A stretch of 64,000 nt of DNA from an uncultured Gammaproteobacteria bacterium (GTDB lineage: Bacteria > Patescibacteriota > Microgenomatia > Levybacterales > UBA12049), in contig CAZNAA010000001.1 of the NCBI GenBank assembly GCA_964571255.1, forward strand, positions 487,674-551,673, in the 5' to 3' direction. The notes beneath the pieces are model-generated. The model ran no database searches. It saw nothing but the letters and a program-made list of their open reading frames with translations, and was not told where the DNA came from. Below are positions 1 to 64,000 of the stretch, piece after piece (within the stretch, counting starts at the first letter, position 1; each line of letters opens with the position of its first letter). The position numbers were made by a program, and so were the translations under genes.

Positions 1-419
1 TTAATAGTATCCATCTCACACGCTACCCCAGCGTAGTGAACTGGAACAATTCCTTTCGTTTTATCTGTAATTGCATCCTCAATCAACTTTTCATTGAGAT
101 TTAGCGTGTCTTTTCGAATATCTACAAAAACAGGTACTGCTCCTCGCAAAACAAAAGCATTGGCTGTTGAGACAAAAGTAAATGATGGCATAATTACTTC
201 GTCCCCTGGCTCCACTTTGGATAAAATTGCCATCATCTCCAATGCACCAGTACAAGAATGTGTCAGAAGAGCTTTTTTTCCGCCAATATTTTTTTCTATC
301 CATTCATGACATAACTTTGTATAGTACCCATCGCCTGCTAATTTTCCTAAAGAATGAGCATGATTAATATATCCAATCTCTTTATGAGTTAAATGAGGTT
401 TGTTAAAAGGAATTCCCAT
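1..419 (-). CDS. DegT/DnrJ/EryC1/StrS-family sugar aminotransferase (WecE-like), N-terminal 139 aa; continues past window start
   Basis: Reverse-strand translation from ATG at 419-417 gives MGIPFNKPHLTHKEIGYINHAHSLGKLAGDGYYTKLCHEWIEKN...MPSFTFVSTANAFVLRGAVPVFVDI...VPVHYAGVACEMDTI. This is collinear with the N-terminus of dTDP-4-keto-6-deoxyglucose transaminases (PLP fold). No stop before the window edge. Not in the ORF track because it is open-ended. Confidence 0.8.
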   Translation of the reverse strand, partial: MGIPFNKPHLTHKEIGYINHAHSLGKLAGDGYYTKLCHEWIEKNIGGKKALLTHSCTGALEMMAILSKVEPGDEVIMPSFTFVSTANAFVLRGAVPVFVDIRKDTLNLNEKLIEDAITDKTKGIVPVHYAGVACEMDTI

Positions 420-429
420 ATATATGTTT

Positions 430-1125
430 TTAACGATATTTTTGGAATACAAAAAAGATTTCAGCAGTAAAGGCTTTATGCAAAATTGATCGTTTGAAGA
501 AGAAAGGAATTTGGATATATCTCCAAAGAAGTGGAACAAAAGATACCTGCTCTACTTTTAATAACCTGAATCCATGTCGATGGAAAAGGTTTGACCAATA
601 GTTTGGGTATTGAACATTAATATGATATTTATGATAAAGATTTTCTTTTTTGGGATATGGGACAGTAAAAATATATAGACCATTCATCTCTAACATTTTG
701 TAAATATTTTTCACTACCTTCTCACTATCAAATACATGCTCCATTACTTCAAAAGAAAACATCACATCATATTTCGTTTTAAAACTTGGATCCATAATAT
801 CAAGAGTAAGATATTTATTTTTCAGCTCTTTTGCTAAAACACTTTTATTCATATCCGATGCAACTACGTTTTTAAAATCATTCTGATTAAGAATGTTAAT
901 AAATCCACCGTGAGATGAACCAATTTCTAATACTTTACTTTTTTTATATTCAAAGATTTTGGGGAATATTTTTTTAATAACGTTAAAGTAATTTGCCATC
1001 CACATGGATGATTGCTTTAGAGAGATCGAGGGATAAAACTCATGGTAGTACTCGTTCGTTGTATAGTTTTCTTTTTTTATTTTCATTACGTATTCTCTCT
1101 TTTCTATAGTAACATATTTTCTCAA
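430..1125 (-). CDS. Class I SAM-dependent methyltransferase
   Basis: 231 aa ORF. Motif VLEIGSSHGGF (SAM-binding GxGxG-like) followed by acidic D/E motifs typical of Methyltransf_11/23. The track start is TTG; the first ATG is 13 codons downstream (about 1086). Confidence 0.7.
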   Translation of the reverse strand: MRKYVTIEKREYVMKIKKENYTTNEYYHEFYPSISLKQSSMWMANYFNVIKKIFPKIFEYKKSKVLEIGSSHGGFINILNQNDFKNVVASDMNKSVLAKELKNKYLTLDIMDPSFKTKYDVMFSFEVMEHVFDSEKVVKNIYKMLEMNGLYIFTVPYPKKENLYHKYHINVQYPNYWSNLFHRHGFRLLKVEQVSFVPLLWRYIQIPFFFKRSILHKAFTAEIFFVFQKYR

Positions 1126-1225
1126 TGATTAAGGGGTTTGTATCTTTGTTCCATTATAATATGGAGAATAAGTATTCCTGTCAATAAGAGATTATCTCAG
1201 AAATATCCTATGATATACTGTGGCT

Positions 1226-1903
1226 ATGAAAATCGAAATTCTCTCTGACATTCATGGCAATATCGATGGTTTAAACGCCGTCTTAAAAGACGCTGGAGAG
1301 GTAGATGAAATTATTTGTGCTGGTGATCTAACTGGCTACTATCCTTTCGTAAATGAGGTAATAGATACAATAAGAGTGAAAGGTGTCAAGACCATTATTG
1401 GAAACCATGACTTTTATTTACTCTCAGGTACATATCCTGAATCAACCAATCCTTCTGTCCGAGAATCAGTAGAGTCCATGAAAGGGTTCATTTCTCCTGA
1501 GAACTTAGCATATCTTGGAACACTTCCTCAATCTTTAGAACTTGAGATTGATGGGAAAAAGGTGTTAGTTTTTCATGGAAGTCCTTGGGATTCGATGGAA
1601 GGAAGAGTATACCCAGATTTTCCTGATTTTGATAAATTCAAAACAGTTGATGCAGATGTTGTGATTTTAGGACAAACACATCATCCTATTACGCGACAAC
1701 TTGGTGATGTAATGCTTATTAACCCTGGATCATGTGGACAACCACGAGATTATAACCAACTCTCCTATACTTTATGGGATACCACAGCAAATACTTTTGA
1801 CAACAGAAGAATTGGATGGGATATTCCTGGCTTTATTGATAGGGCTCAGAAAAAAGGAATTAGGCCTGAATATTTTGAAGTATTCAATCTGACAAAAAAG
1901 TAA
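1226..1903 (+). CDS. Metallophosphoesterase (calcineurin-like, YfcE-type)
   Basis: LSDIHGN...AGDLTGYYP...GNHD...GQTHHP metal-binding motifs. The track start 1220 is GTG. The ATG at 1226 is preceded by TGATATACT (1211-1219) plus 6 nt, a leaderless promoter architecture. Confidence 0.8.
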   Translation: MKIEILSDIHGNIDGLNAVLKDAGEVDEIICAGDLTGYYPFVNEVIDTIRVKGVKTIIGNHDFYLLSGTYPESTNPSVRESVESMKGFISPENLAYLGTLPQSLELEIDGKKVLVFHGSPWDSMEGRVYPDFPDFDKFKTVDADVVILGQTHHPITRQLGDVMLINPGSCGQPRDYNQLSYTLWDTTANTFDNRRIGWDIPGFIDRAQKKGIRPEYFEVFNLTKK

Positions 1904-1909
1904 CTCTTA

Positions 1910-2881
1910 TTAGTAAATATAATGTGTATCCTTATTCGTTTTTATTTCATTTAAGGAAATATCAGGATAAATAATATCCAGATATATGCGAACACAAGCA
2001 CCTTTTGTTATTTTAGGAATTGTTGGTACTTTATTATATAAATATTCCTCAATCGTATACTTAACATCTTCAAATCCAAACTGAGACCGTATAGAGTTAG
2101 TTCCTGATATTCTCCCATTCACTTCAAAAGGAGTAATACTCCCGTCATCACTGACAATTGATTGAATATTACATGATCCTCTGATAGTGAAATTCTTTAG
2201 CATTTTAGTGATAATACCTTCTATTTCTTTTTCATACTCTGTAGTTACTTCGCATCTATGAGTAGCACCTGCCACTAAGGACCTCTCAAAGGTAATATGC
2301 CCATGAAGTTTTCCTTTTTTTGTAACATAAAAAGCTGTCGTAATTTCTTTTCCTTGATAGAGTTTTTGGACAATATACTCAGAAGAGAACTCTTTAGGAT
2401 TTTTCGGATTAATGTGTAAGCCTCTTGAACCTCTCCCTTCAGCAGGTTTCACTATTATTTGGTCAAATTCATCGTTATACTTTGAAGGGAGAAAGGTCTC
2501 CGCAAAAGGGATTTGTGCTGCTTTAAAAAAAACACTTGTCTTATATTTATTGAGAAAAATATCTGCAACATCTGCACCCAAACTGGCAAGTGTAGGTAAT
2601 CTGTTCTTGTGAAGGGAAAGGTAAAATACTTCATAGTCTGTTGAGGGAATAATTAAGTCTACATTCTCCTTTTTGCAAATATCTATCATTTCAACAATGT
2701 AAGTTGGATCAGAGGAAAAAGGAACCTTATATACAGCGTCACATAAATAATTTCCTCCTGAAATACTTTCCGTATTTGTTCCAACCAGGCGAATATCCTT
2801 ATTTAACGCAATAATATTTCTTAAAATTCCCTGACCCGCATTTCCTCCTATTCCAGTGACTAAAACAGTCTTATTCTTCAT
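1910..2881 (-). CDS. ATP-grasp domain protein (carboxylate-amine ligase-like)
   Basis: 323 aa. N-terminal Rossmann-like KTVLVTGIGGNAGQG and an ATP-grasp-like central region. Sits between sugar aminotransferase and epimerase genes, suggesting N-acylation of an amino sugar. Confidence 0.55.
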   Translation of the reverse strand: MKNKTVLVTGIGGNAGQGILRNIIALNKDIRLVGTNTESISGGNYLCDAVYKVPFSSDPTYIVEMIDICKKENVDLIIPSTDYEVFYLSLHKNRLPTLASLGADVADIFLNKYKTSVFFKAAQIPFAETFLPSKYNDEFDQIIVKPAEGRGSRGLHINPKNPKEFSSEYIVQKLYQGKEITTAFYVTKKGKLHGHITFERSLVAGATHRCEVTTEYEKEIEGIITKMLKNFTIRGSCNIQSIVSDDGSITPFEVNGRISGTNSIRSQFGFEDVKYTIEEYLYNKVPTIPKITKGACVRIYLDIIYPDISLNEIKTNKDTHYIY

Positions 2882-3704
2882 CTATCAGCTCCTTTATTCC
2901 CTTTTCTAAAGAAATTTTTGGAACAAAATTAAGAGTAGTACGAGTAAAGGTGTTCTCGTACACAAATGAAGGACTTCGGTCTTCTCCACTAAGTTGAATA
3001 GTACACTCAGATATATATTCTTTAACTATATTTGCTACTTCTAAATTAGAATAAGACTTCTCAGAGGTACCTAAATATACTCCGTATTGCTCGCTTTCAG
3101 CTGCCAGTAGACATAAATCAACTGCATCTTGGACATGGATATAGTTTTGTAAACGAGATCCTGTTCCAAGTATTGTAATTTCCTTTTTATGCTTTGCATT
3201 TTCAATAATAAGAGGCAGGAACGTCTTCTTTGCCATACCTTTTCCATAAAGAGAAGAGAATCTAATAATTTGACTTCTCTCATGGAGTTTTACTATCGTT
3301 TCACCACTCAGTTTTGAAAGACCATACAAAGTAGGAGCAGTATAACTTGACTGCTCAGACAGAGATGAACTGCTTGTTCCGTATACTGAGACACTAGATG
3401 AAAAAATAATTTTACTTTCTGGGAATTGTTCACTTATCTTTAAAGGCAGCTTAATATTTCCATCGAGCAACTCCTTACTAGGAAGATTATAGTTTCCATG
3501 AGGAATATATGCTGCTACCAAAAAAATATAATCATATTTTGAAGAGAGAGTATCTAATTCATTAATAGAGTAGTTATTTGTTGATACTGGAAGATTGTTT
3601 TTATTTATATTATAAATACAATCCACTCTCCATTTCTTACTAAGACATTTTTGAACGATTGTACTTCCTAAAAATCCATTTGCTCCAATAACTAATACAT
3701 TCAT
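2871..3704 (-). CDS. NAD-dependent epimerase/dehydratase (SDR) family protein
   Basis: MNVLVIGANGFLGSTIV N-terminal GxxGxxG Rossmann motif; 277 aa. Confidence 0.75.
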   Translation of the reverse strand: MNVLVIGANGFLGSTIVQKCLSKKWRVDCIYNINKNNLPVSTNNYSINELDTLSSKYDYIFLVAAYIPHGNYNLPSKELLDGNIKLPLKISEQFPESKIIFSSSVSVYGTSSSSLSEQSSYTAPTLYGLSKLSGETIVKLHERSQIIRFSSLYGKGMAKKTFLPLIIENAKHKKEITILGTGSRLQNYIHVQDAVDLCLLAAESEQYGVYLGTSEKSYSNLEVANIVKEYISECTIQLSGEDRSPSFVYENTFTRTTLNFVPKISLEKGIKELIDEE

Positions 3705-3730
3705 AATTTTTACTATAATATTTTACAGCG

Positions 3731-5224
3731 CTAATAAAGACTGGATATGTCAACTACACTGTATGCTCTTTCATTATCTTTACACTCACTCACTCTTTTC
3801 TGAAAAGATTCGGGTGAAAAAAGTGTCGAGTAGGTTTTCATTCCCTTAATATGTTCAACTTTATTAGTTAAGACATAATGAACAAGATTTCCTTTTTTGT
3901 CAATAAAGAATGAGTCGACTAACACTTTTGGCTTGAGAGTTAAAATAAGTTTATCTAATTTTTCTTCCCTTTGATAATATGAGAGTACATCTTTAGAAGT
4001 AAGACCAGACATATCAATAAACTCCTGATTCTTGGCTGTATATGCAATCATCCCCAAGTCTCCAGCAAACACATACTCCCCAGGGAGAAGCATATTAGAT
4101 AGATATCTCCCTACTTCTTGTCTACACGCTTGTCCTTGAGTTAGTTGCATCATATGCATTCGCACGACAAAGGTAGATAAAAGAGTTTGAATGAGTATTA
4201 CTCCTATCAACAGAAATGCTCTTGTCCTCGTTTTTTTTCCTTGTAGCATTCGTGCTAATACTACCCCACTAAAGATCACGACAATTGGCAAAAGGTGAAC
4301 AGAATATCTTCCTCCATCAGAGTGTGGACCAAAAAGAAGAGTTACCATACTAATAAACAAATAGAGGTGTAATGACCAAAACCGCTTAAATTCGATTTTT
4401 AAAAAGGAGAAGATATATAGGAAAAAAACAATTAATGAAGTTCCTCCCCAAGCCATCAGAAGATGTCTTGGATTGGGTTGATAATACATAGCAATTTGCT
4501 TGAATAAAACTGCATTTGAGACAAAGCTTCCGTAATAAAAATATTTAAAGATGTAGAGTCCAAAAGTGATTATTCCAAAGAGAGTACACTGCAAGAGAAA
4601 TTGAGGAAGTATACTTTTCTCTTTTGTTACAACAAGTTTATATCCTTCTGCAAGAAACCAAACCCCAACCAGTAATATTCCCTCCATTCGTGTCAGTAAA
4701 ATAAGGATAAGAAGGGTTGTTTGCAAAATAGGTGTATGGTCTTTAGCAAAATAATAAAGATAAATAAAGTAAGTGACTAAAAAGGTAAAAAATACTGTCT
4801 CCATCCCACTGATTGACCAACCAGAGATAAATCCATGAATTCCTATTAAAAAACCAAGAAAGTAAGATAGTCCTAAGTTTTTTGTAAGAGTAAAAATACT
4901 CTTATATACTATCCAACTTATTCCCATAGCACTAGCAATTCCGATAAATGTTGCTACAAGCTCTAAATTAGTAGCACCTAACCTGTAAAATCCAGCGAGT
5001 ATAAGTGTGTAGCTGAATGAAGATGCTGCGTCTGCTTTTTCATGCATGTTAAATACTAATCCCTTTCCTTCGGCAAGATTCACTGCATACCGATAGGTAA
5101 TATAAGCATCATCATACTGATTTTTTAAGAATCCATTGGTTGGGAGATATAATAAAACAATAGCCAATAAAACATAGGCAAGAAGACTAAAAGGGTGAGT
5201 TGCCCAAGAAAAATATTTATTCAT
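3731..5224 (-). CDS. Polytopic membrane protein, GT-C-like (PMT/ArnT-type DD motif in first loop)
   Basis: 497 aa, about 12 hydrophobic segments. NQYDDAYITYRYA acidic-loop motif right after TM1, resembling the DE motif of GT39/GT83 enzymes. Confidence 0.5.
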   Translation of the reverse strand: MNKYFSWATHPFSLLAYVLLAIVLLYLPTNGFLKNQYDDAYITYRYAVNLAEGKGLVFNMHEKADAASSFSYTLILAGFYRLGATNLELVATFIGIASAMGISWIVYKSIFTLTKNLGLSYFLGFLIGIHGFISGWSISGMETVFFTFLVTYFIYLYYFAKDHTPILQTTLLILILLTRMEGILLVGVWFLAEGYKLVVTKEKSILPQFLLQCTLFGIITFGLYIFKYFYYGSFVSNAVLFKQIAMYYQPNPRHLLMAWGGTSLIVFFLYIFSFLKIEFKRFWSLHLYLFISMVTLLFGPHSDGGRYSVHLLPIVVIFSGVVLARMLQGKKTRTRAFLLIGVILIQTLLSTFVVRMHMMQLTQGQACRQEVGRYLSNMLLPGEYVFAGDLGMIAYTAKNQEFIDMSGLTSKDVLSYYQREEKLDKLILTLKPKVLVDSFFIDKKGNLVHYVLTNKVEHIKGMKTYSTLFSPESFQKRVSECKDNERAYSVVDISSLY

Positions 5225-5230
5225 GAATTA

Positions 5231-6349
5231 TTAGGTAGCAAAATAATCTGCAATTATTCTGCTTGGCTGAATTTTAGGGGCAACTTCAGATCGTTTATAC
5301 TGTTCAAAATTATGGATAAATTTGCGTATTACAATTAAGTTATTTTTACTAATAACAACATTTTTATCAACTCCTTCAATTCTTTCTGTCTCGCTCCGCA
5401 GTACTAAGCAGGGTTTCCCCATATAATACGACTCTTCCTGATTACTTCCTCCATCTGTAATAATAAACTCTGAATTATATAAAACCTTCATAAACTCTTC
5501 ATAAGGCAAGCGCGGGGTAATATGAATATTTTTATTCTTCTCAATCTTTTTTAGGAGAGAATAAGAAGTGAGTGCCAGTTCAGTAGGTTTATGTAAAATA
5601 AATATACAAGGAAGTTTTTTTACTTGTTTTTCGACCTCAGCTATTAATGAACGTACACGCGTTTCATTATAAATATTCTCTTGTCTGTGCATAACAAAGA
5701 CAAAGTATTTCTTCTTTTTCATTTTTTTCAAAATTGATGGTGTCTCTCCTTGATGGAGTACATGACGCAAGCTATCCAAAAGAGTATTTTCTACCGTGAT
5801 TATCTTTACTCCTTTTTCCTTTTGTAAGTTTTTCTGTGCCCAGGTATTAGGACAAAAGTGAACATCAACAAAAAAAGAAGTAATCACTCGGTCTAACTCT
5901 TCTGGAAAAGGATGTAATACATTAAAAGAACGAAGTCCTGCTTCAATATGAGCAACTTTATATCCTAGCGATTTTCCAAGAAGTGCTCCCATTACGGTAG
6001 ATACGGTGTCTCCATGCACAATGAAAAAATCTTTAGAGTTGTTACTTCTTCCTATTTTATTGCGCAAAAGAAAATGTCCAGAAAACAAATTTTTTATAAA
6101 CCAAACAAATACCCCAATTGGAGTTTGGGTAATAGGCTTTTTGCTCAAAAATGTCTCAATAGTGGAATTTTTTAGGTAGGACAAAATTCTACTTTTAGAA
6201 ATATCGTTTTGGCCTGAAGCAATGATGCTATAAGCAATACCCTTTTTTGAAAATTCGTTAAGAACAGGAAAAAGCTTGATGAGCTCGGCTTCAGTACCAA
6301 TAAAGAAAAAAAGTCTCGTACTACCGCTCATTCTTTCTGATCGTTTCAT
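5231..6349 (-). CDS. UDP-N-acetylglucosamine 2-epimerase-like (WecB/NeuC family)
   Basis: C-terminal ITDGGSNQEESYYMGKPCLVLRSETERIEG matches the conserved DSGG-QEE...GKP-LV-R--TERPE motif of non-hydrolysing UDP-GlcNAc 2-epimerases. Confidence 0.7.
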   Translation of the reverse strand: MKRSERMSGSTRLFFFIGTEAELIKLFPVLNEFSKKGIAYSIIASGQNDISKSRILSYLKNSTIETFLSKKPITQTPIGVFVWFIKNLFSGHFLLRNKIGRSNNSKDFFIVHGDTVSTVMGALLGKSLGYKVAHIEAGLRSFNVLHPFPEELDRVITSFFVDVHFCPNTWAQKNLQKEKGVKIITVENTLLDSLRHVLHQGETPSILKKMKKKKYFVFVMHRQENIYNETRVRSLIAEVEKQVKKLPCIFILHKPTELALTSYSLLKKIEKNKNIHITPRLPYEEFMKVLYNSEFIITDGGSNQEESYYMGKPCLVLRSETERIEGVDKNVVISKNNLIVIRKFIHNFEQYKRSEVAPKIQPSRIIADYFAT

Positions 6350-7277
6350 AATTTTTTAAAAACCATTCATACATATTTTTTATTCCTTCCTCAAGTGGTA
6401 TTTTAGGTTTCCACCCCAGCGCAAAATGCTTAGAAACATCCAATTGTTTCTTAGGAGTCCCGTCAGGTTTAGAAATATCCCATTCAGTCTCTCCATTAAA
6501 ACCTACAGTCTTTTTAACTAAAGCTGCTAATTCTTTAATAGTCAGATCTTCTCCTGTTCCTACATTAATAATTTCAGACCCATCGTAGTTATTCATTAAA
6601 AAAACTGATGAGTCAGCCATATCATCTACGTGAAGAAATTCTCTGTAGACGTTTCCAGATCCCCAAAGGGTAATCTTTTTATCCTTATTCACTTTTGCTT
6701 CGTGAAATCTTCGAACCAGAGCAGGCAAAACATGAGAATGGTTTAAATCGAAGTTATCATTTGGTCCATAAAGATTTGTAGGCATAACTGAAATGAAGTT
6801 AGTATGATACTGTTCATTAAAGCTTTGGCACATTTTTATCCCCGCAATTTTTGCAATTGCATACGCATCATTTGTTTCTTCAAGAGGTCCAGTTAATAAC
6901 TGGTCTTCTTTTATGGGCTGAATTGCGTGTTTAGGGTAAATACACGAACTTCCTAAAAAGAGCAGTTTTTTTATTTCATGTTTCCAGGAGTTATAAATTA
7001 CATTGTTTTGGATTTGCAAATTATTATAAATAAAATCAGCCTTATGTGTTTTATTGGCCATAATTCCCCCAACCTTTGCTGCTGCAAGGAAAATATAGTC
7101 AGGTTTTTCCTTGGAGAAGAATTTTTCAACTTGTTTTACATCTAAAAGATCAAGCTCTGAGCGAGTTTTTGTGATAATATTCTTATACCCTTCCTTTTTT
7201 AGAGCACGCACAATAGCAGTACCTACTAATCCACTCTGTCCCCCAGCTACAAATATTTTTGATTTCTTGTCCATCAT
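6321..7277 (-). CDS. fcl: GDP-L-fucose synthase (GDP-4-keto-6-deoxy-D-mannose 3,5-epimerase/4-reductase)
   Basis: KIFVAGGQSGLVGTAIVRAL...LAAAKVGGIMANKTHKADFIYNNLQIQNNVIYNSW...LLFLGSSCIYPK is near-collinear with Fcl/GMER. Confidence 0.85.
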   Translation of the reverse strand: MMDKKSKIFVAGGQSGLVGTAIVRALKKEGYKNIITKTRSELDLLDVKQVEKFFSKEKPDYIFLAAAKVGGIMANKTHKADFIYNNLQIQNNVIYNSWKHEIKKLLFLGSSCIYPKHAIQPIKEDQLLTGPLEETNDAYAIAKIAGIKMCQSFNEQYHTNFISVMPTNLYGPNDNFDLNHSHVLPALVRRFHEAKVNKDKKITLWGSGNVYREFLHVDDMADSSVFLMNNYDGSEIINVGTGEDLTIKELAALVKKTVGFNGETEWDISKPDGTPKKQLDVSKHFALGWKPKIPLEEGIKNMYEWFLKNYETIRKNER

Positions 7278-7278
7278 A

Positions 7279-8025
7279 TTATTTAGAATAATAGTGTAAT
7301 ATTTTCAATCGGTAATATACTGCCAATGTATCCCACAACATTCTTCCGATAATTTTCCAGAAGTTCCTTGAAGTAATATTACTTGTTGCGTTAAATTCAA
7401 TCTCTACGGGAGCTTCGTATATTCTTTTATACCCCATCTGATAAGCAACTGCAAGAAATTCAATATCAAACGCATACTTTTTTACAAGGAGTTTGGGAAG
7501 TACCTTTTTTACCACTGCTTTTCTGAAAAATTTAAGTCCTACTTGTGTATCCCTTACATAAAAACCAAATAATACTCTAGTTACTAATCTATATCCCCAG
7601 GAAATAATTCTTCGAATACGAGGATATTTCACAATAGAGGCTTGATGAAGTTTTGAGCCAATAATAACATCAGCGTTATACCAAGCAAAGTGAGAAAGAA
7701 GCATACCTATTCCATTCGTATTAATATCCATCCCTGCATCCATAAAACCAATAATATCCCCCTTAGCCTCCCTCATTCCATATCGTACTGCGTGTCCCTT
7801 TCCTTGATTCACCTTATAGCCAATTACTTTTATTTTACGTGACTTTACTTTTTGAGCTCTCTCATAGGTCTTATCAAGAAATCCATCAACCACTACAATT
7901 AATTCATAGTTGTATTGAGAACTAAGTGATTCCATCGCCTCTTTAATACGCGTAATATCTTCAACAATAGTCTTCTCTTGCTTGTAAGCTGGGATAACTA
8001 AGGAAATTAGTGGAAGTTTATTCAT
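7279..8025 (-). CDS. GT2 glycosyltransferase (Dpm1/ArnC-like polyprenyl-phosphate sugar synthase type)
   Basis: SLVIPAYKQEKTI...VVVDGFLDKT...DAGMD motifs of GT-A fold family 2; 248 aa with no long hydrophobic domain. Confidence 0.8.
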   Translation of the reverse strand: MNKLPLISLVIPAYKQEKTIVEDITRIKEAMESLSSQYNYELIVVVDGFLDKTYERAQKVKSRKIKVIGYKVNQGKGHAVRYGMREAKGDIIGFMDAGMDINTNGIGMLLSHFAWYNADVIIGSKLHQASIVKYPRIRRIISWGYRLVTRVLFGFYVRDTQVGLKFFRKAVVKKVLPKLLVKKYAFDIEFLAVAYQMGYKRIYEAPVEIEFNATSNITSRNFWKIIGRMLWDTLAVYYRLKILHYYSK

Positions 8026-9295
8026 GCGATTTTGAAAAAGTAACTTGGTAGTAAAAAATCATACATATAATAACAGAGATAATCGAGAGAATCGATACCG
8101 TAAATACTTGAGTAAAGTTTTGATGAAATAATTGTACACCAACTAATTGAAATAAAGCTCCAAGAAAAAGAATAATCCACACTTGTACTCTTTTGACTGC
8201 CAGGAAAAAATTAGTCATAAGAGAAAGAATAGCAAAAAGAGTGATAAAAAGACCACATAAAGGAAGATAGGAAGAAACAGCTAAATATTCCTTTTTTTGA
8301 AGGAATAGTCTAATCGTAAAATCAGGAAATAAGGTATAAAACCCAACAATTGCTAAAGAAGACGCAGCAACCAAACCTAAGGCCTGGAGAAAAATAGAAG
8401 TAAACTCTTTTTTTTGCATAAATCGATTTGTAATTAAAGGGAACATAACAAGTCCAATAGGAAAGGAGAAAAAGAAAATAACTTTCCCAACAAGCATAAG
8501 TCCTGCATACATCCCAGCGTCTTCAGGAGTAAAAAAATGCTTTACCATAAGTAAGTCAGTTGACGTAAAGGCGTTCAGGAAAAGAATTGCTGCTGCTGCT
8601 GGTACTCCGTATTTCATAAGATCTTTGGTTGGAATATCTAGATCATCCTTTTGCTTTTCTCGATAGGAAAATATATTTCGAATAGGAATACAATTAAGAA
8701 TGTACGAAGTAATTGTAGAAAGGATTAAGGCTCCTAAAATACCATACAATCCGTAACCCAAAATTACGAGGGCAAAACTCCCAACAAATTTAACTAGGGC
8801 GGAGATAAAATTAGCAAAAGAAATATAGCCAAACGCGAGTTTAGCTTGCAATAAACCAGTCACCACAGTATTTAAAACATTGATTCCAATAATAAAGCTG
8901 GTTAAAACAATAAACCCACTACTCTCTATTTGAAGAAATTCTGCAATCACAGGAGCTGCACTCAGTCCTAGAAAAATTACCAGTACAGCAATGACTCCGG
9001 TAAATATAGTTAATTTTTTATAGATTAAATATAACCCTCTATTGCTTCCAGAAACAAAATATTTGCTTGAGAAATTAACTACAGTTGGAAGTAGTGATCC
9101 AGCAACTAAAGCAAGCCAAGTAATAATAGAGGTAAGTGTTGCTAAATCTCCGTACGCAGAGACTGTGGCTAGATACTTATTCATTACTAAATGAAAAAGA
9201 AACTGTAATACATTTGTTGCTTGGGAGCTAATGAAAATAATTGCAGCTCCTGAGATGAGAGGAAGGGATAGTAGTTTATTTATATGCTGCTTCAT
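8018..9295 (-). CDS. Wzx-like oligosaccharide flippase (MOP superfamily polysaccharide biosynthesis protein)
   Basis: 425 aa, about 12 TM segments, MOP/polysacc_synt-like topology. Confidence 0.6.
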   Translation of the reverse strand: MKQHINKLLSLPLISGAAIIFISSQATNVLQFLFHLVMNKYLATVSAYGDLATLTSIITWLALVAGSLLPTVVNFSSKYFVSGSNRGLYLIYKKLTIFTGVIAVLVIFLGLSAAPVIAEFLQIESSGFIVLTSFIIGINVLNTVVTGLLQAKLAFGYISFANFISALVKFVGSFALVILGYGLYGILGALILSTITSYILNCIPIRNIFSYREKQKDDLDIPTKDLMKYGVPAAAAILFLNAFTSTDLLMVKHFFTPEDAGMYAGLMLVGKVIFFFSFPIGLVMFPLITNRFMQKKEFTSIFLQALGLVAASSLAIVGFYTLFPDFTIRLFLQKKEYLAVSSYLPLCGLFITLFAILSLMTNFFLAVKRVQVWIILFLGALFQLVGVQLFHQNFTQVFTVSILSIISVIICMIFYYQVTFSKSHE

Positions 9296-10325
9296 AGGAC
9301 TTTATTGTTTCCTCAGCTGTTTTCTTCCAGGTGAAACGTTCCGCTTGATCAATACCTTTTCGTTTTAACTCAGCTCGTAATTTTTCATCCCCAAATACTT
9401 TCTCAATTCCTTCTCCAATACTCGTAGTGCTTAATGGATCAACAAAATATGCAGCATCGCCACTCACTTCTTCAAGTGAACCGCCTTTAGTCGTAATAAC
9501 AGGACATCCACACTGCATTGCTTCTAGAACTGGCAAACCAAACCCTTCATATAAAGAAGGAAAGACAAAAACTGTTGCTAAGTTATAAAGGGTTACTAAA
9601 TCCTCTGTTGAGACAAACCCAAGAAGTTTAATATGAGATGAGGAAGAGGTTAATTCCTGCACTTTCGCAAGTTCCCTATTCCAAGGATGGGATGTATCAT
9701 AATCGGTAAGGGTAAGTGACTTACCTACCATAACAAGAGGAAGGTTTCTTTCTTTACAAGCTGTTACAAGTCTTACTAGATTTTTATTTGCTGTTACGTC
9801 TCCAACGTACAAAATAAATTTCTCTGGAAGATCATATTGTCCCCGGACCTGATCTGTTTGGGCAGAGGATAAATCCATAACTTTAAATTCTTCTCCAGCT
9901 GCAAGATAGACTACATCGATTTTTGACTCTGAAATCTGAGTAAGTCGACTAATATCTCTTTTAGATGCATAAGAATCTGTAATCACCCGCACTGCTCTTC
10001 TTAAAGATTGTTTTTGGACTTCCCATTTCACTTTCCCTTTCACTCCAATGGGAAAAAGAGTAGGGAAAACTAAAGGAGTTAAATCGTGTACCGTAACTAT
10101 CGTTTTTTTATTCTTAGGAAAAGGAAGAGTAAGAAAGAATGGGTCAAAGTAGGGAAAGTGGATCAGATCATATGAATCAGAATGAGGAGATTTTCCTTCA
10201 AAGAAAAGATAGGTATGAGTTGGAAAATATTTTTCTAATGCATCTTTCAAACGAGATAAGTAAAATCCTTGCCCCCGTACACTATGACCTGATTGAAGTG
10301 GAGAAATATCAATTGCAATTTTCAT
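9276..10325 (-). CDS. GT4 glycosyltransferase
   Basis: C-terminal EGFGLPVLEAMQCGCPVITTKGGSLEEV (E-X7-E GT-B retaining motif). Confidence 0.8.
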   Translation of the reverse strand: MKIAIDISPLQSGHSVRGQGFYLSRLKDALEKYFPTHTYLFFEGKSPHSDSYDLIHFPYFDPFFLTLPFPKNKKTIVTVHDLTPLVFPTLFPIGVKGKVKWEVQKQSLRRAVRVITDSYASKRDISRLTQISESKIDVVYLAAGEEFKVMDLSSAQTDQVRGQYDLPEKFILYVGDVTANKNLVRLVTACKERNLPLVMVGKSLTLTDYDTSHPWNRELAKVQELTSSSSHIKLLGFVSTEDLVTLYNLATVFVFPSLYEGFGLPVLEAMQCGCPVITTKGGSLEEVSGDAAYFVDPLSTTSIGEGIEKVFGDEKLRAELKRKGIDQAERFTWKKTAEETIKSYEAAYK

Positions 10326-11182
10326 AAGGAAAGATACATACGATATGCGTTTGCGAATCTAAGACTGGAGAAAAAAGAAAAAACAAAACCTTGCCATCCA
10401 TCTAAAAAGCCTTTATGTCGTCCATACGTTAAAACAAACCACCACAGTGGTTTGAGAAAAAGATATTCGACTCCTGTGAGAATATCCCATTTTGCATGTT
10501 TTTCTTTTAGTTCCATAGCAATTAACTTACTATATCTATTCCACCTTTTTAAATACTTCTCAAACGTTGGAGAGTCAAAGTGCAATAAATCTTCTTGTAA
10601 CCACCCTACTCTTCCACTTACTACCATTTGTTCATGGACATCTTTAGCAGGTAAATATGCTTTTCCTTTTTTGAGAAGACGAATTACTCCATCAGGATAC
10701 ACTCCCCCATAGGTTAAGTACCTTCCTAAAAAGTAGTTTTTTCTGGGAAAGAAGAAGGCAACAAATGGACCATTTTTCTCTCCAATCTCTCCTTCCCGTT
10801 TCTCAAGAAGAGCTTGATGTCTAAGAAAAAGCTCTTTATTAGGAAGTCTATCCTCATAAGAAGTAAGCTCCTCTTCTGTCATACTAATAACTTTTGTGAT
10901 TTCTTTTGCTAACTCCTCACTCACCCTCTCATCAGCGTCAAGTTGTAATACCCATTCTTTCGTTGCCATGTCAATTGCTTTCTGCTTATTGATATGAAAA
11001 ATGGGGTGATTTTCTCTTACTTGGATCTTCGCTCCGTATTTTTTGGCTATTTCAACTGTCTTATCACTTGAAGTTCCATCGACAATAATAATCTCCTGTG
11101 CTATATCTTTAATGGATTCTAGACAATCAGCCAGGTTTTTCTCTTCGTTATAAGTTGCTAGAACTACTGAAAGTGTTGCCAT
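10322..11182 (-). CDS. GT2 glycosyltransferase
   Basis: LSVVLATYNEEKNL...IIVDGTSSDKT...QLDADE motifs. Confidence 0.8.
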   Translation of the reverse strand: MATLSVVLATYNEEKNLADCLESIKDIAQEIIIVDGTSSDKTVEIAKKYGAKIQVRENHPIFHINKQKAIDMATKEWVLQLDADERVSEELAKEITKVISMTEEELTSYEDRLPNKELFLRHQALLEKREGEIGEKNGPFVAFFFPRKNYFLGRYLTYGGVYPDGVIRLLKKGKAYLPAKDVHEQMVVSGRVGWLQEDLLHFDSPTFEKYLKRWNRYSKLIAMELKEKHAKWDILTGVEYLFLKPLWWFVLTYGRHKGFLDGWQGFVFSFFSSLRFANAYRMYLSL

Positions 11183-12846
11183 ATCTTTTTTCTCACAATA
11201 TATAGTATACCAAGCATGAGAAGAGAAAAAAGAGAGAGAAGTTCAGAAAGAGTACGAAGTTTTGTGTTTTGAAAGGCTATTTCAACCATATGCTCCCCTT
11301 TGGGAAGTAAAAAGGTTATTAACCCTCTTTCATTCGGATCTTGAAATTGGATTGGAATATCCACCCCATCAGCCACTACTCTCCAATTAGGAAAGTAAAG
11401 AGTATTCTCTCGTAATCTTGCATCTCTTGACACAGTAATCTTATACGTATGCCGGACTGAGTTTCGTTCTAAAGGTTGAATGACAGCATCCCCTCCCACT
11501 ACATTCATAAAAGCATCTGGAGTCGATTCCATGAAGCGTACTGACCAAATAGGTGCACTCTCTCCAGTATCCGTTGTGCTATGAAATGTTGAGGAATAAA
11601 AGGTTTCTGGGAAAGTGAGATATCCCCTTGCTTGCCAAAAAGGAGTTGAAGTAATTACAAGTCCAATAACTACCGAAAAAAGTAAAATAGCTTTATTCTT
11701 TGAGGAAACTAAAGACGCTACCATTACTCCCAGTCCACTGAGAAGAAAAACAACTACTGTTAATAATCTCCATGGAAATTGAAATGATTTAATTAAAGGA
11801 AGATACTTCCATAACAATCTACTCTCAGGAGTCATAAGAAAAATAGTTAAGCCTAGTGCAAGGATTGTTCCTCCTAAAATAATCTCTTTCATTCTCGATT
11901 TCACTCTGAAGAGAAAATATATTGCCAAAGCCAGCACTGCTAAATGAATAATTCCAACTCCTACGGAAAACTCTCCTGTATTCCCATATCCCCACGGACT
12001 GTATATAAATCTTTCAAAAGAGGTAAACCGAGTAAGATACACGTCTTGCAGTACAATATCTCGCAGTGTGTACTTTCCCTCAAGAATTGCTGGAATCCAG
12101 AAAAATCCTGCAAGAAGAAAACCCCATCCTATTCCAATAAAAGACATAAATGCATGAATTTTCTTTTTTTCAATTAAATACATCCAGACAATACACCCTA
12201 TGATAAAAGGAAGAGTCATAAGACTAACTGCATTATGAGAAAGAATAAGAAGTGCCATGGAAATAGTAACTCCAAAAAAATGAGCATACGAAGGCTTTTT
12301 AAAGTATCGAATAATAAAATAGAGCACTAGAGGAGCAAAAACAAAGGCAACATGCTCCCCTATTGCGCCACGCACATACATATCAACAAATCGATAGGGG
12401 GCAAACTGATAAAGCATTGCTGCAATAAATGCATCTTCTTTTTTGGAAATCTCACGAAAAAATAAATAGGCTGTAATTCCACTGACAATATATGCTAATC
12501 CAAACACCAATTTTGTACTGTCAACAAAAGAAAATCCTAAAAGATGGAAAAACGAACCAAGATAGGAAGGAAGTGGGTAAAGAAACATCAAAATAGGATG
12601 CCCATACCCCCAGTTAAGATTTCCTGCCCATCTAGGAATAAGATTTCCGTCCTGTAAGCTCTGATAAAAATTAGAAATTCGGGCTACATGATCTCGCCCA
12701 TCATGAGTAATTGGCAACCCTTCAGAAAGAAGAGAGGCCAGTGGAAAAAAAGAAATAAAGATGAGGAGAAGTAAAAATGAGTTATTTTTAGCCCATAAGG
12801 AGATATATTTCATATTATTCAGCAACAACGATGGCTTCTTCTCCAT
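11164..12846 (-). CDS. Polytopic membrane protein, GT-C-like, paralog family A (with 29591..31297 and 31255..32823)
   Basis: 560 aa. Shared N-terminal loop motif HDGRDH...IPRWAGNLNWGYGHPILMFLYPLPSYL. Many TM segments plus a C-terminal soluble domain. Confidence 0.5.
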   Translation of the reverse strand: MEKKPSLLLNNMKYISLWAKNNSFLLLLIFISFFPLASLLSEGLPITHDGRDHVARISNFYQSLQDGNLIPRWAGNLNWGYGHPILMFLYPLPSYLGSFFHLLGFSFVDSTKLVFGLAYIVSGITAYLFFREISKKEDAFIAAMLYQFAPYRFVDMYVRGAIGEHVAFVFAPLVLYFIIRYFKKPSYAHFFGVTISMALLILSHNAVSLMTLPFIIGCIVWMYLIEKKKIHAFMSFIGIGWGFLLAGFFWIPAILEGKYTLRDIVLQDVYLTRFTSFERFIYSPWGYGNTGEFSVGVGIIHLAVLALAIYFLFRVKSRMKEIILGGTILALGLTIFLMTPESRLLWKYLPLIKSFQFPWRLLTVVVFLLSGLGVMVASLVSSKNKAILLFSVVIGLVITSTPFWQARGYLTFPETFYSSTFHSTTDTGESAPIWSVRFMESTPDAFMNVVGGDAVIQPLERNSVRHTYKITVSRDARLRENTLYFPNWRVVADGVDIPIQFQDPNERGLITFLLPKGEHMVEIAFQNTKLRTLSELLSLFSLLMLGILYIVRKKIWQHFQ

Positions 12847-14452
12847 CTAGATACGCTATTTTCTTGAGTACTGCTCTACCTTGAGGAATATCTTTAGGAC
12901 GTCCAATATAGAGAGTACTTGATTGCGTTTCTTTTGTGAGATCGAATTCTCTAAATTCATACTTATCAAAGTAGTGATTTTCCCTAAATCCTCCTGATGT
13001 GTTCCTTTTATCATCTTGATACTTTTGAGGAGAATATTTTAGGTAGAACATAAAGAACATATGGGATTGATCCAAAGGTTCTTTATTCGTGACAACAATT
13101 TTATCGTACTTCCCTTGAATTGAATCTACATAAGAAACTAACTCTTTATATCCGTACTGCCATTCTTTTGAAAAGAAATAGTTTTGCTGGACATAATACT
13201 GGTTCATATAAAATACAAAGTTGAATAGTGATAAAAGAGTTACTACTCCAAGAATTCCTCGTTTTACTAAAAGAGAAAGTTGCAGTTTCATAAGTTCATA
13301 TACAAACATAACTAGCCCAAGAGCAATGAGTATTTGAAATGTAGGAAGAAAATTTACTGTTCGTACAGCATGAGGTACGCCACTGGTTACGGAGGCAGGA
13401 ATTGGAGCTATGAGAATCCATCCAAAAATTAAATATTTCACTTTCTTATCAATCGCTTTATTAAAAGCTAACTGATAGATACCGATAAGCAGGAAGGGTA
13501 GTTCAAACAAATAGAAAATTCCCATTCGAGGTGCATGATGTCTATTAATATCTCCTGTCATGAACATCCAGTTTGGATAAAAGTGAGATAAGTATCCTGA
13601 AATAATAGTTTTTGTATATTCAATTCTTCTATTATCAAAAATAAAACCTACATAATTTCCTATCTCACGATCATAGAGTAAACGCTGGACGTTTTGTTGC
13701 AGATAATAACTTTGATCAGCAAAAGCAACGGTTGAGGTTGCTCGAGTAAGAGCTTTATCATTTGTCAAAATATACCATCCCATGGGAAGTGCCACGATTA
13801 ATCCTACAATAAATGCAATGACCAAATATTTTTTAGACAGAGCAAATACTTCTTTCCAATAAATTCCAACTAGAAGTAAAAGAAGAAGAGGCATGAAGAC
13901 CTTTTCACTTTGATAAATATAAACACTTAAAGGAGCTATAACAGCAGCTAAAGAGAGAAACCACCCTCTTTTTAATCCCACTACAAAAAAAAGAATAACT
14001 AAGATATTAAATACAGACGCACTTTGTGCTTCAAATGCCACTCGGGAGAATTGAAGAGACCAAGGAGAAATAGCTAAAAGAAAACTGGATATGAGAGCTA
14101 AATCCTCTCGTTTAAATAGATGCCTTACTAAAAAGAAGGTCGCTACCACTCCAGTAATGCCAAATACGGCAGAAGGCAACCGTACTGAAAGAGCTGAAAC
14201 GTCAAAAAAGGGAAGAAAAGGAATAATAAAATAGGTATACAATGCTGGTTTATAGTCATCAAAGGAACGCAAGACCACAGGAAGAAATTCTCCATATTCA
14301 TCCCTCCCGGTTTGAAGAAGAGAGTAAGCGTTCCATCCTAGTGCAACTTCATCCCAATTAGGAGAAGGAGGAGTCATTCCTAAGCGATAGAATCTTAAGA
14401 AACTAGCGAGTAATATAATTCCAATAAAGAGAATGAGTGTCTTTTTAGTCAT
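12815..14452 (-). CDS. ArnT/PMT-family (GT83/GT39-like) membrane glycosyltransferase
   Basis: PPSPNWDEVALGWNAYSL...GRDEYGEFLPV loop-1 acidic motif after TM1; 545 aa polytopic; tandem paralog of 14454..16085. Confidence 0.65.
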   Translation of the reverse strand: MTKKTLILFIGIILLASFLRFYRLGMTPPSPNWDEVALGWNAYSLLQTGRDEYGEFLPVVLRSFDDYKPALYTYFIIPFLPFFDVSALSVRLPSAVFGITGVVATFFLVRHLFKREDLALISSFLLAISPWSLQFSRVAFEAQSASVFNILVILFFVVGLKRGWFLSLAAVIAPLSVYIYQSEKVFMPLLLLLLVGIYWKEVFALSKKYLVIAFIVGLIVALPMGWYILTNDKALTRATSTVAFADQSYYLQQNVQRLLYDREIGNYVGFIFDNRRIEYTKTIISGYLSHFYPNWMFMTGDINRHHAPRMGIFYLFELPFLLIGIYQLAFNKAIDKKVKYLIFGWILIAPIPASVTSGVPHAVRTVNFLPTFQILIALGLVMFVYELMKLQLSLLVKRGILGVVTLLSLFNFVFYMNQYYVQQNYFFSKEWQYGYKELVSYVDSIQGKYDKIVVTNKEPLDQSHMFFMFYLKYSPQKYQDDKRNTSGGFRENHYFDKYEFREFDLTKETQSSTLYIGRPKDIPQGRAVLKKIAYLDGEEAIVVAE

Positions 14453-14453
14453 A

Positions 14454-16085
14454 TTAATTTAAAGTGAATGCAGCTAACCCTGGACTACCATCTTTTAGTG
14501 GGAATTCTTTTTGCACATTCATCTTATCTGTTACCTTATTTGCTAAATCCACTTGTAACGTTTTTCCTTTCTCCTCACATGCCTCACTCACGTTCCCTGC
14601 AAAAATATACTTGTCAAACTTATTCACCGTAACAAAACCAAACGAGTCTCTTGTTACTTCTGATTCACTAGCAAATTTTGCTGGATCATACTTACTATAG
14701 AATAAAACATAGGCATATGGTCTACCTAGCTCTGTAGTAAAACAAATTGCATCATAATTCCCTTTTACTTCCTCAGTATAGGCAATTGCTTCTTTATATC
14801 CATATTGCCATTCTCCGGAATAGTCACGTGGATAATGTATATAATATCCATGAAGATAATAGGTAACATTTCCTAAAATCACTACACCAAGAAGTGCAAG
14901 AAACACTTTTTTCCATGCTAAAGACTGATAGATAGAAACAATCCCATAGGCAATAAGCAACTGAAAGGTAGGAAGGGCTGTTTCAATACGAAGTGCATGA
15001 GGTGTTTCTCGAGCAGTAGCTGCAGGAACAATTGAGAGAAGAAGCCAAATTGGGATAATCCACCAAAAACCTTCTCTCTTTCTTATCAGAAGAAGTATCC
15101 CTAAGATAAGAAATGGTAATTCGAAAAGATATAATTGTCCAACATCCTGTGTAGAAAATTTAGGATTTCCGTCTCCTTTTATAAATAGAAAGGATGGGTT
15201 GAAGTGATCAAAATAGTGCTTTATATACTCTTGTCCATAGGCAAATCGTCTATTATGGAGAATTTTTGACCACCACACGTTGTTATCATTGGCAATCTCC
15301 TGGTTGACTGTTTCAATTACTTTAATATCAGAAAATATATTTACTTCTTTAAATCGCAAACTCGCTTGAGGAGACAGAAGAAACGGAAGTGTTGGAAGAA
15401 GAAGGAGAAATCCAATTACTCCACCAATCATTACTTCCTTTTTTCTCTCCCATAATTCTTTTCTAAATGAAAGTGCTAAGAGTAAAACTAAAAGGGGTGA
15501 AACGATACGAGCGGTATTAAAGGTATACATTGATAAAACAAAGCAGATAGCTGAGATAATCAATCCATACTTTTTTAGAAAAGATTTATCTGGATTAACA
15601 ATAAAAGAAAGAAATGAAGTTACTCCCGCAACGATAAAAAAGGTTGATACATTTGCTTCAAAAGCTGCTCGGGAAAGGTTTATATGCCAAGGAGATATCG
15701 CCAAAAGAAAGGCACTGACTACTCCATATGCTGTAGCATTGCTAGAGGTAGAAAAGAACTTTTTTCCAAGGAAAAAAGTAAGAAGAACTGTAAGTATTCC
15801 AAAAAAGGCTGAAGGAAAGCGAGTAGCAAATTCGGTAAGTCCAAAAAGCTTTACACTAATAACTGTTAAGTACAAATAGACAACAGGCTTAAAATCTCCA
15901 AAAGATTCAATGTATGTTACAGGCAGAAATTTACCAAACTCATCTTTTGCTGTCATGCCTACTGAGTAAGCGTTATAGCCCCAAGCAACTTCATCCCAGG
16001 TTAATGATGGAGGGTTCGTTGCTAACTGAGTGAGACGAAGCACGCTTGAGAGGAGAATGATTACAACAAGAACCCATTTAGTCAT
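14454..16085 (-). CDS. ArnT/PMT-family (GT83/GT39-like) membrane glycosyltransferase
   Basis: PPSLTWDEVAWGYNAYSV...AKDEFGKFLPV; 543 aa; tandem paralog of the preceding gene. Confidence 0.65.
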   Translation of the reverse strand: MTKWVLVVIILLSSVLRLTQLATNPPSLTWDEVAWGYNAYSVGMTAKDEFGKFLPVTYIESFGDFKPVVYLYLTVISVKLFGLTEFATRFPSAFFGILTVLLTFFLGKKFFSTSSNATAYGVVSAFLLAISPWHINLSRAAFEANVSTFFIVAGVTSFLSFIVNPDKSFLKKYGLIISAICFVLSMYTFNTARIVSPLLVLLLALSFRKELWERKKEVMIGGVIGFLLLLPTLPFLLSPQASLRFKEVNIFSDIKVIETVNQEIANDNNVWWSKILHNRRFAYGQEYIKHYFDHFNPSFLFIKGDGNPKFSTQDVGQLYLFELPFLILGILLLIRKREGFWWIIPIWLLLSIVPAATARETPHALRIETALPTFQLLIAYGIVSIYQSLAWKKVFLALLGVVILGNVTYYLHGYYIHYPRDYSGEWQYGYKEAIAYTEEVKGNYDAICFTTELGRPYAYVLFYSKYDPAKFASESEVTRDSFGFVTVNKFDKYIFAGNVSEACEEKGKTLQVDLANKVTDKMNVQKEFPLKDGSPGLAAFTLN

Positions 16086-16119
16086 ACAGTATTATCTTAT
16101 ACTATTCTCTTTATAACTC

Positions 16120-17613
16120 TCAATCATGATATTTAAACCAATTTTGAGTTTCTCTATAGAATGACTCAGGGCTCACAGATACCCATTCTTTTTTTTCTAG
16201 TTGAGCACTTGTCGAACTATTTAGATCCAACAGTTGATACGCTTGCTCATTGCCTTCAATTACAGGAAAATCGAACTCTCCAGATCGAGTAGCAATAACA
16301 ACTGAGATATTCCTCCCATTTTCTGAGGTCATACCTTCTTTATACAGGTATAGAGATAATGCACTGTTTACATCATTCCATTTATACTGATAGGCACGAA
16401 CGTGAAACTTATCGTTCGTAAATTCTCGTTTTAAAATATCCACTCTCCTTTGGGTATCTTTGGCTAGTTGATTATGAGAAGAGGTAATATGAGCATACGT
16501 TCTCGTAAAGCTTCCTCCTAATAAAAGCACTAAGCAAAATAATCCGAGAGGAAAATATTTATTCCAGACGTAGTACACCATACTTGCCGTAAGAATGAGA
16601 ACAAAAGGGTGAAGAAATACAAAGTAACTCTCAAAAAGCGGAGTTCGAGTATATCTCAGAAGGATTAATGAACACGCAAAACTAACAAAAAGAGTGAAAA
16701 GAAATATACTTCTATTACTTTTTATGCTTTGAAAAAAGACAAAAGGAAAAATAAGAAAAAAGCCTATTCCACCAAAAATTTTATTTCCTCCAGTAATATA
16801 TCCCCATTGTTCTGGCCAGAGTATTCCTATATAGGTTTTCCATCTTCTCCCTAAAACTTCCATTGAAATATTATATTGATCTTTCAAATAGTAAGTAAGC
16901 ATATTCTTAAGAGTAAAGAAGTTATATTGGACATCAACTAGAAAAACCGGCAACCAAGGAATAAGAAATCCAACTCCAGCAGCTAAAATTGTTTTTATGT
17001 TATATTTTCTAGCAAACAAGAAAGTGAGAACGAGAAGTGGAATTACTCCTACTCCTTGAAGATGAATACTGGCTCCTATTCCAACTGTTAAGGCAAGAAA
17101 AAATAAATACTTTACTTCTTTTTTTTGGAGATACAAAAAACTAAAAGTTATTGCAATTAAACTCACAAGCGATTGAGGTGTTTGATTAGTTAAATTAACT
17201 CCTTGAACGATCTGGGCAGGTGAGAAGGCAGCAAGAAGACCAAGTATATATCCAAATTTCTCATCCACCATTTTCCGCCCTAAAAGAATAATTCCTAGTA
17301 CAAACAGCACATAAAGAGTCGTTAAGAAAATCCAGGGAGTACTCACTGCCCAAGGGAAAATAGCAGTTCCCAGCATAATAATCCAATACCACTCCCCTCC
17401 TGTTTGAAAAGGACCTGCCGATGAGAATGGGCCCAATAACGGAATAAGATTGTATTCTAGAGCATATCTAGCAATAATGGCATCATGTGCCTGGTCATAT
17501 GCTAGCCCCCAGCGAGTAAAATACGAGTAGTAACGAAATACAGCAGCAATAAAAACAATCAGTCCTGTATGTACAAAGAAACGATATTGTTTATAGAAAG
17601 AAAGAATCTTCAT
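16120..17613 (-). CDS. ArnT/PMT-like GT-C membrane protein
   Basis: 497 aa polytopic; WGLAYDQAHDAIIARYA acidic loop after TM1. Confidence 0.5.
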   Translation of the reverse strand: MKILSFYKQYRFFVHTGLIVFIAAVFRYYSYFTRWGLAYDQAHDAIIARYALEYNLIPLLGPFSSAGPFQTGGEWYWIIMLGTAIFPWAVSTPWIFLTTLYVLFVLGIILLGRKMVDEKFGYILGLLAAFSPAQIVQGVNLTNQTPQSLVSLIAITFSFLYLQKKEVKYLFFLALTVGIGASIHLQGVGVIPLLVLTFLFARKYNIKTILAAGVGFLIPWLPVFLVDVQYNFFTLKNMLTYYLKDQYNISMEVLGRRWKTYIGILWPEQWGYITGGNKIFGGIGFFLIFPFVFFQSIKSNRSIFLFTLFVSFACSLILLRYTRTPLFESYFVFLHPFVLILTASMVYYVWNKYFPLGLFCLVLLLGGSFTRTYAHITSSHNQLAKDTQRRVDILKREFTNDKFHVRAYQYKWNDVNSALSLYLYKEGMTSENGRNISVVIATRSGEFDFPVIEGNEQAYQLLDLNSSTSAQLEKKEWVSVSPESFYRETQNWFKYHD

Positions 17614-17614
17614 A

Positions 17615-18328
17615 TTATTCAGTAAATCGATATTTTAAGAGTGTTAGTAAACAAATTGATCCATCATGAAATGTTCTAAGTTTTTTTCCTTCTTCTTTTC
17701 CTCTTGGAACTGTCGTTATAGGTACTTCTAAAATTTTATAACGTCTCTTAAGTAATTTTGCCGTTATTTCAGGTTCAAATTCAAATCCTCGAGCATGAAG
17801 AACCATTGTTTCTACTGCTTTTTTAGGGAATAATTTATAGCAAGTCTCCATATCTGTTAACCATTGACCATAAAGAATACTGGTAATTAAACTTAATATC
17901 CTATTTCCTACATAATGCAGAAGAAAAAGAGGATGACTTTCTTCCTTAGAAAGATTAGGTAAACGTTTAAGTCTTGTTCCATAGACTACTTCACTCTTAT
18001 TTTGCAGAATAGGTTTTAAAAGTAATGCAATATCTTTAGGATGATATTCCAAATCAGCATCTTGGATAATTATATAGTCACCTGTAGCTTTTTGGATTCC
18101 AGTACGAACAGCTGCACCTTTCCCTTGATTCACTTTTTGATGGATAATTCTTATCTTATCTTTCTCTTTAAAGCTGTCTAATTTCTTTTTCGTTTCATCA
18201 CTAGATCCATCATTTACTACTATGATTTCTTTTTCTTCCACAGGAAGTTTTACCGTTAACACTCGTTTAAGTACTTCTTGAATTGTTTTTTCTTCATTAA
18301 AAACCGGGATAATAATAGATAACTTCAT
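17615..18328 (-). CDS. GT2 glycosyltransferase (Dpm1-like polyprenyl-phosphate sugar synthase)
   Basis: LSIIIPVFNEEKTI...VVNDGSSDET...QDADLE; 237 aa. Confidence 0.8.
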   Translation of the reverse strand: MKLSIIIPVFNEEKTIQEVLKRVLTVKLPVEEKEIIVVNDGSSDETKKKLDSFKEKDKIRIIHQKVNQGKGAAVRTGIQKATGDYIIIQDADLEYHPKDIALLLKPILQNKSEVVYGTRLKRLPNLSKEESHPLFLLHYVGNRILSLITSILYGQWLTDMETCYKLFPKKAVETMVLHARGFEFEPEITAKLLKRRYKILEVPITTVPRGKEEGKKLRTFHDGSICLLTLLKYRFTE

Positions 18329-19272
18329 GTGGTAAATTGGAGGAGTAATTCAGAGTCAGAAGTCTTGAAAAGTTTCTGAGTTGTATTACGAGAACGAAAA
18401 ACGAATGGAAGTTGAATTAGTGCTTTAAAAAACCCTACAGGAATAAATAAATTTCCTGAAAGTGTAGCACGTCCAATATGATATGGCAGCCAGAATAAAT
18501 GAGATAATAACATGGAAGTATCATTAATATTTAACCAAACAAAAAAACATTGATTTCTAAAAGCAGTACTCTTTATTTTGAACTGAGAACGAGATGTTTT
18601 GATAGCTCCTTTTTCATGCTCATGCACCACAGTACTTTCTTTTTCAAATAAAGCTTTATATCCAGCTTTTTGTCCTCTATATCCTAAGTCAACATCCTCC
18701 CAGTAAAAAGGTGTATAGAGCTCATTAAGCCCCCCCAGTTTGTCCCAAGCTGATTTTCTAAAGCCAGAACTTCCACCACTTACCCAAAGTGTATTCTGTT
18801 TATCAAGACTTCCTGCACCATGATTAAGAAAACCCCTCTCCCATTTCCCAATTCCTCGTCCTCGTAATACAGTTTTCCCCTTTTCTATACTTTTATCCAT
18901 CATTCCAACAGCAAAGACGTTTTCATTTGTAAAGTGTTTTAAGAGAGGTTCTAAGCATCCTGGATCTGGTTTAACATCTGTATTAAAGAGAATAACTATT
19001 TCACCCGCTGCTTTCTTTACTCCCCTATTAACAGTTGGAGAAAAGCCTCTGTTTTGTTCATTCACTAAAATATGAATTGGTAAAGAATCAGATTCATTTT
19101 TTGATTGAAACTGTTTTAAATACATAACTGATTCATCCTTTGATCCGTCATCAATGATAATCAACTCTTTCTTTCCCTCTTTATACGATGCTAAGAGAGA
19201 AACAACACTTGGAAGATTTTGCTCAATGATTTGCCGTCCGTTATAGTTTGGAATAACAATACTTATATTCAT
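18325..19272 (-). CDS. GT2 glycosyltransferase
   Basis: ISIVIPNYNGRQ...IIIDDGSKDES...FNTDV motifs. Confidence 0.8.
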   Translation of the reverse strand: MNISIVIPNYNGRQIIEQNLPSVVSLLASYKEGKKELIIIDDGSKDESVMYLKQFQSKNESDSLPIHILVNEQNRGFSPTVNRGVKKAAGEIVILFNTDVKPDPGCLEPLLKHFTNENVFAVGMMDKSIEKGKTVLRGRGIGKWERGFLNHGAGSLDKQNTLWVSGGSSGFRKSAWDKLGGLNELYTPFYWEDVDLGYRGQKAGYKALFEKESTVVHEHEKGAIKTSRSQFKIKSTAFRNQCFFVWLNINDTSMLLSHLFWLPYHIGRATLSGNLFIPVGFFKALIQLPFVFRSRNTTQKLFKTSDSELLLQFTT

Positions 19273-19275
19273 AAA

Positions 19276-21525
19276 TTAAAAAAATGTATTATAAAATTCT
19301 ACTGTATGTTCACCCTGTGGAACAACTACTCCTCTAAAATGATAATTTGTTTTATATATCTTTGTATCCTTCCCGTCAATTTTCACTTTCCATGTGGGAT
19401 AGAAAGAATCAGTTAGAACCAAAAATCCTTCACTCGCCGTTTTTGTATTGAGTATTACTTGATCTGCTTTGTACGAGCTGATTTTTGCAATCCCAAATTG
19501 ATCATATGCCTTATTATCTTCAAGCTCCAGTGTTTTTTCAACAAATGATATCTCTTTCATATTTGAACCTGACTCAAACATTGATTCTAAAACAGCTTGT
19601 TTATTTTCTTTTTCTTCTAGTTTTCCGACAAAAAACGCTCGGGGGTAGGCTTTGAGATTTTCAAACACATGAATCTCTCCCTCTTGTAGAATCTTTTTTA
19701 GATACGGCTCTGTCTGATCTCTAAAGGAAAGCACATATTTAACTCCCAGTAAGTCATTTATTTTTGTATCGAATTGGTCAGGAGTTATGATTCGGGAAAA
19801 TCCCCAAGGAGTTGAAGTGTCAGGCTTTCGTCTTCCCATTGCAGCCATTAATTCTCCGTAGGTTCGAAGATATAAAGGATCATATCCATCAATTGATTGA
19901 ATATGATAAAACGCTGCAATATTCGGATGGAGGATTCGTTTATCTGTTTTTAATATTCTAAATTGTTCTGTTTCACTTTTTTTTGAAAGGAAAGAAAGAA
20001 TTTTTGTATTTGGATAATAAAACCGAGACTCAGTAAAGGGAGTATATTTTCTAGCAAAATAAACTAAGTCTCCAACAGTGAGCAAAACAATTAGTAACAG
20101 AAGAATCTTCTTGTTAAATTCTATGTTAAAAAGTTTATAGGTATATAACACATAGACACCAAATGTACATCCGAGTAAAAGAGTTGGAAGCATAAGATTT
20201 CTTTGAGTAATTGTCCAAGATTCTGGAGTAAATAATGAAGATCCTACTAAGTTTAATCCTATTACAAACGCACTCAAGATAAATCCTGCAGTGACAAGAA
20301 GAGGAAGATAAAACTTTTTTGGATCTTTAATAAATCTATCTAACCCCAGTGCTGCGAGAACAGCTAAAGAAAAATCAACAAGAATCATAAGTCTTGTTGG
20401 TTGAGTAGTTGATAAAAAAGGCACTCCTAATTTAAAGGGAAGTTTTCCAAAAATGGTTGGTAGCATAAGAAGAATAGCTATCCCAACAATAGCTGCAAAA
20501 AAGTATGTTTTCTTATCTCTTCTAAAAAAGGCTGCAAATAAAGCAGAAATAAAAGGAAGAATACCAATATATCCAATAAACTCTCCATAATTCCACACTC
20601 CCCAATAATTTTGTGTTGTAGGATTTCCAAAATAATCTGGAACTACAAATTGGACTATATGTTGAACAGGAAGAAACCACCCTTCATTATGCCAATCCAA
20701 ATCTACGCTTCGTGCAGATAGAGAGAGAAATTGAAATTGAACACTCATTATAGGAAGCAACACAAGAACAGCAGATAAAACAGGGAGAATAGCTCGTATG
20801 AGAGGTTTTATATCCTTTTTTAGATAGGATTTTAAAACTGTATAGAGTGAACTAAGACTTGCGATATAGAAAAAGGTCTGAAGATGTCCAGCTAAATAGG
20901 AAGATACTATCCCACCAAAAAGTCCCACCATCCACCATCTACTCTTTGAGACAAACAGCTTATCAATACAGAGAAGAATAAATGGCAACCATAGAGCTGT
21001 ATGAATAATGTTCCCCCACTCAAGCCAAGCTACAAAAAAACCAGAGAAAGAAAAAGCCATACTTCCCACTACGCATGCAATTGGATCTAGCTTTTGGTTT
21101 CGAAGATAGGCATACATGAATCCAAACGCTACTACTTGTTGAGTAAGAATATAAAGAGTCCATCCTGTTAAAAACGGAAATAGGAGAAGAAAAAGATTAC
21201 CAGGATAGAAAGGAGACGATTGAATATTTCCCAAGAGTGGATATCCTGCCATCATATAGGGATTCCACAGAGGAAGAGTAGTATTTCTAAACGACTCTAC
21301 CACTAATTTCTTCCAAGGAATCATTTGAACCACAGGATCTCCAAGAATCGAATTCTTAATGGGAACACCTCGATCAAACTCGCTTTTATAAAAATCTCTA
21401 TAGGGATGATATAACCCAACCAAAGCATCCAGTGGAACAGGAACCTTTCCTTTAAGGAGTGGAGAGTAAAAAAAGATACCACCTAAAAAGACAATACTAA
21501 CGGCAATACCTAAAAGTTTATTCAT
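19276..21525 (-). CDS. YfhO-like GT-C membrane glycosyltransferase
   Basis: 749 aa. N-terminal DPVVQMIPWKKLVVESFRNTTLPLWNPYMMAGYPLLGN motif shared with 22593..24905 and 32789..35206. About 13 TM segments plus a C-terminal beta-rich domain, as in YfhO proteins that use C55-P-sugars. Confidence 0.6.
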   Translation of the reverse strand: MNKLLGIAVSIVFLGGIFFYSPLLKGKVPVPLDALVGLYHPYRDFYKSEFDRGVPIKNSILGDPVVQMIPWKKLVVESFRNTTLPLWNPYMMAGYPLLGNIQSSPFYPGNLFLLLFPFLTGWTLYILTQQVVAFGFMYAYLRNQKLDPIACVVGSMAFSFSGFFVAWLEWGNIIHTALWLPFILLCIDKLFVSKSRWWMVGLFGGIVSSYLAGHLQTFFYIASLSSLYTVLKSYLKKDIKPLIRAILPVLSAVLVLLPIMSVQFQFLSLSARSVDLDWHNEGWFLPVQHIVQFVVPDYFGNPTTQNYWGVWNYGEFIGYIGILPFISALFAAFFRRDKKTYFFAAIVGIAILLMLPTIFGKLPFKLGVPFLSTTQPTRLMILVDFSLAVLAALGLDRFIKDPKKFYLPLLVTAGFILSAFVIGLNLVGSSLFTPESWTITQRNLMLPTLLLGCTFGVYVLYTYKLFNIEFNKKILLLLIVLLTVGDLVYFARKYTPFTESRFYYPNTKILSFLSKKSETEQFRILKTDKRILHPNIAAFYHIQSIDGYDPLYLRTYGELMAAMGRRKPDTSTPWGFSRIITPDQFDTKINDLLGVKYVLSFRDQTEPYLKKILQEGEIHVFENLKAYPRAFFVGKLEEKENKQAVLESMFESGSNMKEISFVEKTLELEDNKAYDQFGIAKISSYKADQVILNTKTASEGFLVLTDSFYPTWKVKIDGKDTKIYKTNYHFRGVVVPQGEHTVEFYNTFF

Positions 21526-22690
21526 AAAAGAGTTTTTTTACTTTTTCAAAAAAAGCAGCCTCTGAGAAATCCAGAGAGCGCTTAAGACCATTCTTCCTTA
21601 TCCTTTCCTCCGTTTCCTTCTCCTCAGTTACCTGTTGTGTGAAGGTGAATAGTTCTTCTTTATTTTTCCATAAAAATCCATCCTCTCCATGAGTAATGAT
21701 TTCAGGTATTCCTCCTGCATTAATAACAACAGGAACTGCTCCAGCACTCATTGCTTCAACTACTGAGATGCCGAAGTGTTCTGCTCTCTCAGGATGAAGA
21801 GATAAATCTTCCTGATACCCTGCAGCGTGCCAGTAAATTTTCGCCCGTTTATATAGCATTACCAACTCTTCATTGCTAAGATCACTCATTATCTGAATGT
21901 TATACTTCCCAATACTTTCTTTTAATTTCTGGACCTCTTCCTCATCTTCTTTTTTAAAACTTACTACTAGAACAAAATGATAGGTATTTCCTGTTTTATC
22001 TACATACTCTTTAAAAAATTCAATCATCTTTCCTAACTTTTTAAAATCATCTCCTTCTTTCAATTTGTTATATCTTCCGACTGTTAAAATCATATTTTCC
22101 TTTTTGTCTCCTTCTCCGATTATTTGTGAAGGTGGATACAAGACTACACAGGGCTTATGAAATACCCTTTCAACTGACTGTTTCGTATATTCAGAATTAC
22201 AGATGATGCTATGAATGAATGAAAGTTTTATTCTATCCATCACAGACAATGTATTAATCCAATTGATGGGATGCTGAATATGTAGATAGGTTTTTTTAGC
22301 AAGAGAGAGAGGAATACTCCCATCACTTAAATGAACAATGACATCATACTTTTTCGTTCCCTTGATACGAGTAAGAGTTGAGGTAGTGGATGAAAAAATG
22401 TTCGGAACAATCGTAATTTTATCTAGAGAGATAGAGAACCTTTGCTTTGCTTTTTCAAAAATCTCTTCATTATCCCAGAAAAAATCCACATCACTTTGTT
22501 CAGACAGGCAAGAAGCAAGAGAGAGCATATATTTTTCTCCTCCCCCCATTGCATCTAAATAAATGTCAGAAATTCCTATCTTCATATATCCATTATGGAA
22601 AAAGAGAGAGTGAAAACACAACTCTAGACTTTCCTTTAGGCACTTCAACTGCTCTAAACGCATAATCTGCTCGATAAATTTGAGTTTCAT
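21518..22690 (-). CDS. GT4 glycosyltransferase
   Basis: ISVVEAMSAGAVPVVINAGGIPEIITHGEDGFL (GT-B E-X7-E motif). Confidence 0.7.
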   Translation of the reverse strand: MKLKFIEQIMRLEQLKCLKESLELCFHSLFFHNGYMKIGISDIYLDAMGGGEKYMLSLASCLSEQSDVDFFWDNEEIFEKAKQRFSISLDKITIVPNIFSSTTSTLTRIKGTKKYDVIVHLSDGSIPLSLAKKTYLHIQHPINWINTLSVMDRIKLSFIHSIICNSEYTKQSVERVFHKPCVVLYPPSQIIGEGDKKENMILTVGRYNKLKEGDDFKKLGKMIEFFKEYVDKTGNTYHFVLVVSFKKEDEEEVQKLKESIGKYNIQIMSDLSNEELVMLYKRAKIYWHAAGYQEDLSLHPERAEHFGISVVEAMSAGAVPVVINAGGIPEIITHGEDGFLWKNKEELFTFTQQVTEEKETEERIRKNGLKRSLDFSEAAFFEKVKKLFYE

Positions 22691-24905
22691 TCCTGTTTAC
22701 ACTAGCCTTCCATGTAGGAAAGTGCGTATCAGAGAGAAAAAGAAGAGCAGGAGAGCTGGATTCTACTTCAATTACTACTGAATCAGATGTGGTTTCTGTA
22801 ATCCGAGCAGTACCCTCTACAACTTCACATAACTCTCCATAAACCTTCTTAGGAGTATTCTCGAGAAGTAATACCTCTTTATAATTAAAATTCGTTTGGA
22901 AAAATCGTGATAACATCTTTTTGTCCTCAGAAATTACCTCAACAGTACAAAACAACTTTGCTCTCTCCATCGTCTCTTTAGGACTAAACACTTGCACTCT
23001 GTCGTCTTCAAATACTACCTTAAATTCTTCAGGAGTTTCCCAGGTTGGAGCATATCCCCATGGTTTTCCAATATAAGACTTTGGTTGATAAATCATTGTT
23101 ACTCCAAGAAATGATAAAAGTTTTTCAGTATTTTTTGATTTTGGAGGGATAGTAATAACTGAGCGAAGTAAGCCAAAATCTGAATTTGGGTCTGATGCTC
23201 GAATAAACTCCCCATACCTCTCAATGTAGAGTGGATCATACCCTTCAAGAGAGGGAATATTATAGTAACTGTATATTTGATTTCCCATTGATCCATAAAT
23301 TCTCCCCGTCCCTATATTTTTTTGAATAGCACTAATAACAGGTGTTTGAGGATATACTTTTTCTCGAGGCTCAAAAGGAACCCATCTTTTTGCAAATAAT
23401 AAGCTTTCGAAAGAAATAAGAATAACTATTCCAAAAAGCGCTAGTTTTTTTACACTTTCTTTAGGAATAAAAAGATACGCACTAACACAACTAACTACCC
23501 CTATCAGGAATCCTAAGGGAATAACACTATTTCTCAAAGCAATCATTCCTTTATCAGAAGGAAGGATAAGAAAAGATATTCCAATGAGGAGTAAAAGACT
23601 TATAAGATACCCAATCGTAACCTGGACAAACTTTTTCTTATCCTGAATATTTTCTATTAGATACTTCACTCCAAATCCTCCTAGAATACAAACACAAAAG
23701 CTTGCTAGAACAATAACCCGGGTTGGATAACTTGTTGATAAAACAGGAATTTTAACCATTCCCATAAGAGTAAGAAGAGGAGTTTCTAGTGCAAAAAGTA
23801 GATTAATAAAGGTTGAGATGATAAAGAAACGGACAATTTTATCTTTTCGTTTAAAGTAGGTGAAGAGAGCAAAAAGGACTACATTTATTCCTATAAAACT
23901 AGCCCATTCAGCATAATGTCCTACCCAATCATTTCTTCTTGCTGGATTCCCAAAGAAATCAGGAAGGACACTGGTTAGAATATACCAATATGGAATCCCT
24001 CCGTCTTCTAGAAAGTCACTACTTCTGCTTGCTGTTGTATAGTGTAGAACAGAAGGAATAAGTTGAATGAAAGAAAGTCCCACACCTACTCCCAAGGCAA
24101 AAAGACGCTGTAAGAAAAGAAATTTTTCTTTATCAAGAGTGTAGAGAAAAACAACATACCAAAAAGAAAAGACCAATAGATAGATACTGATTTGGAAGTG
24201 TCCTGCAAGAAAAGAAAACAATACAGATCCGACAACTAGTAATGTCCACCAACTTATTTTTTTATTGATTTTGTCTAGTCCTAAAAGAACAAGGGGAAGA
24301 ACTGAGATAGCAAGACTCAAGGTTGTATACGGCATCCACGCAGTAATGAATCCGCAAAACATAAAAGATACACTGGAAACAACAGCAGGAACATGCGATT
24401 TCATTCTATGATATGCATACAGATACATTCCCATTCCAGCTATAAGTGGTTGAAGTAACACAGCCAAACTCCATGCATCTATAAATGGAAGAATAAAAAA
24501 GAGAAGATTAATTGGTGAAAAAATAGCAGGTTGATACGTACCAATATGGTAATTTCCTGCAAAACTATTTGGATTCCACAAAGGGAAATGACCAGATTTA
24601 TATGACTCAATCGTGAAATGTTTCCAAGGAAAGAGTTGATCAATGACATCTGGCATGGCATTGTTTTTCTCAGGTCCCTTATACTCATCGTATTCTATCC
24701 ATGGCGCAAACGAATTTACGAGTTGAGCTGATGGATAAGGAATCCCTCGCCCTAAGAAATAGGGTGAGGAAAAAAATATCCAAATCAGTATTATCCACCC
24801 GAGGGAGAATAAGTGGTACATGAGGTTATTTCTTTTGGTCATTCTGTAATTCCCATAATCTTGCGTAAGTAATAAACATACTATATGCCTGGAACAACCC
24901 TTCAA
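22593..24905 (-). CDS. YfhO-like GT-C membrane glycosyltransferase
   Basis: DVIDQLFPWKHFTIESYKSGHFPLWNPNSFAGN motif; 770 aa polytopic. The likely true start is an internal Met (about 24842), which reduces overlap with the upstream GT2. Confidence 0.6.
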   Translation of the reverse strand: MKGCSRHIVCLLLTQDYGNYRMTKRNNLMYHLFSLGWIILIWIFFSSPYFLGRGIPYPSAQLVNSFAPWIEYDEYKGPEKNNAMPDVIDQLFPWKHFTIESYKSGHFPLWNPNSFAGNYHIGTYQPAIFSPINLLFFILPFIDAWSLAVLLQPLIAGMGMYLYAYHRMKSHVPAVVSSVSFMFCGFITAWMPYTTLSLAISVLPLVLLGLDKINKKISWWTLLVVGSVLFSFLAGHFQISIYLLVFSFWYVVFLYTLDKEKFLFLQRLFALGVGVGLSFIQLIPSVLHYTTASRSSDFLEDGGIPYWYILTSVLPDFFGNPARRNDWVGHYAEWASFIGINVVLFALFTYFKRKDKIVRFFIISTFINLLFALETPLLTLMGMVKIPVLSTSYPTRVIVLASFCVCILGGFGVKYLIENIQDKKKFVQVTIGYLISLLLLIGISFLILPSDKGMIALRNSVIPLGFLIGVVSCVSAYLFIPKESVKKLALFGIVILISFESLLFAKRWVPFEPREKVYPQTPVISAIQKNIGTGRIYGSMGNQIYSYYNIPSLEGYDPLYIERYGEFIRASDPNSDFGLLRSVITIPPKSKNTEKLLSFLGVTMIYQPKSYIGKPWGYAPTWETPEEFKVVFEDDRVQVFSPKETMERAKLFCTVEVISEDKKMLSRFFQTNFNYKEVLLLENTPKKVYGELCEVVEGTARITETTSDSVVIEVESSSPALLFLSDTHFPTWKASVNRNETQIYRADYAFRAVEVPKGKSRVVFSLSLFP

Positions 24906-25572
24906 TAAGCCCTGCAGTCCCTACTTTATATCCTTTTTCTTTAATATAAGAAGTATAAAACCCAGTAAGCATTACTCGAGGAAATCTCCACCATGTCATT
25001 TGAGGGTGGTTATGTTCCAAACGAAGCTTTGCCTCAGTATCTGACCACTCAAGTGTTTTATTAAGCATCTGCTCTAAAGATCTATGAGTATAATGCTTTA
25101 GCTCACCTGTTAACTCTCCTACTTTCCCATTTACTTTTGAACTTTCATGTAGTGCTCCAAACCACTCTACTAAGTATCTTTTTTCAAATAATCGCTGGTG
25201 ATACTCAACGTTTTCCCATCTCACATTTCCAAATCGATAGTCACGTCTAGGAATTCTATAGGCAGCCTTGGGATCATTTTGAGTAGTTACTAACAAAATC
25301 TCTTCTTTTAACTGCTCACTTACTCTCTCATCTGCATCAATATATAAAATCCATGTTCCTTTTGCCTTGTCTCTCCCTAAATTCCTCCTCTTGGCAAAAT
25401 CTCTTCCTTTATCTGTATATACTTTCGCACCTAAACTTTCAGCAATCTCTCTGGTCCTGTCAGTAGATTCATTATCAATAACAACTATCTCGTCACAAAA
25501 AGAGAGACCATCGATACAATCAGCAATCAAGTTTTCTTCATTTTTGGCAATAATTACTGCTGAGAGATTCAT
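24826..25572 (-). CDS. GT2 glycosyltransferase
   Basis: LSAVIIAKNEENLI...VVIDNESTDRT...YIDADE. Confidence 0.8.
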   Translation of the reverse strand: MNLSAVIIAKNEENLIADCIDGLSFCDEIVVIDNESTDRTREIAESLGAKVYTDKGRDFAKRRNLGRDKAKGTWILYIDADERVSEQLKEEILLVTTQNDPKAAYRIPRRDYRFGNVRWENVEYHQRLFEKRYLVEWFGALHESSKVNGKVGELTGELKHYTHRSLEQMLNKTLEWSDTEAKLRLEHNHPQMTWWRFPRVMLTGFYTSYIKEKGYKVGTAGLIEGLFQAYSMFITYARLWELQNDQKK

Positions 25573-26486
25573 GGGTTATATGATCCTTTGTGAAACTTTC
25601 GCAGATAAAAGTCTGCTACTCCTTTTTTCTGCCACTCTCTTCCCGACCTAAGCTGTCTAATACTTTCACGCATTAAGGCGATTTTTGTTCGAAAGGATGC
25701 ATAAGAAAAGCCAAAGAGTAATCGATTACGAGTCGTATAATAGTCTTGAAGAGAAGAACCAGATCCTCCAGTTGAGCCTGCATTGGTATGCCAAATTACA
25801 CTTTGAGGAATATACCATACATCATATTGAGCCTTTTTCACTCTCATATTCAAATCCAAATCTTCTAGATAGAGAAAATACCGTTCATCAAATCCTCCTA
25901 CGTTTTCAAACACGTTAACTGGGATAAACATACAACACCCAGTGGCAAAATCAGTCTTCATAACTTTATCGTACTGTCCTGTATCTACCTCATCTACTCC
26001 TCTGTGAGAGGCGAATACATTCTTCCAATCCATCTTTCCTCCTGCATACCAAAATACTTTTCCTTGATCTGATTTTTTATATCTATTTTTATGAAACTCC
26101 GATCCTTTCGTAAAATAGATTTTAGGAACTAAGATTCCTACATTTTGTTTTTCCTGAGCAATCGTTACTAACTCCTTAAGAAAGGTAGGAGAAACGAGTG
26201 TATCGTTATTTAAAATGACGATATACTCAGCTTTATTTACTTCGGCATACGCTATTCCTTTATTGTGCCCTCCAGAGAATCCTGTATTCTCGGTATTTTG
26301 AATAACCGTTAATGAAAAGGTTTTATAGATATTCTCAATATGTAACTCTTCTTGAGGATAGTTATTGATGACTACTACCTCAACCATGCAATCATTCGGA
26401 ACTGTAATTTTTTCGAGTGAATCTAAACAAAGAAGTGTGTTTTTCTTTCCTTTATAATCAATAATAGAAATAATAATTTTTTTCAT
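25569..26486 (-). CDS. GT2 glycosyltransferase
   Basis: ISIIDYKGKKNT...VVVINNYPQE...ILNNDTLV...GGFDE. Confidence 0.75.
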   Translation of the reverse strand: MKKIIISIIDYKGKKNTLLCLDSLEKITVPNDCMVEVVVINNYPQEELHIENIYKTFSLTVIQNTENTGFSGGHNKGIAYAEVNKAEYIVILNNDTLVSPTFLKELVTIAQEKQNVGILVPKIYFTKGSEFHKNRYKKSDQGKVFWYAGGKMDWKNVFASHRGVDEVDTGQYDKVMKTDFATGCCMFIPVNVFENVGGFDERYFLYLEDLDLNMRVKKAQYDVWYIPQSVIWHTNAGSTGGSGSSLQDYYTTRNRLLFGFSYASFRTKIALMRESIRQLRSGREWQKKGVADFYLRKFHKGSYNP

Positions 26487-26489
26487 AAT

Positions 26490-27404
26490 TTATCTTTGAG
26501 ATAATTTCCTAAGTACTTTATATACATTTTTCTTTACCTGAGATGAGACTTGGGTCCCTTTTTCTGTATAAATCCAATAAGTTGCTTCTTTTATTAGTAG
26601 TTTAAAAAGAGAAATTACTTCTTCAAAAAATCCACTTACAGAAGGCGTGGGAAATCCTTGCTTCTCCCATACCTTTATAAACACAATAAATGTATAAAAT
26701 GCTTGAAGCAAACTGAGAACCAAACCGTGCATTCCATCTTTATATCCTCTTTGCGAAAAAAAAGTTTTGATAAAATCCCTTCCTGGCCAAAGAAGTGCAT
26801 TTCTCCAAGAAAATACTTCTCCATCGTCTACTTTTCGTTGTGCTTCGTTTTCTGTATAGATAAAAATCATTTTCTGAAGATATTGGTCAACAGAAGTATA
26901 ATTAATATGAAGGAGTGGGTGGGTAAGTTTTTCAGATTGTCCACTCAAAGTAAGCGGTTTATGCACAGTTGCTTTCTCAAATCTTCCTTTTCCTTTTCTA
27001 AAAAGACGAAGTTGATAGTCATCTGTCCATAAACCATGTTTTATTACTTTTCCAAAAATTATATTGTCCCGAGGTATCCAGTACCCTGTTACCTTTTCAT
27101 CATTTTTCTCAATAGTTTGTTCTATTTCTTTTTGTAACTCCTCACTTACTCTTTCATCTGCGTCTAAAGAAAGAATCCATTCCCCACTGGCTTTTTCAAA
27201 GCCTGTATTTTTTTGCAAATCAATTTTTTGTGGATCGTTAGGTTGAGTAAAAACTTTTGAAGTGTATTTTTTTGCAATTTCTTCTGTTTTATCTGTTGAT
27301 GAGTTATTAACAATAATAATCTCATCAGCAAATTTGACTGATTCTAAGCACTCCTTAAGGAGTTTCTCTTCATTGAATACTGATAAAACAACAGATAATT
27401 TCAT
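26490..27404 (-). CDS. GT2 glycosyltransferase
   Basis: LSVVLSVFNEEKLL...IIIVNNSSTDKT...LDADE. Confidence 0.8.
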   Translation of the reverse strand: MKLSVVLSVFNEEKLLKECLESVKFADEIIIVNNSSTDKTEEIAKKYTSKVFTQPNDPQKIDLQKNTGFEKASGEWILSLDADERVSEELQKEIEQTIEKNDEKVTGYWIPRDNIIFGKVIKHGLWTDDYQLRLFRKGKGRFEKATVHKPLTLSGQSEKLTHPLLHINYTSVDQYLQKMIFIYTENEAQRKVDDGEVFSWRNALLWPGRDFIKTFFSQRGYKDGMHGLVLSLLQAFYTFIVFIKVWEKQGFPTPSVSGFFEEVISLFKLLIKEATYWIYTEKGTQVSSQVKKNVYKVLRKLSQR

Positions 27405-27405
27405 T

Positions 27406-28866
27406 CTATTTCTTGAGATTTGTTAAAATAAGCTTAATATCACTAATAATAAAATCCCGAGCAAGCATATACATCATAGCAAAATAAATCAAAATACCTA
27501 AAAGAATAAGAGCCAGTAAATAGTAGAGGTTTAGCGCAATAAAGGGAGAAAGAACAAAAAGTACTACTCCCATTACGAAAGTTGCGATAGCTGGTGAAAA
27601 AAGCGCAGGTCCGATTGAGAAGGATATATATTTTTTGGTGATAAAAATGACTCCAACCACAGAAAGAGAAATAATAGCACTAGCAATAGAAACTCCTGTA
27701 AAACCAAATTGTTTTATCGCTAAAGGTGTAATCACCCAGGTAGCAATTGTCCAAAATACCATCAAGTAAAGCGTTACTTTCACTTTCCCAATTGCGTTTA
27801 GAGCATTTGTTAAAGGTGTAGAGACTGCAGAAAGTGCCGCATTAATAGCAAAAAAGACTAAGGAAAGAAGGGCCGGTTCCCATTTTTGGTATCTGGGGAT
27901 AAAAGCAATAAAATAAGGAGCTAGAATTGCCATCCCAGTAACTGAGGGGAAGATAAAGAATACACTTGCAAAAAGAGATTTTTCAATAGCTGTTCCAAGG
28001 GCTTCTTTATTATCTTTAATTCGAGAGAAAGAGGGAAACGTAATTCGAATAACATTATCCATAATCAGTCTCAGTGGAGTAAATGCCCATTTTTGAGCAA
28101 AGGTAATATATCCCAAATAACTTGGTGTTCCAGCAAAAATTCGACCCAAGTAGAGAGCCAAAAGATCATCTTTTAATAAAGCTAAAATACTATTTGATTG
28201 GAAAGGAATACCAAAGGATAAGAGTTTTTTAGCAGATAATTTTGAAAATCCAACCCCTATTTTCCACGGTGCGATGATATACAGTGTCACTACGCCTACT
28301 ACTCCTCTGGCTAAAACTGCGTAGGCATAACTACTCACTCCATACCCATTCATAGCAAGAGACAAAAGAGTTATGTTAAACGCACATGTTTCTAAAATTT
28401 GAGGCCAAATAAGTTTTTCGAAGTGAAGGGCTCTTTCTAAAATGACTGAAGGAATCGTTTTTAATGAAGAGAGGAAAAAAGCGATGACAAATGACTGAAA
28501 AAGAAATATTCCTGAATCATCAAAACCAAAATATGACTTGATCCATCCAGAAGAAATGAGAGCTCCAACAGTGATAAGTGTCACTAATCCCTGCTGGATA
28601 GTGAAGGTAGTTCGTAAATCCTCCTTGGTTAATTCTTCTTTTTTCTGAATAAGCGCAGCAGCTAAGCCAATATCTGAAAAATACGTAAGAAAAGAAATAG
28701 CAGCTGAAACAACATAGAAAACTCCAACCTCTCCTTCCTGAAGAAAAGCAAAGATTAAAGAAAACGTAACAAAGTTAAGAAGTTGAATGGTAAAGGTACG
28801 AGAAATAAGAGCAAATACTCCCTTAATTGAGCGCTGAGTTACTGTTGCGATGTCTAGTTCTTCCAT
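27406..28866 (-). CDS. Wzx-like flippase (MOP superfamily)
   Basis: 486 aa, 12-14 TM segments, polysaccharide-biosynthesis-protein topology. Confidence 0.6.
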   Translation of the reverse strand: MEELDIATVTQRSIKGVFALISRTFTIQLLNFVTFSLIFAFLQEGEVGVFYVVSAAISFLTYFSDIGLAAALIQKKEELTKEDLRTTFTIQQGLVTLITVGALISSGWIKSYFGFDDSGIFLFQSFVIAFFLSSLKTIPSVILERALHFEKLIWPQILETCAFNITLLSLAMNGYGVSSYAYAVLARGVVGVVTLYIIAPWKIGVGFSKLSAKKLLSFGIPFQSNSILALLKDDLLALYLGRIFAGTPSYLGYITFAQKWAFTPLRLIMDNVIRITFPSFSRIKDNKEALGTAIEKSLFASVFFIFPSVTGMAILAPYFIAFIPRYQKWEPALLSLVFFAINAALSAVSTPLTNALNAIGKVKVTLYLMVFWTIATWVITPLAIKQFGFTGVSIASAIISLSVVGVIFITKKYISFSIGPALFSPAIATFVMGVVLFVLSPFIALNLYYLLALILLGILIYFAMMYMLARDFIISDIKLILTNLKK

Positions 28867-28869
28867 ATG

Positions 28870-29616
28870 TTATGAAGTTACTGAAAGATTTCTCCATGGA
28901 CGGGTCCTGAAAAGACGTATCATCACTTTGATATCTCCAATAATTGTTGGAAGTAATTTTACTGTTGACCCTGGATCATCTACCCAGTGCACTGGTTCCT
29001 CATAAATCCTATATCCACTTTTCTCCCCAACAATAAGAAGCTCTCCATCAAAAAACCATCCATTATCTAAAATCTTGGGAATAAGATTTTGAATTACCTT
29101 TCTTGTAACTGCTTTAAACCCACATTGAGCATCAGTAAACGAAGTTCTGAAAAAAAGTTTAATAAAAAGAAAATTTAATCCACGGGAAGTTATCTCTCGA
29201 AGAAGCGTTCTTCTCTCAACTTTTGCTCCTCTTTTCAACCGAGAGCCAATTGCCATATCATATCCTTCATCTAGTGACTTGAATAGATTCACTAAGTGGA
29301 TAAGATCTGTTGAAAGATCTATATCCATATATGCACAATAATCTGCCTCACTTGCAGTCCACACTCGCTTTATTGCTCGCCCTCTTCCTTTTTGCTCTAA
29401 ACGATATAAACTAACCTCTGGATACAGTTTTGAAAGATTTTCTCCAATTACTGGCGTGTTATCACTTGAGGAGTTATCAGCAATAGTTATGTGCCAGTCA
29501 TATTGTGCTAAGTTTTTCTTACAAAAAAGAACTAGACGAGTAATACTCTCATCCAACGCTTTCTCTTCATTATAGACAGGCATGGTTATTTCAATTGTTT
29601 TTCTTTTTTCCGACAT
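28870..29616 (-). CDS. GT2 glycosyltransferase (Dpm1-like)
   Basis: ITMPVYNEEKAL...TIADNSSSDNT...MDIDLS. Confidence 0.8.
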   Translation of the reverse strand: MSEKRKTIEITMPVYNEEKALDESITRLVLFCKKNLAQYDWHITIADNSSSDNTPVIGENLSKLYPEVSLYRLEQKGRGRAIKRVWTASEADYCAYMDIDLSTDLIHLVNLFKSLDEGYDMAIGSRLKRGAKVERRTLLREITSRGLNFLFIKLFFRTSFTDAQCGFKAVTRKVIQNLIPKILDNGWFFDGELLIVGEKSGYRIYEEPVHWVDDPGSTVKLLPTIIGDIKVMIRLFRTRPWRNLSVTS

Positions 29617-31297
29617 ACTGTATTTGTATTATACCAAGCAAGATGGCTAATACTCCAATAAGAGAAATGGTATTCCCTGCTACTTCAAATGGTGTCTGTT
29701 TAAATCTGAGTGAAACCCTATACGTCCCTTTTTCGTTTATTGTGTACTCAATCCCATTAGAAACAATCTTATACACTACTTCCTTTTCATTAATAAATAG
29801 TTTCCAGGCAGGAAAGTAGGCAGTATTAAAATGAAGTGTCTCACTTCCTTGAGTTGTAACTTCATAGGATTGGCTTTGTACCTTCTCCTCAATACTTTTT
29901 ATTTGAGTACTTCCACTTCCCTTTACTTTTCCACCCACTACTCCCAATTGGTTTTGAGGTTTAGAAAAATCTTTTGGAAGATATTCATCAGAAATCTTTG
30001 ATATTTTCCACTTCAGTGCTTCTTTACTCACGTATTCGTCAACTGATTTGGGAGTAATTGTTTGAGGAACAAAATATCTTTTATTAAATATCACTAACAG
30101 AATAATTAAGCCTCCAATAACGAATGGGGTAATTTTAGGATTTTTCAAAAGAGCCAAACCTTCTGCTAATCCCACTCCTCCAACTAATGAGAAAGCAAAA
30201 GAGATTACTAATAGAAATCGCCAAGGGAATTGAAAATACGACATAGGAGAGAGAAGATTCCAGAGTGGAAGAGACAAAGAGAGAAGGAAGAAAATTCCAA
30301 GTAGTGCTACTCCTACAAAAAAGAATGTTTCCACTCTCTTCCTAAGAATAAGGATAAGTGTTGCAATAAGAAAGAAGAGAATGTGAAGTTTACCAATTTG
30401 AAACGACATCCCGTCCACACACCCTGGGATTGATCCTCCATATCCCCAAGGACTATTCCATAGCTGCATAAGACAAACAAAATGATCTTGATATCTCGAT
30501 CCTCCCTCAATTTGAGAGGAGACATTGGTATATCCTATCTCTCCAATCACAGGAAGCCAATAAAAAGCAGAAAGACTAGCTCCAAGTAATAAGGTAAGAC
30601 CAAATCCTTTTATGAGTACTCCTTTTACCTTTGAGTTACTCATTAAAAGATAAAACATATATAACAATATAAACGGAGTAATCATTAGAGCCGTTAAGTT
30701 GTGTGAAAGTACAACAGCTGCAAATCCAACTCCTCCAAGAATAATATATTTTTTCTCCTGATTTTCACTAAAACGGAAAAGAGATAGGAAAATTAAAGGA
30801 ATAAATCCATAAGCAAACAGTTCTGAAATAGCCCCTCGAACAAAAATATTCACACCATGATACGGTGCATACATATACAGTAGTGCACTAAGAATTCCTC
30901 CGATATTCCCTTTGAAAGTTCTCCCTAAGAAAAACATTGTGACTCCAGCAAGTAACGTTCCCAAAATAATCATCCACTTGGTGGCAATCAGAGCATCAAA
31001 TCCAATAAATAACGCCAGAGAGCCAATATAATAAGCCAAGGGAGCATAAAAATTAAAAATAGGATATCCGTATCCATATCCTAAATTTTCACTCCATCTT
31101 ACAGGAAACATTCCTGAGGACAATGAATTTCCCATTTCAAAAACTCGCGATACTTGCGTATCATCATGCATGGGAAAAAATCCTGAGTTAAATAGTGAAA
31201 TAACCGTTACAAACGAGACAATAAGTACTAATAATAAAGAAAGGAGTGTTTGTTTCATGATATTTTTACTCGTCTCATTCTCAATGAAACGATACAT
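29591..31297 (-). CDS. Polytopic GT-C-like membrane protein, paralog family A
   Basis: FPMHDDTQVSRV...FPVRWSENLGYGYGYPIFNFYAPLAYY, same loop motif as 11164..12846; 568 aa. Confidence 0.5.
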   Translation of the reverse strand: MYRFIENETSKNIMKQTLLSLLLVLIVSFVTVISLFNSGFFPMHDDTQVSRVFEMGNSLSSGMFPVRWSENLGYGYGYPIFNFYAPLAYYIGSLALFIGFDALIATKWMIILGTLLAGVTMFFLGRTFKGNIGGILSALLYMYAPYHGVNIFVRGAISELFAYGFIPLIFLSLFRFSENQEKKYIILGGVGFAAVVLSHNLTALMITPFILLYMFYLLMSNSKVKGVLIKGFGLTLLLGASLSAFYWLPVIGEIGYTNVSSQIEGGSRYQDHFVCLMQLWNSPWGYGGSIPGCVDGMSFQIGKLHILFFLIATLILILRKRVETFFFVGVALLGIFFLLSLSLPLWNLLSPMSYFQFPWRFLLVISFAFSLVGGVGLAEGLALLKNPKITPFVIGGLIILLVIFNKRYFVPQTITPKSVDEYVSKEALKWKISKISDEYLPKDFSKPQNQLGVVGGKVKGSGSTQIKSIEEKVQSQSYEVTTQGSETLHFNTAYFPAWKLFINEKEVVYKIVSNGIEYTINEKGTYRVSLRFKQTPFEVAGNTISLIGVLAILLGIIQIQYVGKKKNN

Positions 31298-32823
31298 ATT
31301 AGTATACCCATGAGGAGTGAGAGAATGTTACTCCAAAAACGAATAAGGGTATTTTCAAAGACAAATTGCACAGTATGATTGCCCGCTGAGACAGGTAAAC
31401 TCATAATTCCTGTCTCATTCACAATTTGAATTTCTGTTTTTCTCCCATCAACATACCCTGTCCATCCAGGGAAAAAGTGATGATTATAAGAGACACGAGA
31501 CTGATTCTCCACTGTCACCTTAAGCGTTACTTTATGTGATTTCTGCTCTAATACTTCAATCTTTTCAGGATTCATAAGACGATGCTCGAGAAAAAAAGGA
31601 GTTTCCGGACGAGTAAGAGGTTTTTTCATCACCCCTGTTGGAGTATATTCCTGCTTTACAGTGGTTGAATCTTCGTTTGTCATATAGTACATATCGTCTC
31701 GAAGGATATATTCTTTAGGAGCAGCATAGGGTAGCGCAAAATAAAGAGCACACAGAATAAACCCAGCGGCTAAACTGTATTGCCATATCTCTTTTCTTTT
31801 TTCTAATCCGTAAGCAAGAAGATAGGAGAGAGGGAGAAGAGAGAGAGAAAGAAACCTAAAAGGAAATTGAATGATAGACACAGGCAGATACATCCAGAGA
31901 ATACTACTTACTCCACTTGAGAGAAAGAGAGATAAAAGTAAAGTTATTCCAAAAAGTATCACTATCTTTTCTTTTTTCTCTTCCTTAAGAAATTGAATAC
32001 TTCCTAGTATGACTGCTAGAAGAGGAAGCACGCCAATAAGAATAAATGGAGCAAAGTATTTATTCCAATCTGAGATAGCTGTTTGTGAAAAGATAGTATA
32101 TTGCAACTCGTACAGTGCAGGAAGCCAGAAAAAAGCTGATACTCCTAATCCTCCTAAAAGAATAAAACTAATTTCTTTGAGAGAAAAAGGAAGAGCAGTT
32201 TTTCGAACAAAAAGATAACAAATAATAAGAGGCAGAAATAAAAGAGCTAGAGTGTTATGAGAAAGAATTAAGTAACCAATTGCTAGAGTAGAGAAAAAAA
32301 CACTTTTTCGCTCTACTTGCCACATGATAAACGGAAGAATAGCAAGGCTTAGCACTTCGCCAACTGATCCTCTGTGATACATATCATATAAATGATATGG
32401 GAATAATATATATACTATTCCCCCTACCCAGGCAGGAAGAAGAGAGAAGAATTTTCGAAGCCAGAGAAACGTAAAAACACCTGAGGAGAGAAGAGATACT
32501 CCAAGTACTATTTTGATTGAATCAATAAATCCAATCTTTACTAAATGCAGTACTTCAGCTAAATAAAGATAGCCTGGATACAGGAAGTTAATCACAGAAT
32601 ACCCATACTCAAAATTCAACCTTCCAACCCATCTCACGGGAAATTGTCCTTGTACTAACGCCTGATGAAAAGCAGTAAAACGAATAAGCATCCATTCCCC
32701 ATCATCAGTTATAAAAAACCCTGGCTTAAAAAGAGGAAGAAGTAACCAAATACTAATTCCTAATGTGAAACATCCCAAGATAATAACACTAAATTTTTTC
32801 ATGCTGTTTATATTTCCTTTCAT
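31255..32823 (-). CDS. Polytopic GT-C-like membrane protein, paralog family A
   Basis: FITDDGEWMLIRF...FPVRWVGRLNFEYGYSVINFLYPGYLY; 522 aa; tandem with 29591..31297. Confidence 0.5.
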   Translation of the reverse strand: MKGNINSMKKFSVIILGCFTLGISIWLLLPLFKPGFFITDDGEWMLIRFTAFHQALVQGQFPVRWVGRLNFEYGYSVINFLYPGYLYLAEVLHLVKIGFIDSIKIVLGVSLLSSGVFTFLWLRKFFSLLPAWVGGIVYILFPYHLYDMYHRGSVGEVLSLAILPFIMWQVERKSVFFSTLAIGYLILSHNTLALLFLPLIICYLFVRKTALPFSLKEISFILLGGLGVSAFFWLPALYELQYTIFSQTAISDWNKYFAPFILIGVLPLLAVILGSIQFLKEEKKEKIVILFGITLLLSLFLSSGVSSILWMYLPVSIIQFPFRFLSLSLLPLSYLLAYGLEKRKEIWQYSLAAGFILCALYFALPYAAPKEYILRDDMYYMTNEDSTTVKQEYTPTGVMKKPLTRPETPFFLEHRLMNPEKIEVLEQKSHKVTLKVTVENQSRVSYNHHFFPGWTGYVDGRKTEIQIVNETGIMSLPVSAGNHTVQFVFENTLIRFWSNILSLLMGILICIVSLRMRRVKIS

Positions 32824-35206
32824 AAAAAGCTAAATAACCAATAAAGGCAATTCCTGAGAAAAGAGAAATCAGAATTCCCTTTTCAAACTCTGAATCCTTA
32901 TAGAAAAATTCAATAGTATTTTCTCCAGGTTGTACTTCTACTGCTCGAAAAGCATAATTTGCCCGGTATACTTTTGACTCATTTCCATTTACTCTGGCTT
33001 TCCAGTGAGTGTCAAAAACATCTGAGAGATAGACTAACCCTTCCCACGGAGCATTTACTTTTATTTGCACTTTGTTGGGACTATACGAGGTAATCTGAGC
33101 ACTCACTGTTCCTGGAGAGGAAGTAAATGAAGGCCTATCTAACAATACTAATGTACTTCTTTCATCAAACTCTGAAGAGTGAAGTGTAGCCAACATTTTT
33201 TGTTCATCTGTTTCAACCACATATTGAGACGTAAAGTAAGTCCTATGAGTTACTCCTTTATTTTCGTATATTTGCCATGGAGTATGTTGCCATACCAGTT
33301 CATATCGTTCTGGTAGAAATCGTGAGGTAAGAGGAGCAAGATTTTCAGATAGAGAGGAATCTTGATGAATAACATATTTTACTCCTACAACATTCAAAAC
33401 ATTTTGTCTGTATTCATTATTTCTCATGTCCACATCACTATTCCCTTGAAAAATATTTGCATCAGCTCGAGAAACGTACTCTGGTAACTTTCCATCTTTT
33501 GAACTCATGAGAAGTTCTGTATACCATTTATCATGTAATGCATCGTTTCCTTCTGGAGAATAAACTCTATCAACTGATTGAAAATTACTATCTATGTATG
33601 CTGCATCATAACCCCAAAAACGATAATACTCAGGGAGTCGTTTTATATAAGAAACAAGTTCGGTCTTTGGATAAATAAATTCCCGTGGGGAAAAAGGAGT
33701 AATCTTATGGAAAAAGCGAAAGAGGTCAAAAATCGTAATAGCAAAAATACAAATAACAAATATTTGTGTCGCAAATGATTTACTTACTCGAGCTAGTCCT
33801 TTGTACAAAATAAGAGCACCAATAAAGAGAAGAAAAAGAAGTGAAGAAAAAATAGTATTTTTGAAAGAGACCATGAGATGCTCAAGTGGAATAGTATGAA
33901 GAAAATATTTTTGTACGCAGATAAAAACTCCTACTAAAACAAAAAAGGCTGTTCCAATAGCAATTATTTTTTTCAAAGACAACCTAATTTGTTCATGTTT
34001 AATATAAATATCTAACCCTATTGCTGCTAAGATACTCCCTGCAAATACGAATAGACTTAACATCCTGGTCGGAACAGCTGTTGAAATAACCGGGATAGGA
34101 AGAAGAAAAAAATACTTAGTAATAAAAAGGTTTGTTGTTAACAAGAGAACAATACCTCCCAAAAAACCAAAATATTTTACATCTGTTCTTTTTCTTCCAT
34201 GTGTAAGTGCGTAGAGTGCAAAAAAGAATGGTATTACTCCAAAATACGATACTCTCTCTATATACGTTCCATTAAACCAATGGTTTCTGGTAGCTGGGTT
34301 TCCAAAAAAATCAGGAATAAGAACTGTTACTACATACCAAAAAGGATTTTGAAGAAAAGTTATCTGCTCAAGCGTATAGCCACCACGTGAAGATGCAGCA
34401 AAAGCAGAAAGTGTGGGAAGTAGTTGAAACATTCCTAGAAAAATGGGAACAATAAAGGAAGGCAGAAGAAAAAGAAATGGTTTAACATCTTTTCTACTCC
34501 AACAAATAAGTAAGGTATGACAGGCAACGACTACTCCAACATAAAAAAATCCCTGGATATATCCAGCTAAAAGTGATGCAAGAAGAATCATCCCGTTAAA
34601 AAGAAGATATTTTGTTTTTTGTGTCTCTAGAAACTTATCAACAACAAGGAGAGATAAAGGAAGCCATAAAAGAGTCTGTCCTATATTCCCATATTCCATC
34701 CACACAGTCATATAGGAAGAAAATGAGAAAGCTAAGCCTCCAAAAAGAGAAGCTGCATAGGATAATTGTTTCTCTTTTAAGTAAAGATACATAAACCAAC
34801 CCGCCAAAAAGGGAGTGAGAAAAATAAATAGCGTCCATGCAGATTCAAAAGGAAGAAGAAAAAAGACAATATTTAGTGGATTAAATACTCCACTTTGAAA
34901 GTTAGCCATCATATGGTTTCCTGAAAAGTTATAGGGAGTCCAAAAAGGAATTTCACCCAGCTTAAGAGACTCAATAACAAATAGTTTCCAAGGATATAAC
35001 TGACGAACTACATCTATTCCCTGCGCTTTATGAGGGACTCCTCCTGGAGGATAGCCTAAATGAGAATCTTGTTTATACGGAGCATAATGTCCTACTAGTA
35101 TGTCTCCTGGAAAAGGAATATATCCTTTTCCGACAGGATAAAAAAATAACAAACAAAGAAGAAAAATAGCAGGAATTCCTAACCATTTATGCAATATATA
35201 TTTCAT
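32789..35206 (-). CDS. YfhO-like GT-C membrane glycosyltransferase
   Basis: DVVRQLYPWKLFVIESLKLGEIPFWTPYNFSGN motif; 805 aa. Confidence 0.6.
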   Translation of the reverse strand: MKYILHKWLGIPAIFLLCLLFFYPVGKGYIPFPGDILVGHYAPYKQDSHLGYPPGGVPHKAQGIDVVRQLYPWKLFVIESLKLGEIPFWTPYNFSGNHMMANFQSGVFNPLNIVFFLLPFESAWTLFIFLTPFLAGWFMYLYLKEKQLSYAASLFGGLAFSFSSYMTVWMEYGNIGQTLLWLPLSLLVVDKFLETQKTKYLLFNGMILLASLLAGYIQGFFYVGVVVACHTLLICWSRKDVKPFLFLLPSFIVPIFLGMFQLLPTLSAFAASSRGGYTLEQITFLQNPFWYVVTVLIPDFFGNPATRNHWFNGTYIERVSYFGVIPFFFALYALTHGRKRTDVKYFGFLGGIVLLLTTNLFITKYFFLLPIPVISTAVPTRMLSLFVFAGSILAAIGLDIYIKHEQIRLSLKKIIAIGTAFFVLVGVFICVQKYFLHTIPLEHLMVSFKNTIFSSLLFLLFIGALILYKGLARVSKSFATQIFVICIFAITIFDLFRFFHKITPFSPREFIYPKTELVSYIKRLPEYYRFWGYDAAYIDSNFQSVDRVYSPEGNDALHDKWYTELLMSSKDGKLPEYVSRADANIFQGNSDVDMRNNEYRQNVLNVVGVKYVIHQDSSLSENLAPLTSRFLPERYELVWQHTPWQIYENKGVTHRTYFTSQYVVETDEQKMLATLHSSEFDERSTLVLLDRPSFTSSPGTVSAQITSYSPNKVQIKVNAPWEGLVYLSDVFDTHWKARVNGNESKVYRANYAFRAVEVQPGENTIEFFYKDSEFEKGILISLFSGIAFIGYLAFYERKYKQHEKI

Positions 35207-36690
35207 AATTCTTTAAGTTTTGTAAGAAGTAACGGATCCATTCCTCCTGGTTTTTCTGATCTTAAGACTAAATCTAATGGTAGTTGAGGCGGAATCTCAT
35301 CATATTCTTTTAAGAGAATATATACTGGACCCTTTTCTCTTGCATCCAAAATCTCTTGATCAAGTGTTTCTAGTGGCCAGCGAGGAAGGAGAATGATTTG
35401 AGGATCATCCCAATACTCCAAAGTAAATGCATAAGGATAAATTCCAAATGTTCCTTGAATAACTAAGGTAATTGGTCGCTTTTCTTTTTCTTCATTGAGT
35501 ACCTCCATTACTTTTTCTATCCCATATCCTGACGGATGCTCACTAATGAATTGCTTCCTCTCATCAATAGGAAAAGGAGCAAGAGGAGGATTGGTGAGAA
35601 GATAAAAATCAAATGGAATAAACAATACACCACATAGAGCAATCCCTCCCACTACTCCAGTATATGGAATATTTTTCCTTGTAACTAAATAATACATCGC
35701 AAGAACAATTGCTAAGAGTGCGTAGGGAGTAGTAAACAGGATATACCGAGGAAAGATTTCTCTTCCAATCGTTGCTAGAGCCAAAATAGGGATAAACCAG
35801 AGCATAAAAAGCATTAGTCCTTTTCTCCAGGAAAGAAAAAGAAGAATAACAAATGAGATAAGAGTGAGAAGAAGAAATGGAAGTGTATAGTATCCAAGTA
35901 TCCAGGAATAGAATCCTCCTAAATTTCCCACAGTAAGCTCAAAAGGATTCGCAAGAAGTTTTTCTAGTGGCTGTTGAAACTGTGCGTTCTTCATTGCTGC
36001 ACGGTCATAGACACTGGAAATTCGTTGTAAGTTATTAATAAGTTCTGAAACTCCTCCCATTACGAGAAAAAGGAGTACTATTTTGTTAAGTTTTTCCTTA
36101 ATGGTTTCCAGATTAACGATTAATAAGAAACAAAGCGGAGTAAGAACCAGAAAAAGGAGTGCTGTTGGTTTTGACAGAAGAGCTAATCCTAAAAACCCTC
36201 CCCACAATAGTGCATGTTTATAAGAAAAAGTCTCTGCTGTCTTCAGAGCAAAATAGACACTCCATAACAACATACAGGAAAGAAGACTATCAAAAAGGGC
36301 TAATCGATCGTAAAAAAGAAGGAAAGGATGGAAGATATACAAAATCCCAGTAAGAGCAACAAAACGAAGTTGCTTAGTGAAGTGATAGGTAATTAAACAG
36401 ATGGCAACTAAACTTCCTATTCCTGCCAAAACAGAAGGGAATCTTCCAGCAAGTAAATACCACTCTGATGGAAAGACTGTGATAAAGCTTGCAATGATCC
36501 AAATAAGAAGAGGAGGCTTTCCATCAACTAGTGAGATAAACCAATTAGAATGATTCACAGCAATAAATTTTGCCCAATAAATATAAATGGACTCATCAGT
36601 AAATAAAGGAAGTAGTAGCAGATTATACAATCTGGTAAAAAAATATAATCCTCCCAGTCCTACACTTGTTAGTAGTATTCTATTTTTCAT
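35203..36690 (-). CDS. ArnT/PMT-like GT-C membrane protein
   Basis: LPLFTDESIYIYWAKF acidic loop after TM1; 495 aa polytopic. Confidence 0.5.
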   Translation of the reverse strand: MKNRILLTSVGLGGLYFFTRLYNLLLLPLFTDESIYIYWAKFIAVNHSNWFISLVDGKPPLLIWIIASFITVFPSEWYLLAGRFPSVLAGIGSLVAICLITYHFTKQLRFVALTGILYIFHPFLLFYDRLALFDSLLSCMLLWSVYFALKTAETFSYKHALLWGGFLGLALLSKPTALLFLVLTPLCFLLIVNLETIKEKLNKIVLLFLVMGGVSELINNLQRISSVYDRAAMKNAQFQQPLEKLLANPFELTVGNLGGFYSWILGYYTLPFLLLTLISFVILLFLSWRKGLMLFMLWFIPILALATIGREIFPRYILFTTPYALLAIVLAMYYLVTRKNIPYTGVVGGIALCGVLFIPFDFYLLTNPPLAPFPIDERKQFISEHPSGYGIEKVMEVLNEEKEKRPITLVIQGTFGIYPYAFTLEYWDDPQIILLPRWPLETLDQEILDAREKGPVYILLKEYDEIPPQLPLDLVLRSEKPGGMDPLLLTKLKEL

Positions 36691-36692
36691 AT

Positions 36693-37901
36693 CTACGTTT
36701 TTTTAGAAAGAGACAATGCATTCTTCACAATGACAACTCCTCCAAATAGGATAAGTACAGTGGCCATTGTCCAGAAAAAATTCCTGTTTATTACCTCACT
36801 CCACTCTCCAGTATAAAAGAATGGAACATATTGAAGTACTCCTAGAAGAGAAAGGGTGAAAACGAGTACTATTCTTTCTTTAATCATTCCTACAAAAAAC
36901 AAAAAGGTCAGAATGTAAAGAAGATACCATGGTTGTACTACTGTTCTTTCACTTGCGAGATAAAATGCTATTCCCATCCATAAAATACAAAGAATTCCAA
37001 TAACATCCCATTTAATCACTTGTTTTTTCCAAACAAAAAAGCCAAGGAGTAAAAAAGCAGGAAGAAGAAAAACCGTAGCAAATTTCATGCCAATAGACAC
37101 TCCCAAAAGAATAAAAGCTACTAAATAGTTCTTTCTTAAAAGAAAAACAAATGCCCAGATCGCAAAAACAAACATAGCGATATCATTATGTGCCGATACT
37201 AGACTCTCATATAACACTAAAGGATTAGCTGCAAAGAGAACGGTAAAGAAAAGAGCTGTCTTTTCATTAATATACTCAAACAATTGATACATTCCTTTTA
37301 CTAAAAAAACAAAACACGTAGCAATAAGAGCCTTGAAGAGAAAAAAGGTAAAAAGAAAACTCCCCATTCCTAAGAAGGAAAAAGGAATAGTTAGTACAAG
37401 CCATAGTGGTCCATAGGGATAGGTTCTATGCGTCCAGTGCATGAACGCAAGCATAGAGTCTTGAGGAAAATCGAGTGGTTTAAATGCATAAGGATTTTTT
37501 CCGTAAATAGTAAAAATCTTAGCATCAAAAATATAGTTGAAAAGATCATAGGAAAAAGCGTTATAGGAAAGAGTCAACAATCCTGTTATCCCAAGAAATA
37601 AGACCCATAATGATTTTTTTTCTATTCTTCCTTTCCAGACAGAATATAATAGTACTCCATATAAAACAAATCCTAGTAGGCTAATTCCCAAGAAAAGATG
37701 GGTAGATAAAGGACGTTGAAAATATCCTATGATTTGAAAAGCTCGCTGAATAGTGAAAAGAGAAGGAAAACGAGTAAGAGCGAGTCCTAAATCAACTTGG
37801 GTAAAGGAGTACAAAAAAACACTAAGTGCCCAAAGAAAAGAAGCAAGATAAATAATTTTTTCAAGCTTTGATAAAGAAGCAAGAAAAGAAAATAATTTCA
37901 T
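36693..37901 (-). CDS. Polytopic membrane protein, GT-C/DUF2029-like (putative mannosyltransferase-type)
   Basis: 402 aa, about 10 TM segments, DLFNYIFDAKIFTIYGKNPY loop. Confidence 0.4.
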   Translation of the reverse strand: MKLFSFLASLSKLEKIIYLASFLWALSVFLYSFTQVDLGLALTRFPSLFTIQRAFQIIGYFQRPLSTHLFLGISLLGFVLYGVLLYSVWKGRIEKKSLWVLFLGITGLLTLSYNAFSYDLFNYIFDAKIFTIYGKNPYAFKPLDFPQDSMLAFMHWTHRTYPYGPLWLVLTIPFSFLGMGSFLFTFFLFKALIATCFVFLVKGMYQLFEYINEKTALFFTVLFAANPLVLYESLVSAHNDIAMFVFAIWAFVFLLRKNYLVAFILLGVSIGMKFATVFLLPAFLLLGFFVWKKQVIKWDVIGILCILWMGIAFYLASERTVVQPWYLLYILTFLFFVGMIKERIVLVFTLSLLGVLQYVPFFYTGEWSEVINRNFFWTMATVLILFGGVVIVKNALSLSKKT

Positions 37902-37902
37902 A

Positions 37903-38661
37903 TTAACGATACTTACCTAGTATCGCATTTTTCTTAATAACCAGCAAATCTCTCAGTCCAAAAATAGAATCTTTTACTGGACTTACGCGTCTTGTTTCGA
38001 CATATAGCCACTCCACAGGGACTTCTTTAATTCGATAGCCTTTAATGGAAGCTAAATACAAAAGTTCTACATCAAATCCAGCTGAGACACTGGATCCCTT
38101 CACTGCTTTAAATCCATTATGAAGCTTATGTACCTTTGTAAATAAATCTTTTGCTGCAGCATGCTCAAAAATCTTAAACCCACACTGGGTATCTCTTACT
38201 CCTTTAAGCCCTACAATTATCCCTCGAAGAAGCATATTTGCTCGTGCCATGATGATTCGAAAAATTGGTGATCCTTTTCTTTGATTGTTTCGAGATCCAA
38301 TGACAACTTTATATCCTTTTTCAAAATGAGGAAGTAAGTTATCAATCTCATCAATAGGAGTTGCCTGATCCATGTCAGTAAATAAAATATATTTTCCGTT
38401 TGCCTGAAGTACTCCTGTTGTTACTGCTCCTGCTTTTCCTAAATGAGGATTTTCTACTAGCCTGAACTCCGGATGTTCCCTCATAAACTTTTTAATAAAT
38501 TCGACACTTCCATCTTTTGAACCATCATCCACAACAATTACTTCATAAGAGAATTTTTTGTGCTTGAGGAAGTCATCTACCTTCTCCAAAACTCCCTTTC
38601 GTAGGTTTGCCATTTCTTCGTAACAAGGGATAATTACTGATAAATGAGGATTTTGCGCCAT
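37903..38661 (-). CDS. GT2 glycosyltransferase (GtrB/ArnC/Dpm1-like polyprenyl-phosphate sugar synthase)
   Basis: LSVIIPCYEEMANL...VIVVDDGSKDGS...FTDMDQATP. The true start is the internal ATG (MAQNPHL) at 38661; the track ORF extends to 38724 through a non-Met codon. Confidence 0.8.
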   Translation of the reverse strand: MAQNPHLSVIIPCYEEMANLRKGVLEKVDDFLKHKKFSYEVIVVDDGSKDGSVEFIKKFMREHPEFRLVENPHLGKAGAVTTGVLQANGKYILFTDMDQATPIDEIDNLLPHFEKGYKVVIGSRNNQRKGSPIFRIIMARANMLLRGIIVGLKGVRDTQCGFKIFEHAAAKDLFTKVHKLHNGFKAVKGSSVSAGFDVELLYLASIKGYRIKEVPVEWLYVETRRVSPVKDSIFGLRDLLVIKKNAILGKYR

Positions 38662-38757
38662 ATCTTTAGTATACAAGAAAATTGGGAATTGGTACACAGA
38701 GTATAGCAAATTATAGGACCTCAAACAAGCTTAAAAGTATAATTATTGCGTACATTT

Positions 38758-38766
38758 TGATATAAT
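38758..38766 (+). promoter_or_regulatory. Extended -10 element TGATATAAT, 12 nt upstream of tRNA-Glu
   Basis: Exact TGnTATAAT match. The same 9-mer precedes the start codons of 38948 and 58023. Confidence 0.4.
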
Positions 38767-38778
38767 GATCTCCTATAC

Positions 38779-38850
38779 GGCCCCATCGTCTAGTGGTTAG
38801 GACAGTGGATTCTCATTCCACCAACCGGGATTCGACTTCCCGTGGGGTCA
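38779..38850 (+). tRNA. tRNA-Glu (anticodon CUC)
   Basis: Cloverleaf folded by hand: acceptor GGCCCCA/TGGGGTC, D-stem GTCT/GGAC, anticodon stem GTGGA/TCCAC with loop TTCTCAT (CTC at 38812-38814), T-arm CGGGA-TTCGACT-TCCCG, discriminator A. No encoded CCA. Confidence 0.85.
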
Positions 38851-38932
38851 CAAGAAGCTATGTTTTAGGAATCATCTAACCTTCCCAAAGTTTTGAAGCT
38901 AATTCGGTTCCAACTGTATTTTGGTTTGTTAG

Positions 38933-38941
38933 TGATATAAT
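38933..38941 (+). promoter_or_regulatory. Extended -10 TGATATAAT, 6 nt upstream of ATG (leaderless start)
   Basis: TGATATAAT followed by tcaaat then ATG at 38948; no Shine-Dalgarno. Confidence 0.45.
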
Positions 38942-38947
38942 TCAAAT

Positions 38948-39532
38948 ATGAAACGTATTGTTCTTGTTCATGGTTGGGGAGGCGGACCAAATGGAGATTG
39001 GTTCCCTTGGTTAACAGAAGAACTTCAGAAAACTAACTTAGAGATAATCGCCCCCCAACTACCTGGTACATATAATCCAAGAATTGAGAATTGGGTTCCT
39101 ACTCTTGCTAAGGCAGTTGATGTTCCAGATGAAAATACATTTTTTATAGGGCACAGTATGGGTTGTCAAACAATTGCACGATACCTTGCAACCTTACCAA
39201 AAGATATTAAAATTGGTGGAGTTATATTTGTTGCAGGTTTTTTTGATAGCTTGAACGAAGACGAGTATGATGCTGCAGATAAAGAAACAGCAAAATTATG
39301 GTTAAGGGCTCCACTTGATCTTGAAGTGGTCAAATCTCACATACAGAAAAGTATTTATTATATTTCTGAGGATGATCCAGATGTTCCAATATTAAACAAA
39401 GAGCGTTTTGCAAAGGAACTTAATTCTGAAGTTATAATTCTGAACGGATATAAACACTTTAATGACCCTACGTTGCCTGTAGTTCTTGAAAAGATTCTTG
39501 AACTAACTGATTCTAATTCCTATGGTAGTTAA
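38948..39532 (+). CDS. RBBP9/YdeN-family alpha/beta serine hydrolase
   Basis: VLVHGWGGGP...FFIGHSMGCQ (GxSxG nucleophile elbow); 194 aa, typical of this small hydrolase family. Confidence 0.75.
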   Translation: MKRIVLVHGWGGGPNGDWFPWLTEELQKTNLEIIAPQLPGTYNPRIENWVPTLAKAVDVPDENTFFIGHSMGCQTIARYLATLPKDIKIGGVIFVAGFFDSLNEDEYDAADKETAKLWLRAPLDLEVVKSHIQKSIYYISEDDPDVPILNKERFAKELNSEVIILNGYKHFNDPTLPVVLEKILELTDSNSYGS

Positions 39533-39626
39533 ACATAGAAGCTGATACAGCTTCAGGCTGTAGTATGTGTTGCCACTGTTCCAGCGAACTTCGAATCAGG
39601 TTCCAATTAAAAAACATTTGGGTCAC
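39509..39626 (+). repeat. Imperfect direct repeat copy R1 (overlaps the last 8 codons of the hydrolase gene and extends about 95 bp downstream)
   Basis: GATTCTAATTCCTATGGTAGTTAAAC...GAAGCTG...CCACTGTTCCAGCGAACT...GGTTCCAATTAAAAAACATTTGGGTCAC recurs at 40604 and partially at 41408. Confidence 0.65.
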
Positions 39627-39641
39627 ACGCTCAGAGAGTAC

Positions 39642-40586
39642 TTAGCCTACTCTACAAGGCGCTGGAATATTTGGATCTACCTTCCAAACATCCATATCTC
39701 CTCGATGAAACCTGCAATTATACATATCAAAAGGCAGTCCCATTAAAGTAGCATCAGGGGGAATAATTACATCATCCATTGCGTAAAGAAATGCCCAATA
39801 GGTAGGATCTCTATCAATATAGTTTCTCCAAGGATTCAAGTTGAATTCAATATCACCCTTTGCTACAACTGCTTTTATCTTACCTGCAATTACTTCCTTA
39901 TGAATAGTGTTTCTTCTAATAACGCCTGCCGGAAATTGTTCTCCTACTGATGCCCATTCTCTTTTTTTTCTCAGATATGAATGTGTCTTTTCTGGGGAGT
40001 ACCATGTTGCTGAAGCTAGATGAGCAGCAGATGTCCAAGCCTCTCTTTCAAAAACAGGTGCGTACGGTTGCGGCTTATGTTGTTGGACGAGTTCATGAAT
40101 TTTTGTCACCCACTCTGGTTGCAATCCGTAAAAGACAGAACCTTCAAAAAAACCAAGTTGTGCAATCATCTCAGGAAGCATATCACTGATAAAAGTTGGG
40201 CCAGTGAGAGGATGATAAGCTTTGTTACCGTTATTTAATCCTTCAGCAGTAACTCTCCAATCAACATTTGAGGATACTCCTTTAAGATATGGAGAAAACT
40301 CTTGTCCTAATTCAAATGTTTGATTTTCTACTACTACTCCAGGAACTAACTCTTGAGGTCCTGGTTTTCGATATCGATAAAACTCATTGTAGGATGCAAG
40401 GAGTGTTCGTAAACTTCCTCCAACCTCTTGAGCAGTCACTCCCAGAGCTTCTAATATAGCTCTGTCACGAGCAACTACAACATCAAAAGACTCTCCTTTA
40501 GCAAGGTATTCTCCATTCCCGAACTCTCTATAGGCCTGAGTATAATTATATTCTGATGGATCTACTATTTCATGCCTGTAACTCAT
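39642..40586 (-). CDS. Hypothetical protein (314 aa), atypical composition
   Basis: Long ORF with clearly higher GC and fewer Lys/Ile than neighbours. No family recognised by eye. Bracketed by repeat copies R1 and R2. TATAAT plus 5 nt upstream of the ATG. Confidence 0.6.
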   Translation of the reverse strand: MSYRHEIVDPSEYNYTQAYREFGNGEYLAKGESFDVVVARDRAILEALGVTAQEVGGSLRTLLASYNEFYRYRKPGPQELVPGVVVENQTFELGQEFSPYLKGVSSNVDWRVTAEGLNNGNKAYHPLTGPTFISDMLPEMIAQLGFFEGSVFYGLQPEWVTKIHELVQQHKPQPYAPVFEREAWTSAAHLASATWYSPEKTHSYLRKKREWASVGEQFPAGVIRRNTIHKEVIAGKIKAVVAKGDIEFNLNPWRNYIDRDPTYWAFLYAMDDVIIPPDATLMGLPFDMYNCRFHRGDMDVWKVDPNIPAPCRVG

Positions 40587-40603
40587 TGAGGAATTATAGC
40601 ATT

Positions 40604-40722
40604 GATTTTACTTCCTATTGGTAGTTAAACTAAGAAGCTAAAGTGGTTTCACTTTGAATAATACTTTTCCACTGCTCGAGTGAACTACGTATCTGGTTCC
40701 AATTCGAAAACATTTGGGTCAC
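40604..40722 (+). repeat. Imperfect direct repeat copy R2
   Basis: About 75% identical to R1 over about 118 bp, including the duplicated hydrolase 3'-end codons and the CATTTGGGTCAC tail. Confidence 0.65.
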
Positions 40723-40971
40723 TTAGTCTTATAGTTTGCATTTTTCTCTTCTGAGGCGTATAATCTTCTTAGTTTTAGGCTTGAACTGTTTCTAATTGCA
40801 GAAGTTTAGTAGAACCTAAAATAGTTTAATTCTCTTGCACATTAATAGTTGTGGAAATAAGCCTGCTTTTTCTGAAGCCAGTAGATAGGGAAAGAACTAC
40901 TTCTTTTTCTGTTTACTCGCTTCAGAACCTACCGGGGAGTCTCGGTTAGCAAAGAAGCGGAGGAGGAAAGA

Positions 40972-41331
40972 ATGGAACTAGCAGCGTTGCTCCAAGAGCT
41001 CTTTGGAGCAGAAAACGGGATTACCATTAATCCCGAGCAAATTCCAACACACGACCAGGTGATTGCTACGGTAGGACATATGCAACTCGTTGCTTGGAGG
41101 ATTTATATTATCGTGACCCCAAAGGACACACATAGGATACGCTTCCATGTCAAGGGGAAGCGAGGATATAAGCCCACCCCGTCCCAGATTAAGCGAGCGT
41201 TGAGTGGGTTAACGCTTGTGGCAAGGAAGGGAGAGGATGAGCCAATACCACTTAACTGGAGTCCTATCACCGGGTGGTATGAGGGAAACTTGCCGGAAGG
41301 GCAAGTAACAATCATGCCAGTAATTCCATAA
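40972..41331 (+). CDS. Hypothetical protein (119 aa), GC-rich relative to the window
   Basis: About 50% GC ORF in a 33% GC window. Strong GGAGGAGG Shine-Dalgarno 6 nt upstream, unlike the leaderless native genes. Followed by a GC-rich imperfect hairpin at 41357-41388. No recognisable family. Confidence 0.5.
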   Translation: MELAALLQELFGAENGITINPEQIPTHDQVIATVGHMQLVAWRIYIIVTPKDTHRIRFHVKGKRGYKPTPSQIKRALSGLTLVARKGEDEPIPLNWSPITGWYEGNLPEGQVTIMPVIP

Positions 41332-41407
41332 TCAAGCAAGAGAAAGGTGATCCCCGGCATCGCGCTGGGGGTCACCTGACTCTCAATTTCACAATTAGTT
41401 CATCTAT

Positions 41408-41482
41408 GATTCTAATTCTTATTGGTATTTGAAATGGGAAGCTGTACTGAGTTCAGGATTAACTACTTGTTCCACTGCTCAG
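41408..41482 (+). repeat. Truncated, more diverged third repeat copy R3
   Basis: GATTCTAATTCTTATTGGTATTTGAAATGGGAAGCTGTACTGAGTTCAGG...GTTCCACTGCTCAG aligns with the first about 75 bp of R1/R2 and lacks the 3' tail. Confidence 0.45.
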
Positions 41483-41761
41483 ATTTATCTTCATCCTATA
41501 TAGTTCATTAGATAGAGGAATCTTCAGTAAAGATTTTTTCGTTTGGGGAACATGGTCTGCACCAAAATATGCTTGAAGTTCCTGATAGCTATTATTTTCG
41601 TTAGCCAACTGTGCACTAGAACATTTCTTTGTTCAGTAGTATGCTCACTTGCAATTGGTCCTCCTTCCCTTGCGGCATCATCTACCTGTAATACTAATGG
41701 CTCAACTTCTGCTTTTACAACTTGATCAGGATAATTCTGTACAAAGACCAACTCTAGATGA

Positions 41762-42229
41762 TATGGTAGTACTATAAAATTCCTTCTTATAAGTTTTATT
41801 TTTATTCTCTTTTTTCCATCTCATGTAAAAGCCGAGGGAATTTATACTACTGATAAACTCATTACCGTAGATATTGGTTCTCAGACTCTTACCGCTTGGG
41901 AAGGAGGAAAAGTTCAACATACAACAAAAGTATCTACTGGAATGTATCTGACTCCCACTGTAAAAGGAGGATTTAAGATTAAAACAAAGCTTCTAAAACA
42001 AGATATGAAGGGACCTTCTCCTTACAAAGCGTATCATCCTAACGGAAAGTATTATATAAAAGACGTTCCTCACGTTATGTATTTTTACCAAGCCTATGCT
42101 TTCCACGGAGCATACTGGCATAACAATTTTGGATCACGCGCAAGTCATGGATGTGTTAACCTTCCTCTCACCTCTGCTGAGTGGTTATATAACTGGGCAC
42201 AAGTAGGGACTCGAGTAGAAATCTTCTAA
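41762..42229 (+). CDS. L,D-transpeptidase (YkuD domain) with signal peptide; start codon out of frame (possible frameshift or pseudogene)
   Basis: In-frame translation upstream of the track ORF (41942) gives the signal-peptide-like KFLLISFIFILFFPSHVKA, then ITVDIGSQTLTAWEGGKVQHTTKVSTGM. Downstream is the catalytic motif HGAYWHNNFGSRASHGCVNL. The only upstream ATG (41758) is offset by one nucleotide from this frame. Confidence 0.6.
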   Translation, partial: YGSTIKFLLISFIFILFFPSHVKAEGIYTTDKLITVDIGSQTLTAWEGGKVQHTTKVSTGMYLTPTVKGGFKIKTKLLKQDMKGPSPYKAYHPNGKYYIKDVPHVMYFYQAYAFHGAYWHNNFGSRASHGCVNLPLTSAEWLYNWAQVGTRVEIF

Positions 42230-42251
42230 TACCTATTCTGTATATCTAGTC

Positions 42252-43370
42252 TCACTTTTGCTTAATTCGTTGAGCAAGTAGTTCATAGACTGAGTCGATT
42301 CCTAAATCAGTTTTGACTGAAATAAAGAGTGGTTCATGTTCTCCGTATTTCTCTAAGACTTTTTCTCTATCTAACTTAGATGCTCTATCCACTTTATTAA
42401 AGATATAAATAGAATCGGTAATATCTCTTCCTAAGTCTTTTAAGATATCATTCACCACATCAATTTTAAACTCATATTCTGGATCTGAAATATCAATAAC
42501 ATGAAGAAGAATATCTGCATGAATTGACTCCATAAGTGTTGATCTAAAAGCTCCGATAAGACGAGGTGGTAAGTTTCGAATGAATCCAATGGTATCTGTT
42601 AACAATACTTCCTGTTCAATTTGTGGCAGATAAAACTTCCCAACGGTACTATCAAGGGTTGCAAAAAGAGCATTTTCAACCAGTACATCCTTTTTGGTTA
42701 GTTTATTAAACAAAGAGCTCTTCCCAGCATTGGTATAGCCAACAATGGATACTGTTTTTAAGCCAGATCTTCTCCTGGCATCTACTTGATCCTCTTTACT
42801 CTTCGCAATTTTTTCTAACTTATCATTGACACTTTTTATCTCGTCTCTCCAGTGCCGTTTCATAAGCTCTGTATTTGTTTCTCCTACTCCCAAGGTCCCA
42901 ATTCCCCCTCCTTGTCGAGACAATACAAATCCCATGCCATAAATTCGAGGTCCCATATACCTCATTCGGGCGAGTTGAATTTGCAATTTTGATTCAGTGG
43001 TTACAGCATGCTTATCAAAAATTTGTAAGATCAAATCAACCCTATCCCATACTTCAATAGCAGGATTCGCTTTTTGAAAAGCTGTTTTAAGAGCATGAAT
43101 TTGACGAGGTTTTGCAATAGCATTAAGTACTACCACATCAACGTGAATCTCCTTCATCCGTTGAAGAACCATCTCAACCTTTCCTCTCCCAATATAGGTT
43201 CCGTTATGAGGGTTATCAAGTTTTTGGATGACTCGATCAACAATCACACCACCTAAGGTAGTGATGAGAGATTCTAACTCTTCTCCCACATGAATTGAGC
43301 GCTCTGTATTCGCTTGTGGGTTGATCACATGAATAGGGAGTACTTTAATCGTTTTCTTAACGTCTAGCAT
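42252..43370 (-). CDS. hflX: GTPase HflX
   Basis: HflX N-domain followed by G-domain G1 VSIVGYTNAGKSSLFN, G3 DTIGF, G4 NKVD. TGGTATAAT plus 6 nt before the ATG. Confidence 0.85.
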   Translation of the reverse strand: MLDVKKTIKVLPIHVINPQANTERSIHVGEELESLITTLGGVIVDRVIQKLDNPHNGTYIGRGKVEMVLQRMKEIHVDVVVLNAIAKPRQIHALKTAFQKANPAIEVWDRVDLILQIFDKHAVTTESKLQIQLARMRYMGPRIYGMGFVLSRQGGGIGTLGVGETNTELMKRHWRDEIKSVNDKLEKIAKSKEDQVDARRRSGLKTVSIVGYTNAGKSSLFNKLTKKDVLVENALFATLDSTVGKFYLPQIEQEVLLTDTIGFIRNLPPRLIGAFRSTLMESIHADILLHVIDISDPEYEFKIDVVNDILKDLGRDITDSIYIFNKVDRASKLDREKVLEKYGEHEPLFISVKTDLGIDSVYELLAQRIKQK

Positions 43371-43534
43371 AGATTCATTATACCATCTATAGGCTTATCA
43401 AAAACTTGAGTCATGAAAAAAGGGATAAAAAGAAGTCTTTAGAATTAATATTTCAGCCTTAAAGGGAAGGTTTTAAATGTTTTCTCAACTCCTGTTTTTT
43501 TCTCAATCCCTTTTGGAGTAAATACAATAAAAAT

Positions 43535-45928
43535 TTAGTCTGCTTGTACTGGAACACGCATGACACGTTGTTGAGTTGGTTTTGTCTCAACTGGTTTTAC
43601 GGGCTTAATCTGTTTTGTTAAGGCAAGCTTTAAGACCTCATCCATATGAGAGACAAATTCAAAAGTTAAATCCTCAAGTACTTCTTTTGGAACATCTTCT
43701 AAATCCTTTTTATTATCCTTTGGAAGAATAAGAGTTTTTAGCCCTGCACGATGTGCTGCAATAACTTTTTCTTTTACTCCACCAATTTCCAAGGCTCGTC
43801 CTCTCAAAGTTACCTCACCAGTCATTGCTACTGTTCTTTTGACTGGAATTTTTGTTAAAGCTGAAACAATAGCAGTAGTAATCGCAAGCCCAGCTGATGG
43901 ACCATCTTTTGGAACTGCTCCCTCAGGAACGTGAATATGAATATCAATCTTTTGATAGAAGCGTTCTGGAATTCCCATCTCTCCAGCTCTTGCTCGAATA
44001 TACGATAACGCAGCTTGGCCTGATTCTTTCATCACATCACCTAACTGTCCGGTTAAGATAAGATTTCCCCGTCCTGGCATTAAGGCTACTTCAATAAACA
44101 TAATCTCTCCTCCTGCTTCAGTCCAAGCAAGACCAGTTGACATTCCAATCTCATCTTTCTTCTCAATCATTGAGGCACTGTGTCTTGCAGGTCCCAAGTA
44201 GGTTGGAATATCTTTAGGAGTAATAGTGACTTTCTTCTTATTTCCTTCAGCAACTACTCGAGCAATTTTTCTAAAGACTGCAGCAATACGACGTTCCAAA
44301 TTTCGAACTCCTGCTTCTCTGGTGTAATGTTGAATAATAAATTGAATTGCTCCGTCAGTGAGATTAACCTTTTTCTCTTTAAGTCCATTCATTTCCAATT
44401 GTTTTTTAAGTAAATACTCTTTTGCAATCTTAAACTTTTCATCATGGGTATATCCTGCAAATTGAATAACCTCTAATCTATCTCTTAGTGCTGGAGGAAT
44501 GGTATCCAAAAGATTAGCTGTTGTAATAAAGAGTACATTGGATAGATCAAATGGCACTTCTAGATAGTGATCGGAAAATTCAATGTTTTGTTCTGGATCT
44601 AGTGCTTCAAGCAGAGCACTGGATGGATCTCCTCGAAAATCAGCTCCCACTTTATCAATCTCGTCCAGCATAAATACAGGATTATTCGTTCCTGAATCTT
44701 TGATTCCTTGGATAATTCTTCCAGGAAGTGCACCTACATACGTACGTCTATGTCCTCTGATTTCAGCTTCATCTCGAATTCCACCAAGAGAAACTCTGAC
44801 AAATTTTCGATTAAGTGACTTGGCAATAGATTTACCAATGGACGTTTTTCCAACTCCTGGAGGACCTACGAAACAAAGGATTGGTCCTTTCATTTTTCCA
44901 GCAAGTTGCTGTACTGCTAAGTATTCAAGAATACGTTCTTTGGCTTTTTTGAGTCCAAAGTGGTCTTGATTTAAAATTTCCTCAGAAGTTTTGATATCAA
45001 TAGGCTCACCTGGCTCTGTATTCCATGGAAGACTCACTAGCCAATCAACATAATTTCTAATATATCCAGCTTCTGGATTATATTGATTCATGTTTTGAAG
45101 TTTTTTAATTTCTTTTCTAACCTTTTCCTCAACGTCTTCTGGCATTTTGGCTTCTTTCACTTTGAAAAGAAGTTCTTTGATCTCATCATCTTCCTCTCCT
45201 AGTTCTTTCTCAATTGTTTTAAGCCTCTCTCTAAGCATGGCCTCTCTTGCGCCTTTTTCAAATCGCTCTTGAGTTTTTGAGGCAATTCGCCGCTCAAGCT
45301 CTAATACTTTGATTTCTTTCGCTAGAAGTTCTGTAATCTTTTGCAATCGAAGCTTGACATTAGTCATTTCCAAAAGGAGTTGACGCTCTTGAGGTTTGAT
45401 ATCCAAAGCTGAAGCAATATAGTCAGAGAGCTCAGATGCTGACTCCACAGACATGATATTCATAAAAACAAGAAAGTCAGCGGTTTTGCCATAATTCATT
45501 GCTTTTCTGAATTCATTTCGCAAATGATTACAAAGCGCTTCAATTTCAGGAGAAGTTTCTAACTCATCCTCAAGTTCCACAACTCGAGCCATAAGATAGG
45601 AATCATATTGTTCAAATCCTACGATTTTGACTCGAACCAGTCCTCTAACTTGAGCATTAATCTCTCCATCAGCTCTAATCATTCGCTCAATTCGAGAAAG
45701 CGTTCCAATACTATAGAGGTCTTCAATGCTTGGATCATTTAGCCTTGCGTTTTTTTGCAGCACAAAACAAACGACACGCTCTTGTTGAGAAAAAGATGAT
45801 TCAAGGGCTGCTAAACTTTTTGGTCTGCCAAACGTCAAGACTGAGTCTGTATGGGGAAATATTATACCGTCGCGGATAGGGATTACCGGAACCAATCTTT
45901 CTGTGGGCACTTTTTCAGAGTAGTTCAT
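43535..45928 (-). CDS. lon: ATP-dependent Lon protease
   Basis: LON N-domain, AAA+ Walker A GPPGVGKTS, protease domain PKDGPSAG with the Ser-Lys dyad context; 797 aa. Confidence 0.95.
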   Translation of the reverse strand: MNYSEKVPTERLVPVIPIRDGIIFPHTDSVLTFGRPKSLAALESSFSQQERVVCFVLQKNARLNDPSIEDLYSIGTLSRIERMIRADGEINAQVRGLVRVKIVGFEQYDSYLMARVVELEDELETSPEIEALCNHLRNEFRKAMNYGKTADFLVFMNIMSVESASELSDYIASALDIKPQERQLLLEMTNVKLRLQKITELLAKEIKVLELERRIASKTQERFEKGAREAMLRERLKTIEKELGEEDDEIKELLFKVKEAKMPEDVEEKVRKEIKKLQNMNQYNPEAGYIRNYVDWLVSLPWNTEPGEPIDIKTSEEILNQDHFGLKKAKERILEYLAVQQLAGKMKGPILCFVGPPGVGKTSIGKSIAKSLNRKFVRVSLGGIRDEAEIRGHRRTYVGALPGRIIQGIKDSGTNNPVFMLDEIDKVGADFRGDPSSALLEALDPEQNIEFSDHYLEVPFDLSNVLFITTANLLDTIPPALRDRLEVIQFAGYTHDEKFKIAKEYLLKKQLEMNGLKEKKVNLTDGAIQFIIQHYTREAGVRNLERRIAAVFRKIARVVAEGNKKKVTITPKDIPTYLGPARHSASMIEKKDEIGMSTGLAWTEAGGEIMFIEVALMPGRGNLILTGQLGDVMKESGQAALSYIRARAGEMGIPERFYQKIDIHIHVPEGAVPKDGPSAGLAITTAIVSALTKIPVKRTVAMTGEVTLRGRALEIGGVKEKVIAAHRAGLKTLILPKDNKKDLEDVPKEVLEDLTFEFVSHMDEVLKLALTKQIKPVKPVETKPTQQRVMRVPVQAD

Positions 45929-46002
45929 AAAATTGTATTAGCACTCTATCATAGGAGTTGCTAGCTGTCAAGTGGCGGATTGTCCAAAAATGACGAAAAA
46001 AC

Positions 46003-47481
46003 CTAAAAAGAAGAGTAATTTTCTAGGTCATCAGGAATCCAGTATTTAATCATATTCTCAGGAAGAAACATAATTCTATTTGGAGCTAAACCCTGCACAA
46101 ACTCATCGGTATGACTGACAAAAAGCATAGCACCCTTATAACTTTTTAACGCTTCAAGAATAATCTTTTGAGAAACAATATCTAAGTAGGTTGTTGGTTC
46201 ATCCAAAATCAAAAGGTTATAATTTTGAAGCATCAAAAGAGCAATGGATAATCTCGTTTTTTCTCCTCCAGAAAGTGTTCCTACTGTTTGATAGATACGA
46301 TTATGTAAAAAATTGAATTTTGCCAAAATTGGTCGGGTTTGCGTAAGAGGTAAATCACACTTCTCCTCAACAGTTTGCATAACTGTCTTACTAAAGTCAA
46401 AGGTTTCAAATTCTTGAGAATAATAACCAATGTGTAAATTAGTATCTTTAATCACTTCTCCACTATCTGGCTCTATTCGTTCCATGAGAATTTTAATAAA
46501 GGTTGATTTCCCCGCTCCGTTTGGTCCATAAAGGGCAATGCGCTCCCCTCTTCTTATGGATAGCGTTACGTCAGAGAGAATTTGAGTTTCTCCATAACTT
46601 TTGAAAATATTTTTCGCACTCAGTGGAATTTCACTCGTATGAATTGGTTCAGGAAGGGTGAATTTAATATGGGCAATTTCTTTTGGCAACTCAGGAAGGG
46701 ATTGAGTCACTCGGTCAATTCGAGTTTGAACATTTGCCCGTGCCCGTGCCCCCTTGGCTGAGCTCATACGAGCCATTTTTAGTAAACTTTTTTTCATCCT
46801 AGCAATCTCTTTTTGGTCATTTTCATATTTTTTCTTGAGGTTTTCTTCATTACTCCCTTTGACTTGAAGGTACTTTGTATAGTTTCCTTTATATTCCTCA
46901 ATCTTTTTTGTACTAGGATTAACAGCAATCACTTTATCAATATGATGATCTAAGAGGTTAATGTCATGAGATATCACAATAAGAGTATTTGGATATTCAC
47001 TCAAAAAATTCATTATCCATTCTTTTCCTTCGGTATCTAAAAAGTTTGTTGGTTCATCAAGAAGTAAAACATCTGGTTCGTCAATTATAGCTCGAAGAAG
47101 AGCCAGTTTGGTTCGTTGTCCTCCACTCAGAAGCTTTGGAGTAACCTCTAAGTCTGCATTCATTTCCATAGAGTGAAGCATCATCATAAGCTCCCAATCT
47201 TCCTTTTTTTCCTGTGGATTAATGTACTCCCGGATAGTTCTTGCACTTTCAAGAAGAGGGTCATGTTTAATTTCTTGAGGAACATAGCCAACAGATCCCA
47301 GAATCTGTAACTTTCCTCCTGTTGGATGTTCTTCTCCTTTTAATAGCTTAAAAAGAGTCGATTTTCCTGCTCCGTTTGGTCCGACAAGCGCGACAATTTC
47401 CCCTTTTTGGATGGAAAAGCTTGAGTCTTGATAGACAGTGAGCTTTGAATAGCTATATGAAAGATTTTTAGCTGTGATCAT
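46003..47481 (-). CDS. ABC-F family ATPase (two tandem ABC domains, no TM domain)
   Basis: Two Walker A motifs GPNGAGKST, two LSGGQ/LSGGE signatures, and a charged inter-domain linker. Confidence 0.85.
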   Translation of the reverse strand: MITAKNLSYSYSKLTVYQDSSFSIQKGEIVALVGPNGAGKSTLFKLLKGEEHPTGGKLQILGSVGYVPQEIKHDPLLESARTIREYINPQEKKEDWELMMMLHSMEMNADLEVTPKLLSGGQRTKLALLRAIIDEPDVLLLDEPTNFLDTEGKEWIMNFLSEYPNTLIVISHDINLLDHHIDKVIAVNPSTKKIEEYKGNYTKYLQVKGSNEENLKKKYENDQKEIARMKKSLLKMARMSSAKGARARANVQTRIDRVTQSLPELPKEIAHIKFTLPEPIHTSEIPLSAKNIFKSYGETQILSDVTLSIRRGERIALYGPNGAGKSTFIKILMERIEPDSGEVIKDTNLHIGYYSQEFETFDFSKTVMQTVEEKCDLPLTQTRPILAKFNFLHNRIYQTVGTLSGGEKTRLSIALLMLQNYNLLILDEPTTYLDIVSQKIILEALKSYKGAMLFVSHTDEFVQGLAPNRIMFLPENMIKYWIPDDLENYSSF

Positions 47482-47800
47482 AATGTATTTTTACCTTTAC
47501 AAACAGTACGGGTAATATTCTTCAGAAGGAAAACTTCTTGTGAAGATAGTTTGAAGTATTAGGTATTTACCTCTTCGATTATATCAGAAAACTCATACTT
47601 ATGGGTCTTTTATGCTAATTCACTTAAAGTAATTTTTACCTAGGTAAAGAATCAGTTTTACGTATTTTATGGAAAAATTAGAGATTGTATTGTCAATAAC
47701 TCTCTCCTTTAGCTTAAAAACTTGATTTTTCTGTAAGAACCTTTACTATTAACCTAGTCCTATCCAAAAAACAATAAAAAATATTTTTTAAAGGAAGGAG

Positions 47801-48076
47801 GTGAATATGTCTAAATCAGCACAATCACGAATTATTTCAAGTATTATTGGTGCAGCAATTGGAGCGGCTGCAGGAGCGTTAGCTACTGCTCTTACCGACG
47901 AGAAGAAAAAAAAGATGATTAAAAAAACTCTTGCCGAGGCAAAGAAATCTTTACAACAAAAAATTGACGAAATTGTTGAACTTGCAGGAGATGAAGGAAA
48001 AGAAGTGTTAGAGAAAGTAAAACAAAAAGCTCTTAGAAAACCAGCTAAAAAAATTAAAACTAAGGTAAAAGCATAA
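47801..48076 (+). CDS. YtxH-like (DUF948) small protein, N-terminal glycine-zipper helix plus coiled coil
   Basis: IIGAAIGAAAGALATAL followed by a Lys/Glu-rich helix; GGAGG Shine-Dalgarno 7 nt upstream. Confidence 0.5.
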   Translation: MNMSKSAQSRIISSIIGAAIGAAAGALATALTDEKKKKMIKKTLAEAKKSLQQKIDEIVELAGDEGKEVLEKVKQKALRKPAKKIKTKVKA

Positions 48077-48113
48077 TACGTTTCTTCTTTTTTAACTCAG
48101 GTTACGTTTAATA

Positions 48114-49052
48114 CTATAAATTGCTTATTTCACTTTTTAGTGAATCTAGATAATGTATTCGTTGGATTTCATTTTCGTTTCCATAAAGCAGACGATTACT
48201 CCAGTCTTCAATTTCTGAGAGATTCCATCTTATACGATAAAATTTTAAAATATTTTCATCCAAAGTAAATTTTCCAACAATGCTTTCATATCCTTCTGTT
48301 AAAGATGGAGTATTTTCAATCATAAAGAAATCTTTTTCTTTTGGAGCCAATAATACGCCATCCCAATCAACTAAATATATTTTCCTTTGCTCATCAACCA
48401 TAATATTCCATCCATGAGGATCAGAATGACAAATAACAAACTCTATCCGTTTTTCTTTGAGTGAATTACTTATTTCTTCTAATACATCTAACTTTTGTAT
48501 TATCTTTTCTTTATTAATTTGTAATAATACTCTTGCCTCTTTTTCTTCTTTATTCTCTTCTTCGGAAGAAAAATCAGATAGACACCTGATCAGACTTGTT
48601 TTAAAATCCAAAGAGAAAGTTTCTTTTAATTCCAGTTTCCCTATTACTTCATCAGCTTTATGAAGTTTTCCTAACAAGACTCCTAATTCAAATTGCTGAT
48701 CCGTATCAAGAGGTGTATCAGCAACAATGTTTCCATTAATAAATGGAAACATTGCAGTCGGATAGGAATCAAGAAAGAAAAATGCTTGGTTTGTCTTCGT
48801 CTTAATCGGATATACGATCGAATTAATTCCACATTCTTCATGAAGTCTCAATAATACTTGCAGCCTAATATCAGGTGACTGTATCCCAGTATGAATTTTG
48901 AGAAAGTATATCTTGTGATCAGAAGATTCAACTTTATACCCCCAAGAGCATTCTCCTCCCTTCATGAAGGCAAGTGAGGTAACTTCAAGGCCATAGTGCG
49001 TAGAGATGCTATGAAGAATAGAACTGATAGAGATAGAAGGCTCTGTAAGCAT
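48114..49052 (-). CDS. Phosphotransferase-enzyme-family small-molecule kinase (APH/choline-kinase-like)
   Basis: Brenner motif HSDPHGWNIMV and an IDWDG (DFG-equivalent) motif. Confidence 0.65.
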   Translation of the reverse strand: MLTEPSISISSILHSISTHYGLEVTSLAFMKGGECSWGYKVESSDHKIYFLKIHTGIQSPDIRLQVLLRLHEECGINSIVYPIKTKTNQAFFFLDSYPTAMFPFINGNIVADTPLDTDQQFELGVLLGKLHKADEVIGKLELKETFSLDFKTSLIRCLSDFSSEEENKEEKEARVLLQINKEKIIQKLDVLEEISNSLKEKRIEFVICHSDPHGWNIMVDEQRKIYLVDWDGVLLAPKEKDFFMIENTPSLTEGYESIVGKFTLDENILKFYRIRWNLSEIEDWSNRLLYGNENEIQRIHYLDSLKSEISNL

Positions 49053-49073
49053 ACTGAATAGTATATTCTATAC

Positions 49074-50549
49074 TTAATTAAAAATCCTATTCCAAATAGA
49101 TCGGAGCGAAAAACTACGTTGAGATACTGTTTTAGAAGTTGATGAAGGCAGTGTCAACGCAGATTCATCAGGATATTCAGTTTGTGGATCAAAGATTGAT
49201 CTTTTGATATTTTCTCCATTAATAAACTGAGCAATTTTTCGCCCTCCATAAATTGATGGAAGGATTCCTACTCCATTACACCCTAAATTATAAAGAAGTA
49301 CAGGATTTAGTGGTTCAGGCCCAATACAGCGCAAGCCATTTGGTGTATATCCCATTAGACCATGCCACTTATACTGATACTTTATTTCTCCTTTCGGTGC
49401 AAACATATACGTTTGATGCAAAAATTCATCAATTACTTTCTGAGCTTCTTCAGGATAAGAATGTTCTTCTTTAGAATATTTGTTTGTATCCTCCATTAAT
49501 ACTTCTGGACCTCCAATACAGATCAAACTATCTTTTTGATTTTCTTCCAATTCAAAGGTACGACGAGTTAAATAAAAATACGGATCATTTTCCATTGCAC
49601 TACTTGCTGTATTCGTTTTAGGAAGGTAGCTAATTGCAACAGGTGGCATGGTATGTTCTTCAAGGTATGCCGCCATATACCCTACTGCTCCATTTACTAA
49701 ATGGTGGAATTTAGTATTAATATCTTTTCCTACTCTGTTCGTAATTTTAAACTTCTCAAATCCATTCGTACACAATACGACTCGATCAGCAACTACTTCA
49801 AACTCTCCCACTTTTAACTGGGCAAATCCATTATCTAAACAAACTTCTTTTACATGACTATGTTCAAAAAATTCAAATCGCTTTTTATAGTGTTCAACCA
49901 AATATTCCAGTATTTCTTCACAAAACAGCGCACTATTCATACACCCTTTTCTTGCAGAAAGTGCAGCAATATAGCGTGAGTCTTTCGTTTGAAGGAGAGA
50001 GAGAACATCAATATGAGGAACCAGTGAATATAACCCATTATATTTTTCAGGGATTCTTTTCTTATCTAAAAACTCTTCAGAAATTACTAAAGGTTCCATA
50101 TTTATCGCTACTTCCCGGCTGTACCAATTATTTTCTAAATGCACAAGAATTTCATCTAAATCCTGACAACCTGCATATCCTGTAAACTGAGCAAAGGGGG
50201 TTTTAATATTAGTATTTACAAATATTTGCTCGAGTAAATTCCAAGCAGAATTTACTGCTTTTTGTGCATCAGCAGCTAATTCTAACCCATATTCTTTTAC
50301 TAATCCTGAGAGTTGCCTTTCAAAGTAACTAACAACTTGTCCAGCGTTATGTCCAGTTGCACCATGGGCAATTTTATCTCCCTCTAGCAACAGGACATCT
50401 CTATCAGTATGTTTTAGAATGTAATAAGCAGACGCAATACCTGCTATTCCCCCTCCAACAATTGCAATATGAGTTTTTTTGTTTTCTTTTAGTGTATGAC
50501 TTGGAAGTTTTCTTTTCAGTTGAGTAATCCAGGGGGAGGTATTGGGCAT
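49074..50549 (-). CDS. FAD-dependent oxidoreductase (DAO family)
   Basis: IAIVGGGIAGIASAY dinucleotide-binding motif, GHNAGQV, and C-terminal GCNGVGILPS. Confidence 0.7.
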   Translation of the reverse strand: MPNTSPWITQLKRKLPSHTLKENKKTHIAIVGGGIAGIASAYYILKHTDRDVLLLEGDKIAHGATGHNAGQVVSYFERQLSGLVKEYGLELAADAQKAVNSAWNLLEQIFVNTNIKTPFAQFTGYAGCQDLDEILVHLENNWYSREVAINMEPLVISEEFLDKKRIPEKYNGLYSLVPHIDVLSLLQTKDSRYIAALSARKGCMNSALFCEEILEYLVEHYKKRFEFFEHSHVKEVCLDNGFAQLKVGEFEVVADRVVLCTNGFEKFKITNRVGKDINTKFHHLVNGAVGYMAAYLEEHTMPPVAISYLPKTNTASSAMENDPYFYLTRRTFELEENQKDSLICIGGPEVLMEDTNKYSKEEHSYPEEAQKVIDEFLHQTYMFAPKGEIKYQYKWHGLMGYTPNGLRCIGPEPLNPVLLYNLGCNGVGILPSIYGGRKIAQFINGENIKRSIFDPQTEYPDESALTLPSSTSKTVSQRSFSLRSIWNRIFN

Positions 50550-50585
50550 ATTTTTATAATAACAAAAAGTAACTATTTGATAAAA

Positions 50586-51935
50586 TCATAACCTCCCAAG
50601 ACGTTTGGAGAATTCTAGAATTCGGGGATCAACAATCACATCGTTAGGATAAATTCGCTTCGTGACAACCATTCCTTCAAGAGTTCGACATCTACTGAGT
50701 GCTACATAGGTTTGGCCATGAGTGAATGGAGATTTAGTAAAATCGATATTTACTTTACTAAAAGTCATCCCTTGGCTTTTATGAATGGTTATAGCCCAAG
50801 CCAGCTTCAAAGGGTATTGTTTCAATTTGCCCAAAACTGCTGGAACAACTTGTCCTGTTTCTTCATCAAACTCATATTTAATATTCTCCCATTCCTCAAG
50901 AGGAACCGAGACGATTTCATGATACCCTTCCTCATCCAGTTTTACTTTCACTACTTCGTAGTTTACTTCATGTACTATTCCTGATGTTCCATTCACCCAT
51001 CTTCTGCCTTTATCGTTTTTGACAAAAATAACTCTTGCTCCTTTTTTGAGATTTAACTCCATCTCAACTGGCAAAATTCTATCCTCAGTTGGAAAATTTC
51101 CTTCAACACTTGCATCAAAAGAAAAGGAAGGATTATTAATTTTATTAAGCTCTGAATCATTAATCGCATTAACCACACTATTCGTTGTCGCTAGAGTAAT
51201 GTATTCTCTTCTGATCTTTTCATAGTCTCTAACTATTACTCGAGTGTTGATAAGAGCCAAATCCTCACTCATTACTTCTCCTACTCTTATCTTATTTAAA
51301 AGATTTACATAGGTTAGATCTTTTTGTCTAAAAATATTTGTTAACTCTATTACAGAAAATCCAGATGAAGAAAAGGCATCTGAGCTAAAAAAGTACGGAG
51401 TAGGATAAAACTCACTAAAAACACCCATCTCTTCTCTCGTGACAATTGGAGGAAGTTGATATAAGTCTCCAACTACAATTATTTGAGCTCCTCCAAACGG
51501 AACTGCTCGATCCTTTCCATTGATTCTCATAAACTTGTCTATTGCGTCTAAAAGATCTGCACGAACCATGGAAATCTCATCAATAATAATTGTATCTAAA
51601 TCTCGATAGATTCGAGAATTAGAATGACGCTGTGGCGAGTTAGGTGACATGAAGCGAGGAGAGAAATGGAAAAAAGAGTGAATGGTTTGTCCTCGAACAT
51701 TAATGGCTGCTAAACCGGTTGGAGCCAAAACAACAGCTTTCTTCTTAGTAGTATTTCTAAAGTATTCAATAAGAGTAGATTTTCCTGTCCCAGCTTTTCC
51801 TGTAATGAAAAGATTTAAAGAGGTATTTTCCATACTATCAATACAGTCTTTAAATTCTTGAGTTAGTTCAAAAGCAGTATCCTCCCCTGTAATAAGATTT
51901 TTTATTTTTTTAACGGTTGTTGAAAGATCGGGCAT
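50586..51935 (-). CDS. Pif1/RecD-like SF1B DNA helicase
   Basis: FITGKAGTGKSTL Walker A, DEISMV Walker B, and further motifs; 449 aa core with no extra domains. Confidence 0.75.
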   Translation of the reverse strand: MPDLSTTVKKIKNLITGEDTAFELTQEFKDCIDSMENTSLNLFITGKAGTGKSTLIEYFRNTTKKKAVVLAPTGLAAINVRGQTIHSFFHFSPRFMSPNSPQRHSNSRIYRDLDTIIIDEISMVRADLLDAIDKFMRINGKDRAVPFGGAQIIVVGDLYQLPPIVTREEMGVFSEFYPTPYFFSSDAFSSSGFSVIELTNIFRQKDLTYVNLLNKIRVGEVMSEDLALINTRVIVRDYEKIRREYITLATTNSVVNAINDSELNKINNPSFSFDASVEGNFPTEDRILPVEMELNLKKGARVIFVKNDKGRRWVNGTSGIVHEVNYEVVKVKLDEEGYHEIVSVPLEEWENIKYEFDEETGQVVPAVLGKLKQYPLKLAWAITIHKSQGMTFSKVNIDFTKSPFTHGQTYVALSRCRTLEGMVVTKRIYPNDVIVDPRILEFSKRLGRL

Positions 51936-52405
51936 GAGTAGAAGAAGTATAGCATGAAAGAGAAGTGCTGACTAAAAGAGCTGCGAATAAGCTAAACGTA
52001 GTGGTTTCGGATCATTCTGACTCAGAGTATCTATAAGGAAATAACTCTAATGCTATTCTAGTCAGGTTAAAAACCAGATTATATAGACATTCTACCCACC
52101 ATCTGCAAAATGGTTCTTCTTTTCCTACTCTCAACTTTTGAATCCTACTCTTAAGAAGAGATACACTTGCTGTAGAGACTAAAACACTTAGTTAAACTAT
52201 CCGCTTCAAACGCTTGACCTTATTGACATCTTCTCTAGAAGTTCTTAGCTAAATAGCATTTCACCTAGAAACCATATCATTCCTACAAAGACAGGAATCC
52301 AGAGCCCAAAACACAGGATCTCTGGTTTGCCTCAAGGGATGATAAATAAACCTGAGGTAATATCAGGACATAAACATGTTGAGACCTATTGATTAATTAA
52401 TAGTT

Positions 52406-52810
52406 TTATTTGGTTGCAACTTGCGCGCAATGCGAACAGCGTTTTGCTTGAAGAGGTATCTCGCTTAGACACTCTTTACACTTTTTGGTTGTAGGATCTG
52501 CAGGCGGTTCTTTATGGGATCTGGCAATAAGCATATTCATCGGCTTGACCACAAAGAAGAAAATTGCGCCTGCAACAAGAATAAAGGAAATGAGTGCGTT
52601 AATAAAATGGCCATACATAAATTTACTTCCGTTTAATGTGAAAGAAAGGCCTCCAAAATCAGGAACCTTGGCAATTGCCGCTATTAATGGAGTCAAAAGA
52701 TCTGAAACAAGAGCTGTAACAACAGTACCAAAAGAAGCACCTATCACAACACCAACTGCTAAATCAACAACATTCCCTCGAAGTAAAAATTGTTTGAATT
52801 CTTTAAACAT
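52406..52810 (-). CDS. mscL: Large-conductance mechanosensitive channel MscL with C-terminal CxxC...CxxC zinc-ribbon tail
   Basis: MFKEFKQFLLRGNVVDLAVGVVIGASFG is the canonical MscL TM1. The C-terminus is KKCKECLSEIPLQAKRCSHCAQ. Confidence 0.85.
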   Translation of the reverse strand: MFKEFKQFLLRGNVVDLAVGVVIGASFGTVVTALVSDLLTPLIAAIAKVPDFGGLSFTLNGSKFMYGHFINALISFILVAGAIFFFVVKPMNMLIARSHKEPPADPTTKKCKECLSEIPLQAKRCSHCAQVATK

Positions 52811-53101
52811 AAGTTCTTAGCTATTTAATAATGTTAATTATAGCACCTTATCTTTCTTTAGCAATACTATACCTACCTTTCTGGATAATATCAAACACGG
52901 TCAACTACTTCTGAAATTGCCCGCAACTAATTAAACTCTTTAGGTAAATAGTTTACCGACTTTGTTTAACGTTCATCAGGAACAAACCGTAAAGCAACAG
53001 CGGATCACTATTAAACCAGGCTCCGCCAGGAATGAGCTCTGGTACTGTTGGACCCTTTGGACTCGATACATCAAACATAGGCTTTCCCATGTCTTCTTTC
53101 T

Positions 53102-53866
53102 TTATTTCTTGTCCGCCTTCCTATCCAATTCATTTCTTATTGCCTCGTTATCTTCAAGTTGTGTAAGCCCGACACTATATTGGGGAAATTTCTCTAAAAC
53201 AAACGTTTGGAATTTTCGATCAATATTAAAGAATATTCCAATTGCAGTCAGGATCATAAGAACTCCAAATAGTTTTTGAATATGGCCAAGATTTGCAAGT
53301 AACCAAGGAACTCGTCGGAGTGCATTTTGACCACCTAACATTATCAAAAACATTGGAATTGCTGTACCTAAAGCATAAGCAAGGGTGATAAGAAATGCGT
53401 CAAAAGTAACCGTTCCCGTAATAGCAAGAGATATGACAGATGCGAGTATTGGTCCTACACACGGTGTCCAAAGTAATCCAACAGAAAAACCTATGAGTAA
53501 TCCACCACCAAAGCCTGTTCTCCTTTGATTGCTTGGCATGAATACTGCCATCTTTGAAAACATCTTTTCAACCAGTACTTGGAATTGCGGGATAAGCAGT
53601 GATGCGCCAAATCCTCCGATAACAAGTACTGAAACCAACCTGAGTGTATCTGCTGAAATACCGCTAAGTCGAACGATGGTTGATAAAAATAGAGTGAAAA
53701 AAGTAAAACTTAATATAAATCCAATCACCACACCGAGGGGACGTGATTTTCCAGTACTTACCCCGCCAATACTTGAAGTGAGAATTATAGGAAGAATTGG
53801 TAAGATACACGGAGAGAGAACAGTTATGACTCCTGCTAAGAATGCAAATGCTATCAGTAATATCAT
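53102..53866 (-). CDS. ccdA: CcdA/DsbD-family transmembrane thiol-disulfide electron transporter
   Basis: Two conserved membrane cysteines, LSPCILP and WTPCVGP; 6-TM core. Confidence 0.8.
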   Translation of the reverse strand: MILLIAFAFLAGVITVLSPCILPILPIILTSSIGGVSTGKSRPLGVVIGFILSFTFFTLFLSTIVRLSGISADTLRLVSVLVIGGFGASLLIPQFQVLVEKMFSKMAVFMPSNQRRTGFGGGLLIGFSVGLLWTPCVGPILASVISLAITGTVTFDAFLITLAYALGTAIPMFLIMLGGQNALRRVPWLLANLGHIQKLFGVLMILTAIGIFFNIDRKFQTFVLEKFPQYSVGLTQLEDNEAIRNELDRKADKK

Positions 53867-53924
53867 ATTTTGTTAATTACCCTCTGATATGGTTTTTATG
53901 CTTTGATAAAAACCACAACACAGA

Positions 53925-54482
53925 CTATTTAATTTTAGTCAGTAACTCATCTGTTTTACCACCATTCCATTTCATTATCTCTTTTCCTTGTCCATCGATT
54001 TGGACATATGTATGCTGGTAGGTAATACCATACTTTTTGGCAAGATCTTTTTCCTCTTGATCTGTTTCAGAATCACTATAGTTAACCCGTATAACAGCTA
54101 CATCAGTAGGAATCTTGCTTGTATTTGCCTTTAAATCTGCATCTGCAGACTTACAAGTTGGGCACCAAGACGCATAAAAGAACAGCACTCGACGATTGCT
54201 AGAAGCATTGTCTAATACAGTTTTTGAATACTCTACGTATTGATCATCACTCTTTTGCATCATAGCATCGTCTTTTTCCATTGCTGAATCGTCATTCTTC
54301 ATCATTACCTCGTCATTACCTTCCATTACAGCACCTTCTTTTCCCACCATGGCTGCTTCTTCTTGTGCCATTTTTGCATTTTCAGCGCTTTTTGATTGTT
54401 GACTTGAGAAAAAAACTCCACCACCTGCAAGAACTAAAAACACAACACCTGCAATTATTAATTTGTTATTCACATCATTCAC
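53925..54482 (-). CDS. Membrane-anchored thioredoxin-fold protein (TlpA/ResA-like) with Met-rich linker
   Basis: N-terminal TM, then the linker AMVGKEGAVMEGNDEVMMKNDDSAMEKDDAMMQK, then the thioredoxin motif FFYASWCPTCK. Confidence 0.75.
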   Translation of the reverse strand: MNDVNNKLIIAGVVFLVLAGGGVFFSSQQSKSAENAKMAQEEAAMVGKEGAVMEGNDEVMMKNDDSAMEKDDAMMQKSDDQYVEYSKTVLDNASSNRRVLFFYASWCPTCKSADADLKANTSKIPTDVAVIRVNYSDSETDQEEKDLAKKYGITYQHTYVQIDGQGKEIMKWNGGKTDELLTKIK

Positions 54483-54493
54483 CCCCTTTCATA

Positions 54494-54865
54494 TTAATGT
54501 TTTACATGTCCGTAAATAAGACCAATTATTTTTACAAGTAACCCAACACAAATTGCGATAACAAGAAACGGATCAATTTGTCCTTGAAAACTTTGAACTA
54601 TAACTCCAACAATCAACAGTGTTATCGTAGCAAAATATGCAGACCTGGAAGCTATAAATTTGTGCATTTGATCTCGCTCATCGCCGGGTGTTTCTTTCCA
54701 AAGAAACCCTGTGAATATAATAAATAATATTACAAGAAACGGTACCATCAATGGATGAAGCATATGGGGCATAAGTAGATCTAAAGGATTGATGAAGAAA
54801 ACTAACAGTCCAATTAGGGCGAAAGAGATAATTATTTCACCGATGAATTTATTCTTCATATTCAT
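54494..54865 (-). CDS. Small 4-TM membrane protein (DUF2178-like partner of YozG-type regulator)
   Basis: Four hydrophobic helices. Start taken at the MNMKNK methionine, giving an 11-17 nt overlap with the upstream XRE gene, as is typical for this conserved pair. Confidence 0.5.
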   Translation of the reverse strand: MNMKNKFIGEIIISFALIGLLVFFINPLDLLMPHMLHPLMVPFLVILFIIFTGFLWKETPGDERDQMHKFIASRSAYFATITLLIVGVIVQSFQGQIDPFLVIAICVGLLVKIIGLIYGHVKH

Positions 54866-55064
54866 TTTTGTATATAAATACTTCCTCAACAGGCTTTTTA
54901 AAAAACCTGGCAATTTTTATCCCAAGCAGCAATGACGGAGTATAGTTACCTTTTTCTATTGCAATAATTGTTTGCCTGGACACACTTACTGCTTTTGCTA
55001 GGTCTTCTTGCGTTACATTTAATTCTTTGCGTAACTCAAAAACTTTGTTATGTATATGATCCAT
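54849..55064 (-). CDS. XRE-family HTH transcriptional regulator (YozG-like, 71 aa)
   Basis: NKVFELRKELNVTQEDLAKAVSVSRQTIIAIEKGNYTPSLLLGIKIARFF is a canonical Cro/C1 HTH. Confidence 0.8.
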   Translation of the reverse strand: MDHIHNKVFELRKELNVTQEDLAKAVSVSRQTIIAIEKGNYTPSLLLGIKIARFFKKPVEEVFIYKNEYEE

Positions 55065-55076
55065 GATTAGCTTTTA

Positions 55077-55098
55077 AATGTCAAGTAGATTTGACATT
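55077..55098. promoter_or_regulatory. Perfect 8-6-8 inverted repeat AATGTCAA-gtagat-TTGACATT, candidate operator of the adjacent XRE regulator
   Basis: Lies 13 bp upstream of the XRE start codon. Additional TGTCA/TGACA half-sites at 55123-55140, including the TGTCATGACA palindrome. TTGACA-18-TAGAAT promoter-like elements on the minus strand overlap it. Confidence 0.45.
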
Positions 55099-55320
55099 AT
55101 TCTAGTTTGCCACTAGGTTCCTTGTCAAGCTGTCATGACATGTTAATATCTCTTGCAATCAAATAAATCTGCAAAGCTATTACACCCGGAGTATAGCAAT
55201 CCTTGAATTTAGCGAAAACTAGTAATTTACCTATATAGCATCTATCCTTCAGAATATATCTAAGATACAGAATGCCTGATATGTATGTCACCTACAAATG
55301 ATTTAGACTATACTAGTAAT

Positions 55321-57258
55321 ATGAAATCTTTTTTCGTGTTCATAGTTTTACTGCTTTTCATATCATCTTTTTTTACTCCTCAGACTAATGCTGCTTCTCC
55401 TATAGCTTCTCTTCCTTTGATTAGTCGATCTATACCCGCCTATTCATCAGATGATTGTTTTGCTAATTATCCAGCTAGTCGAGCCAATGATGCAGACTAC
55501 TCCACACAATGGAGATCTTGCGCGGCACAACCGTCATCTGGATCACCAGTGACAATAAGTTATGATCTGTCAGGAATAGCTTCTGATTCACGAAAAAATG
55601 TAGTTCTAGCCTGGTATAACGACCCTACTACCAGTCCTTATGACCATACCATTATTCTGCCCACCTTTGCTTATAACATGCCGGCTAACTACACCATCCA
55701 AGCCAATAGTGCTGCTGGAGGTAGCTTACCTGGAAGTGGATGGGTAACACTCGTCACCGTCACAGGTAATGTTTTTCATTCCAGACAGCATGTCTTAAAT
55801 TTGGAAGGATACAATTGGATACGTATGTCAGTTACTGCTACAGATGGTGCAGTAGCAAACTTTGACGTATCCTTAAATATGGATATTCATAATAGCTCCT
55901 CGGGCGTAATTGATAACTGGCTATTTTTAGGAGACTCAGTAACGCAATATGGCCTTCAGCATGACTCAACACATGGCAATACCTTTGGGCAACTAGTTAA
56001 CGCATCAAACAACACGTATTACCCACTTCAGGAAAACGGGGGGATAGCAGGCGCAAGCAGCACTAATGCAGTTGCTAGTATAAGCGCGTGGCTCACAAAT
56101 TTTCCAGGCAAATTTGTCGTTTTAAACTACGGGACCAATGATGCAAATCTAGCAGGTGCAGGAGACCCAACAATTGGCACAACATTTTATAACAATCTCC
56201 TTTCGCTCGTAAATACAATTGAGACTGCAGGCAAAATTGCAATTATCCCACATATTATTTATGGGAAAACTACTAATATCCTAAGCAATGCACCCACTCT
56301 CAACACAAAAATTGATCAACTATATACTGATCATCCCAGTATTATCCGAGGTCCCGATCTGTGGTCATACTTTAACACCAACGAGAGTTATATCTCAGGA
56401 GATAACATTCATCCTACAGATCCAGCTGGTTATACTGCATATCGCCAACAATGGGTTAGCTGGGCACTAAATACAATATATACTACTCCAAATCTAACAA
56501 TTACTCCACTTAGTGGAACTTTCAGTTCAAATCAATCTGTAACTATCACTTCTGATAAATCTTATTCAACTATTTACTACACTCTTGATGGAACCACTCC
56601 AAGTACAAGTAGCAGTGTCTACACAACGCCTTTAACTATCTCCTCTAATACAACTTTAAAAACTTTTGGAGCTGATCAAGCAGGTAATATATCAGACACT
56701 ACTACTATCACCTATACATTCCCCACCCCAACTCCTTCCAGTTCTTCACCGTCTTCTTCAAACTCAATACCAAATCAAAATCACCCATCAGGATGGAAAA
56801 ACGAAATCCATTTCGGTCCAAATTATATGGGTAATCAAACATTTAAAACAGGTGACATTAAAACGAAAGGAGCCTCTATTTTTATTCCTAAATCAGCCAC
56901 TTTTATTGATGTTTTAACCGACATTCAAGCACTATCATCTGGAACACTGATAAATACAAATCTTGCTCCCTTCCCGTGGATGCAAAAATATAATATTGTG
57001 AGTGAATTTTTTCAATTTTCTGCGACTTCTTCATTTAATGGATACCCCGTTACCTCTTTTGTAAAACCAATAATTATTACTCTCCCGTATAAAAAGACTC
57101 ATGGTATTACTAAAAAGCAGCTACAGATTATTTATTACAATACTCAGAAGAAAAAATGGCAATCAGTCAATGCTCCTTTTGTTATCGATGAAAAAAAAAT
57201 GACAATTTCTACTACGACTAACTTTCTCTCTGTTTTTGCAGTAGGATATAAAAAATAA
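55321..57258 (+). CDS. Secreted multidomain carbohydrate esterase: signal peptide, F5/8-type-C/CBM-like domain, SGNH/GDSL hydrolase domain, chitobiase/hexosaminidase C-terminal-like domain, Ser/Pro linker, C-terminal domain of unknown function
   Basis: MKSFFVFIVLLLFISSFF signal peptide; DADYSTQWRS lectin-like region; FLGDSVT GDS(L) catalytic block; TIYYTLDGTTPSTSSSVYTTPLTISSNTTLKTFGADQAGN. Start chosen at the ATG preceded by TATACT plus 6 nt; the track start 55285 is 12 codons upstream. Confidence 0.65.
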   Translation: MKSFFVFIVLLLFISSFFTPQTNAASPIASLPLISRSIPAYSSDDCFANYPASRANDADYSTQWRSCAAQPSSGSPVTISYDLSGIASDSRKNVVLAWYNDPTTSPYDHTIILPTFAYNMPANYTIQANSAAGGSLPGSGWVTLVTVTGNVFHSRQHVLNLEGYNWIRMSVTATDGAVANFDVSLNMDIHNSSSGVIDNWLFLGDSVTQYGLQHDSTHGNTFGQLVNASNNTYYPLQENGGIAGASSTNAVASISAWLTNFPGKFVVLNYGTNDANLAGAGDPTIGTTFYNNLLSLVNTIETAGKIAIIPHIIYGKTTNILSNAPTLNTKIDQLYTDHPSIIRGPDLWSYFNTNESYISGDNIHPTDPAGYTAYRQQWVSWALNTIYTTPNLTITPLSGTFSSNQSVTITSDKSYSTIYYTLDGTTPSTSSSVYTTPLTISSNTTLKTFGADQAGNISDTTTITYTFPTPTPSSSSPSSSNSIPNQNHPSGWKNEIHFGPNYMGNQTFKTGDIKTKGASIFIPKSATFIDVLTDIQALSSGTLINTNLAPFPWMQKYNIVSEFFQFSATSSFNGYPVTSFVKPIIITLPYKKTHGITKKQLQIIYYNTQKKKWQSVNAPFVIDEKKMTISTTTNFLSVFAVGYKK

Positions 57259-57398
57259 GTCTTATCTTGCCTGCTTATTTAGCAAAGTAATAATAATTTG
57301 AAGTACGGTTGCAAATGATACCCAAAGTAGATATCGAATTTGAATGTAAGCTACCCATCGGGCTATTTAGAGAGTACGGTCACTCTCGGTTCTTATAT

Positions 57399-57472
57399 TG
57401 GCTGCGGAGCAGGGAGTCGAACCCCAATAAACGGATCCAGATTCCGTTGTCCTACCATTAGACGACTCCGCA
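57399..57472 (-). tRNA. tRNA-Gln (anticodon CUG), CCA encoded
   Basis: Reverse complement folds as U1-A72 acceptor TGCGGAG/CTCCGCA, D-stem GTCT/GGAC, anticodon stem ACGGA/TCCGT with loop ATCTGGA, T-loop TTCGACT, discriminator G, then CCA. Confidence 0.85.
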
Positions 57473-57540
57473 GTAAGTAAAGCTATTTTACTAGAATTCG
57501 TGCGAAAAACCAAGGAGAGGCATTAGGATTCAGAAACAAA

Positions 57541-57903
57541 CTACTCTTTCAAAGAATACCCAAATCCCCTAACAGATTTAATCAGATGCTTCTCAAAGTC
57601 ATGATCTATCTTCTTTTTAAGATATCCCATATAGACATCAACAACTCGAGTCTCTACGTTTGGCGCATATACCCAGACCTGATTTAAAATCACTTCCCGT
57701 GTAAGAACTTTTCCTTGGTTTAACATTAAATACTCCAATAGTTTAAATTCTTTAGGAGTCAGTTGAATTTCCTTCTCTCCTCTTCTAACTTGCAGTGTCG
57801 AACGATCAAGCGTCAAATCATCGACTGATAAAACAGTTGAATTTCCATTTTTTTTCACCTGAATATCTTTAATGTCCTCTACTAAAAAAATGTCTTGACC
57901 CAT
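57541..57903 (-). CDS. Stand-alone OmpR/PhoB-type winged-helix DNA-binding domain protein (no receiver domain)
   Basis: LTPKEFKLLEYLMLNQGKVLTREVILNQVWVY...VVDVYMGYLKKKID...IKSVRGFGYSL is a trans_reg_C domain. Only about 20 aa precede it. Start placed at the ATG (MGQDIF); the track start is TTG. Confidence 0.7.
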   Translation of the reverse strand: MGQDIFLVEDIKDIQVKKNGNSTVLSVDDLTLDRSTLQVRRGEKEIQLTPKEFKLLEYLMLNQGKVLTREVILNQVWVYAPNVETRVVDVYMGYLKKKIDHDFEKHLIKSVRGFGYSLKE

Positions 57904-58022
57904 AATATGCTGTATCTGATACCAGCAAAAAAAAGTATTGCTAGATAAAAACAATCATTATCTATTATACCACTCAAAATAAGAATAGATTAAGAATTTG
58001 CTAAAAATGATATAATAGACCT

Positions 58023-59498
58023 ATGGGAACTCCATCAGAAAAATCAGGTGAAAGAGTAGATCCTCATGCATATCTTGAAGAGGCAGTAAGAGCATTTGAA
58101 GGACCAAACGCAGATCCTATTCTTGCTGAACGTGTACTTCGAGAAGGAATCCACATAAAAGGCGCTACTCCTCAGACTGCAACAGAGCTACGTATTGAAC
58201 TTGCTCGAGTTCTGGAGAGAAATTCTCGTGGAGTAAACAATAAAGACGAAAAAGCTCGATTGTTGGAAGAAGTTCGAGACTTGACTCGAGAAGGAATTGC
58301 AATCGCTAGAGAAAGTGGGGATGAAACACTTCTTCCTATTCCGTTTGATTTTTTAGGTAATGTCGAGAGAGAAGCAGGGAATTATCAAGAAGCATTAGAA
58401 GCCTATACTCAAGCTCAGAGTTTTCCACCCCCTGAAAATCACTCCCCTGTTTTCACTCTTTACGTTCGCGGAAAAGCAGAAACAGTCAGAGCATACCTCC
58501 CCAATACAGAAAATGACAACCCTCTCCAAACCGCTGAAAGCATTGCCGAACAGATAAGAGTAGCCACAGATACTCCATCTCCTGATGACGCAACTCGTGA
58601 GATATGGGCAACAGGAGTTGAGTTACGAGTTATTGAAGCTATTGCTCAAACCAGTCAAGTAGATCAACTAGATCACGCACTGGCTCTTTTGCAAACTGTT
58701 AAAGGAAAGTGTGAACAAATGGCTCTCATACATCGATTAAAAGATGTGCAAGCAGCTGAGCGAAAACTGTTTGATTTAGAATTTCATAAAGCACAAAACT
58801 TGCGAAATGCTGGAAGAACTACTGAGGCGATGGAATCATACAGAATTCTTCGCGAGAAAACTCTATCAATTTATCCTCTTCTAGCAGCTGATGTTTTACA
58901 TATGATGGGAATTACTGAATATACCGAGGAAGGGCGAGATTTAGATCATATTGACTCTCTTTATTCCCAATCCCAAGAAGAAGTTACTGCACTTGATGAC
59001 AAACTAAGAATTGGAGCCATCCTGCGAGACAGAGCTAGTGTTCGTGGGGTTAAGGCAAAAACTCTTAGAGATACTGGAAATATTCAAGAAGCAGAAAAAG
59101 TACTAGCTGAAGCACTAGATCTAGCTCAAGAAAGTATCGATGTACTAACAGAGATAGATAACTCAGAGCATTTGGGTATGTCTCTGGTTATTTTGGCTCG
59201 TCTCCAAGCAGCAGCAGGAGATCTTCCTACTGCGCTTACAACTGCCCATAGAGGAGTAGAAATAGCAGACTTAGCTAATCCTCCAACCTACTTCACCGCT
59301 CATGCTCGATTAGATTTGGCCCGTATTTTGGAACAAGATGGGAAAAAAGGAGAGGCACTTCTTATCATCACCGAAGCGGAAGGGCTACTCTCAGGTATAG
59401 AAGCTAGAGACAAGACAGAATATGGAGAAGATCGAAGAAAATTAAGAGAACTCCGAGAACAAATAACAGGAGGGCTTACGTCTTCTACAGAATCTTAA
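58023..59498 (+). CDS. TPR-like all-alpha cytoplasmic protein, atypical composition
   Basis: 491 aa rich in Ala/Glu/Leu/Arg, with repeated G-x-x-x-EA-L/A-x-x-Y TPR-like helices. GC is visibly higher than flanking genes. TGATATAAT plus 6 nt before the ATG. Confidence 0.55.
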   Translation: MGTPSEKSGERVDPHAYLEEAVRAFEGPNADPILAERVLREGIHIKGATPQTATELRIELARVLERNSRGVNNKDEKARLLEEVRDLTREGIAIARESGDETLLPIPFDFLGNVEREAGNYQEALEAYTQAQSFPPPENHSPVFTLYVRGKAETVRAYLPNTENDNPLQTAESIAEQIRVATDTPSPDDATREIWATGVELRVIEAIAQTSQVDQLDHALALLQTVKGKCEQMALIHRLKDVQAAERKLFDLEFHKAQNLRNAGRTTEAMESYRILREKTLSIYPLLAADVLHMMGITEYTEEGRDLDHIDSLYSQSQEEVTALDDKLRIGAILRDRASVRGVKAKTLRDTGNIQEAEKVLAEALDLAQESIDVLTEIDNSEHLGMSLVILARLQAAAGDLPTALTTAHRGVEIADLANPPTYFTAHARLDLARILEQDGKKGEALLIITEAEGLLSGIEARDKTEYGEDRRKLRELREQITGGLTSSTES

Positions 59499-60780
59499 TA
59501 ATCTTTTCAAATTTTTCTTTGTCAGCTTCAGTTATTCCTGGTCCTTGAACAATAAGTTGCAATTTATCTAGCTTCCAATATTTTTTCATAACAGAGTGAA
59601 CATCTTCTCGTTTTATTTTCTCAAGTAGTTTAATGTATTCCTCAGGCATATTTATCTTATCCTCCCAAAGGAACTCATCTTTGATCCATTCAGAAAGAGA
59701 AGCCCAGTTGTCATATACCATAAGCCAGCTGTTTTTTAAATAATTAACCGTTTTATCTATTTCTTCCTGAGAAGGTCCATCTGATAAATAGACATGCAGC
59801 TCTTGAGTAATAAGTCTAATAACTTCCTCCACATGTTCTGTAGTCACTTCACTAGAGACTCCTCCTACTCCTAGTTTTGGCCACATCGTCGATCCTGCAG
59901 AGACTCCATAGACTAACCCTTTTTGATACCTAAGAAGTCGAAAGAGTCTACTCGTATGCATTCTTCCTAAAATCATTATCGCAACACGTTGAGCGATTCG
60001 ATCAAGCAGTGGATCATCTCCTGCAGCTACTTGGTAGGTGAAATCTACATAGTTCACTTGCAGTGTGTCATCCTTTCTTATTGCAACTCCTCTTCCCAAT
60101 AAGTCTTTGTCTGAAATATCAGGATACCCCGCAAATTCCCTTTTATCCTCTACTTTTCCAAAGTATGTATTTAACAGTTCTTTTACTTTTTTCTCACTCA
60201 TATCTCCTCTAACGTAGAGATACGTATTTTTAGGAATAAAGTATGAGCTCCAAAAATTAACTAGATCATCTCTGGTAAAGGTAGATACCGTCTCAACACT
60301 TCCTGCAGTTACGTACTGCAGTTTACTTTTAGGAATGTAGCGAGTTTTTCTGGAAAACTGAGCTAGCTTGAAATAGGGAGAGTCCATATCTTGCTTGATT
60401 TCGTTAAGAACTGCTCGTCTTTCCTTTTCCATCGAGTGTTCAGGAAAAAGAGGAGAGTAGAAAATCTCACTTATAATTCGAATCGCATCCTCTGCATGAG
60501 TAATCGGAACACTCATAGGAGAAGCAATAGTCATTCCTGAAGTAAAGGCATTATAGTTTCCAGCAATACTCTCAACAAACATAGATAAATCTTCAGCTGT
60601 AGGATATGAGGGGATTCCCTGCATTAGCATGTGTTCCATGTAATGAGCAATACCATTCTCTTTAGGATCCTCAACTAAAGAGCCACTTTTGACAAGGGCT
60701 TGGATATAAAACGACTTGAGAGTAGGAACGCGATAGAAAGCTATCTTTATTCCATTTTTTAGGGAAAATGTTTTTACCAT
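59485..60780 (-). CDS. M16-family (insulinase/pitrilysin-like) zinc peptidase
   Basis: Inverzincin motif HYMEHM (HxxEH) near the N-terminus; 431 aa. Confidence 0.8.
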   Translation of the reverse strand: MVKTFSLKNGIKIAFYRVPTLKSFYIQALVKSGSLVEDPKENGIAHYMEHMLMQGIPSYPTAEDLSMFVESIAGNYNAFTSGMTIASPMSVPITHAEDAIRIISEIFYSPLFPEHSMEKERRAVLNEIKQDMDSPYFKLAQFSRKTRYIPKSKLQYVTAGSVETVSTFTRDDLVNFWSSYFIPKNTYLYVRGDMSEKKVKELLNTYFGKVEDKREFAGYPDISDKDLLGRGVAIRKDDTLQVNYVDFTYQVAAGDDPLLDRIAQRVAIMILGRMHTSRLFRLLRYQKGLVYGVSAGSTMWPKLGVGGVSSEVTTEHVEEVIRLITQELHVYLSDGPSQEEIDKTVNYLKNSWLMVYDNWASLSEWIKDEFLWEDKINMPEEYIKLLEKIKREDVHSVMKKYWKLDKLQLIVQGPGITEADKEKFEKIIKIL

Positions 60781-61142
60781 ACCAAAGAGAATAATTTCGG
60801 CAGGAACATAAATAGGCCCAAAATAGCAGCACCAATAGCTGAGACAAGAACCATTCCAGCGGATACGTCTTTGGCTATTTTTGCTTCAATACGATGCTCC
60901 TTAGTAATAAGATCAATTACTTTTTCAATGGAGGCGTTAAGCATTTCAGCAATAATGACAAAAAGAATAGCAATTCCAAGAACCGATACTTCCACATGAT
61001 TCATTCCAAGTAATACAGCTGCTACTAAAACACCCAGCGCAAAAAGGATATGAATGAGAATATTTTGGTCATGTTTCATGACAAACCAAATACCTTCAAG
61101 AGCATAGCCAAATGATTTATGGAGGCGTTGTTTATTGATCAT
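60774..61142 (-). CDS. dgkA: Diacylglycerol/undecaprenol kinase DgkA family
   Basis: 122 aa, 3 TM, with the conserved E-x-x-N-S-A-I-E motif (EMLNASIEKVIDL). Confidence 0.8.
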   Translation of the reverse strand: MINKQRLHKSFGYALEGIWFVMKHDQNILIHILFALGVLVAAVLLGMNHVEVSVLGIAILFVIIAEMLNASIEKVIDLITKEHRIEAKIAKDVSAGMVLVSAIGAAILGLFMFLPKLFSLVW

Positions 61143-62526
61143 AAAATCTTTTCAGTCGAGAAAGAGCTTCCTCTTTGCCTAAAATCTCAATTGACTCAGG
61201 AAGGGGAAGACCTTTTTCCTCTCCTGTTAGTATATAGTACAAAACTGGCATTCGTATACCATATTTGGTAAGAGTCTCTTTAAAAACAGCGAGAATAGTT
61301 TCATTATTCCACGCACTTATTTTTTCAAACGCTTCGATTAAAAATCGTGCAACTTCTTTTTCCTTTTCCTCTCGCACTACTGGAAGAGAAAAAGTATAGA
61401 AGTGAGCTGCAAGAGAGGGAAAGTCCCCCAAGACTTGCATTCGAGTTTTTACTAGTGGAAGCAGTTTTTCAAGATTGGTTTTTTCTCTTAAGTAGGGTAA
61501 AAACTCAAGCAATCGCTGCTTCAATTCTTCATCACTAAGAGCCATAATATACTGCTGATTCATCCACTTAAGCTTTACAACATCAAAGGCCGGACCAACT
61601 GCTCTGATATCACTTAATTCAAAATACTTGATAAACTCACTTTGTGGAAAAATTTCTTTTTCATTCGGATGACTCCATCCCATAAGGATCAAAAAATTAA
61701 GCATGGCTTCAGGAAGAAATCCTTGCTCTAAATACCAATGAGCCCAAACAGGATTTTTCCGTTTTGAAAGTTTTGTTTTATCAGGATTTCTTAAGATCGG
61801 AACGTGGCAAAATACAGGTAATTCCCAACCAAACGCTTTATAGAGCAAAATATGTTTGGGAGTTGAGGAGATCCAATCCTCAGCTCGAATAATATGGGTT
61901 ATCTCCATTAAGTGATCATCAATAACAACTGCCAAATGATAGGTGGGAAACCCATCGGATTTGAGAAGTACTTGATCATCTAAATCACTACTATGAAAAG
62001 TGATTTCCCCTCTCACCACATCAGTAAAAGTGATTTCTTGGTCTTTGTGAATATCCATTCGGATAACATAGTCTGCTCCCTTTTCAATCTCATTTGTTAT
62101 TTCATCTTGTCGAGATAAACAATGTTTGTCGTATCGAGGTGTCTTTTTTGCAGCAATTTGAGCTGCCCTAAGTTCTTCTAACCGCTCTTTCGAACAGGTA
62201 CAGTAATACGCAGTCTTATTTTCAATTAATTTCCCAACATACTCTTTATAGAGTGCTAATCTATCTGACTGACGATATGGAGAGAAAGGACCATCCTTTT
62301 CCGGTGACTCATCCTCTTCAATTCCGTATTCATGAAGCGTTTTAATGATTCTTTGCTCAGAGCCTGGGACTAACCTCTCACGGTCGGTATCTTCAATACG
62401 CACAATAAATTGCCCATTATGTTTTTTGGCATAGATATAACTTAGATACGCTGTGTACAAATTACCTACATGGATATCTTCACCTGTGGGGGATGGGGCA
62501 ATTCTGGTTCTTACTACTTTTTCCAT
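61132..62526 (-). CDS. gltX: Glutamate--tRNA ligase
   Basis: HIGH motif PSPTGEDIHVGN and KMSKS motif KLSKRKN. Start placed at MEKVVRTRIAPSPTG; the track start 62592 is TTG and would overlap the divergent gene. Confidence 0.9.
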   Translation of the reverse strand: MEKVVRTRIAPSPTGEDIHVGNLYTAYLSYIYAKKHNGQFIVRIEDTDRERLVPGSEQRIIKTLHEYGIEEDESPEKDGPFSPYRQSDRLALYKEYVGKLIENKTAYYCTCSKERLEELRAAQIAAKKTPRYDKHCLSRQDEITNEIEKGADYVIRMDIHKDQEITFTDVVRGEITFHSSDLDDQVLLKSDGFPTYHLAVVIDDHLMEITHIIRAEDWISSTPKHILLYKAFGWELPVFCHVPILRNPDKTKLSKRKNPVWAHWYLEQGFLPEAMLNFLILMGWSHPNEKEIFPQSEFIKYFELSDIRAVGPAFDVVKLKWMNQQYIMALSDEELKQRLLEFLPYLREKTNLEKLLPLVKTRMQVLGDFPSLAAHFYTFSLPVVREEKEKEVARFLIEAFEKISAWNNETILAVFKETLTKYGIRMPVLYYILTGEEKGLPLPESIEILGKEEALSRLKRFYDQ

Positions 62527-62573
62527 ACTCAGTTTTCTTGCATTGTAGCGTATGTATTCCATATACTCAAGGT

Positions 62574-63635
62574 ATGTGGACACTTCACTCAACTACTGAA
62601 TGGGTAAAAACAGGACTAAAATGGATTAGTATTTTTCTTTTGGTAGTATTAGGAATATATCTCTTATATCGTGGAGGCTTACTAGTTAAAGAATACTTTT
62701 TCCCAACACCTGTTGAACCACCAAACGTACTATATGGAAAACTTCCAAAAATAGAATTTCCCAAAAACGTCGTTTCAGGAGATTTCACCTATGACTTGCA
62801 AACTATTACTGGTTTTCTGCCTAACTTTACTGACAGAGGACCAGTTCGTGAATTCCTTTTTAACACGACAAGTCTTCTTGACGTAGATCGAGCACGAGAA
62901 AAAGTAGCTAAAATAGGTCTTACACTTAAAGAGTCTGGGACTGTTGAGGAAAATTCTCTTACTCCTATTATGTATCAATGGACTCAAAAAGGAGAAACTC
63001 CTCAAACAGTTACGCTTAATACATTAAATAATACTCTGTCCTATGTCACTCCCTATCTTTCCAATCCTGAGTTAAGTAATATCCCTCTTATTCTGACTCC
63101 TGATCAAATAGTAAATATTGGAGTAGACTTTTTCTCTCGTATTGGTCTTTTCCCCCCAGATATTGACCCTAAACTTTCCCATATCACTTTCTATCGCTTC
63201 TCAAATGGAATTTTAACACCTGTCAAAAAACAAGCAGAATCTCAAATTGCCCGAGTAGACTTTGTCCAAAAGCCACTTGATGCTCTTCCTTTTTCCTATA
63301 CCTATCCACCAAAAACGAATATCAGTGTTCTAGTCACCTCAGAAGAATTCCAAGGAAGAGTCGTTCAAGCAAGTTATTTTTACCAAAAATATACTGAAGC
63401 GTTGGCAACGTATCCTATAAAGTCATCATCACTTGCGTATGAGGAGTTAAAGGATGGAAAAGCCTATATCGCCTCCTATACGGGAACAAACCAAACGATA
63501 AAGATAAAAGATATGATTCTTGGGTATTATTTGCCCTCAGAAGATTCTAAATACCTTTATCCTATCTTTGTTTTCACTGGGGAGGATAATTTTATTGCAT
63601 ACCTTCCGGCTATTACTAGTGAATGGTTTGAATAA
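62574..63635 (+). CDS. Hypothetical membrane-anchored extracytoplasmic protein
   Basis: Single N-terminal TM WISIFLLVVLGIYLLY, then a 320 aa Ser/Thr/Asn/Pro-rich domain. Start placed at the ATG preceded by TATACT plus 6 nt. Confidence 0.5.
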   Translation: MWTLHSTTEWVKTGLKWISIFLLVVLGIYLLYRGGLLVKEYFFPTPVEPPNVLYGKLPKIEFPKNVVSGDFTYDLQTITGFLPNFTDRGPVREFLFNTTSLLDVDRAREKVAKIGLTLKESGTVEENSLTPIMYQWTQKGETPQTVTLNTLNNTLSYVTPYLSNPELSNIPLILTPDQIVNIGVDFFSRIGLFPPDIDPKLSHITFYRFSNGILTPVKKQAESQIARVDFVQKPLDALPFSYTYPPKTNISVLVTSEEFQGRVVQASYFYQKYTEALATYPIKSSSLAYEELKDGKAYIASYTGTNQTIKIKDMILGYYLPSEDSKYLYPIFVFTGEDNFIAYLPAITSEWFE

Positions 63636-63681
63636 TACTTTACATACGAAAGAGAGTGTGCTAGGATTTGTCCCATAACAT

Positions 63682-64000
63682 ATGCAAAAAGGACGCTTTC
63701 TTCTATCAACTTTACTCACTCTTATTCTGCTCTCTGGATTTCTTTTTCTCACACCTAAATCTGCTATAGCAGCCTCAACTATTACGATTTACGCTGCAGG
63801 GACTCCTATGCAAGGACAATACCCAACCATGAAGTTATATATCAATAATATAGATGTTAAGACGTGGGGAAACATACAAGGGAATCCTAATAATCGAGAA
63901 TTTCTGACCTTTACTCATACCGTTGAGAATAAACCAACTGCTGAACAAATAAAAGTAGAATTTACCAATGATAATGGGAATAGCCAAGAAGATCGAAATC
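63682..64000 (+). CDS. Hypothetical secreted protein (partial, continues beyond window)
   Basis: MQKGRFLLSTLLTLILLSGFLFLTPKSAIAAS signal peptide; open to the window end. Confidence 0.5.
   Translation, partial: MQKGRFLLSTLLTLILLSGFLFLTPKSAIAASTITIYAAGTPMQGQYPTMKLYINNIDVKTWGNIQGNPNNREFLTFTHTVENKPTAEQIKVEFTNDNGNSQEDRN

What the first reader, a model, noticed from the sequence alone, without database searches (positions are those of the whole stretch)
430..38724. 38 kb uninterrupted minus-strand glycosylation supercluster with about 12 GT-C membrane transferases and 9 GT2 lipid-sugar synthases
Thirty-two consecutive genes on one strand with minimal or overlapping intergenic spacing. They comprise 9 Dpm1/ArnC/GtrB-like GT2s, 2 GT4s, 2 Wzx-like flippases and about 12 large polytopic GT-C proteins. 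The GT-C proteins fall into at least three families: ArnT/PMT-like (12815, 14454, 16120, 35203, probably 3731), YfhO-like (19276, 22593, 32789) and paralog family A (11164, 29591, 31255). Each GT2 sits directly next to one or more GT-C genes, which is the GtrB-GtrII / ArnC-ArnT / CsbB-YfhO logic repeated at least six times. No WecA/WbaP-type initiating phosphoglycosyltransferase, Wzy, Wzz or PglB/AglB-type oligosaccharyltransferase is present. This points to stepwise extracytoplasmic decoration of a pre-existing acceptor with monosaccharides from polyprenyl-phosphate carriers. It does not look like classic repeat-unit polymer synthesis. The acceptor could be a surface protein, a pilus, or a teichoic-acid-like polymer. 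This density of GT-C enzymes in one locus is unusual and the acceptor is unknown.
Basis: partly seen in the sequence, partly recalled or inferred. Interest (0 to 1): 0.75.

Follow-up and report, generated by a model that had tools for sequence, protein, structure and literature searches.

The report
Giant surface-sugar assembly operon in Levybacteria
A tiny-genome, uncultured bacterium (Candidatus Levybacteria) carries one gene cluster of about 50 kb, holding at least 12 membrane sugar-transferases of the GT-C type plus their donor-making enzymes, that most likely builds a complex cell-surface glycan partly inside and largely outside the cell membrane; the enzyme families are known, but their number in one locus is unusual.

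The parts
37903..38724 (-). First gene of the operon. GT2, Dpm1-like polyprenyl-phosphate-sugar synthase candidate, with no TM helix.
   Evidence: Glycos_transf_2 at 91.9 bits. Best PDB hit is P. furiosus DPMS 5mlz, then GtrB and ArnC. Matches the Dol-P-hexose and PpgS models over nearly their full length. DMD and RDTQCGFK motifs are present.
36693..37901 (-). GT-C, related to the MptA_B/GT87 (PimE/ALG3-like) class.
35203..36690 (-). GT-C, PMT_2 (ArnT/PMT-like).
   Evidence: PMT_2 at 37.9 bits against a cutoff of 26.1. FTDES motif after TM1.
32789..35206 (-). GT-C, YfhO family.
   Evidence: YfhO at 96.8 bits. 30-31% identical to the other two YfhO paralogs.
31255..32823 (-). GT-C, PTPS_related (PF10131).
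   Evidence: 29.1 bits against a cutoff of 26.4. TDDGE motif. PF10131 is listed in GT-C clan CL0111 (PMC7801869).
29591..31297 (-). GT-C, PTPS_related.
   Evidence: 55.2 bits. MHDD motif.
28870..29616 (-). GT2, Dpm1-like synthase candidate, directly upstream of a MOP flippase gene.
   Evidence: Best PDB hit is DPMS 5mlz (residues 8-198), then ArnC. The gap to 27406 is 3 bp.
27406..28866 (-). MOP (Wzx-like) flippase 2.
   Evidence: Polysacc_synt_3 at 149 bits. NCBIfam hits to MOP flippase, O-glycosylation flippase and TuaB. 47-61% identical across relatives.
26490..27404 (-). GT2 of the separate paralog group (10322, 24826, 26490). Not Dpm1-like; probably a Leloir transferase.
   Evidence: Best PDB hit is GmaR at 1.5e-17, then SunS. 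Only the N-terminal half matches the GT2 models.
25569..26486 (-). GT2, rhamnosyl/galactofuranosyl-transferase-like.
   Evidence: Best NCBIfam hit is TIGR01556 rhamnosyltransferase. The only PDB hits are galactofuranosyltransferase 9dtp and 9oa3.
24826..25572 (-). GT2, paralog of 26490 and 10322.
   Evidence: 35% identical to 26490. Pfam GT2 hit.
22593..24905 (-). GT-C, YfhO family.
   Evidence: YfhO at 86.6 bits.
21518..22690 (-). GT4 (GT-B Leloir transferase).
   Evidence: Glycos_transf_1 at 77.3 bits. Conserved in all six syntenic loci.
19276..21525 (-). GT-C, YfhO family. Member of the conserved core.
   Evidence: YfhO at 82.3 bits. 42-46% identical orthologs in L002-L007.
18325..19272 (-). 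GT2, conventional (EpsD/MftF-like).
   Evidence: Only the N-terminal half aligns to DPMS.
17615..18328 (-). GT2, Dpm1-like synthase candidate and the most conserved gene of the locus.
   Evidence: Aligns to DPMS 5mlz over residues 1-215 at 2.8e-19, then to GtrB and ArnC. Homologs are 65-79% identical, and some are named dolichol-phosphate mannosyltransferase by JGI.
16120..17613 (-). GT-C, PMT_2.
   Evidence: 31.1 bits against a cutoff of 26.1.
14454..16085 (-). GT-C, PMT/PMT_2, with a DE motif.
   Evidence: PMT_2 at 38.1 bits and PMT at 32.7 bits. TWDEV motif.
12815..14452 (-). GT-C, PMT/PMT_2, with a DE motif. Paralog of 14454.
   Evidence: PMT_2 at 34.4 bits and PMT at 25.9 bits. 35% identical to 14454. 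NWDEV motif.
11164..12846 (-). GT-C, PTPS_related.
   Evidence: 66.8 bits, plus PMT_2 at 28.4 bits.
10322..11182 (-). GT2, paralog of 26490 and 24826.
   Evidence: 34% identical to 26490..
9276..10325 (-). GT4 (GT-B Leloir transferase).
   Evidence: Glycos_transf_1 at 110 bits.
8018..9295 (-). MOP (Wzx-like) flippase 1.
   Evidence: Polysacc_synt and Polysacc_synt_3 hits. About 12 TM helices. Overlaps the Dpm1-like gene at 7279 by 8 bp.
7279..8025 (-). GT2, Dpm1-like synthase candidate.
   Evidence: Full-length match to the PpgS model and to Dol-P-hexose transferase. 30% identical to 17615.
6321..7277 (-). GDP-L-fucose synthase-like SDR.
   Evidence: NF047922 at 478 bits against a cutoff of 500.
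5231..6349 (-). Non-hydrolysing UDP-GlcNAc 2-epimerase-like (WecB-like).
   Evidence: Epimerase_2 at 187.6 bits. TIGR00236 at 176 bits against a cutoff of 210.
3731..5224 (-). GT-C of a rare family with no Pfam model; AftB is its closest solved relative by sequence.
2871..3704 (-). SDR epimerase/reductase (RmlD-like).
1910..2881 (-). ATP-grasp ligase.
   Evidence: PylC-like_N and ATP-grasp_3. NF009402 at 174 bits.
1220..1903 (+). Metallophosphoesterase gene on the opposite strand, which interrupts the run.
   Evidence: Metallophos_2 at 92 bits.
430..1125 (-). SAM-dependent methyltransferase (the gene caller starts it at 1086). Probably the start of a second transcription unit.
   Evidence: Gene call in L011. 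Promoter-like site at 1184..1156 with 11 of 12 matches.
1..419 (-). N-terminal part of a WecE-type dTDP-4-amino-4,6-dideoxyhexose aminotransferase, which runs off the window.
   Evidence: Translation. The full gene in L011 scores 616 bits against a cutoff of 375.

Best explanation
This is a conserved envelope-glycan assembly locus of a Levybacteria-like CPR bacterium, and it works in two compartments.

Inside the cell:
- Nucleotide-sugar enzymes (GDP-fucose-synthase-like, WecB-like, WecE-type aminotransferase, methyl- and acyl-transferases) supply unusual sugars.
- Five conventional GT2s and two GT4s (three with the extension) assemble an oligo- or polysaccharide on a membrane lipid. This is inferred.
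- The initiating enzyme is encoded elsewhere or is not recognisable.
- Four soluble Dpm1-like GT2s charge polyprenyl phosphate with single sugars. The family level is shown; the sugar identity is not.

At the membrane:
- Two MOP-family flippases, each encoded directly beside a Dpm1-like gene, move the lipid-linked material to the outer face. This is inferred.

Outside the cell:
- At least 12 GT-C enzymes from four or more families extend and branch the glycan, or glycosylate proteins, using the polyprenyl-phosphate sugars. The fold and family are shown; the reaction is inferred. Each enzyme would make a different linkage.

The logic is that of mycobacterial arabinogalactan/lipomannan assembly or of the ER-lumen ALG stage. 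The final acceptor (wall polymer, lipoglycan or surface protein) is not known.
For: GT-C identity of all 12:
- Pfam hits above threshold for 10.
- First-loop acidic motifs in all 12.

Four Dpm1-like GT2s:
- They align with DPMS, ArnC or PpgS over most or all of the catalytic domain.
- Homologs of 17615 are named dolichol-phosphate mannosyltransferase by JGI.

Five GT2s of other kinds and the GT4s.

Nucleotide-sugar genes:
- Fcl-like at 478 bits, WecB-like at 176 bits, WecE-type at 616 bits.
- An Acyl_transf_3 gene lies in the extension.

Flippases:
- MOP family.
- The adjacency of a Dpm1-like GT2 and Wzx2 holds in the window, L002, L006, L007 and L014.

Gene arrangement:
- Tight or overlapping gene spacing.
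- A conserved syntenic core with variable GT-C content in L002-L007, L013 and L014, next to lon in L013 and L014. This points to one inherited, functionally linked locus.
- Relatives of the 3731-family GT-C sit inside loci rich in Leloir GTs and methyltransferases.
Against: - No initiating phosphoglycosyltransferase, polymerase, ligase, LCP or oligosaccharyltransferase family was found in the window or the 10 kb extension. The start and the end of the proposed pathway are therefore missing.
- No donor, sugar or acceptor has been determined.
- Co-location does not prove a single product. The locus could encode several independent glycosylation systems.
- MOP flippases acting on monophosphate-linked sugars are only precedented, from my own knowledge, by archaeal AglR.
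- The Dpm1-like enzymes score far below every NCBIfam equivalog cutoff.
- The promoter and terminator scans gave no operon evidence beyond spacing.
Confidence: 0.5

Rival explanations
1. The locus is a stack of independent three-component modules, each a lipid-sugar synthase plus a GT-C. Each module adds single sugars outside the membrane to an acceptor made elsewhere, such as a teichoic-acid-like polymer, a pilus or a surface protein. No lipid-linked oligosaccharide is built by the locus itself.
For: - Six of the nine GT2 genes adjoin a GT-C gene.
- Dpm1-like GT2s flank blocks of GT-C genes.
- YfhO is the GT-C of teichoic-acid glycosylation systems (PMC5836110 and PMC8035078, listed).
- No PGT, Wzy or Wzz was found.
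Against: - Only four GT2s are Dpm1-like, for 12 or more GT-Cs.
- None of them has GtrB/CsbB-type TM helices.
- No GtrA-type flippase is present.
- Five conventional GT2s, the GT4s, the MOP flippases and a set of nucleotide-sugar modification genes have no role in this model.
Confidence: 0.2
2. A general protein glycosylation system. The Leloir enzymes build a lipid-linked glycan that one GT-C transfers en bloc to S-layer, pilin or secreted proteins. PMT-like enzymes additionally O-mannosylate Ser/Thr-rich proteins, and the other GT-Cs trim or extend the protein-bound glycans.
For: - 12815 and 14454 pass the PMT (protein O-mannosyltransferase) threshold and carry the DE motif.
- Wzx2 scores 86 bits against an 'O-glycosylation flippase' model.
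- A secreted protein with a Ser/Thr/Pro-rich linker is encoded at 55285..57258.
- Type IV pili are prominent in CPR bacteria (PMC6744442).
Against: - There is no STT3/PglB or PglL/Wzy_C family hit.
- No target protein gene lies inside the locus.
- The PMT_2/PMT hits are weak (26-38 bits) and do not separate protein acceptors from glycan or lipid acceptors.
Confidence: 0.2
3. The polytopic proteins are transporters or other non-catalytic membrane proteins, and the 'supercluster' is an annotation illusion.
For: None was found. Two of the proteins have no Pfam hit in our copy.
Confidence: 0.01

Closest known systems
Mycobacterial/corynebacterial arabinogalactan and lipomannan/LAM assembly (Ppm1; PimA/PimB; PimE; MptA/B/C; GlfT2; AftA-D; EmbA-C)
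   Same: - A Dpm1-like synthase supplies polyprenyl-phosphate sugars to many GT-C enzymes, which extend a glycan outside the membrane after a cytoplasmic GT4/GT2 stage.
- This locus has an MptA_B/GT87-related protein (36693), a GT-C whose closest solved sequence relative is AftB (3731), a GlfT2-like GT2 (25569) and GT4s.
   Different: - No decaprenyl-phospho-arabinose pathway, no recognisable WecA/WbbL start and no LCP ligase was seen.
- YfhO and PTPS_related families are added.
- All the genes lie in one locus of about 50 kb in a genome of well under 1 Mb, whereas (from my own knowledge) the mycobacterial genes are scattered with at most about 5 GT-Cs near each other.
- Sequence identity to the mycobacterial enzymes is only 8-16%.
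Three-component transmembrane glycosylation systems (GtrA/GtrB/GtrII; ArnC/ArnEF/ArnT; CsbB/GtcA/YfhO)
   Same: A GT2 makes a C55-P-sugar, a flippase exports it, and a GT-C (including YfhO and ArnT-like PMT_2) transfers it outside (PMC8035078 and PMC5836110; Pfam).
   Different: - The synthases here are soluble and Dpm1-like, without the GtrB/CsbB TM helices.
- No GtrA/GtcA or ArnE/F-type flippase is present.
- The synthase to GT-C ratio is about 1:3 rather than 1:1.
- Many Leloir GTs and MOP flippases are interleaved.
Haloferax volcanii AglD/AglR/AglS step and the eukaryotic ER-lumen ALG3/9/12/6/8/10 stage (both from my own knowledge)
   Same: A Dpm1-type synthase, a MOP/Wzx-like flippase candidate and GT-C transferases finish a glycan on the far side of the membrane. 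ALG3, ALG12, ALG9 and ALG6 are among the best structural matches.
   Different: This is a bacterium. No STT3/AglB transferase was detected. Far more GT-C paralogs are present, and they come from bacterial families (YfhO, PTPS_related).
Wzx/Wzy-dependent O-antigen/capsule loci
   Same: Nucleotide-sugar genes (Fcl-like, WecB-like, WecE-type), GT2 and GT4 transferases, an O-acyltransferase and Wzx-type flippases sit in one co-directional locus.
   Different: No Wzy, Wzz/PCP, WaaL or PGT was found. Both candidate 'Wzy-like' polytopic proteins turned out to be GT-C. Twelve or more GT-C genes have no counterpart in such loci.

Membership tests
GT-C glycosyltransferase superfamily (12 proteins) | HMM membership in a GT-C clan family (PMT, PMT_2, YfhO, PTPS_related, GT87 and others) | tested here: met
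   Ten of the 12 score above the Pfam gathering thresholds. PTPS_related is listed in clan CL0111 (PMC7801869). Homologs of 36693 carry PF26314 or PF09594. 3731 has no Pfam family.
GT-C glycosyltransferase superfamily (12 proteins) | GT-C fold for the members without HMM hits | tested here: met
GT-C glycosyltransferase superfamily (12 proteins) | Polytopic N-terminal membrane domain with an acidic (D/E) motif in the first extracytoplasmic loop | tested here: met
   6-12 hydrophobic segments were predicted in each. DD, DE or D motifs lie soon after TM1 in all 12. They are invariant in the alignments of the 3731 and 36693 families. The side of the membrane is inferred, not measured.
GT-C glycosyltransferase superfamily (12 proteins) | Use of a polyprenyl-(di)phosphate-linked sugar donor | not testable with these tools
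   This needs enzyme assays.
Dpm1/GtrB/ArnC-type polyprenyl-phosphate sugar synthases (claimed for 9 GT2s) | Similarity to known synthases across the catalytic domain, not only the nucleotide-binding half | tested here: inconclusive
   Met for four: 7279, 17615, 28870 and 37903, although all score far below the equivalog cutoffs. Not met for five: 10322, 24826, 26490, 18325 and 25569.
Gtr/CsbB-YfhO three-component system | GtrB/CsbB-type synthase with C-terminal TM helices | tested here: not met
   The four Dpm1-like GT2s have no hydrophobic segment reaching the TM threshold; the maximum 19-residue hydropathy is 1.05-1.48.
Gtr/CsbB-YfhO three-component system | Small GtrA/GtcA-family flippase | tested here: not met
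   No GtrA Pfam hit was found among the ORFs of 100 aa or more that were scanned. Gaps of 34 bp or less between 1910 and 38724 leave no room for an unlisted gene.
Gtr/CsbB-YfhO three-component system | GT-C transferase (YfhO, GtrII or ArnT type) | tested here: met
   Three YfhO proteins and four PMT_2 proteins.
Wzx/Wzy-dependent polysaccharide pathway | Wzx (MOP) flippase | tested here: met
   The genes at 8018 and 27406.
Wzx/Wzy-dependent polysaccharide pathway | Initiating phosphoglycosyltransferase (WecA/MraY-type or WbaP-type) in the locus | tested here: not met
   No PF00953 or PF02397 hit occurs in the window, in the L011 extension or among the ORFs tested in relatives. The rest of the genome could not be searched.
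Wzx/Wzy-dependent polysaccharide pathway | Wzy polymerase and Wzz/PCP chain-length regulator | tested here: not met
   No Wzy_C or Wzz hits were found. The two unassigned polytopic proteins are GT-C by fold. Three polytopic proteins in the extension (726, 357 and 661 aa) remain unclassified.
Protein O-mannosyltransferase (PMT/GT39) | PMT HMM above threshold and a loop-1 DE motif | tested here: met
   12815 scores 25.9 bits and 14454 scores 32.7 bits against a cutoff of 22.7, with WDEV motifs. 35203 is below the cutoff (21.6 bits) but has a DE motif.
Protein O-mannosyltransferase (PMT/GT39) | A protein Ser/Thr acceptor | not testable with these tools
   This needs glycoproteomics.

The most novel reading that the evidence does not exclude
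Levybacteria, and perhaps many Microgenomates-type CPR bacteria, may build a major envelope polymer by a mycobacterium-like route that is largely extracytoplasmic. It would use the densest GT-C gene array I am aware of: 12 confirmed and up to 16 candidates in about 50 kb, roughly 6% of a 773 kb contig. MOP-family flippases would serve polyprenyl-monophosphate sugars. The variable GT-C complement between species would generate surface-glycan diversity that governs host attachment or phage evasion in these episymbionts.
Probability: 0.25. Interest if true: 0.75.

Novelty: new variant of a known kind. Interest (0 to 1): 0.55.

Why it matters
- CPR/Patescibacteria have tiny genomes and depend on contact with host cells, yet the chemistry of their cell surface is essentially unknown. 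The reviews and the genetics paper I checked do not discuss glycosylation machinery.
- This organism spends about 49 kb on one glycan locus. The GT-C genes alone take about 21 kb, out of a contig of 773 kb.
- The locus is conserved, with variable GT-C content, in at least eight related genomes.
- Together these facts suggest that a complex glycan assembled outside the membrane is a core and diversifying feature of the lineage.
- The locus gives concrete gene targets for glycan chemistry, for lectin or antibody probes in enrichment cultures, and for heterologous assays.
- It also offers a compact natural set of three poorly characterised GT-C groups to study side by side: PTPS_related, the 3731 family that has no Pfam model, and the MptA_B-like family.

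Tried and rejected
- Sequence searches of the PDB with 36693, YfhO 19276 and PMT_2 12815 found nothing useful.
- The promoter and terminator scans were at or below shuffle expectation and say nothing about operon structure, except for one 11-of-12 promoter-like site at 1184..1156.
The true downstream end of the locus and the rest of the genome (PGT, LCP, GtrA, S-layer genes) could therefore not be examined.
- Six literature searches and several full-text look-ups found no description of this kind of locus in CPR bacteria. This covers only the library held here.
- The similarity of 26490 to GmaR and SunS (protein or peptide glycosyltransferases) was considered as a clue to a protein acceptor. 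I left it as a lead, because only the GT-A core aligns.
- The L011 726-aa protein was compared with an 'AftD-faint' protein at the equivalent position in L015. Only weak collinear similarity appeared (E = 5e-4), which is inconclusive.

Full report
**1. What is in the sequence**

The ORF list shows 30 minus-strand ORFs of at least 100 aa from 430 to 38724. From 1910 to 38724 there are 29 consecutive genes, with gaps or overlaps between -98 and +34 bp. That leaves no room for unlisted genes.

The run is not strictly uninterrupted. A plus-strand ORF at 1220..1903 is a genuine metallophosphoesterase (Metallophos_2, 92 bits). A good promoter-like site (TTGACA-17-TATTAT) lies at 1184..1156, in front of the next minus-strand gene.

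GC content is 33-37% across the cluster and 35-40% in the flank. A tRNA-Glu gene at 38779..38851 bounds the 5' end.

**2. Families**

Pfam gives the following.
- GT-C clan hits above gathering thresholds for ten proteins:
  - PMT_2, with or without PMT: 12815, 14454, 16120, 35203.
  - PTPS_related: 11164, 29591, 31255.
  - YfhO: 19276, 22593, 32789.
- Nine GT2s: 7279, 10322, 17615, 18325, 24826, 25569, 26490, 28870, 37903.
- Two GT4s: 9276, 21518.
- Two Polysacc_synt (MOP/Wzx-like) proteins: 8018, 27406.
- Sugar-nucleotide and tailoring enzymes.

PTPS_related is a member of the Pfam GT-C clan (PMC7801869).

Two polytopic proteins had no Pfam hit.

All 12 proteins have an acidic motif soon after the first hydrophobic helix, for example NWDEV, TWDEV, FTDES, MHDD, TDDGE and YDDAY. 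The count of 'about 12 GT-C' is therefore confirmed, and neither unknown protein is a Wzy or a transporter.

**3. The GT2s are not all lipid-sugar synthases**

BLAST among the window proteins, NCBIfam and PDB sequence searches split the nine into three kinds.

(a) 7279, 17615, 28870 and 37903.
- They are 237-273 aa long with no TM helix.
- Three of them (17615, 28870, 37903) align with P. furiosus Dol-P-Man synthase (5mlz) over most or all of the catalytic domain, and with ArnC; two of these (17615, 37903) also hit GtrB.
- All four match the Dol-P-hexose and PpgS models in NCBIfam.
- 17615 is the most conserved gene of the locus (65-79% identity). JGI names some of its homologs dolichol-phosphate mannosyltransferase.

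(b) 10322, 24826 and 26490.
- They are paralogs of one another.
- For 26490, the best solved relatives are GmaR and SunS.
- Only the N-terminal half of the GT-A fold matches the models.

(c) 18325 and 25569.
- These are EpsD/MftF-like and rhamnosyl/galactofuranosyl-transferase-like.

So four, not nine, are credible polyprenyl-phosphate-sugar synthases. Even these score far below the NCBIfam equivalog cutoffs, so the sugar cannot be named. Six of the nine GT2 genes adjoin a GT-C gene, not 'each'.

**4. Precursors**

NCBIfam identifies these.
- 6321..7277 is GDP-L-fucose-synthase-like (478 bits against a cutoff of 500).
- 5231..6349 is WecB-like (176 against 210).
- The ORF that runs off the left edge (window 1..419) is a WecE-type dTDP-4-amino-4,6-dideoxyhexose aminotransferase (616 bits, above the cutoff).
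- An RmlD-like SDR, an ATP-grasp ligase and a methyltransferase are also present.

These make nucleotide sugars for cytoplasmic Leloir enzymes.

**5. The locus is bigger than the finding**

A Logan contig (L011) is identical to the window over 11,086 bp and extends 10 kb beyond window position 1. On the same strand it carries:
- the aminotransferase;
- a 438-aa polytopic protein with a sub-threshold full-length PMT_2 match (23.5 bits);
- a GT2;
- a 726-aa polytopic protein;
- an Acyl_transf_3 O-acyltransferase;
- a GT4;
- a 357-aa membrane protein;
- a 661-aa polytopic protein cut by the end of the locus.

The locus therefore spans at least 49 kb, with 12 confirmed GT-Cs and up to 4 further candidates. 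The longest contig that carries identical proteins is 772,860 bp, so the locus is about 6% of that contig.

**6. Organism and conservation**

A scan of one genome per species with YfhO 19276 returned six loci at 42-46% identity. They come from MAGs titled Candidatus Levybacteria, Levyibacteriota or Patescibacteria, and three are titled 'uncultured Gammaproteobacteria'.

All six share an ordered core, interleaved with differing extra polytopic ORFs:
- Wzx2;
- GT2 (26490-like);
- GT2 (25569-like);
- GT2 (24826-like);
- GT4;
- YfhO;
- GT2 (18325-like);
- the Dpm1-like GT2;
- two to four PMT_2 genes.

Two further genomes (L013, L014) show the same 5' end beside lon: GT2, then MptA_B-family, PMT_2, PTPS_related, and further on GT2, Polysacc_synt, GT2, GT2. 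In the window itself lon lies about 5 kb upstream of the cluster, with hflX and other genes in between. This looks like a vertically inherited lineage trait with a variable GT-C complement rather than a recently acquired island, though that is an inference.

The flanking genes (HflX, Lon, ABC-F, GltX, MscL) are ordinary bacterial housekeeping genes.

**7. What is missing**

No WecA/MraY-type or WbaP-type PGT, Wzy_C, Wzz, STT3/PglB, LCP or GtrA family hit occurs among the ORFs scanned in the window, in the extension or in the relatives. The rest of the genome could not be reached.

Absence of a PGT from the locus is weak evidence. From general knowledge, many O-antigen loci use an initiating enzyme encoded elsewhere.

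**8. Mechanism**

The composition fits a two-compartment assembly line better than a stack of Gtr-like decoration modules.

Shown at the level of family or fold:
- 12 GT-Cs;
- four Dpm1-like GT2s;
- five other GT2s;
- two GT4s;
- two MOP flippases;
- the nucleotide-sugar enzymes.

Inferred:
- The Leloir enzymes build a glycan on a lipid inside the cell.
- The MOP proteins flip that glycan, the polyprenyl-phosphate sugars, or both.
- The GT-Cs, at roughly three per synthase, each add a distinct linkage outside.

Each MOP gene lies directly beside a Dpm1-like gene (an 8-bp overlap and a 3-bp gap). That adjacency holds in the window, L002, L006, L007 and L014.

The acceptor remains unknown. There are three leads.
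- The PMT-type DE motifs of 12815 and 14454 suggest a protein acceptor.
- YfhO's known role suggests a teichoic-type polymer (PMC5836110, PMC8035078).
- Two relatives have a PMT-like GT-C fused to a PBP_dimer domain, which hints at proximity to the peptidoglycan machinery.

**9. Membership and novelty**

- Membership in the GT-C superfamily is met.
- Membership in the Gtr/CsbB-YfhO three-component class is not met for two defining parts: there is no TM-anchored synthase and no GtrA.
- Membership in the Wzx/Wzy class is not met for PGT, Wzy and Wzz.

The literature searches and the CPR reviews I checked contain no description of such a locus.

The parts are all known kinds. The arrangement, and the number of GT-C genes in one locus of a very small genome, are unusual. 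I rate it a new variant of a known kind, with interest 0.55.

Noticed in passing
window 1-419 (-) and L011:10668-20657: The glycan locus continues at least 10 kb past the window's left edge in the same genome. It carries a WecE-type aminotransferase, a sub-threshold PMT_2 protein, a GT2, three unclassified polytopic proteins (726, 357 and 661 aa), an Acyl_transf_3 gene and a GT4.
   Followed up: partly
L003:6787-8859 and L005:6774-8852: In L003 a PMT-like GT-C N-terminal domain is fused to a C-terminal PBP_dimer (penicillin-binding-protein dimerisation) domain, inside the syntenic core between a GT2 and the GT4. The L005 protein at the same position has a similar N-terminus but was not scanned. 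This is a possible hint that part of the machinery works next to peptidoglycan synthesis.
   Followed up: partly
window 55285-57258 (+): A secreted 657-aa protein with a signal peptide, a GDSL hydrolase domain, a CHB_HEX_C/Fn3_assoc domain and a Ser/Thr/Pro-rich linker (TPTPSSSSPSSSNS). Such linkers are typical O-glycosylation sites, so this is a candidate substrate.
   Followed up: no
window 1156-1184 (-): This is the best promoter-like site in the cluster (TTGACA-17-TATTAT, 11 of 12). It lies between the plus-strand phosphoesterase gene and the methyltransferase gene, which suggests a second transcription unit starts here.
   Followed up: no
L004, L006, L007 (record titles): Three MAGs titled 'uncultured Gammaproteobacteria' carry a locus syntenic with, and 42-46% identical to, the Levybacteria locus. 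The taxonomic labels of these records are probably wrong.
   Followed up: no
window 26490-27404 (-), with paralogs at 10322-11182 and 24826-25572: For 26490 the closest solved relative is GmaR, the Listeria flagellin O-GlcNAc transferase (1.5e-17), followed by the peptide S-glycosyltransferase SunS. Only the GT-A core aligns, so the meaning is unclear.
   Followed up: partly
L002:6573-7880; L003:2614-5691: One relative has a type I phosphodiesterase/alkaline-phosphatase-superfamily gene inside the cluster. Another has a 1025-aa Ser/Thr kinase-TPR protein beside it.
   Followed up: no
window 39642-40586 (-), 40972-41331 (+), 62493-63635 (+): Three ORFs (314, 119 and 380 aa) have no Pfam family even at E = 1. 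The 380-aa protein has hydrophobic N-terminal stretches followed by a long soluble part.
   Followed up: no
window 36693-37901 (-): Our Pfam copy gave no hit for this protein, although its homologs at about 50% identity carry a precomputed PF26314 (MptA_B_family) hit. Either the model is missing from the local library or the protein falls below the reporting threshold.
   Followed up: no

What the first reader, a model, noticed from the sequence alone, without database searches (positions are those of the whole stretch)
38933..38950. Recurrent leaderless architecture: (TGn)TATAAT-N6-ATG at many gene starts
The same spacing is seen at 1211-1228 (TGATATACT-gtggct-ATG), 38933-38950 (TGATATAAT-tcaaat-ATG), 58008-58025 (TGATATAAT-agacct-ATG), 55309-55323 (TATACT-agtaat-ATG), 62562-62576 (TATACT-caaggt-ATG) and, on the minus strand, HflX (TGGTATAAT-gaatct-ATG at about 43371-43388). 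With a TSS 6-7 nt after the -10, these mRNAs would start at or within a base of the A of ATG, so they are leaderless and lack an SD. This explains why the ORF track often starts at upstream TTG/GTG codons, and it gives a practical rule for re-calling starts in this genome. The minority of genes with strong GGAGG SDs (40972, 47801) stand out against this background.
Basis: seen in the sequence. Interest (0 to 1): 0.55.

Follow-up and report, generated by a model that had tools for sequence, protein, structure and literature searches.

The report
Leaderless gene starts in a CPR bacterium
In this small-genome candidate-phyla-radiation (CPR, Microgenomates) bacterium and its relatives, many promoters sit so close to the start codon that the mRNA should begin at the ATG with no ribosome-binding site; this mechanism is already known from other bacteria and is extended here to a new low-GC lineage, where it matters mainly for calling gene starts correctly.

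Summary
TATA[AC]T-N6-ATG occurs 9 times in the window against 1.9 expected. Eight of the nine sit on the start codon of a real gene.

The window is about 35% GC and comes from a Microgenomates (Levybacteria-like) CPR bacterium. In about 1 Mb from 89 related loci, TATAAT is followed by an ORF-opening ATG 56 times at exactly 6 nt, against a background of about 3-4. GTG shows the same peak (21 against about 1.5) and TTG shows none.

Four results mark the motif as a promoter -10 box rather than a translation signal:
- An extended -10 TGn is enriched (36-38% against 5-6%).
- The motif marks first genes of transcription units, with only a small peak at internal genes.
- It also precedes tRNA genes, 8-12 nt from the mature 5' end.
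- It is conserved in position across orthologues (GT2 24/24, HflX 11 of 15).

Shine-Dalgarno motifs are no commoner than at control ATGs. A phage T4 control gives the opposite picture.

The leaderless reading is therefore strongly supported, but it is inferred: no transcription start site was mapped.

Verdict: a new member of a known kind (GeneMarkS-2 "group C" architecture). It differs in its low GC content and in having almost no SD even at internal genes.

The parts
38933..38950 (+). Focal site: extended -10 TGA-TATAAT (38933-38941), 6-nt spacer, ATG 38948 of a Ser_hydrolase-family alpha/beta hydrolase (38948-39532)
   Evidence: Sequence. The TGA of the extended -10 is itself the in-frame stop, so no upstream start is possible. 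Pfam Ser_hydrolase profile position 1 aligns to residue 4. Public gene calls in four assemblies use the same start. No SD is present.
1211..1228 (+). TGA-TATACT, N6, ATG 1226 of a Metallophos_2 phosphoesterase (1226-1903)
   Evidence: The Metallophos_2 profile aligns 1-152 to residues 1-187, so the protein starts at profile position 1. The mechanical ORF start, GTG 1220, lies directly after the hexamer.
58008..58025 (+). TGA-TATAAT, N6, ATG 58023 of a TPR protein (58023-59498)
55309..55323 (+). TATACT (no TGn), N6, ATG 55321 of a secreted GDSL/CHB_HEX_C protein; the mechanical ORF start at 55285 is probably wrong
   Evidence: A start at 55321 gives MKSFFVFIVLLLFISSFFTPQTNAAS, a typical signal peptide. 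A start at 55285 adds 12 polar residues in front of it.
62562..62576 (+). TATACT (no TGn), N6, ATG 62574 of a membrane protein (62574-63635), divergent from gltX
   Evidence: Orthologues in L056 and L066 (32-40% identity) keep TATACT-caagac-ATG. The start at 62493 would overlap gltX.
43368..43385 (-). TGG-TATAAT, N6, ATG 43370 of HflX (42252-43370)
   Evidence: In 11 of 15 orthologous loci from Microgenomates genomes (46-66% aa identity) a TATAAT-like box lies 5-10 nt before the ATG.
40584..40601 (-). TGC-TATAAT, N6, ATG 40586 of a 314-aa protein with no Pfam hit (39642-40586)
   Evidence: Public gene calls use the same start.
38659..38676 (-). TATACT, N6, ATG 38661 of a family-2 glycosyltransferase, the first gene of the tightly packed minus-strand cluster 1910-38661
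   Evidence: All 24 orthologues in related loci carry TATAAT 6-8 nt before an ATG or GTG start.
50547..50564 (-). TGT-TATTAT, N6, ATG 50549 of an FAD oxidoreductase (49074-50549)
49050..49068 (-). TATACT, N7, ATG 49052 of an APH-family kinase (48114-49052); the promoter lies in the 21-nt gap after the upstream gene
41759..41776 (+). TGA-TATGGT, N6, ATA 41774: the same architecture in front of a YkuD L,D-transpeptidase whose signal peptide begins at an ATA codon
   Evidence: The orthologue in L017 has TGGTATCAT-agtcat-ATG MKRLLFLII. The ATA is identical in two other assemblies.
38758..38778 (+). TGA-TATAAT promoter 12 nt upstream of the mature 5' end of tRNA-Glu (38779-38851): the same 9-mer driving a non-coding gene
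   Evidence: In window plus relatives, 37 of 51 tRNA genes have such a hexamer 8-12 nt upstream.
45926..45971 (-). Counter-example: Lon promoter TTGACA-17-TGA-TAGAGT, overlapped by a CIRCE-like repeat. The -10 box lies 14 nt before ATG 45928, which implies a short leader rather than none.
52808..52848 (-). Counter-example: MscL, with TGC-TATAAT 28 nt before ATG 52810. This implies a leader of about 21 nt with no SD.
40955..40974 (+). SD-led gene: GGAGGAGG, 5 nt, ATG 40972
47790..47809 (+). SD-led gene: AAGGAGGTGA, 2 nt, ATG 47807 (GGAGG core 47797-47801, 5 nt before the ATG; YtxH-like protein). The 10-mer is a perfect complement of the canonical 16S 3' end.

Best explanation
These are sigma-70-type promoters, mostly of the extended -10 class (TGnTAnnnT with a weak -35). 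The -10 hexamer ends 6 nt, less often 7-8 nt, before the start codon of the first gene of a transcription unit.

Bacterial RNA polymerase starts most often at the 7th base after the -10 hexamer. It prefers a pyrimidine-purine-pyrimidine triplet centred on the start. So transcription should begin at the A of tATG or the G of tGTG, and the resulting mRNA has no 5' leader and no Shine-Dalgarno sequence.

Translation would then start by direct recognition of the 5'-terminal AUG or GUG by the ribosome with initiator tRNA. This is the known leaderless pathway.

Downstream genes in operons also mostly lack SD. They overlap or abut the preceding gene, with ATGA the commonest junction, so they are probably translated by termination-reinitiation coupling.

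Shown here: the motif, its exact spacing, its promoter character, its restriction to first genes, its conservation and the scarcity of SD. Inferred: the transcription start position and the mode of translation.
For: Window statistics. There are 9 TATAMT-N6-ATG against 1.86 expected, and 8 of the 9 are at gene starts (P about 2e-12). The offset histogram spikes at d=6 only.

Relatives (89 non-redundant loci, 1.02 Mb, 32-43% GC):
- TATAAT followed by an ATG opening a long ORF: d=6, 56; d=7, 37; d=8, 18; background about 3-4.
- GTG: 21 at d=6 against about 1.5. TTG: no peak.
- The reversed hexamer ATTATA shows no peak.
- The excess survives collapsing to protein families: 172 families at d=6-8 against 85 and 71 at control offsets.

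Promoter identity:
- TGn precedes 5/14 (window) and 16/42 (L001-L015) of the start-proximal hexamers, against 33/643 and 57/927 of other hexamers (P=7e-4 and 7.5e-9).
- Canonical TTGACA-17 boxes are seen at several sites, and TTGT-type -35 boxes across the GT2 orthologues.
- The same motif lies 8-12 nt upstream of 37 of 51 tRNA genes.

Position in operons. 187/478 first genes have a hexamer at d=5-12, against 19/659 control ATGs. Internal genes show only a small peak.

Conservation. GT2, 24/24 orthologues with ATG or GTG starts. HflX, 11 of 15. hyp353, 2/2. YkuD, 1.

SD scarcity. SD 4-mers occur before 7.5% of first genes and 12% of internal genes, against 8.6% of control ATGs. G is 5-17% at positions -12 to -4 of internal genes.

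Method control. 50 kb of phage T4 (34% GC, SD-led) gives 0 hits at d=6 for the -10 hexamers and a strong SD peak at d=5-8.

Literature. The TSS is typically 7 bp downstream of the -10 element, and a YRY start element fixes it there (PMC12641261). A Pribnow box 6-8 nt from the start codon defines bacterial leaderless 'group C' genomes (PMC6028130).
Against: No transcription start was measured, so the leaderless state rests on spacing rules taken from other bacteria.

The only CPR species with mapped TSS, Nanosynbacter lyticus, shows a more variable -10-to-TSS distance than most bacteria (PMC12641261).

The T at -1 that completes the YRY triplet is also common before internal genes (53%, against 60% at d=6 sites and 40% background). 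It is therefore weak evidence.

The -35 box is not significantly enriched.

Some genes have further -10-like boxes upstream, which could give leadered transcripts as well. An example is TGCTATACT about 33 nt before the GT2 start.

The related loci were all collected around two genes, Lon and HflX, so neighbouring genes recur. This is mitigated by the family-collapsed count but not removed.
Confidence: 0.85

Rival explanations
1. The promoters are real, but transcription starts a few bases away from the start codon. The mRNAs then carry very short leaders of 1-5 nt rather than none.
For: Spacings of 7-12 nt are common in relatives. In the window they occur at PIF1 (N10) and APH (N7). The -10-to-TSS distance is reported as more variable in the one CPR species with TSS data.
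Against: In the window the spacing is almost always exactly 6. That puts the A or G of the start codon at the modal TSS position within a YRY triplet. A leader of 1-5 nt cannot hold an SD, so such mRNAs are functionally treated as leaderless.
Confidence: 0.08
2. The AT-rich hexamer is a translation signal on longer, leadered transcripts: a non-SD ribosome-binding or S1-binding element, as in Bacteroidetes-type 'group B' genomes.
For: The lineage is SD-poor, so some non-SD mode of initiation must exist. Positions -7 to -4 of internal genes are A-rich.
Against: In group B the motif precedes all genes, internal ones included (PMC6028130). Here it marks first genes and is weak at internal genes. 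It carries the RNA-polymerase-specific TGn extension. It precedes tRNA genes, which are not translated. Its absence before TTG starts fits a purine TSS and is not predicted by the RBS reading.
Confidence: 0.04
3. The pattern is a chance product of AT-rich sequence, or an artefact of mis-called starts where the true start codon lies further downstream.
For: TAnnnT is very frequent at 35% GC: 3051 copies in the window, with no visible peak for this loosest pattern.
Against: Shuffles give 1.86 against 9 observed. Eight of the nine hits are at gene starts. The T4 control at the same GC shows no peak. The starts are confirmed by Pfam profile positions, by a signal peptide and by orthologue N-termini. 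At 38948 no other start codon is possible.
Confidence: 0.02

Closest known systems
Bacterial leaderless-gene genomes (GeneMarkS-2 'group C': Mycobacterium tuberculosis, Streptomyces, Corynebacterium, Deinococcus deserti)
   Same: A TANNNT Pribnow box lies 6-8 nt before the start codon of first genes in operons. ATG and GTG are used as 5'-terminal start codons. Roughly 25-50% of transcription units are affected (PMC6028130). The window has about 10 of 22 protein-coding units at N6-7, and relatives have at least a quarter.
   Different: Group C genomes with genetic code 11 are almost all high-GC (bioRxiv 10.1101/2022.07.25.500264), whereas this lineage is 32-43% GC. In group C the leadered and internal genes carry SD sites; here they mostly do not. 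The phylum is also different: CPR/Patescibacteria, Microgenomates.
Low-GC leaderless Mollicutes (Mycoplasma; GeneMarkS-2 group C with genetic code 4)
   Same: Reduced genomes, low GC and 30-60% predicted leaderless transcripts. From my own knowledge, their promoters are dominated by the -10 box with a weak -35.
   Different: Mollicutes use code 4 and belong to another phylum. This window reads with TGA as a stop, and the TGA of the extended -10 at 38933 closes the frame.
Extended -10 (TGn) sigma-70 promoters
   Same: TG sits one base upstream of the -10 hexamer at 36-38% of the start-proximal boxes, with weak or absent -35.
   Different: None in kind. What is unusual is the placement against the start codon.
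Archaeal leaderless transcription (GeneMarkS-2 'group D': Haloferax, Sulfolobus)
   Same: The first cistron is leaderless, and overall SD use is low.
   Different: The archaeal promoter box lies about 26 nt upstream and is recognised by TBP/TFB. Here the element is a bacterial -10 box at 6 nt.
Non-SD AT-rich RBS genomes (GeneMarkS-2 'group B', Bacteroidetes)
   Same: SD use is rare, and the sequence just upstream of start codons is A-rich.
   Different: The group B motif precedes all genes and cannot be a promoter. Here the motif is specific to first genes, carries TGn and also precedes tRNAs.

Membership tests
Bacterial leaderless genes (GeneMarkS-2 group C architecture) | A -10 (TANNNT) box ending 6-8 nt upstream of the start codon of first genes in operons, enriched over background | tested here: met
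   Window: 9 against 1.86 expected, with 8 at gene starts. Relatives: peak at d=6, 7 and 8 of 56, 37 and 18 against about 3-4.
Bacterial leaderless genes (GeneMarkS-2 group C architecture) | The primary transcript 5' end coincides with the start codon (5' UTR of 0-5 nt) | not testable with these tools
   No RNA data are available. Inferred from the modal 7-bp distance from -10 to TSS and the YRY start element (PMC12641261).
Bacterial leaderless genes (GeneMarkS-2 group C architecture) | No Shine-Dalgarno sequence upstream of these starts | tested here: met
   Of the first genes with a -10 at d=5-12, 183 have no SD 4-mer and 4 have one. None of the window sites has one.
Bacterial leaderless genes (GeneMarkS-2 group C architecture) | The 5'-terminal start codon is AUG or GUG | tested here: met
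   ATG gives 56 and GTG 21 at d=6; TTG gives 2, which is background. One exception in the window is the ATA at 41774.
Bacterial leaderless genes (GeneMarkS-2 group C architecture) | Leadered and operon-internal genes use SD ribosome-binding sites | tested here: not met
   SD 4-mers precede 12% of internal genes against 8.6% of control ATGs, and there is no G enrichment at -12 to -4. Only a minority, such as 40972 and 47807, are SD-led.
Extended -10 sigma-70 promoters | TG at -15/-14, one base upstream of the -10 hexamer; -35 dispensable | tested here: met
   TGn at 5/14 against 33/643 (P=7e-4) and 16/42 against 57/927 (P=7.5e-9). The -35 match is not enriched.
Extended -10 sigma-70 promoters | The motif drives transcription independently of translation, so it is also found at RNA genes | tested here: met
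   37 of 51 tRNA genes have the hexamer 8-12 nt upstream of the mature 5' end, and 9 of the 13 at d=10 carry TGn.
Non-SD AT-rich RBS (group B type) | The same motif lies upstream of all genes, including internal operon genes | tested here: not met
   Internal genes give 9/166 at d=6, against 49/478 for first genes and 16/70 for genes after 26-59-nt gaps.

The most novel reading that the evidence does not exclude
Microgenomates CPR bacteria may run an almost SD-free gene-expression regime with three components. Promoters abut the functional 5' end of both mRNAs (leaderless first cistrons) and tRNAs (inferred pre-tRNA leaders of about 1-5 nt, from -10 boxes 8-12 nt upstream). Downstream cistrons are translated through ATGA-type overlap coupling. 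SD is reserved for a few genes. If so, this would be a low-GC, code-11 bacterial lineage whose initiation landscape resembles that of leaderless archaea more than that of typical bacteria. It might be linked to the reduced CPR ribosome. The YkuD gene, whose 5'-terminal codon is ATA, hints that non-AUG/GUG leaderless starts might be tolerated.
Probability: 0.35. Interest if true: 0.6.

Novelty: new member of a known kind. Interest (0 to 1): 0.4.

Why it matters
Practical value. Start codons in CPR metagenome-assembled genomes are called by tools tuned to SD sites or to the longest ORF. In this window the -10/N6 rule corrects four mechanical starts: 1220 to 1226, 38724 to 38661, 55285 to 55321, and 62493 to 62574. 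The same architecture also points to a 56-residue N-terminus with a signal peptide, missed because it begins at ATA rather than ATG (YkuD). Wrong starts distort signal-peptide, localisation and domain predictions.

Biological value. The result extends frequent leaderless initiation to a low-GC, reduced-genome phylum whose ribosomes are already known to be unusual. It also shows that SD pairing is marginal there even for internal genes. This raises a testable question about how CPR ribosomes choose start sites.

I found no paper in the searchable library that reports this for CPR bacteria. The mechanism itself is well known.

Tried and rejected
(1) I first read Lon (45928) as TGCTAATAC-N6-ATG. 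Alignment of 76 orthologous upstream regions showed that GAGTGCTAA is the right arm of a CIRCE-like repeat. The real promoter is TTGACA-17-TGATAGAGT, 14 nt before the ATG, so Lon is not counted as leaderless.

(2) The generic promoter scan that requires a -35 box was uninformative: 70 found against 60.9 expected. It misses most of these sites because their -35 is weak.

(3) -35 enrichment was tested and is not significant.

(4) T at -1 as evidence for a YRY start element was down-weighted, because internal genes also have T at -1 in 53% of cases.

(5) I searched all fetched loci for a 16S rRNA 3' end to read the anti-SD and found none. Retention of the anti-SD is inferred only from the perfect AAGGAGGTGA before 47807, and from PMC9297842, which reports anti-SD loss only in some Parcubacteria.

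(6) Rfam found only the two tRNAs in the window.

(7) ABC-F (47481), DsbD (53866) and the 54865 gene have only weak or ambiguous boxes (TAAAAA, TAATTA, TATATA). They are left unclassified.

(8) The Nanosynbacter TSS paper (PMID 35975994) is not in the library.

(9) No orthologues of the focal Ser_hydrolase were present in the fetched loci. I ran no further search on it, because its start is fixed by an in-frame stop and the domain alignment.

Full report
**What the window is.** The window is about 35% GC. Its HflX protein finds its best relatives, at 46-66% amino-acid identity, in metagenome-assembled genomes labelled Candidatus Levybacteria, Roizmanbacteria, Curtissbacteria and Gottesmanbacteria. 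All of these are CPR/Patescibacteria of the Microgenomates group. The layout is as follows:
- Positions 1910-38661 hold one tightly packed minus-strand cluster rich in glycosyltransferases.
- Positions 1-1903 and 38.7-64 kb hold many short transcription units on both strands.
- There are two tRNA genes.

**The observation.** All six cited strings are present. Two corrections apply. HflX lies at 43368-43385. The 55309 and 62562 sites have no TGn. Four more sites of the same form were missed: 38659-38676(-), 40584-40601(-), 50547-50564(-) and 49050-49068(-, N7).

The pattern TATAMT-N6-ATG occurs 9 times, against 1.86 +/- 1.25 in dinucleotide-preserving shuffles. Eight of the nine are the start codon of a real gene, among 2021 ATGs and about 57 gene starts (P about 2e-12). 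I also built a histogram that assumes nothing about gene starts: it records the distance from each hexamer to any ATG that opens an ORF of at least 80 codons. It shows 5 hits at distance 6 and 0-2 at every other distance from 0 to 30.

**Are the start codons right?**
- At 38948 the TGA of the extended -10 is itself the in-frame stop. The next codons encode the conserved RIVLVHGWGG strand, so no other start is possible.
- At 1226 the protein begins at position 1 of the Metallophos_2 profile.
- At 38661 the GT2 domain begins at residue 8, and 24 orthologues start at the same place.
- A start at 55321 gives a textbook signal peptide.
- 62574 is supported by two orthologues and by the re-called gltX start. 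That start is ATG 62526 (MEKVVRTRIAPSPTG), which leaves a 47-bp divergent promoter region.

**Is it lineage-wide?** I fetched 15 loci around HflX from genomes and 80 loci around Lon from metagenomes (Lon 72-80% identical). After removing near-duplicates and one 54%-GC locus, 89 loci totalling 1.02 Mb at 32-43% GC remained.

| Hexamer and codon | Count at d=6 | d=7 | d=8 | Background |
|---|---|---|---|---|
| TATAAT then ATG opening a long ORF | 56 | 37 | 18 | about 3-4 |
| TATAAT then GTG | 21 | - | - | about 1.5 |
| TATAAT then TTG | no peak | - | - | - |
| ATTATA (reversed control) then ATG | no peak | - | - | - |

With a crude first-ATG rule for gene starts, 187 of 478 first genes have a TAnA[ACT]T hexamer at 5-12 nt, against 19 of 659 control internal ATGs. 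Genes after same-strand gaps of 26-59 nt show the peak too. Genes with gaps of 25 nt or less show only a small one.

Because the loci share neighbourhoods, I collapsed the hits into protein families. There are 172 families at d=6-8, against 85 and 71 at two control offsets.

As a method control I used 50 kb of phage T4, which has the same GC content and is SD-led. It gives zero hits at d=6 and a strong SD peak at 5-8 nt. The window gives the reverse.

**Promoter or translation signal?** Four results point to a promoter.
1. TG one base upstream of the hexamer is the contact for sigma region 3 in extended -10 promoters. It is present at 36-38% of start-proximal hexamers, against 5-6% of other hexamers (P=7e-4 in the window, 7.5e-9 in relatives).
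2. Many individual sites have canonical TTGACA or TTGAAA boxes at 17 nt, and the GT2 orthologues share a TTGT-type -35. Over the whole set, however, the -35 is not significantly enriched.
3. The motif marks first genes of transcription units, with only a small peak at internal genes.
4. The same motif precedes tRNA genes. 37 of 51 have it 8-12 nt upstream of the mature 5' end, often with TGn. In the window, tRNA-Glu is preceded by TGATATAAT-N12, the same 9-mer as at 38933 and 58008.

**Why leaderless?** In 49 bacteria with mapped transcription start sites, the TSS lies most often 7 bp downstream of the -10 element. It is fixed there by a pyrimidine-purine-pyrimidine start element (PMC12641261). 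With a 6-nt spacer, the A of ATG or the G of GTG is that 7th base, and tATG or tGTG forms the triplet. TTG cannot, which matches the absence of a TTG peak. Eight of the nine N6 sites in the window have T at -1. This is weak evidence, though, because T at -1 is common before internal genes as well.

A Pribnow box 6-8 nt from the start codon is exactly how GeneMarkS-2 defines bacterial leaderless 'group C' genomes (PMC6028130). No TSS was measured here, so this last step is an inference.

**How much of the window?** Of about 22 protein-coding transcription units:

| Class | Units |
|---|---|
| -10 box at N6-7 (10 units) | 1226, 38661, 38948, 40586, 43370, 49052, 50549, 55321, 58023, 62574 |
| N10-15, implying leaders of about 3-8 nt | PIF1 51935, TransReg 57903, Lon 45928, GltX 62526, CBM60 63682 |
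| N28 without SD | MscL 52810 |
| Strong SD | 40972, 47807 |
| Ambiguous | the rest |

**SD scarcity.** SD 4-mers at 3-12 nt precede 7.5% of first genes and 12% of internal genes, against 8.6% of control ATGs. Upstream of internal genes G is 5-17% and A about 50% at -7 to -4. The commonest junction is the 4-nt ATGA overlap, in 41 of 193 cases, followed by gaps of 1-4 nt. Translational coupling is the likely mode for internal genes; this is an inference. The anti-SD is probably retained. AAGGAGGTGA before 47807 is a perfect complement of the canonical 16S 3' end, and the literature reports anti-SD loss only in some Parcubacteria (PMC9297842).

**Comparison with what is known.** The architecture is that of group C genomes (Actinobacteria, Deinococcus). 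It differs in three ways. First, code-11 group C genomes are almost all high-GC. Second, group C genomes use SD at leadered and internal genes, which this lineage mostly does not. Third, this is a CPR lineage. Low-GC Mycoplasma (code 4) are the nearest low-GC parallel. Seven literature searches found no report of leaderless architecture in CPR bacteria within the open-access library. That is not proof of absence, and NCBI's annotation pipeline, which uses GeneMarkS-2, may model it silently.

**Verdict.** This is a new member of a known kind, with an SD-poor twist. Interest is moderate: the result is useful for start calling in CPR genomes and poses a testable question about initiation on reduced ribosomes, but the mechanism is not new.

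Noticed in passing
window 45926-45971 (-): The Lon promoter (TTGACA-17-TGA-TAGAGT) is overlapped by a CIRCE-like inverted repeat, CTAGCAACT-N9-GAGTGCTAA (45964-45938). The repeat is conserved upstream of Lon in most of 76 related loci. This suggests HrcA-type heat-shock control of lon in this lineage. The distance from the -10 to the ATG varies from 8 to more than 30 nt among relatives.
   Followed up: partly
window 41759-42229 (+): The ORF track shows the YkuD L,D-transpeptidase as a 95-aa fragment (41942-42229). The frame is in fact open from 41762, and a signal-peptide-like sequence (I/M)KFLLISFIFILFFPSHVKAEG begins at ATA 41774. That codon is preceded by TGATATGGT-agtact, the leaderless layout. 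An orthologue has TGGTATCAT-agtcat-ATG. The ATA is identical in two other assemblies. The gene is either dead at its start codon or uses a non-canonical 5'-AUA start.
   Followed up: partly
window 38758-38778 (+) and 57473-57495 (-); tRNA genes in L013-L086: tRNA genes have -10 boxes, often with TGn, only 8-12 nt upstream of the mature 5' end (37 of 51). This implies pre-tRNA 5' leaders of only about 1-5 nt.
   Followed up: partly
window 1910-38661 (-) and internal genes of related loci: About 30 genes are packed with overlaps or gaps of 1-3 nt and almost no SD. ATGA overlap is the modal junction in the lineage (41/193). The cluster is rich in glycosyltransferases and PMT-like membrane proteins. 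A few internal -10 boxes might be internal promoters, for example TGGTATAAT-N11 before 29616 and TGGTATACT-N20 before 11182.
   Followed up: partly
window 16861-16878 (-): This is the only TATAAT-N6-ATG that is not at a gene start. It falls on an in-frame Met codon (residue 251) of the 497-aa gene 16120-17613. It may be chance or an internal leaderless isoform.
   Followed up: no
window 62524-62576: gltX most likely starts at ATG 62526 (MEKVVRTRIAPSPTG), not at the TTG 62592 of the ORF track. It is preceded by TACAAT-N15. It diverges from the 62574 gene across a 47-bp region that holds both promoters, and this arrangement is conserved in L056 and L066.
   Followed up: partly
window 57541-57903 (-): A stand-alone OmpR-type Trans_reg_C DNA-binding domain of about 120 aa, with no receiver domain. 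The related loci encode full-length response regulators that match it only from about residue 17 onward.
   Followed up: no
window 41332-41758 and 51936-52405: Two stretches of about 430-470 nt have no convincing ORF and no Rfam match. The first contains a GC-rich hairpin-like segment (GATCCCCGGCATCGCGCTGGGGGTCACC).
   Followed up: no

What the first reader, a model, noticed from the sequence alone, without database searches (positions are those of the whole stretch)
39509..41482. Three-copy imperfect direct repeat duplicating the 3' end of the hydrolase gene and bracketing two orphan, GC-atypical single-gene units (cassette-like array or tandem site-specific insertions)
An approximately 118 bp element recurs at 39509-39626 (R1), 40604-40722 (R2) and, truncated and more diverged, 41408-41482 (R3). 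R1 begins with the last 8 codons and stop of the alpha/beta-hydrolase gene (GATTCTAATTCCTATGGTAGTTAA). Every copy carries this gene-end segment, so the repeat was generated from the hydrolase 3' end. Between R1 and R2 lies one minus-strand gene (314 aa, about 44% GC). Between R2 and R3 lies one plus-strand gene (119 aa, about 50% GC, strong GGAGG Shine-Dalgarno unlike native leaderless genes). The host background is about 33% GC. This is the footprint of serial integration of small elements at an attB overlapping a gene 3' end, with each event regenerating the gene end and pushing older att copies downstream. An alternative reading is an integron-like cassette array. No integrase is visible in the window. 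A tRNA-Glu gene lies 660 bp upstream.
Basis: seen in the sequence. Interest (0 to 1): 0.7.

Follow-up and report, generated by a model that had tools for sequence, protein, structure and literature searches.

The report
Recombinase-site repeats bracketing acquired single genes
The three repeats are real, but they are not copies of the hydrolase gene's end: they belong to a ~120-bp family, found next to tRNA-Glu in several ultra-small (Patescibacteria) bacteria, that separates independently acquired single genes and carries, on the opposite strand, the last codons of a serine-integrase gene.

Summary
Observation confirmed. R1 is 39508-39626, R2 is 40603-40722 (75% identical), and R3 is 41407-41482 (truncated). 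They bracket a 314-aa gene and a 119-aa orphan gene.

The repeat (R) is not derived from the hydrolase. R occurs in at least 10 other metagenomic or genomic loci that lack this hydrolase. Copies there are again clustered, co-oriented, and separate single unrelated genes (PF00144 beta-lactamase family, GNAT, alpha/beta-hydrolase, AHSA1, unknowns). In 4 of 5 loci with enough flank, R lies within about 3 kb of a tRNA-Glu gene and in the tRNA's orientation.

On the minus strand R encodes a conserved peptide (VTQMFLNWNQIRSSLEQWKQVLQPE...) with pN/pS 0.23. The first 27 nt and the last ~22 nt are conserved as DNA. In two loci the peptide is the in-frame C-terminal tail of a large-serine-recombinase fragment. 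In a third locus an LSR gene sits directly upstream of a two-copy array.

R has no attC-like fold or covariation, and I found no recombinase in the parts of the window tested.

Best reading: R is an att-site module overlapping an integrase 3' end, and the window holds an integrase-less cassette-like array in a tRNA-Glu-linked hotspot. This is a new variant of a known kind. The mechanism is inferred, not shown.

The parts
38779..38851 (+). tRNA-Glu(ctc), the anchor of the variable region
   Evidence: ARAGORN and Rfam tRNA at 57 bits. A tRNA-Glu lies within ~0.5-3 kb of R copies, and in the same orientation as R(+), in the window, L043, L050 and L052.
38948..39532 (+). Serine hydrolase (PF06821). 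Its last 8 codons plus stop lie inside R1. Probably native, possibly the first unit.
   Evidence: Pfam E=1.7e-20. Homologues at 36-50% identity end at the residue where R starts. In L015 and L016 the homologue also sits directly 3' of tRNA genes.
39508..39626 (+). R1, a full copy of the R element
   Evidence: nhmmer E=7e-33.
39513..39626 (-). R*1 open frame: VTQMFFNWNLIRSSLEQWQHILQPEAVSASMFNYHRN* (recombinase-tail peptide)
   Evidence: Related peptides.
39642..40586 (-). Gene A, 314 aa, unknown function and fold (unit 1 cargo)
40593..40601 (-). TGCTATAAT extended -10-like box, 6 nt before the gene A ATG
   Evidence: Read from the sequence. TGATATAAT, TGGTATAAT and TGCTATAAT occupy the same position after R* in L043, L046 and L011. 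The scan, which requires a -35 hexamer, did not list it. Its function is inferred.
40603..40722 (+). R2, a full copy of the R element
   Evidence: nhmmer E=8e-32.
40630..40722 (-). R*2 open frame: VTQMFSNWNQIRSSLEQWKSIIQSETTLAS*
40972..41331 (+). Gene B, 119-aa orphan, 48.9% GC, GGAGGAGG at 40959-40966 (unit 2 cargo)
   Evidence: Only itself in 5.8e9 proteins. No family hits. AF2 pLDDT 54, unusable. GC.
41407..41482 (+). R3, truncated and frameshifted; lacks the right (27-nt) block
   Evidence: The extension test was negative.

Best explanation
R is the attachment-site module of a family of integrative units driven by a large serine recombinase (LSR). These units accumulate in a variable region 3' of tRNA-Glu in Patescibacteria.

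Read on the minus strand (R*), the module has three parts: (i) a 27-nt block invariant as DNA, GTGACCCAAATGTTTTTGAATTGGAAC, an imperfect palindrome whose outer 9-10 nt resemble the reverse complement of the tRNA-Glu 3' end; (ii) about 25 codons conserved as protein; and (iii) a DNA-conserved end, ACTACCA...ATTAGAATC.

The coding part is the C-terminal tail of the recombinase. The site therefore lies in or at the 3' end of the recombinase gene, and every unit that recombines there must carry a usable tail. That would explain the purifying selection on solitary copies.

In the window, three R copies delimit two one-gene units (gene A and gene B) downstream of tRNA-Glu and the hydrolase, and no recombinase was found nearby. 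This would be an orphan, partly decayed array.

Shown: the repeat family, its clustering and co-orientation, the tRNA-Glu linkage, the coding signature, and the linkage to LSR genes in three loci. Inferred: that R is the recombination site, where the crossover lies, and whether units move as integrase-less cassettes or are decayed full elements.
For: 1. Family and arrays. R copies with E between 1e-11 and 1e-33 occur in L011 (4 junctions), L043 (3), L050 (2), L040 (2-3), L044, L046, L049, L052 and L041. All copies in a locus are co-oriented. Each interval holds one gene, in either orientation: PF00144 beta-lactamase family, PF13302 GNAT, PF12146 hydrolase, AHSA1, and unknowns.

2. Shared cargo. 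The gene A homologue in L011 (59% identical) is again followed 15 nt later by R*. Four other homologues sit in unrelated contexts; no R was found in the two whose DNA was read (L013, L014).

3. Coding signature. Differences by codon position are 98:62:191, with Arg CGA/CGT/AGA/CGG, Ser TCN and Leu CTN/TTG switches. pN/pS is 0.23 in one frame and 0.40-1.9 in the other five.

4. DNA-level ends. Third-position deviations are 4/90 in codons 1-9 against 64/170 in codons 10-26. The 3' block is read in different frames in different copies.

5. Recombinase link. In L050, a Resolvase piece plus a Zn_ribbon_recom piece (phrog_95 positions 88-311 at E=5e-38 and 348-450 at E=6e-7) lie directly upstream of the array and co-oriented with it. 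The L049 ORF matches phrog_95 positions 429-574 (E=1e-4) and runs in frame into R*. Its 50%-identical homologue in L040 does the same from codon 809 onward, with one in-frame stop further upstream.

6. tRNA-Glu lies within 0.5-3 kb, in the same relative orientation, in 4 of 5 loci with flank. R ends in TTTGGGTCAC; the tRNAs end in TTGGGGTCAC.

7. An exhaustive HMMER search finds the peptide almost only in 31-96-aa mini-ORFs. The single longer true hit is the LSR fragment.
Against: No recombinase was found in the window. A tblastn with the L050 LSR found nothing, and ten downstream ORFs are unrelated. The ORFs upstream of 35 kb were not scanned by Pfam.

Only 3 of about 11 loci show a recombinase next to R, and all three recombinase genes are broken or truncated. 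No intact LSR ending in the R* tail was found among 1.84e9 representatives.

In L050 the LSR ORF stops 165 nt before R*.

Sequence to the left of GTGACCC is not conserved between copies, so a classical two-arm LSR attP cannot be shown.

Similarity of R to tRNA-Glu is short and only modestly significant (p~0.015 for the 12-mer, p~0.13-0.24 for the 3' end).

The decay gradient along arrays is inconsistent: R3, distal to the tRNA, is the most decayed in the window, whereas in L043 the tRNA-proximal copy is the truncated one.

The rest of the source genome (772,860-bp contig) could not be scanned for dispersed copies.
Confidence: 0.55

Rival explanations
1. attB overlaps the hydrolase 3' end, and each insertion regenerates the hydrolase end, so R derives from the hydrolase.
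For: R1 does supply the last 8 codons and the stop of the hydrolase, and all three copies carry that segment. The array starts exactly at the hydrolase end.
Against: R occurs in at least 10 loci without this hydrolase. In L044 an unrelated ORF also ends in R. Hydrolase homologues lack the tail. In the plus-strand frames pN/pS is 0.40-1.9 and several copies carry stop codons, while one minus-strand frame gives 0.23.
Confidence: 0.03
2. An integron-type array: R is an attC site, and the locus is a CALIN (attC cluster lacking an integrase) recombined by a tyrosine IntI through folded single strands.
For: The repeats are ~120 bp, co-oriented, and separate one gene each. The cargo resembles integron cargo (beta-lactamase family, GNAT, a weak ANT(2'')-like hit).
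Against: Neither strand gives a significant or shared fold (z from -1.7 to +0.75). The consensus structure is only -3.5 and -5.5 kcal/mol, no helix pairs the two ends of R, and covariation is negligible (0 and 2 compensated pairs, covariation terms +0.44 and +0.02). No R''/R' complementary core pair is present. The linked recombinase is a serine recombinase, not IntI. Units carry their own -10 boxes and lie in both orientations. R is protein-coding.
Confidence: 0.04
3. R is a stand-alone micro-gene of 31-37 aa (for example a recombination directionality factor or a regulator) that has been duplicated. The array is just a small gene family interspersed with other genes.
For: There is strong purifying selection. 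PGAP and JGI call some copies as 31-34-aa genes (P0018, P0019). L011b carries an in-frame 33-nt insertion. In L043 the GTG overlaps the upstream stop codon (GTGA), as in translationally coupled genes.
Against: No promoter or ribosome-binding site is conserved upstream, because homology starts exactly at GTG. The first 27 nt and the post-stop block are conserved as DNA. Short variants that lack the coding part still sit at junctions (L011 D1 copies). The peptide is fused in frame to LSR fragments in L049 and L040.
Confidence: 0.15
4. R is a dispersed MITE-, REP- or Correia-like intergenic element unrelated to gene acquisition.
For: It is short, intergenic, and present in several copies per genome. 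Stop codons occur in all frames at its left end, and a promoter-like box lies next to it.
Against: All 6 copies found in 104 kb from three genomes lie within ~3 kb of a tRNA-Glu, in consecutive intergenic gaps and co-oriented. R has no terminal inverted repeats. It carries a coding signature.
Confidence: 0.05
5. Ordinary tRNA-linked island. Each unit was once a complete integrase-carrying element inserted in series. Integrase genes were later deleted, and R is simply what remains of each integrase 3' end plus att.
For: Broken integrases lie next to R (L050, L049, L040). Some copies are decayed (R3, L011d, L043c2). Tycheposon islands show exactly such remnants (paper 10.1101/2020.12.28.424599).
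Against: It requires many independent deletions that all end precisely at GTGACCC, each leaving a single intact gene tightly abutting the next R (15 nt for gene A; an overlapping stop codon in L043).
Confidence: 0.18

Closest known systems
tRNA-linked genomic islands built by repeated integration (for example Prochlorococcus tycheposons)
   Same: Both form a variable region next to a tRNA gene. Units are stacked in series and separated by direct att repeats. Fragmented integrases and decayed repeats are present. A minority of tycheposons use large serine recombinases.
   Different: Here the repeat is ~120 bp, not a plain partial tRNA. It encodes a selected peptide on the other strand. Units are single ~1-kb genes without replication or integration genes. 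The host lineage is Patescibacteria.
SCC / pseudo-SCC composite islands at rlmH (orfX) in staphylococci (from my own knowledge, not tested here)
   Same: LSRs (CcrAB/C) drive insertion. Tandem elements are bounded by direct repeats that duplicate a gene's 3' end. Integrase-less elements are mobilised in trans.
   Different: In SCC the duplicated end belongs to a host housekeeping gene and is ~15-20 bp, and the elements are 10-60 kb. Here the duplicated end is that of the recombinase itself, and the units are one gene.
Integron cassette arrays and CALINs
   Same: Both have one gene per unit, co-oriented ~60-140-bp sites between units, resistance-like cargo, and arrays that can lack an integrase.
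   Different: R has no attC hairpin and no covariation. The recombinase is a serine, not a tyrosine, recombinase. The site lies at the integrase 3' end rather than at an attI upstream of it. Cassettes carry their own promoters and lie in both orientations.
SSV-type archaeal integrases whose attP lies inside the int gene (from my own knowledge, not tested here)
   Same: The att site is embedded in the integrase ORF, so integration separates the integrase body from its C-terminal part. Integrase fragments border integrated DNA next to tRNA genes.
   Different: SSV integrases are tyrosine recombinases, and their att is a true tRNA segment. Here only ~35 codons are split off, and the enzyme is an LSR.

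Membership tests
Integron / CALIN | attC site: an imperfect palindrome whose two ends (R''/L'' and L'/R') pair in a folded single strand | tested here: not met
   Single-copy folds have z from -1.7 to +0.75 and no shared structure. RNAalifold on 8 copies, both strands, gives -3.5 and -5.5 kcal/mol with no helix joining the ends and negligible covariation.
Integron / CALIN | An IntI tyrosine recombinase with adjacent attI and Pc promoter (for a complete integron) | tested here: not met
   No recombinase was found in the window regions tested. The recombinase linked to R elsewhere is Resolvase + Zn_ribbon_recom.
Integron / CALIN | Detection by the IntegronFinder attC covariance model | not testable with these tools
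   That model is not in Rfam. The Rfam E-value scan of 38500-42500 found only the tRNA above its gathering score.
tRNA-linked integrative island | Located immediately 3' of a tRNA gene, with repeats in the tRNA's orientation | tested here: met
   tRNA-Glu lies 0.5-3 kb from R, in the same relative orientation, in the window, L043, L050 and L052. No tRNA was seen in the 11.8 kb of L011.
tRNA-linked integrative island | The direct repeats are copies of the tRNA 3' part | tested here: inconclusive
   Only the last 9-10 nt (TTTGGGTCAC vs TTGGGGTCAC) and a 12-mer (GATTCTAATTCC vs anticodon arm GATTCTCATTCC) match. Shuffle p is ~0.13-0.24 and ~0.015 respectively.
tRNA-linked integrative island | Gene content between repeats differs between related genomes (an empty or alternative site) | tested here: inconclusive
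   No close relative of the source genome was available; the best hydrolase homologue is 50% identical. Across distant loci the cargo differs completely. The gene A family occurs in five other contexts.
Large-serine-recombinase att site | An LSR gene (Resolvase + Recombinase/Zn-ribbon domains) adjacent to the site | tested here: met
   Met in L050, and in L049 and L040 as fragments. Not met in the window itself.
Large-serine-recombinase att site | A ~40-50-bp site with dyad symmetry around a central dinucleotide, recombined by the enzyme | not testable with these tools
   The 27-nt block is an imperfect palindrome (GGTGACCCAAAT / AATTGGAACC, read from the sequence). Binding and crossover need experiments.
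MITE / REP-type dispersed repeat | Many copies scattered in intergenic regions genome-wide, usually with terminal inverted repeats | tested here: not met
   No other copy exists in the 64-kb window or in the 20-kb loci outside the tRNA-Glu cluster. No TIRs. The whole source genome was not available.

The most novel reading that the evidence does not exclude
Patescibacteria carry an integron-like gene-capture platform run by a large serine recombinase instead of IntI. One-gene cassettes, each carrying a ~120-bp site, insert at the 3' end of the recombinase gene next to tRNA-Glu. Because the site overlaps the last ~35 codons of the recombinase, each cassette must bring a working replacement tail, which keeps a protein-coding signature on every site copy.
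Probability: 0.25. Interest if true: 0.85.

Novelty: new variant of a known kind. Interest (0 to 1): 0.6.

Why it matters
Patescibacteria (CPR) have tiny genomes, and little is known about how they acquire genes. A recognisable ~120-bp junction element, tied to tRNA-Glu and to serine recombinases, that separates single accessory genes gives a concrete and searchable marker for horizontally acquired genes in this lineage. The cargo includes beta-lactamase-family, GNAT and hydrolase genes, and proteins with almost no relatives in 5.8 billion sequences.

If the units move as integrase-less cassettes, this would be a second, mechanistically independent solution to the integron problem. The overlap of a recombination site with the recombinase's own C-terminal codons would be an unusual case of dual coding. 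It also suggests a testable link between integration state and recombinase structure.

Tried and rejected
- **RNA families.** The Rfam scan of the region found only the tRNA.
- **attC-like or RNA structure.** Rejected.
- **Empty site in relatives.** The genome-contig scan with the hydrolase reached only 50% identity, and the source genome is absent from that collection.
- **Viral contigs.** Three scans found chance matches or nothing: the R 18-mer, the peptide profile, and the LSR-tail profile.
- **Parent protein for the peptide.** The word-index search gave 3 mini-ORFs. The exhaustive HMMER search gave 19 hits, of which one is the LSR fragment.
- **P0020 annotation.** Pfam, NCBIfam, PDB, phage and plasmid tblastn searches gave nothing. 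Only PHROG 95 matched.
- **An apparent window homologue of the LSR tail.** The hit at 874-1089 is a methyltransferase, so it is a chance match.
- **R3 extension to 41560.** Not supported (p=0.3-0.6).
- **Solitary site between tRNA-Glu and the hydrolase.** p=0.03-0.24 with gaps, and not supported without gaps.
- **Gene B.** The model was too poor to search (pLDDT 54). The afdb50 library was unavailable.
- **DGR template/variable repeat.** Considered and rejected: mismatches are not adenine-specific and no reverse transcriptase is present (my inference).
Full report
**1. The observation**

The region was read directly. The repeat finder reports a 104-nt pair at 39523-39626 and 40619-40722 (75% identical) and a three-member 16-nt family at 39508, 40603 and 41407. 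A MAFFT alignment shows R1 and R2 aligned over ~118 nt. R3 shares the first ~75 nt and then diverges.

The two best-conserved blocks occur nowhere else in the 64-kb window, against 0 expected in shuffles.
- a PF06821 serine hydrolase at 38948-39532, whose last 8 codons and stop lie in R1;
- a 314-aa minus-strand ORF at 39642-40586 (gene A);
- a 119-aa plus-strand ORF at 40972-41331 (gene B) with GGAGGAGG six bases upstream;
- tRNA-Glu(ctc) at 38779-38851.

GC is 35.8% for the window, 39.7% for gene A and 48.9% for gene B. Only gene B is clearly atypical.

**2. The two cargo genes**

Gene B has no relative at all, and its model is too poor to search. Both genes behave as rare, horizontally moving genes.

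**3. R is a family, not a local duplication of the hydrolase end**

A BLASTN of R against the fetched loci hit L011, the contig carrying the 59%-identical gene A homologue. Reading L011 showed a full R in reverse-complement orientation 15 nt after that homologue. A second full copy follows an unrelated alpha/beta hydrolase. Two short variants (81 nt, 94% identical to each other) lie directly upstream of those two genes.

One metagenome scan with a 23-nt pattern from R gave seven loci, and a profile HMM confirmed six of them. Further copies came from the contigs of peptide hits.

Copies are clustered and co-oriented, with one gene per interval:
- L043 has R(partial) | PF00144 beta-lactamase-family gene | R | PF13302 GNAT | R.
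- L050 has R | 351-aa gene | R.
- L040 has two or three copies around an AHSA1-family gene.

In L044 an unrelated 261-aa ORF ends ...GKDSNS* inside R. Hydrolase homologues from other Patescibacteria end where R begins. The hydrolase therefore reads into R, and R was not made from the hydrolase.

**4. R is protein-coding on the other strand**

Translating the reverse complement (R*) of every copy gives VTQMF(L/F/S)NWNxIRSSLEQW(K/Q)xx(L/I)Q(P/S)E...NYH*.
- Differences between copies fall 98:62:191 on codon positions 1:2:3. Synonymous switches include Arg CGA/CGT/AGA/CGG, Ser TCG/TCA/TCC/TCT and Leu CTG/CTC/CTA/TTG.
- pN/pS is 0.23 in this frame and 0.40-1.9 in the other five.
- L011b carries an in-frame 33-nt insertion. 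R3, L011d and L043c2 are frameshifted.

The ends of R are constrained as DNA. Third-position deviations are 4/90 in codons 1-9 (GTGACCCAAATGTTTTTGAATTGGAAC) against 64/170 in codons 10-26. The terminal block ACTACCA...ATTAGAATC is conserved although it is read as NYH* in some copies and TTxGY* in others, and although part of it lies beyond the stop codon.

**5. The peptide belongs to a serine recombinase**

A word-index search and an exhaustive HMMER search of 1.84 billion representatives find the peptide almost only in 31-96-aa mini-ORFs.

The exception is P0020 (166 aa; contig L049). Its extended ORF matches PHROG 95 ("integrase") at profile positions 429-574 (E=1e-4) and runs in frame into R*. 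L040 holds a 50%-identical homologue, also in frame with R*.

PHROG 95 is the large-serine-recombinase family. The L050 gene pieces that Pfam labels Resolvase and Zn_ribbon_recom match it at positions 88-311 (E=5e-38) and 348-450 (E=6e-7). In L050 that LSR, which is frameshifted, lies directly upstream of the two-copy array and is co-oriented with R*. The 168 nt between its stop and R* is about the length expected for the missing part of the profile; that is my inference.

R* is thus the 3' tail of an LSR gene in three independent loci. No intact LSR with this tail was found.

**6. Linkage to tRNA-Glu**

ARAGORN on the loci with enough flank finds a tRNA-Glu 0.5-3 kb from the R copies in the window, L043, L050 and L052. 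In each case the tRNA is on the left side of R(+) and in the same orientation. L011 (11.8 kb) shows no tRNA. With one or two tRNA-Glu genes per ~1-Mb genome, this is very unlikely by chance (rough estimate, inference).

R ends in TTTGGGTCAC and the tRNAs end in TTGGGGTCAC. The left end of R, GATTCTAATTCC, resembles the anticodon arm GATTCTCATTCC. By shuffling these matches are only modestly significant, so I treat them as suggestive.

**7. What R is not**

- **Not attC-like.** There are no significant folds, the consensus structure is weak, no helix joins the ends of R, and covariation is negligible on either strand.
- **Not a known RNA.** Only the tRNA passes in the Rfam scan.
- **Not visibly dispersed.** All six copies in 104 kb from three genomes lie near tRNA-Glu.
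- **No recombinase found in the window.** A tblastn with the L050 LSR found nothing, and ten downstream ORFs are ordinary genes. The upstream 35 kb is one long minus-strand gene block that I did not scan by Pfam.

**8. Mechanism (inferred)**

The simplest account is that R is an att module whose crossover region is the invariant imperfect palindrome at the start of R*, and that this region lies inside or at the 3' end of the recombinase gene. Recombination there separates the recombinase body from its last ~35 codons. Any unit that inserts must then bring a usable tail, which would explain why solitary copies keep a coding signature.

Homology between copies starts exactly at GTGACCC, as expected if everything to its left comes from the recombination partner. 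L043 fits a simple site-by-site insertion scheme: a solitary right block nearest the tRNA (21/28 matches, p<0.002), followed by two [gene + R] units. The window fits less neatly, because R3 lacks the right block and no solitary site near the tRNA could be shown.

The data do not decide whether the ~1-kb units are integrase-less cassettes mobilised in trans or the stumps of full elements.

After R* many units carry TGnTATAAT 6-8 nt before the ATG. Examples are gene A at 40593-40601, and equivalent positions in L043, L046 and L011. This suggests each unit brings its own promoter (read from sequence, not tested).

**9. Comparison and verdict**

The closest described systems are tRNA-linked islands built by repeated integration, such as tycheposons. 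Those also show stacked elements, partial-tRNA repeats, fragmented integrases and a minority of LSRs.

From my own knowledge, other parallels are:
- SCC and pseudo-SCC arrays, for LSR use and for duplication of a gene end;
- SSV-type integrases, for an att site inside the integrase gene;
- integrons, for the one-gene-per-site architecture.

R fails the defining attC test, so it is not an integron, though it may work like one. I rate this a new variant of a known kind.

Noticed in passing
window 40797-40829: Logan contigs from three samples (SRR8893622/23/24) all end at 40796. Contigs with gene B from SRR8893621/23/24 all start at ~40828-40830. This lies between R2 and the GC-rich gene B segment. 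It may reflect strain heterogeneity at the edge of the gene B unit.
   Followed up: no
window 41726-42229: The YkuD (L,D-transpeptidase) frame is open from 41762 (after the in-frame TGA at 41759-41761) and encodes a signal-peptide-like start, but has no ATG, GTG or TTG before 41942. An 18-mer at 41753-41770 is 78% identical to the left block of R, which is chance level. The island edge may have removed the YkuD start codon.
   Followed up: partly
window 41346-41376: A GC-rich hairpin after gene B (GGTGATCCCCGGCATCGCGCTGGGGGTCACC) contains GGGGTCAC, the same 8-mer as the tRNA-Glu 3' end. It lies ~30 nt before R3, which lacks its own GGGTCAC block. This could be coincidence.
   Followed up: no
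window 41524-41751 (-): A 75-aa ORF lies between R3 and YkuD, co-oriented with R*. It ends ...LVQTMFPKRKNLY, and VQTMF loosely recalls VTQMF. It has no family hits. It may be the remnant of a further unit or of a recombinase, but this was not supported by tblastn.
   Followed up: partly
L011 5243-5323 and 8378-8458: Two 81-nt copies, 94% identical, lie directly upstream of the gene A homologue and of an alpha/beta hydrolase. They begin TGACCCAT and end ...AATCAGTGCTATAAT. They look like short, non-coding R variants that supply a -10 box. The gene before them is weakly ANT(2'')-like (E=3e-4).
   Followed up: partly
L046 1-260: By my reading of the translation (not tested), a frameshifted fragment resembling the N-terminus of a type I restriction-modification methylase (YVEQTSWILFLKYLDDLE...) is cut off exactly at the start of an R* copy. 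It is followed by TGGTATAAT and a Ser/Thr kinase gene.
   Followed up: no
L015 9820-10567; L016 9837-10549: The closest hydrolase homologues (49-50% identical) also sit about 30-90 nt downstream of tRNA genes (Arg and Ala). The tRNA-then-hydrolase adjacency may therefore be ancestral, and the hydrolase native rather than cargo.
   Followed up: partly
contig of P0009 (SRR14005100, 7.5 kb, no DNA available): An R* mini-ORF lies next to a YkuD gene and a Lon gene, as in the window, but R* is in the opposite orientation relative to them. A related organism seems to have its R region at the same chromosomal neighbourhood.
   Followed up: no
L050 11972-13415 and 17140-17448: A PIN-domain gene and a small upstream gene (a likely toxin-antitoxin pair; only the PIN domain was annotated) lie between the R array and tRNA-Glu. 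A GIY-YIG gene lies on the far side of the tRNA, overlapping its end. An IS200-like Y1 transposase gene lies 4 kb further on.
   Followed up: no
window 1900-38700: About 30 consecutive minus-strand ORFs form one long block. It includes GT2 and probably other glycosyltransferase-like membrane proteins, and ends at tRNA-Glu. Apart from the GT2 at 37903-38724 and three ORFs near the window start (430-2881), it was not annotated here.
   Followed up: no
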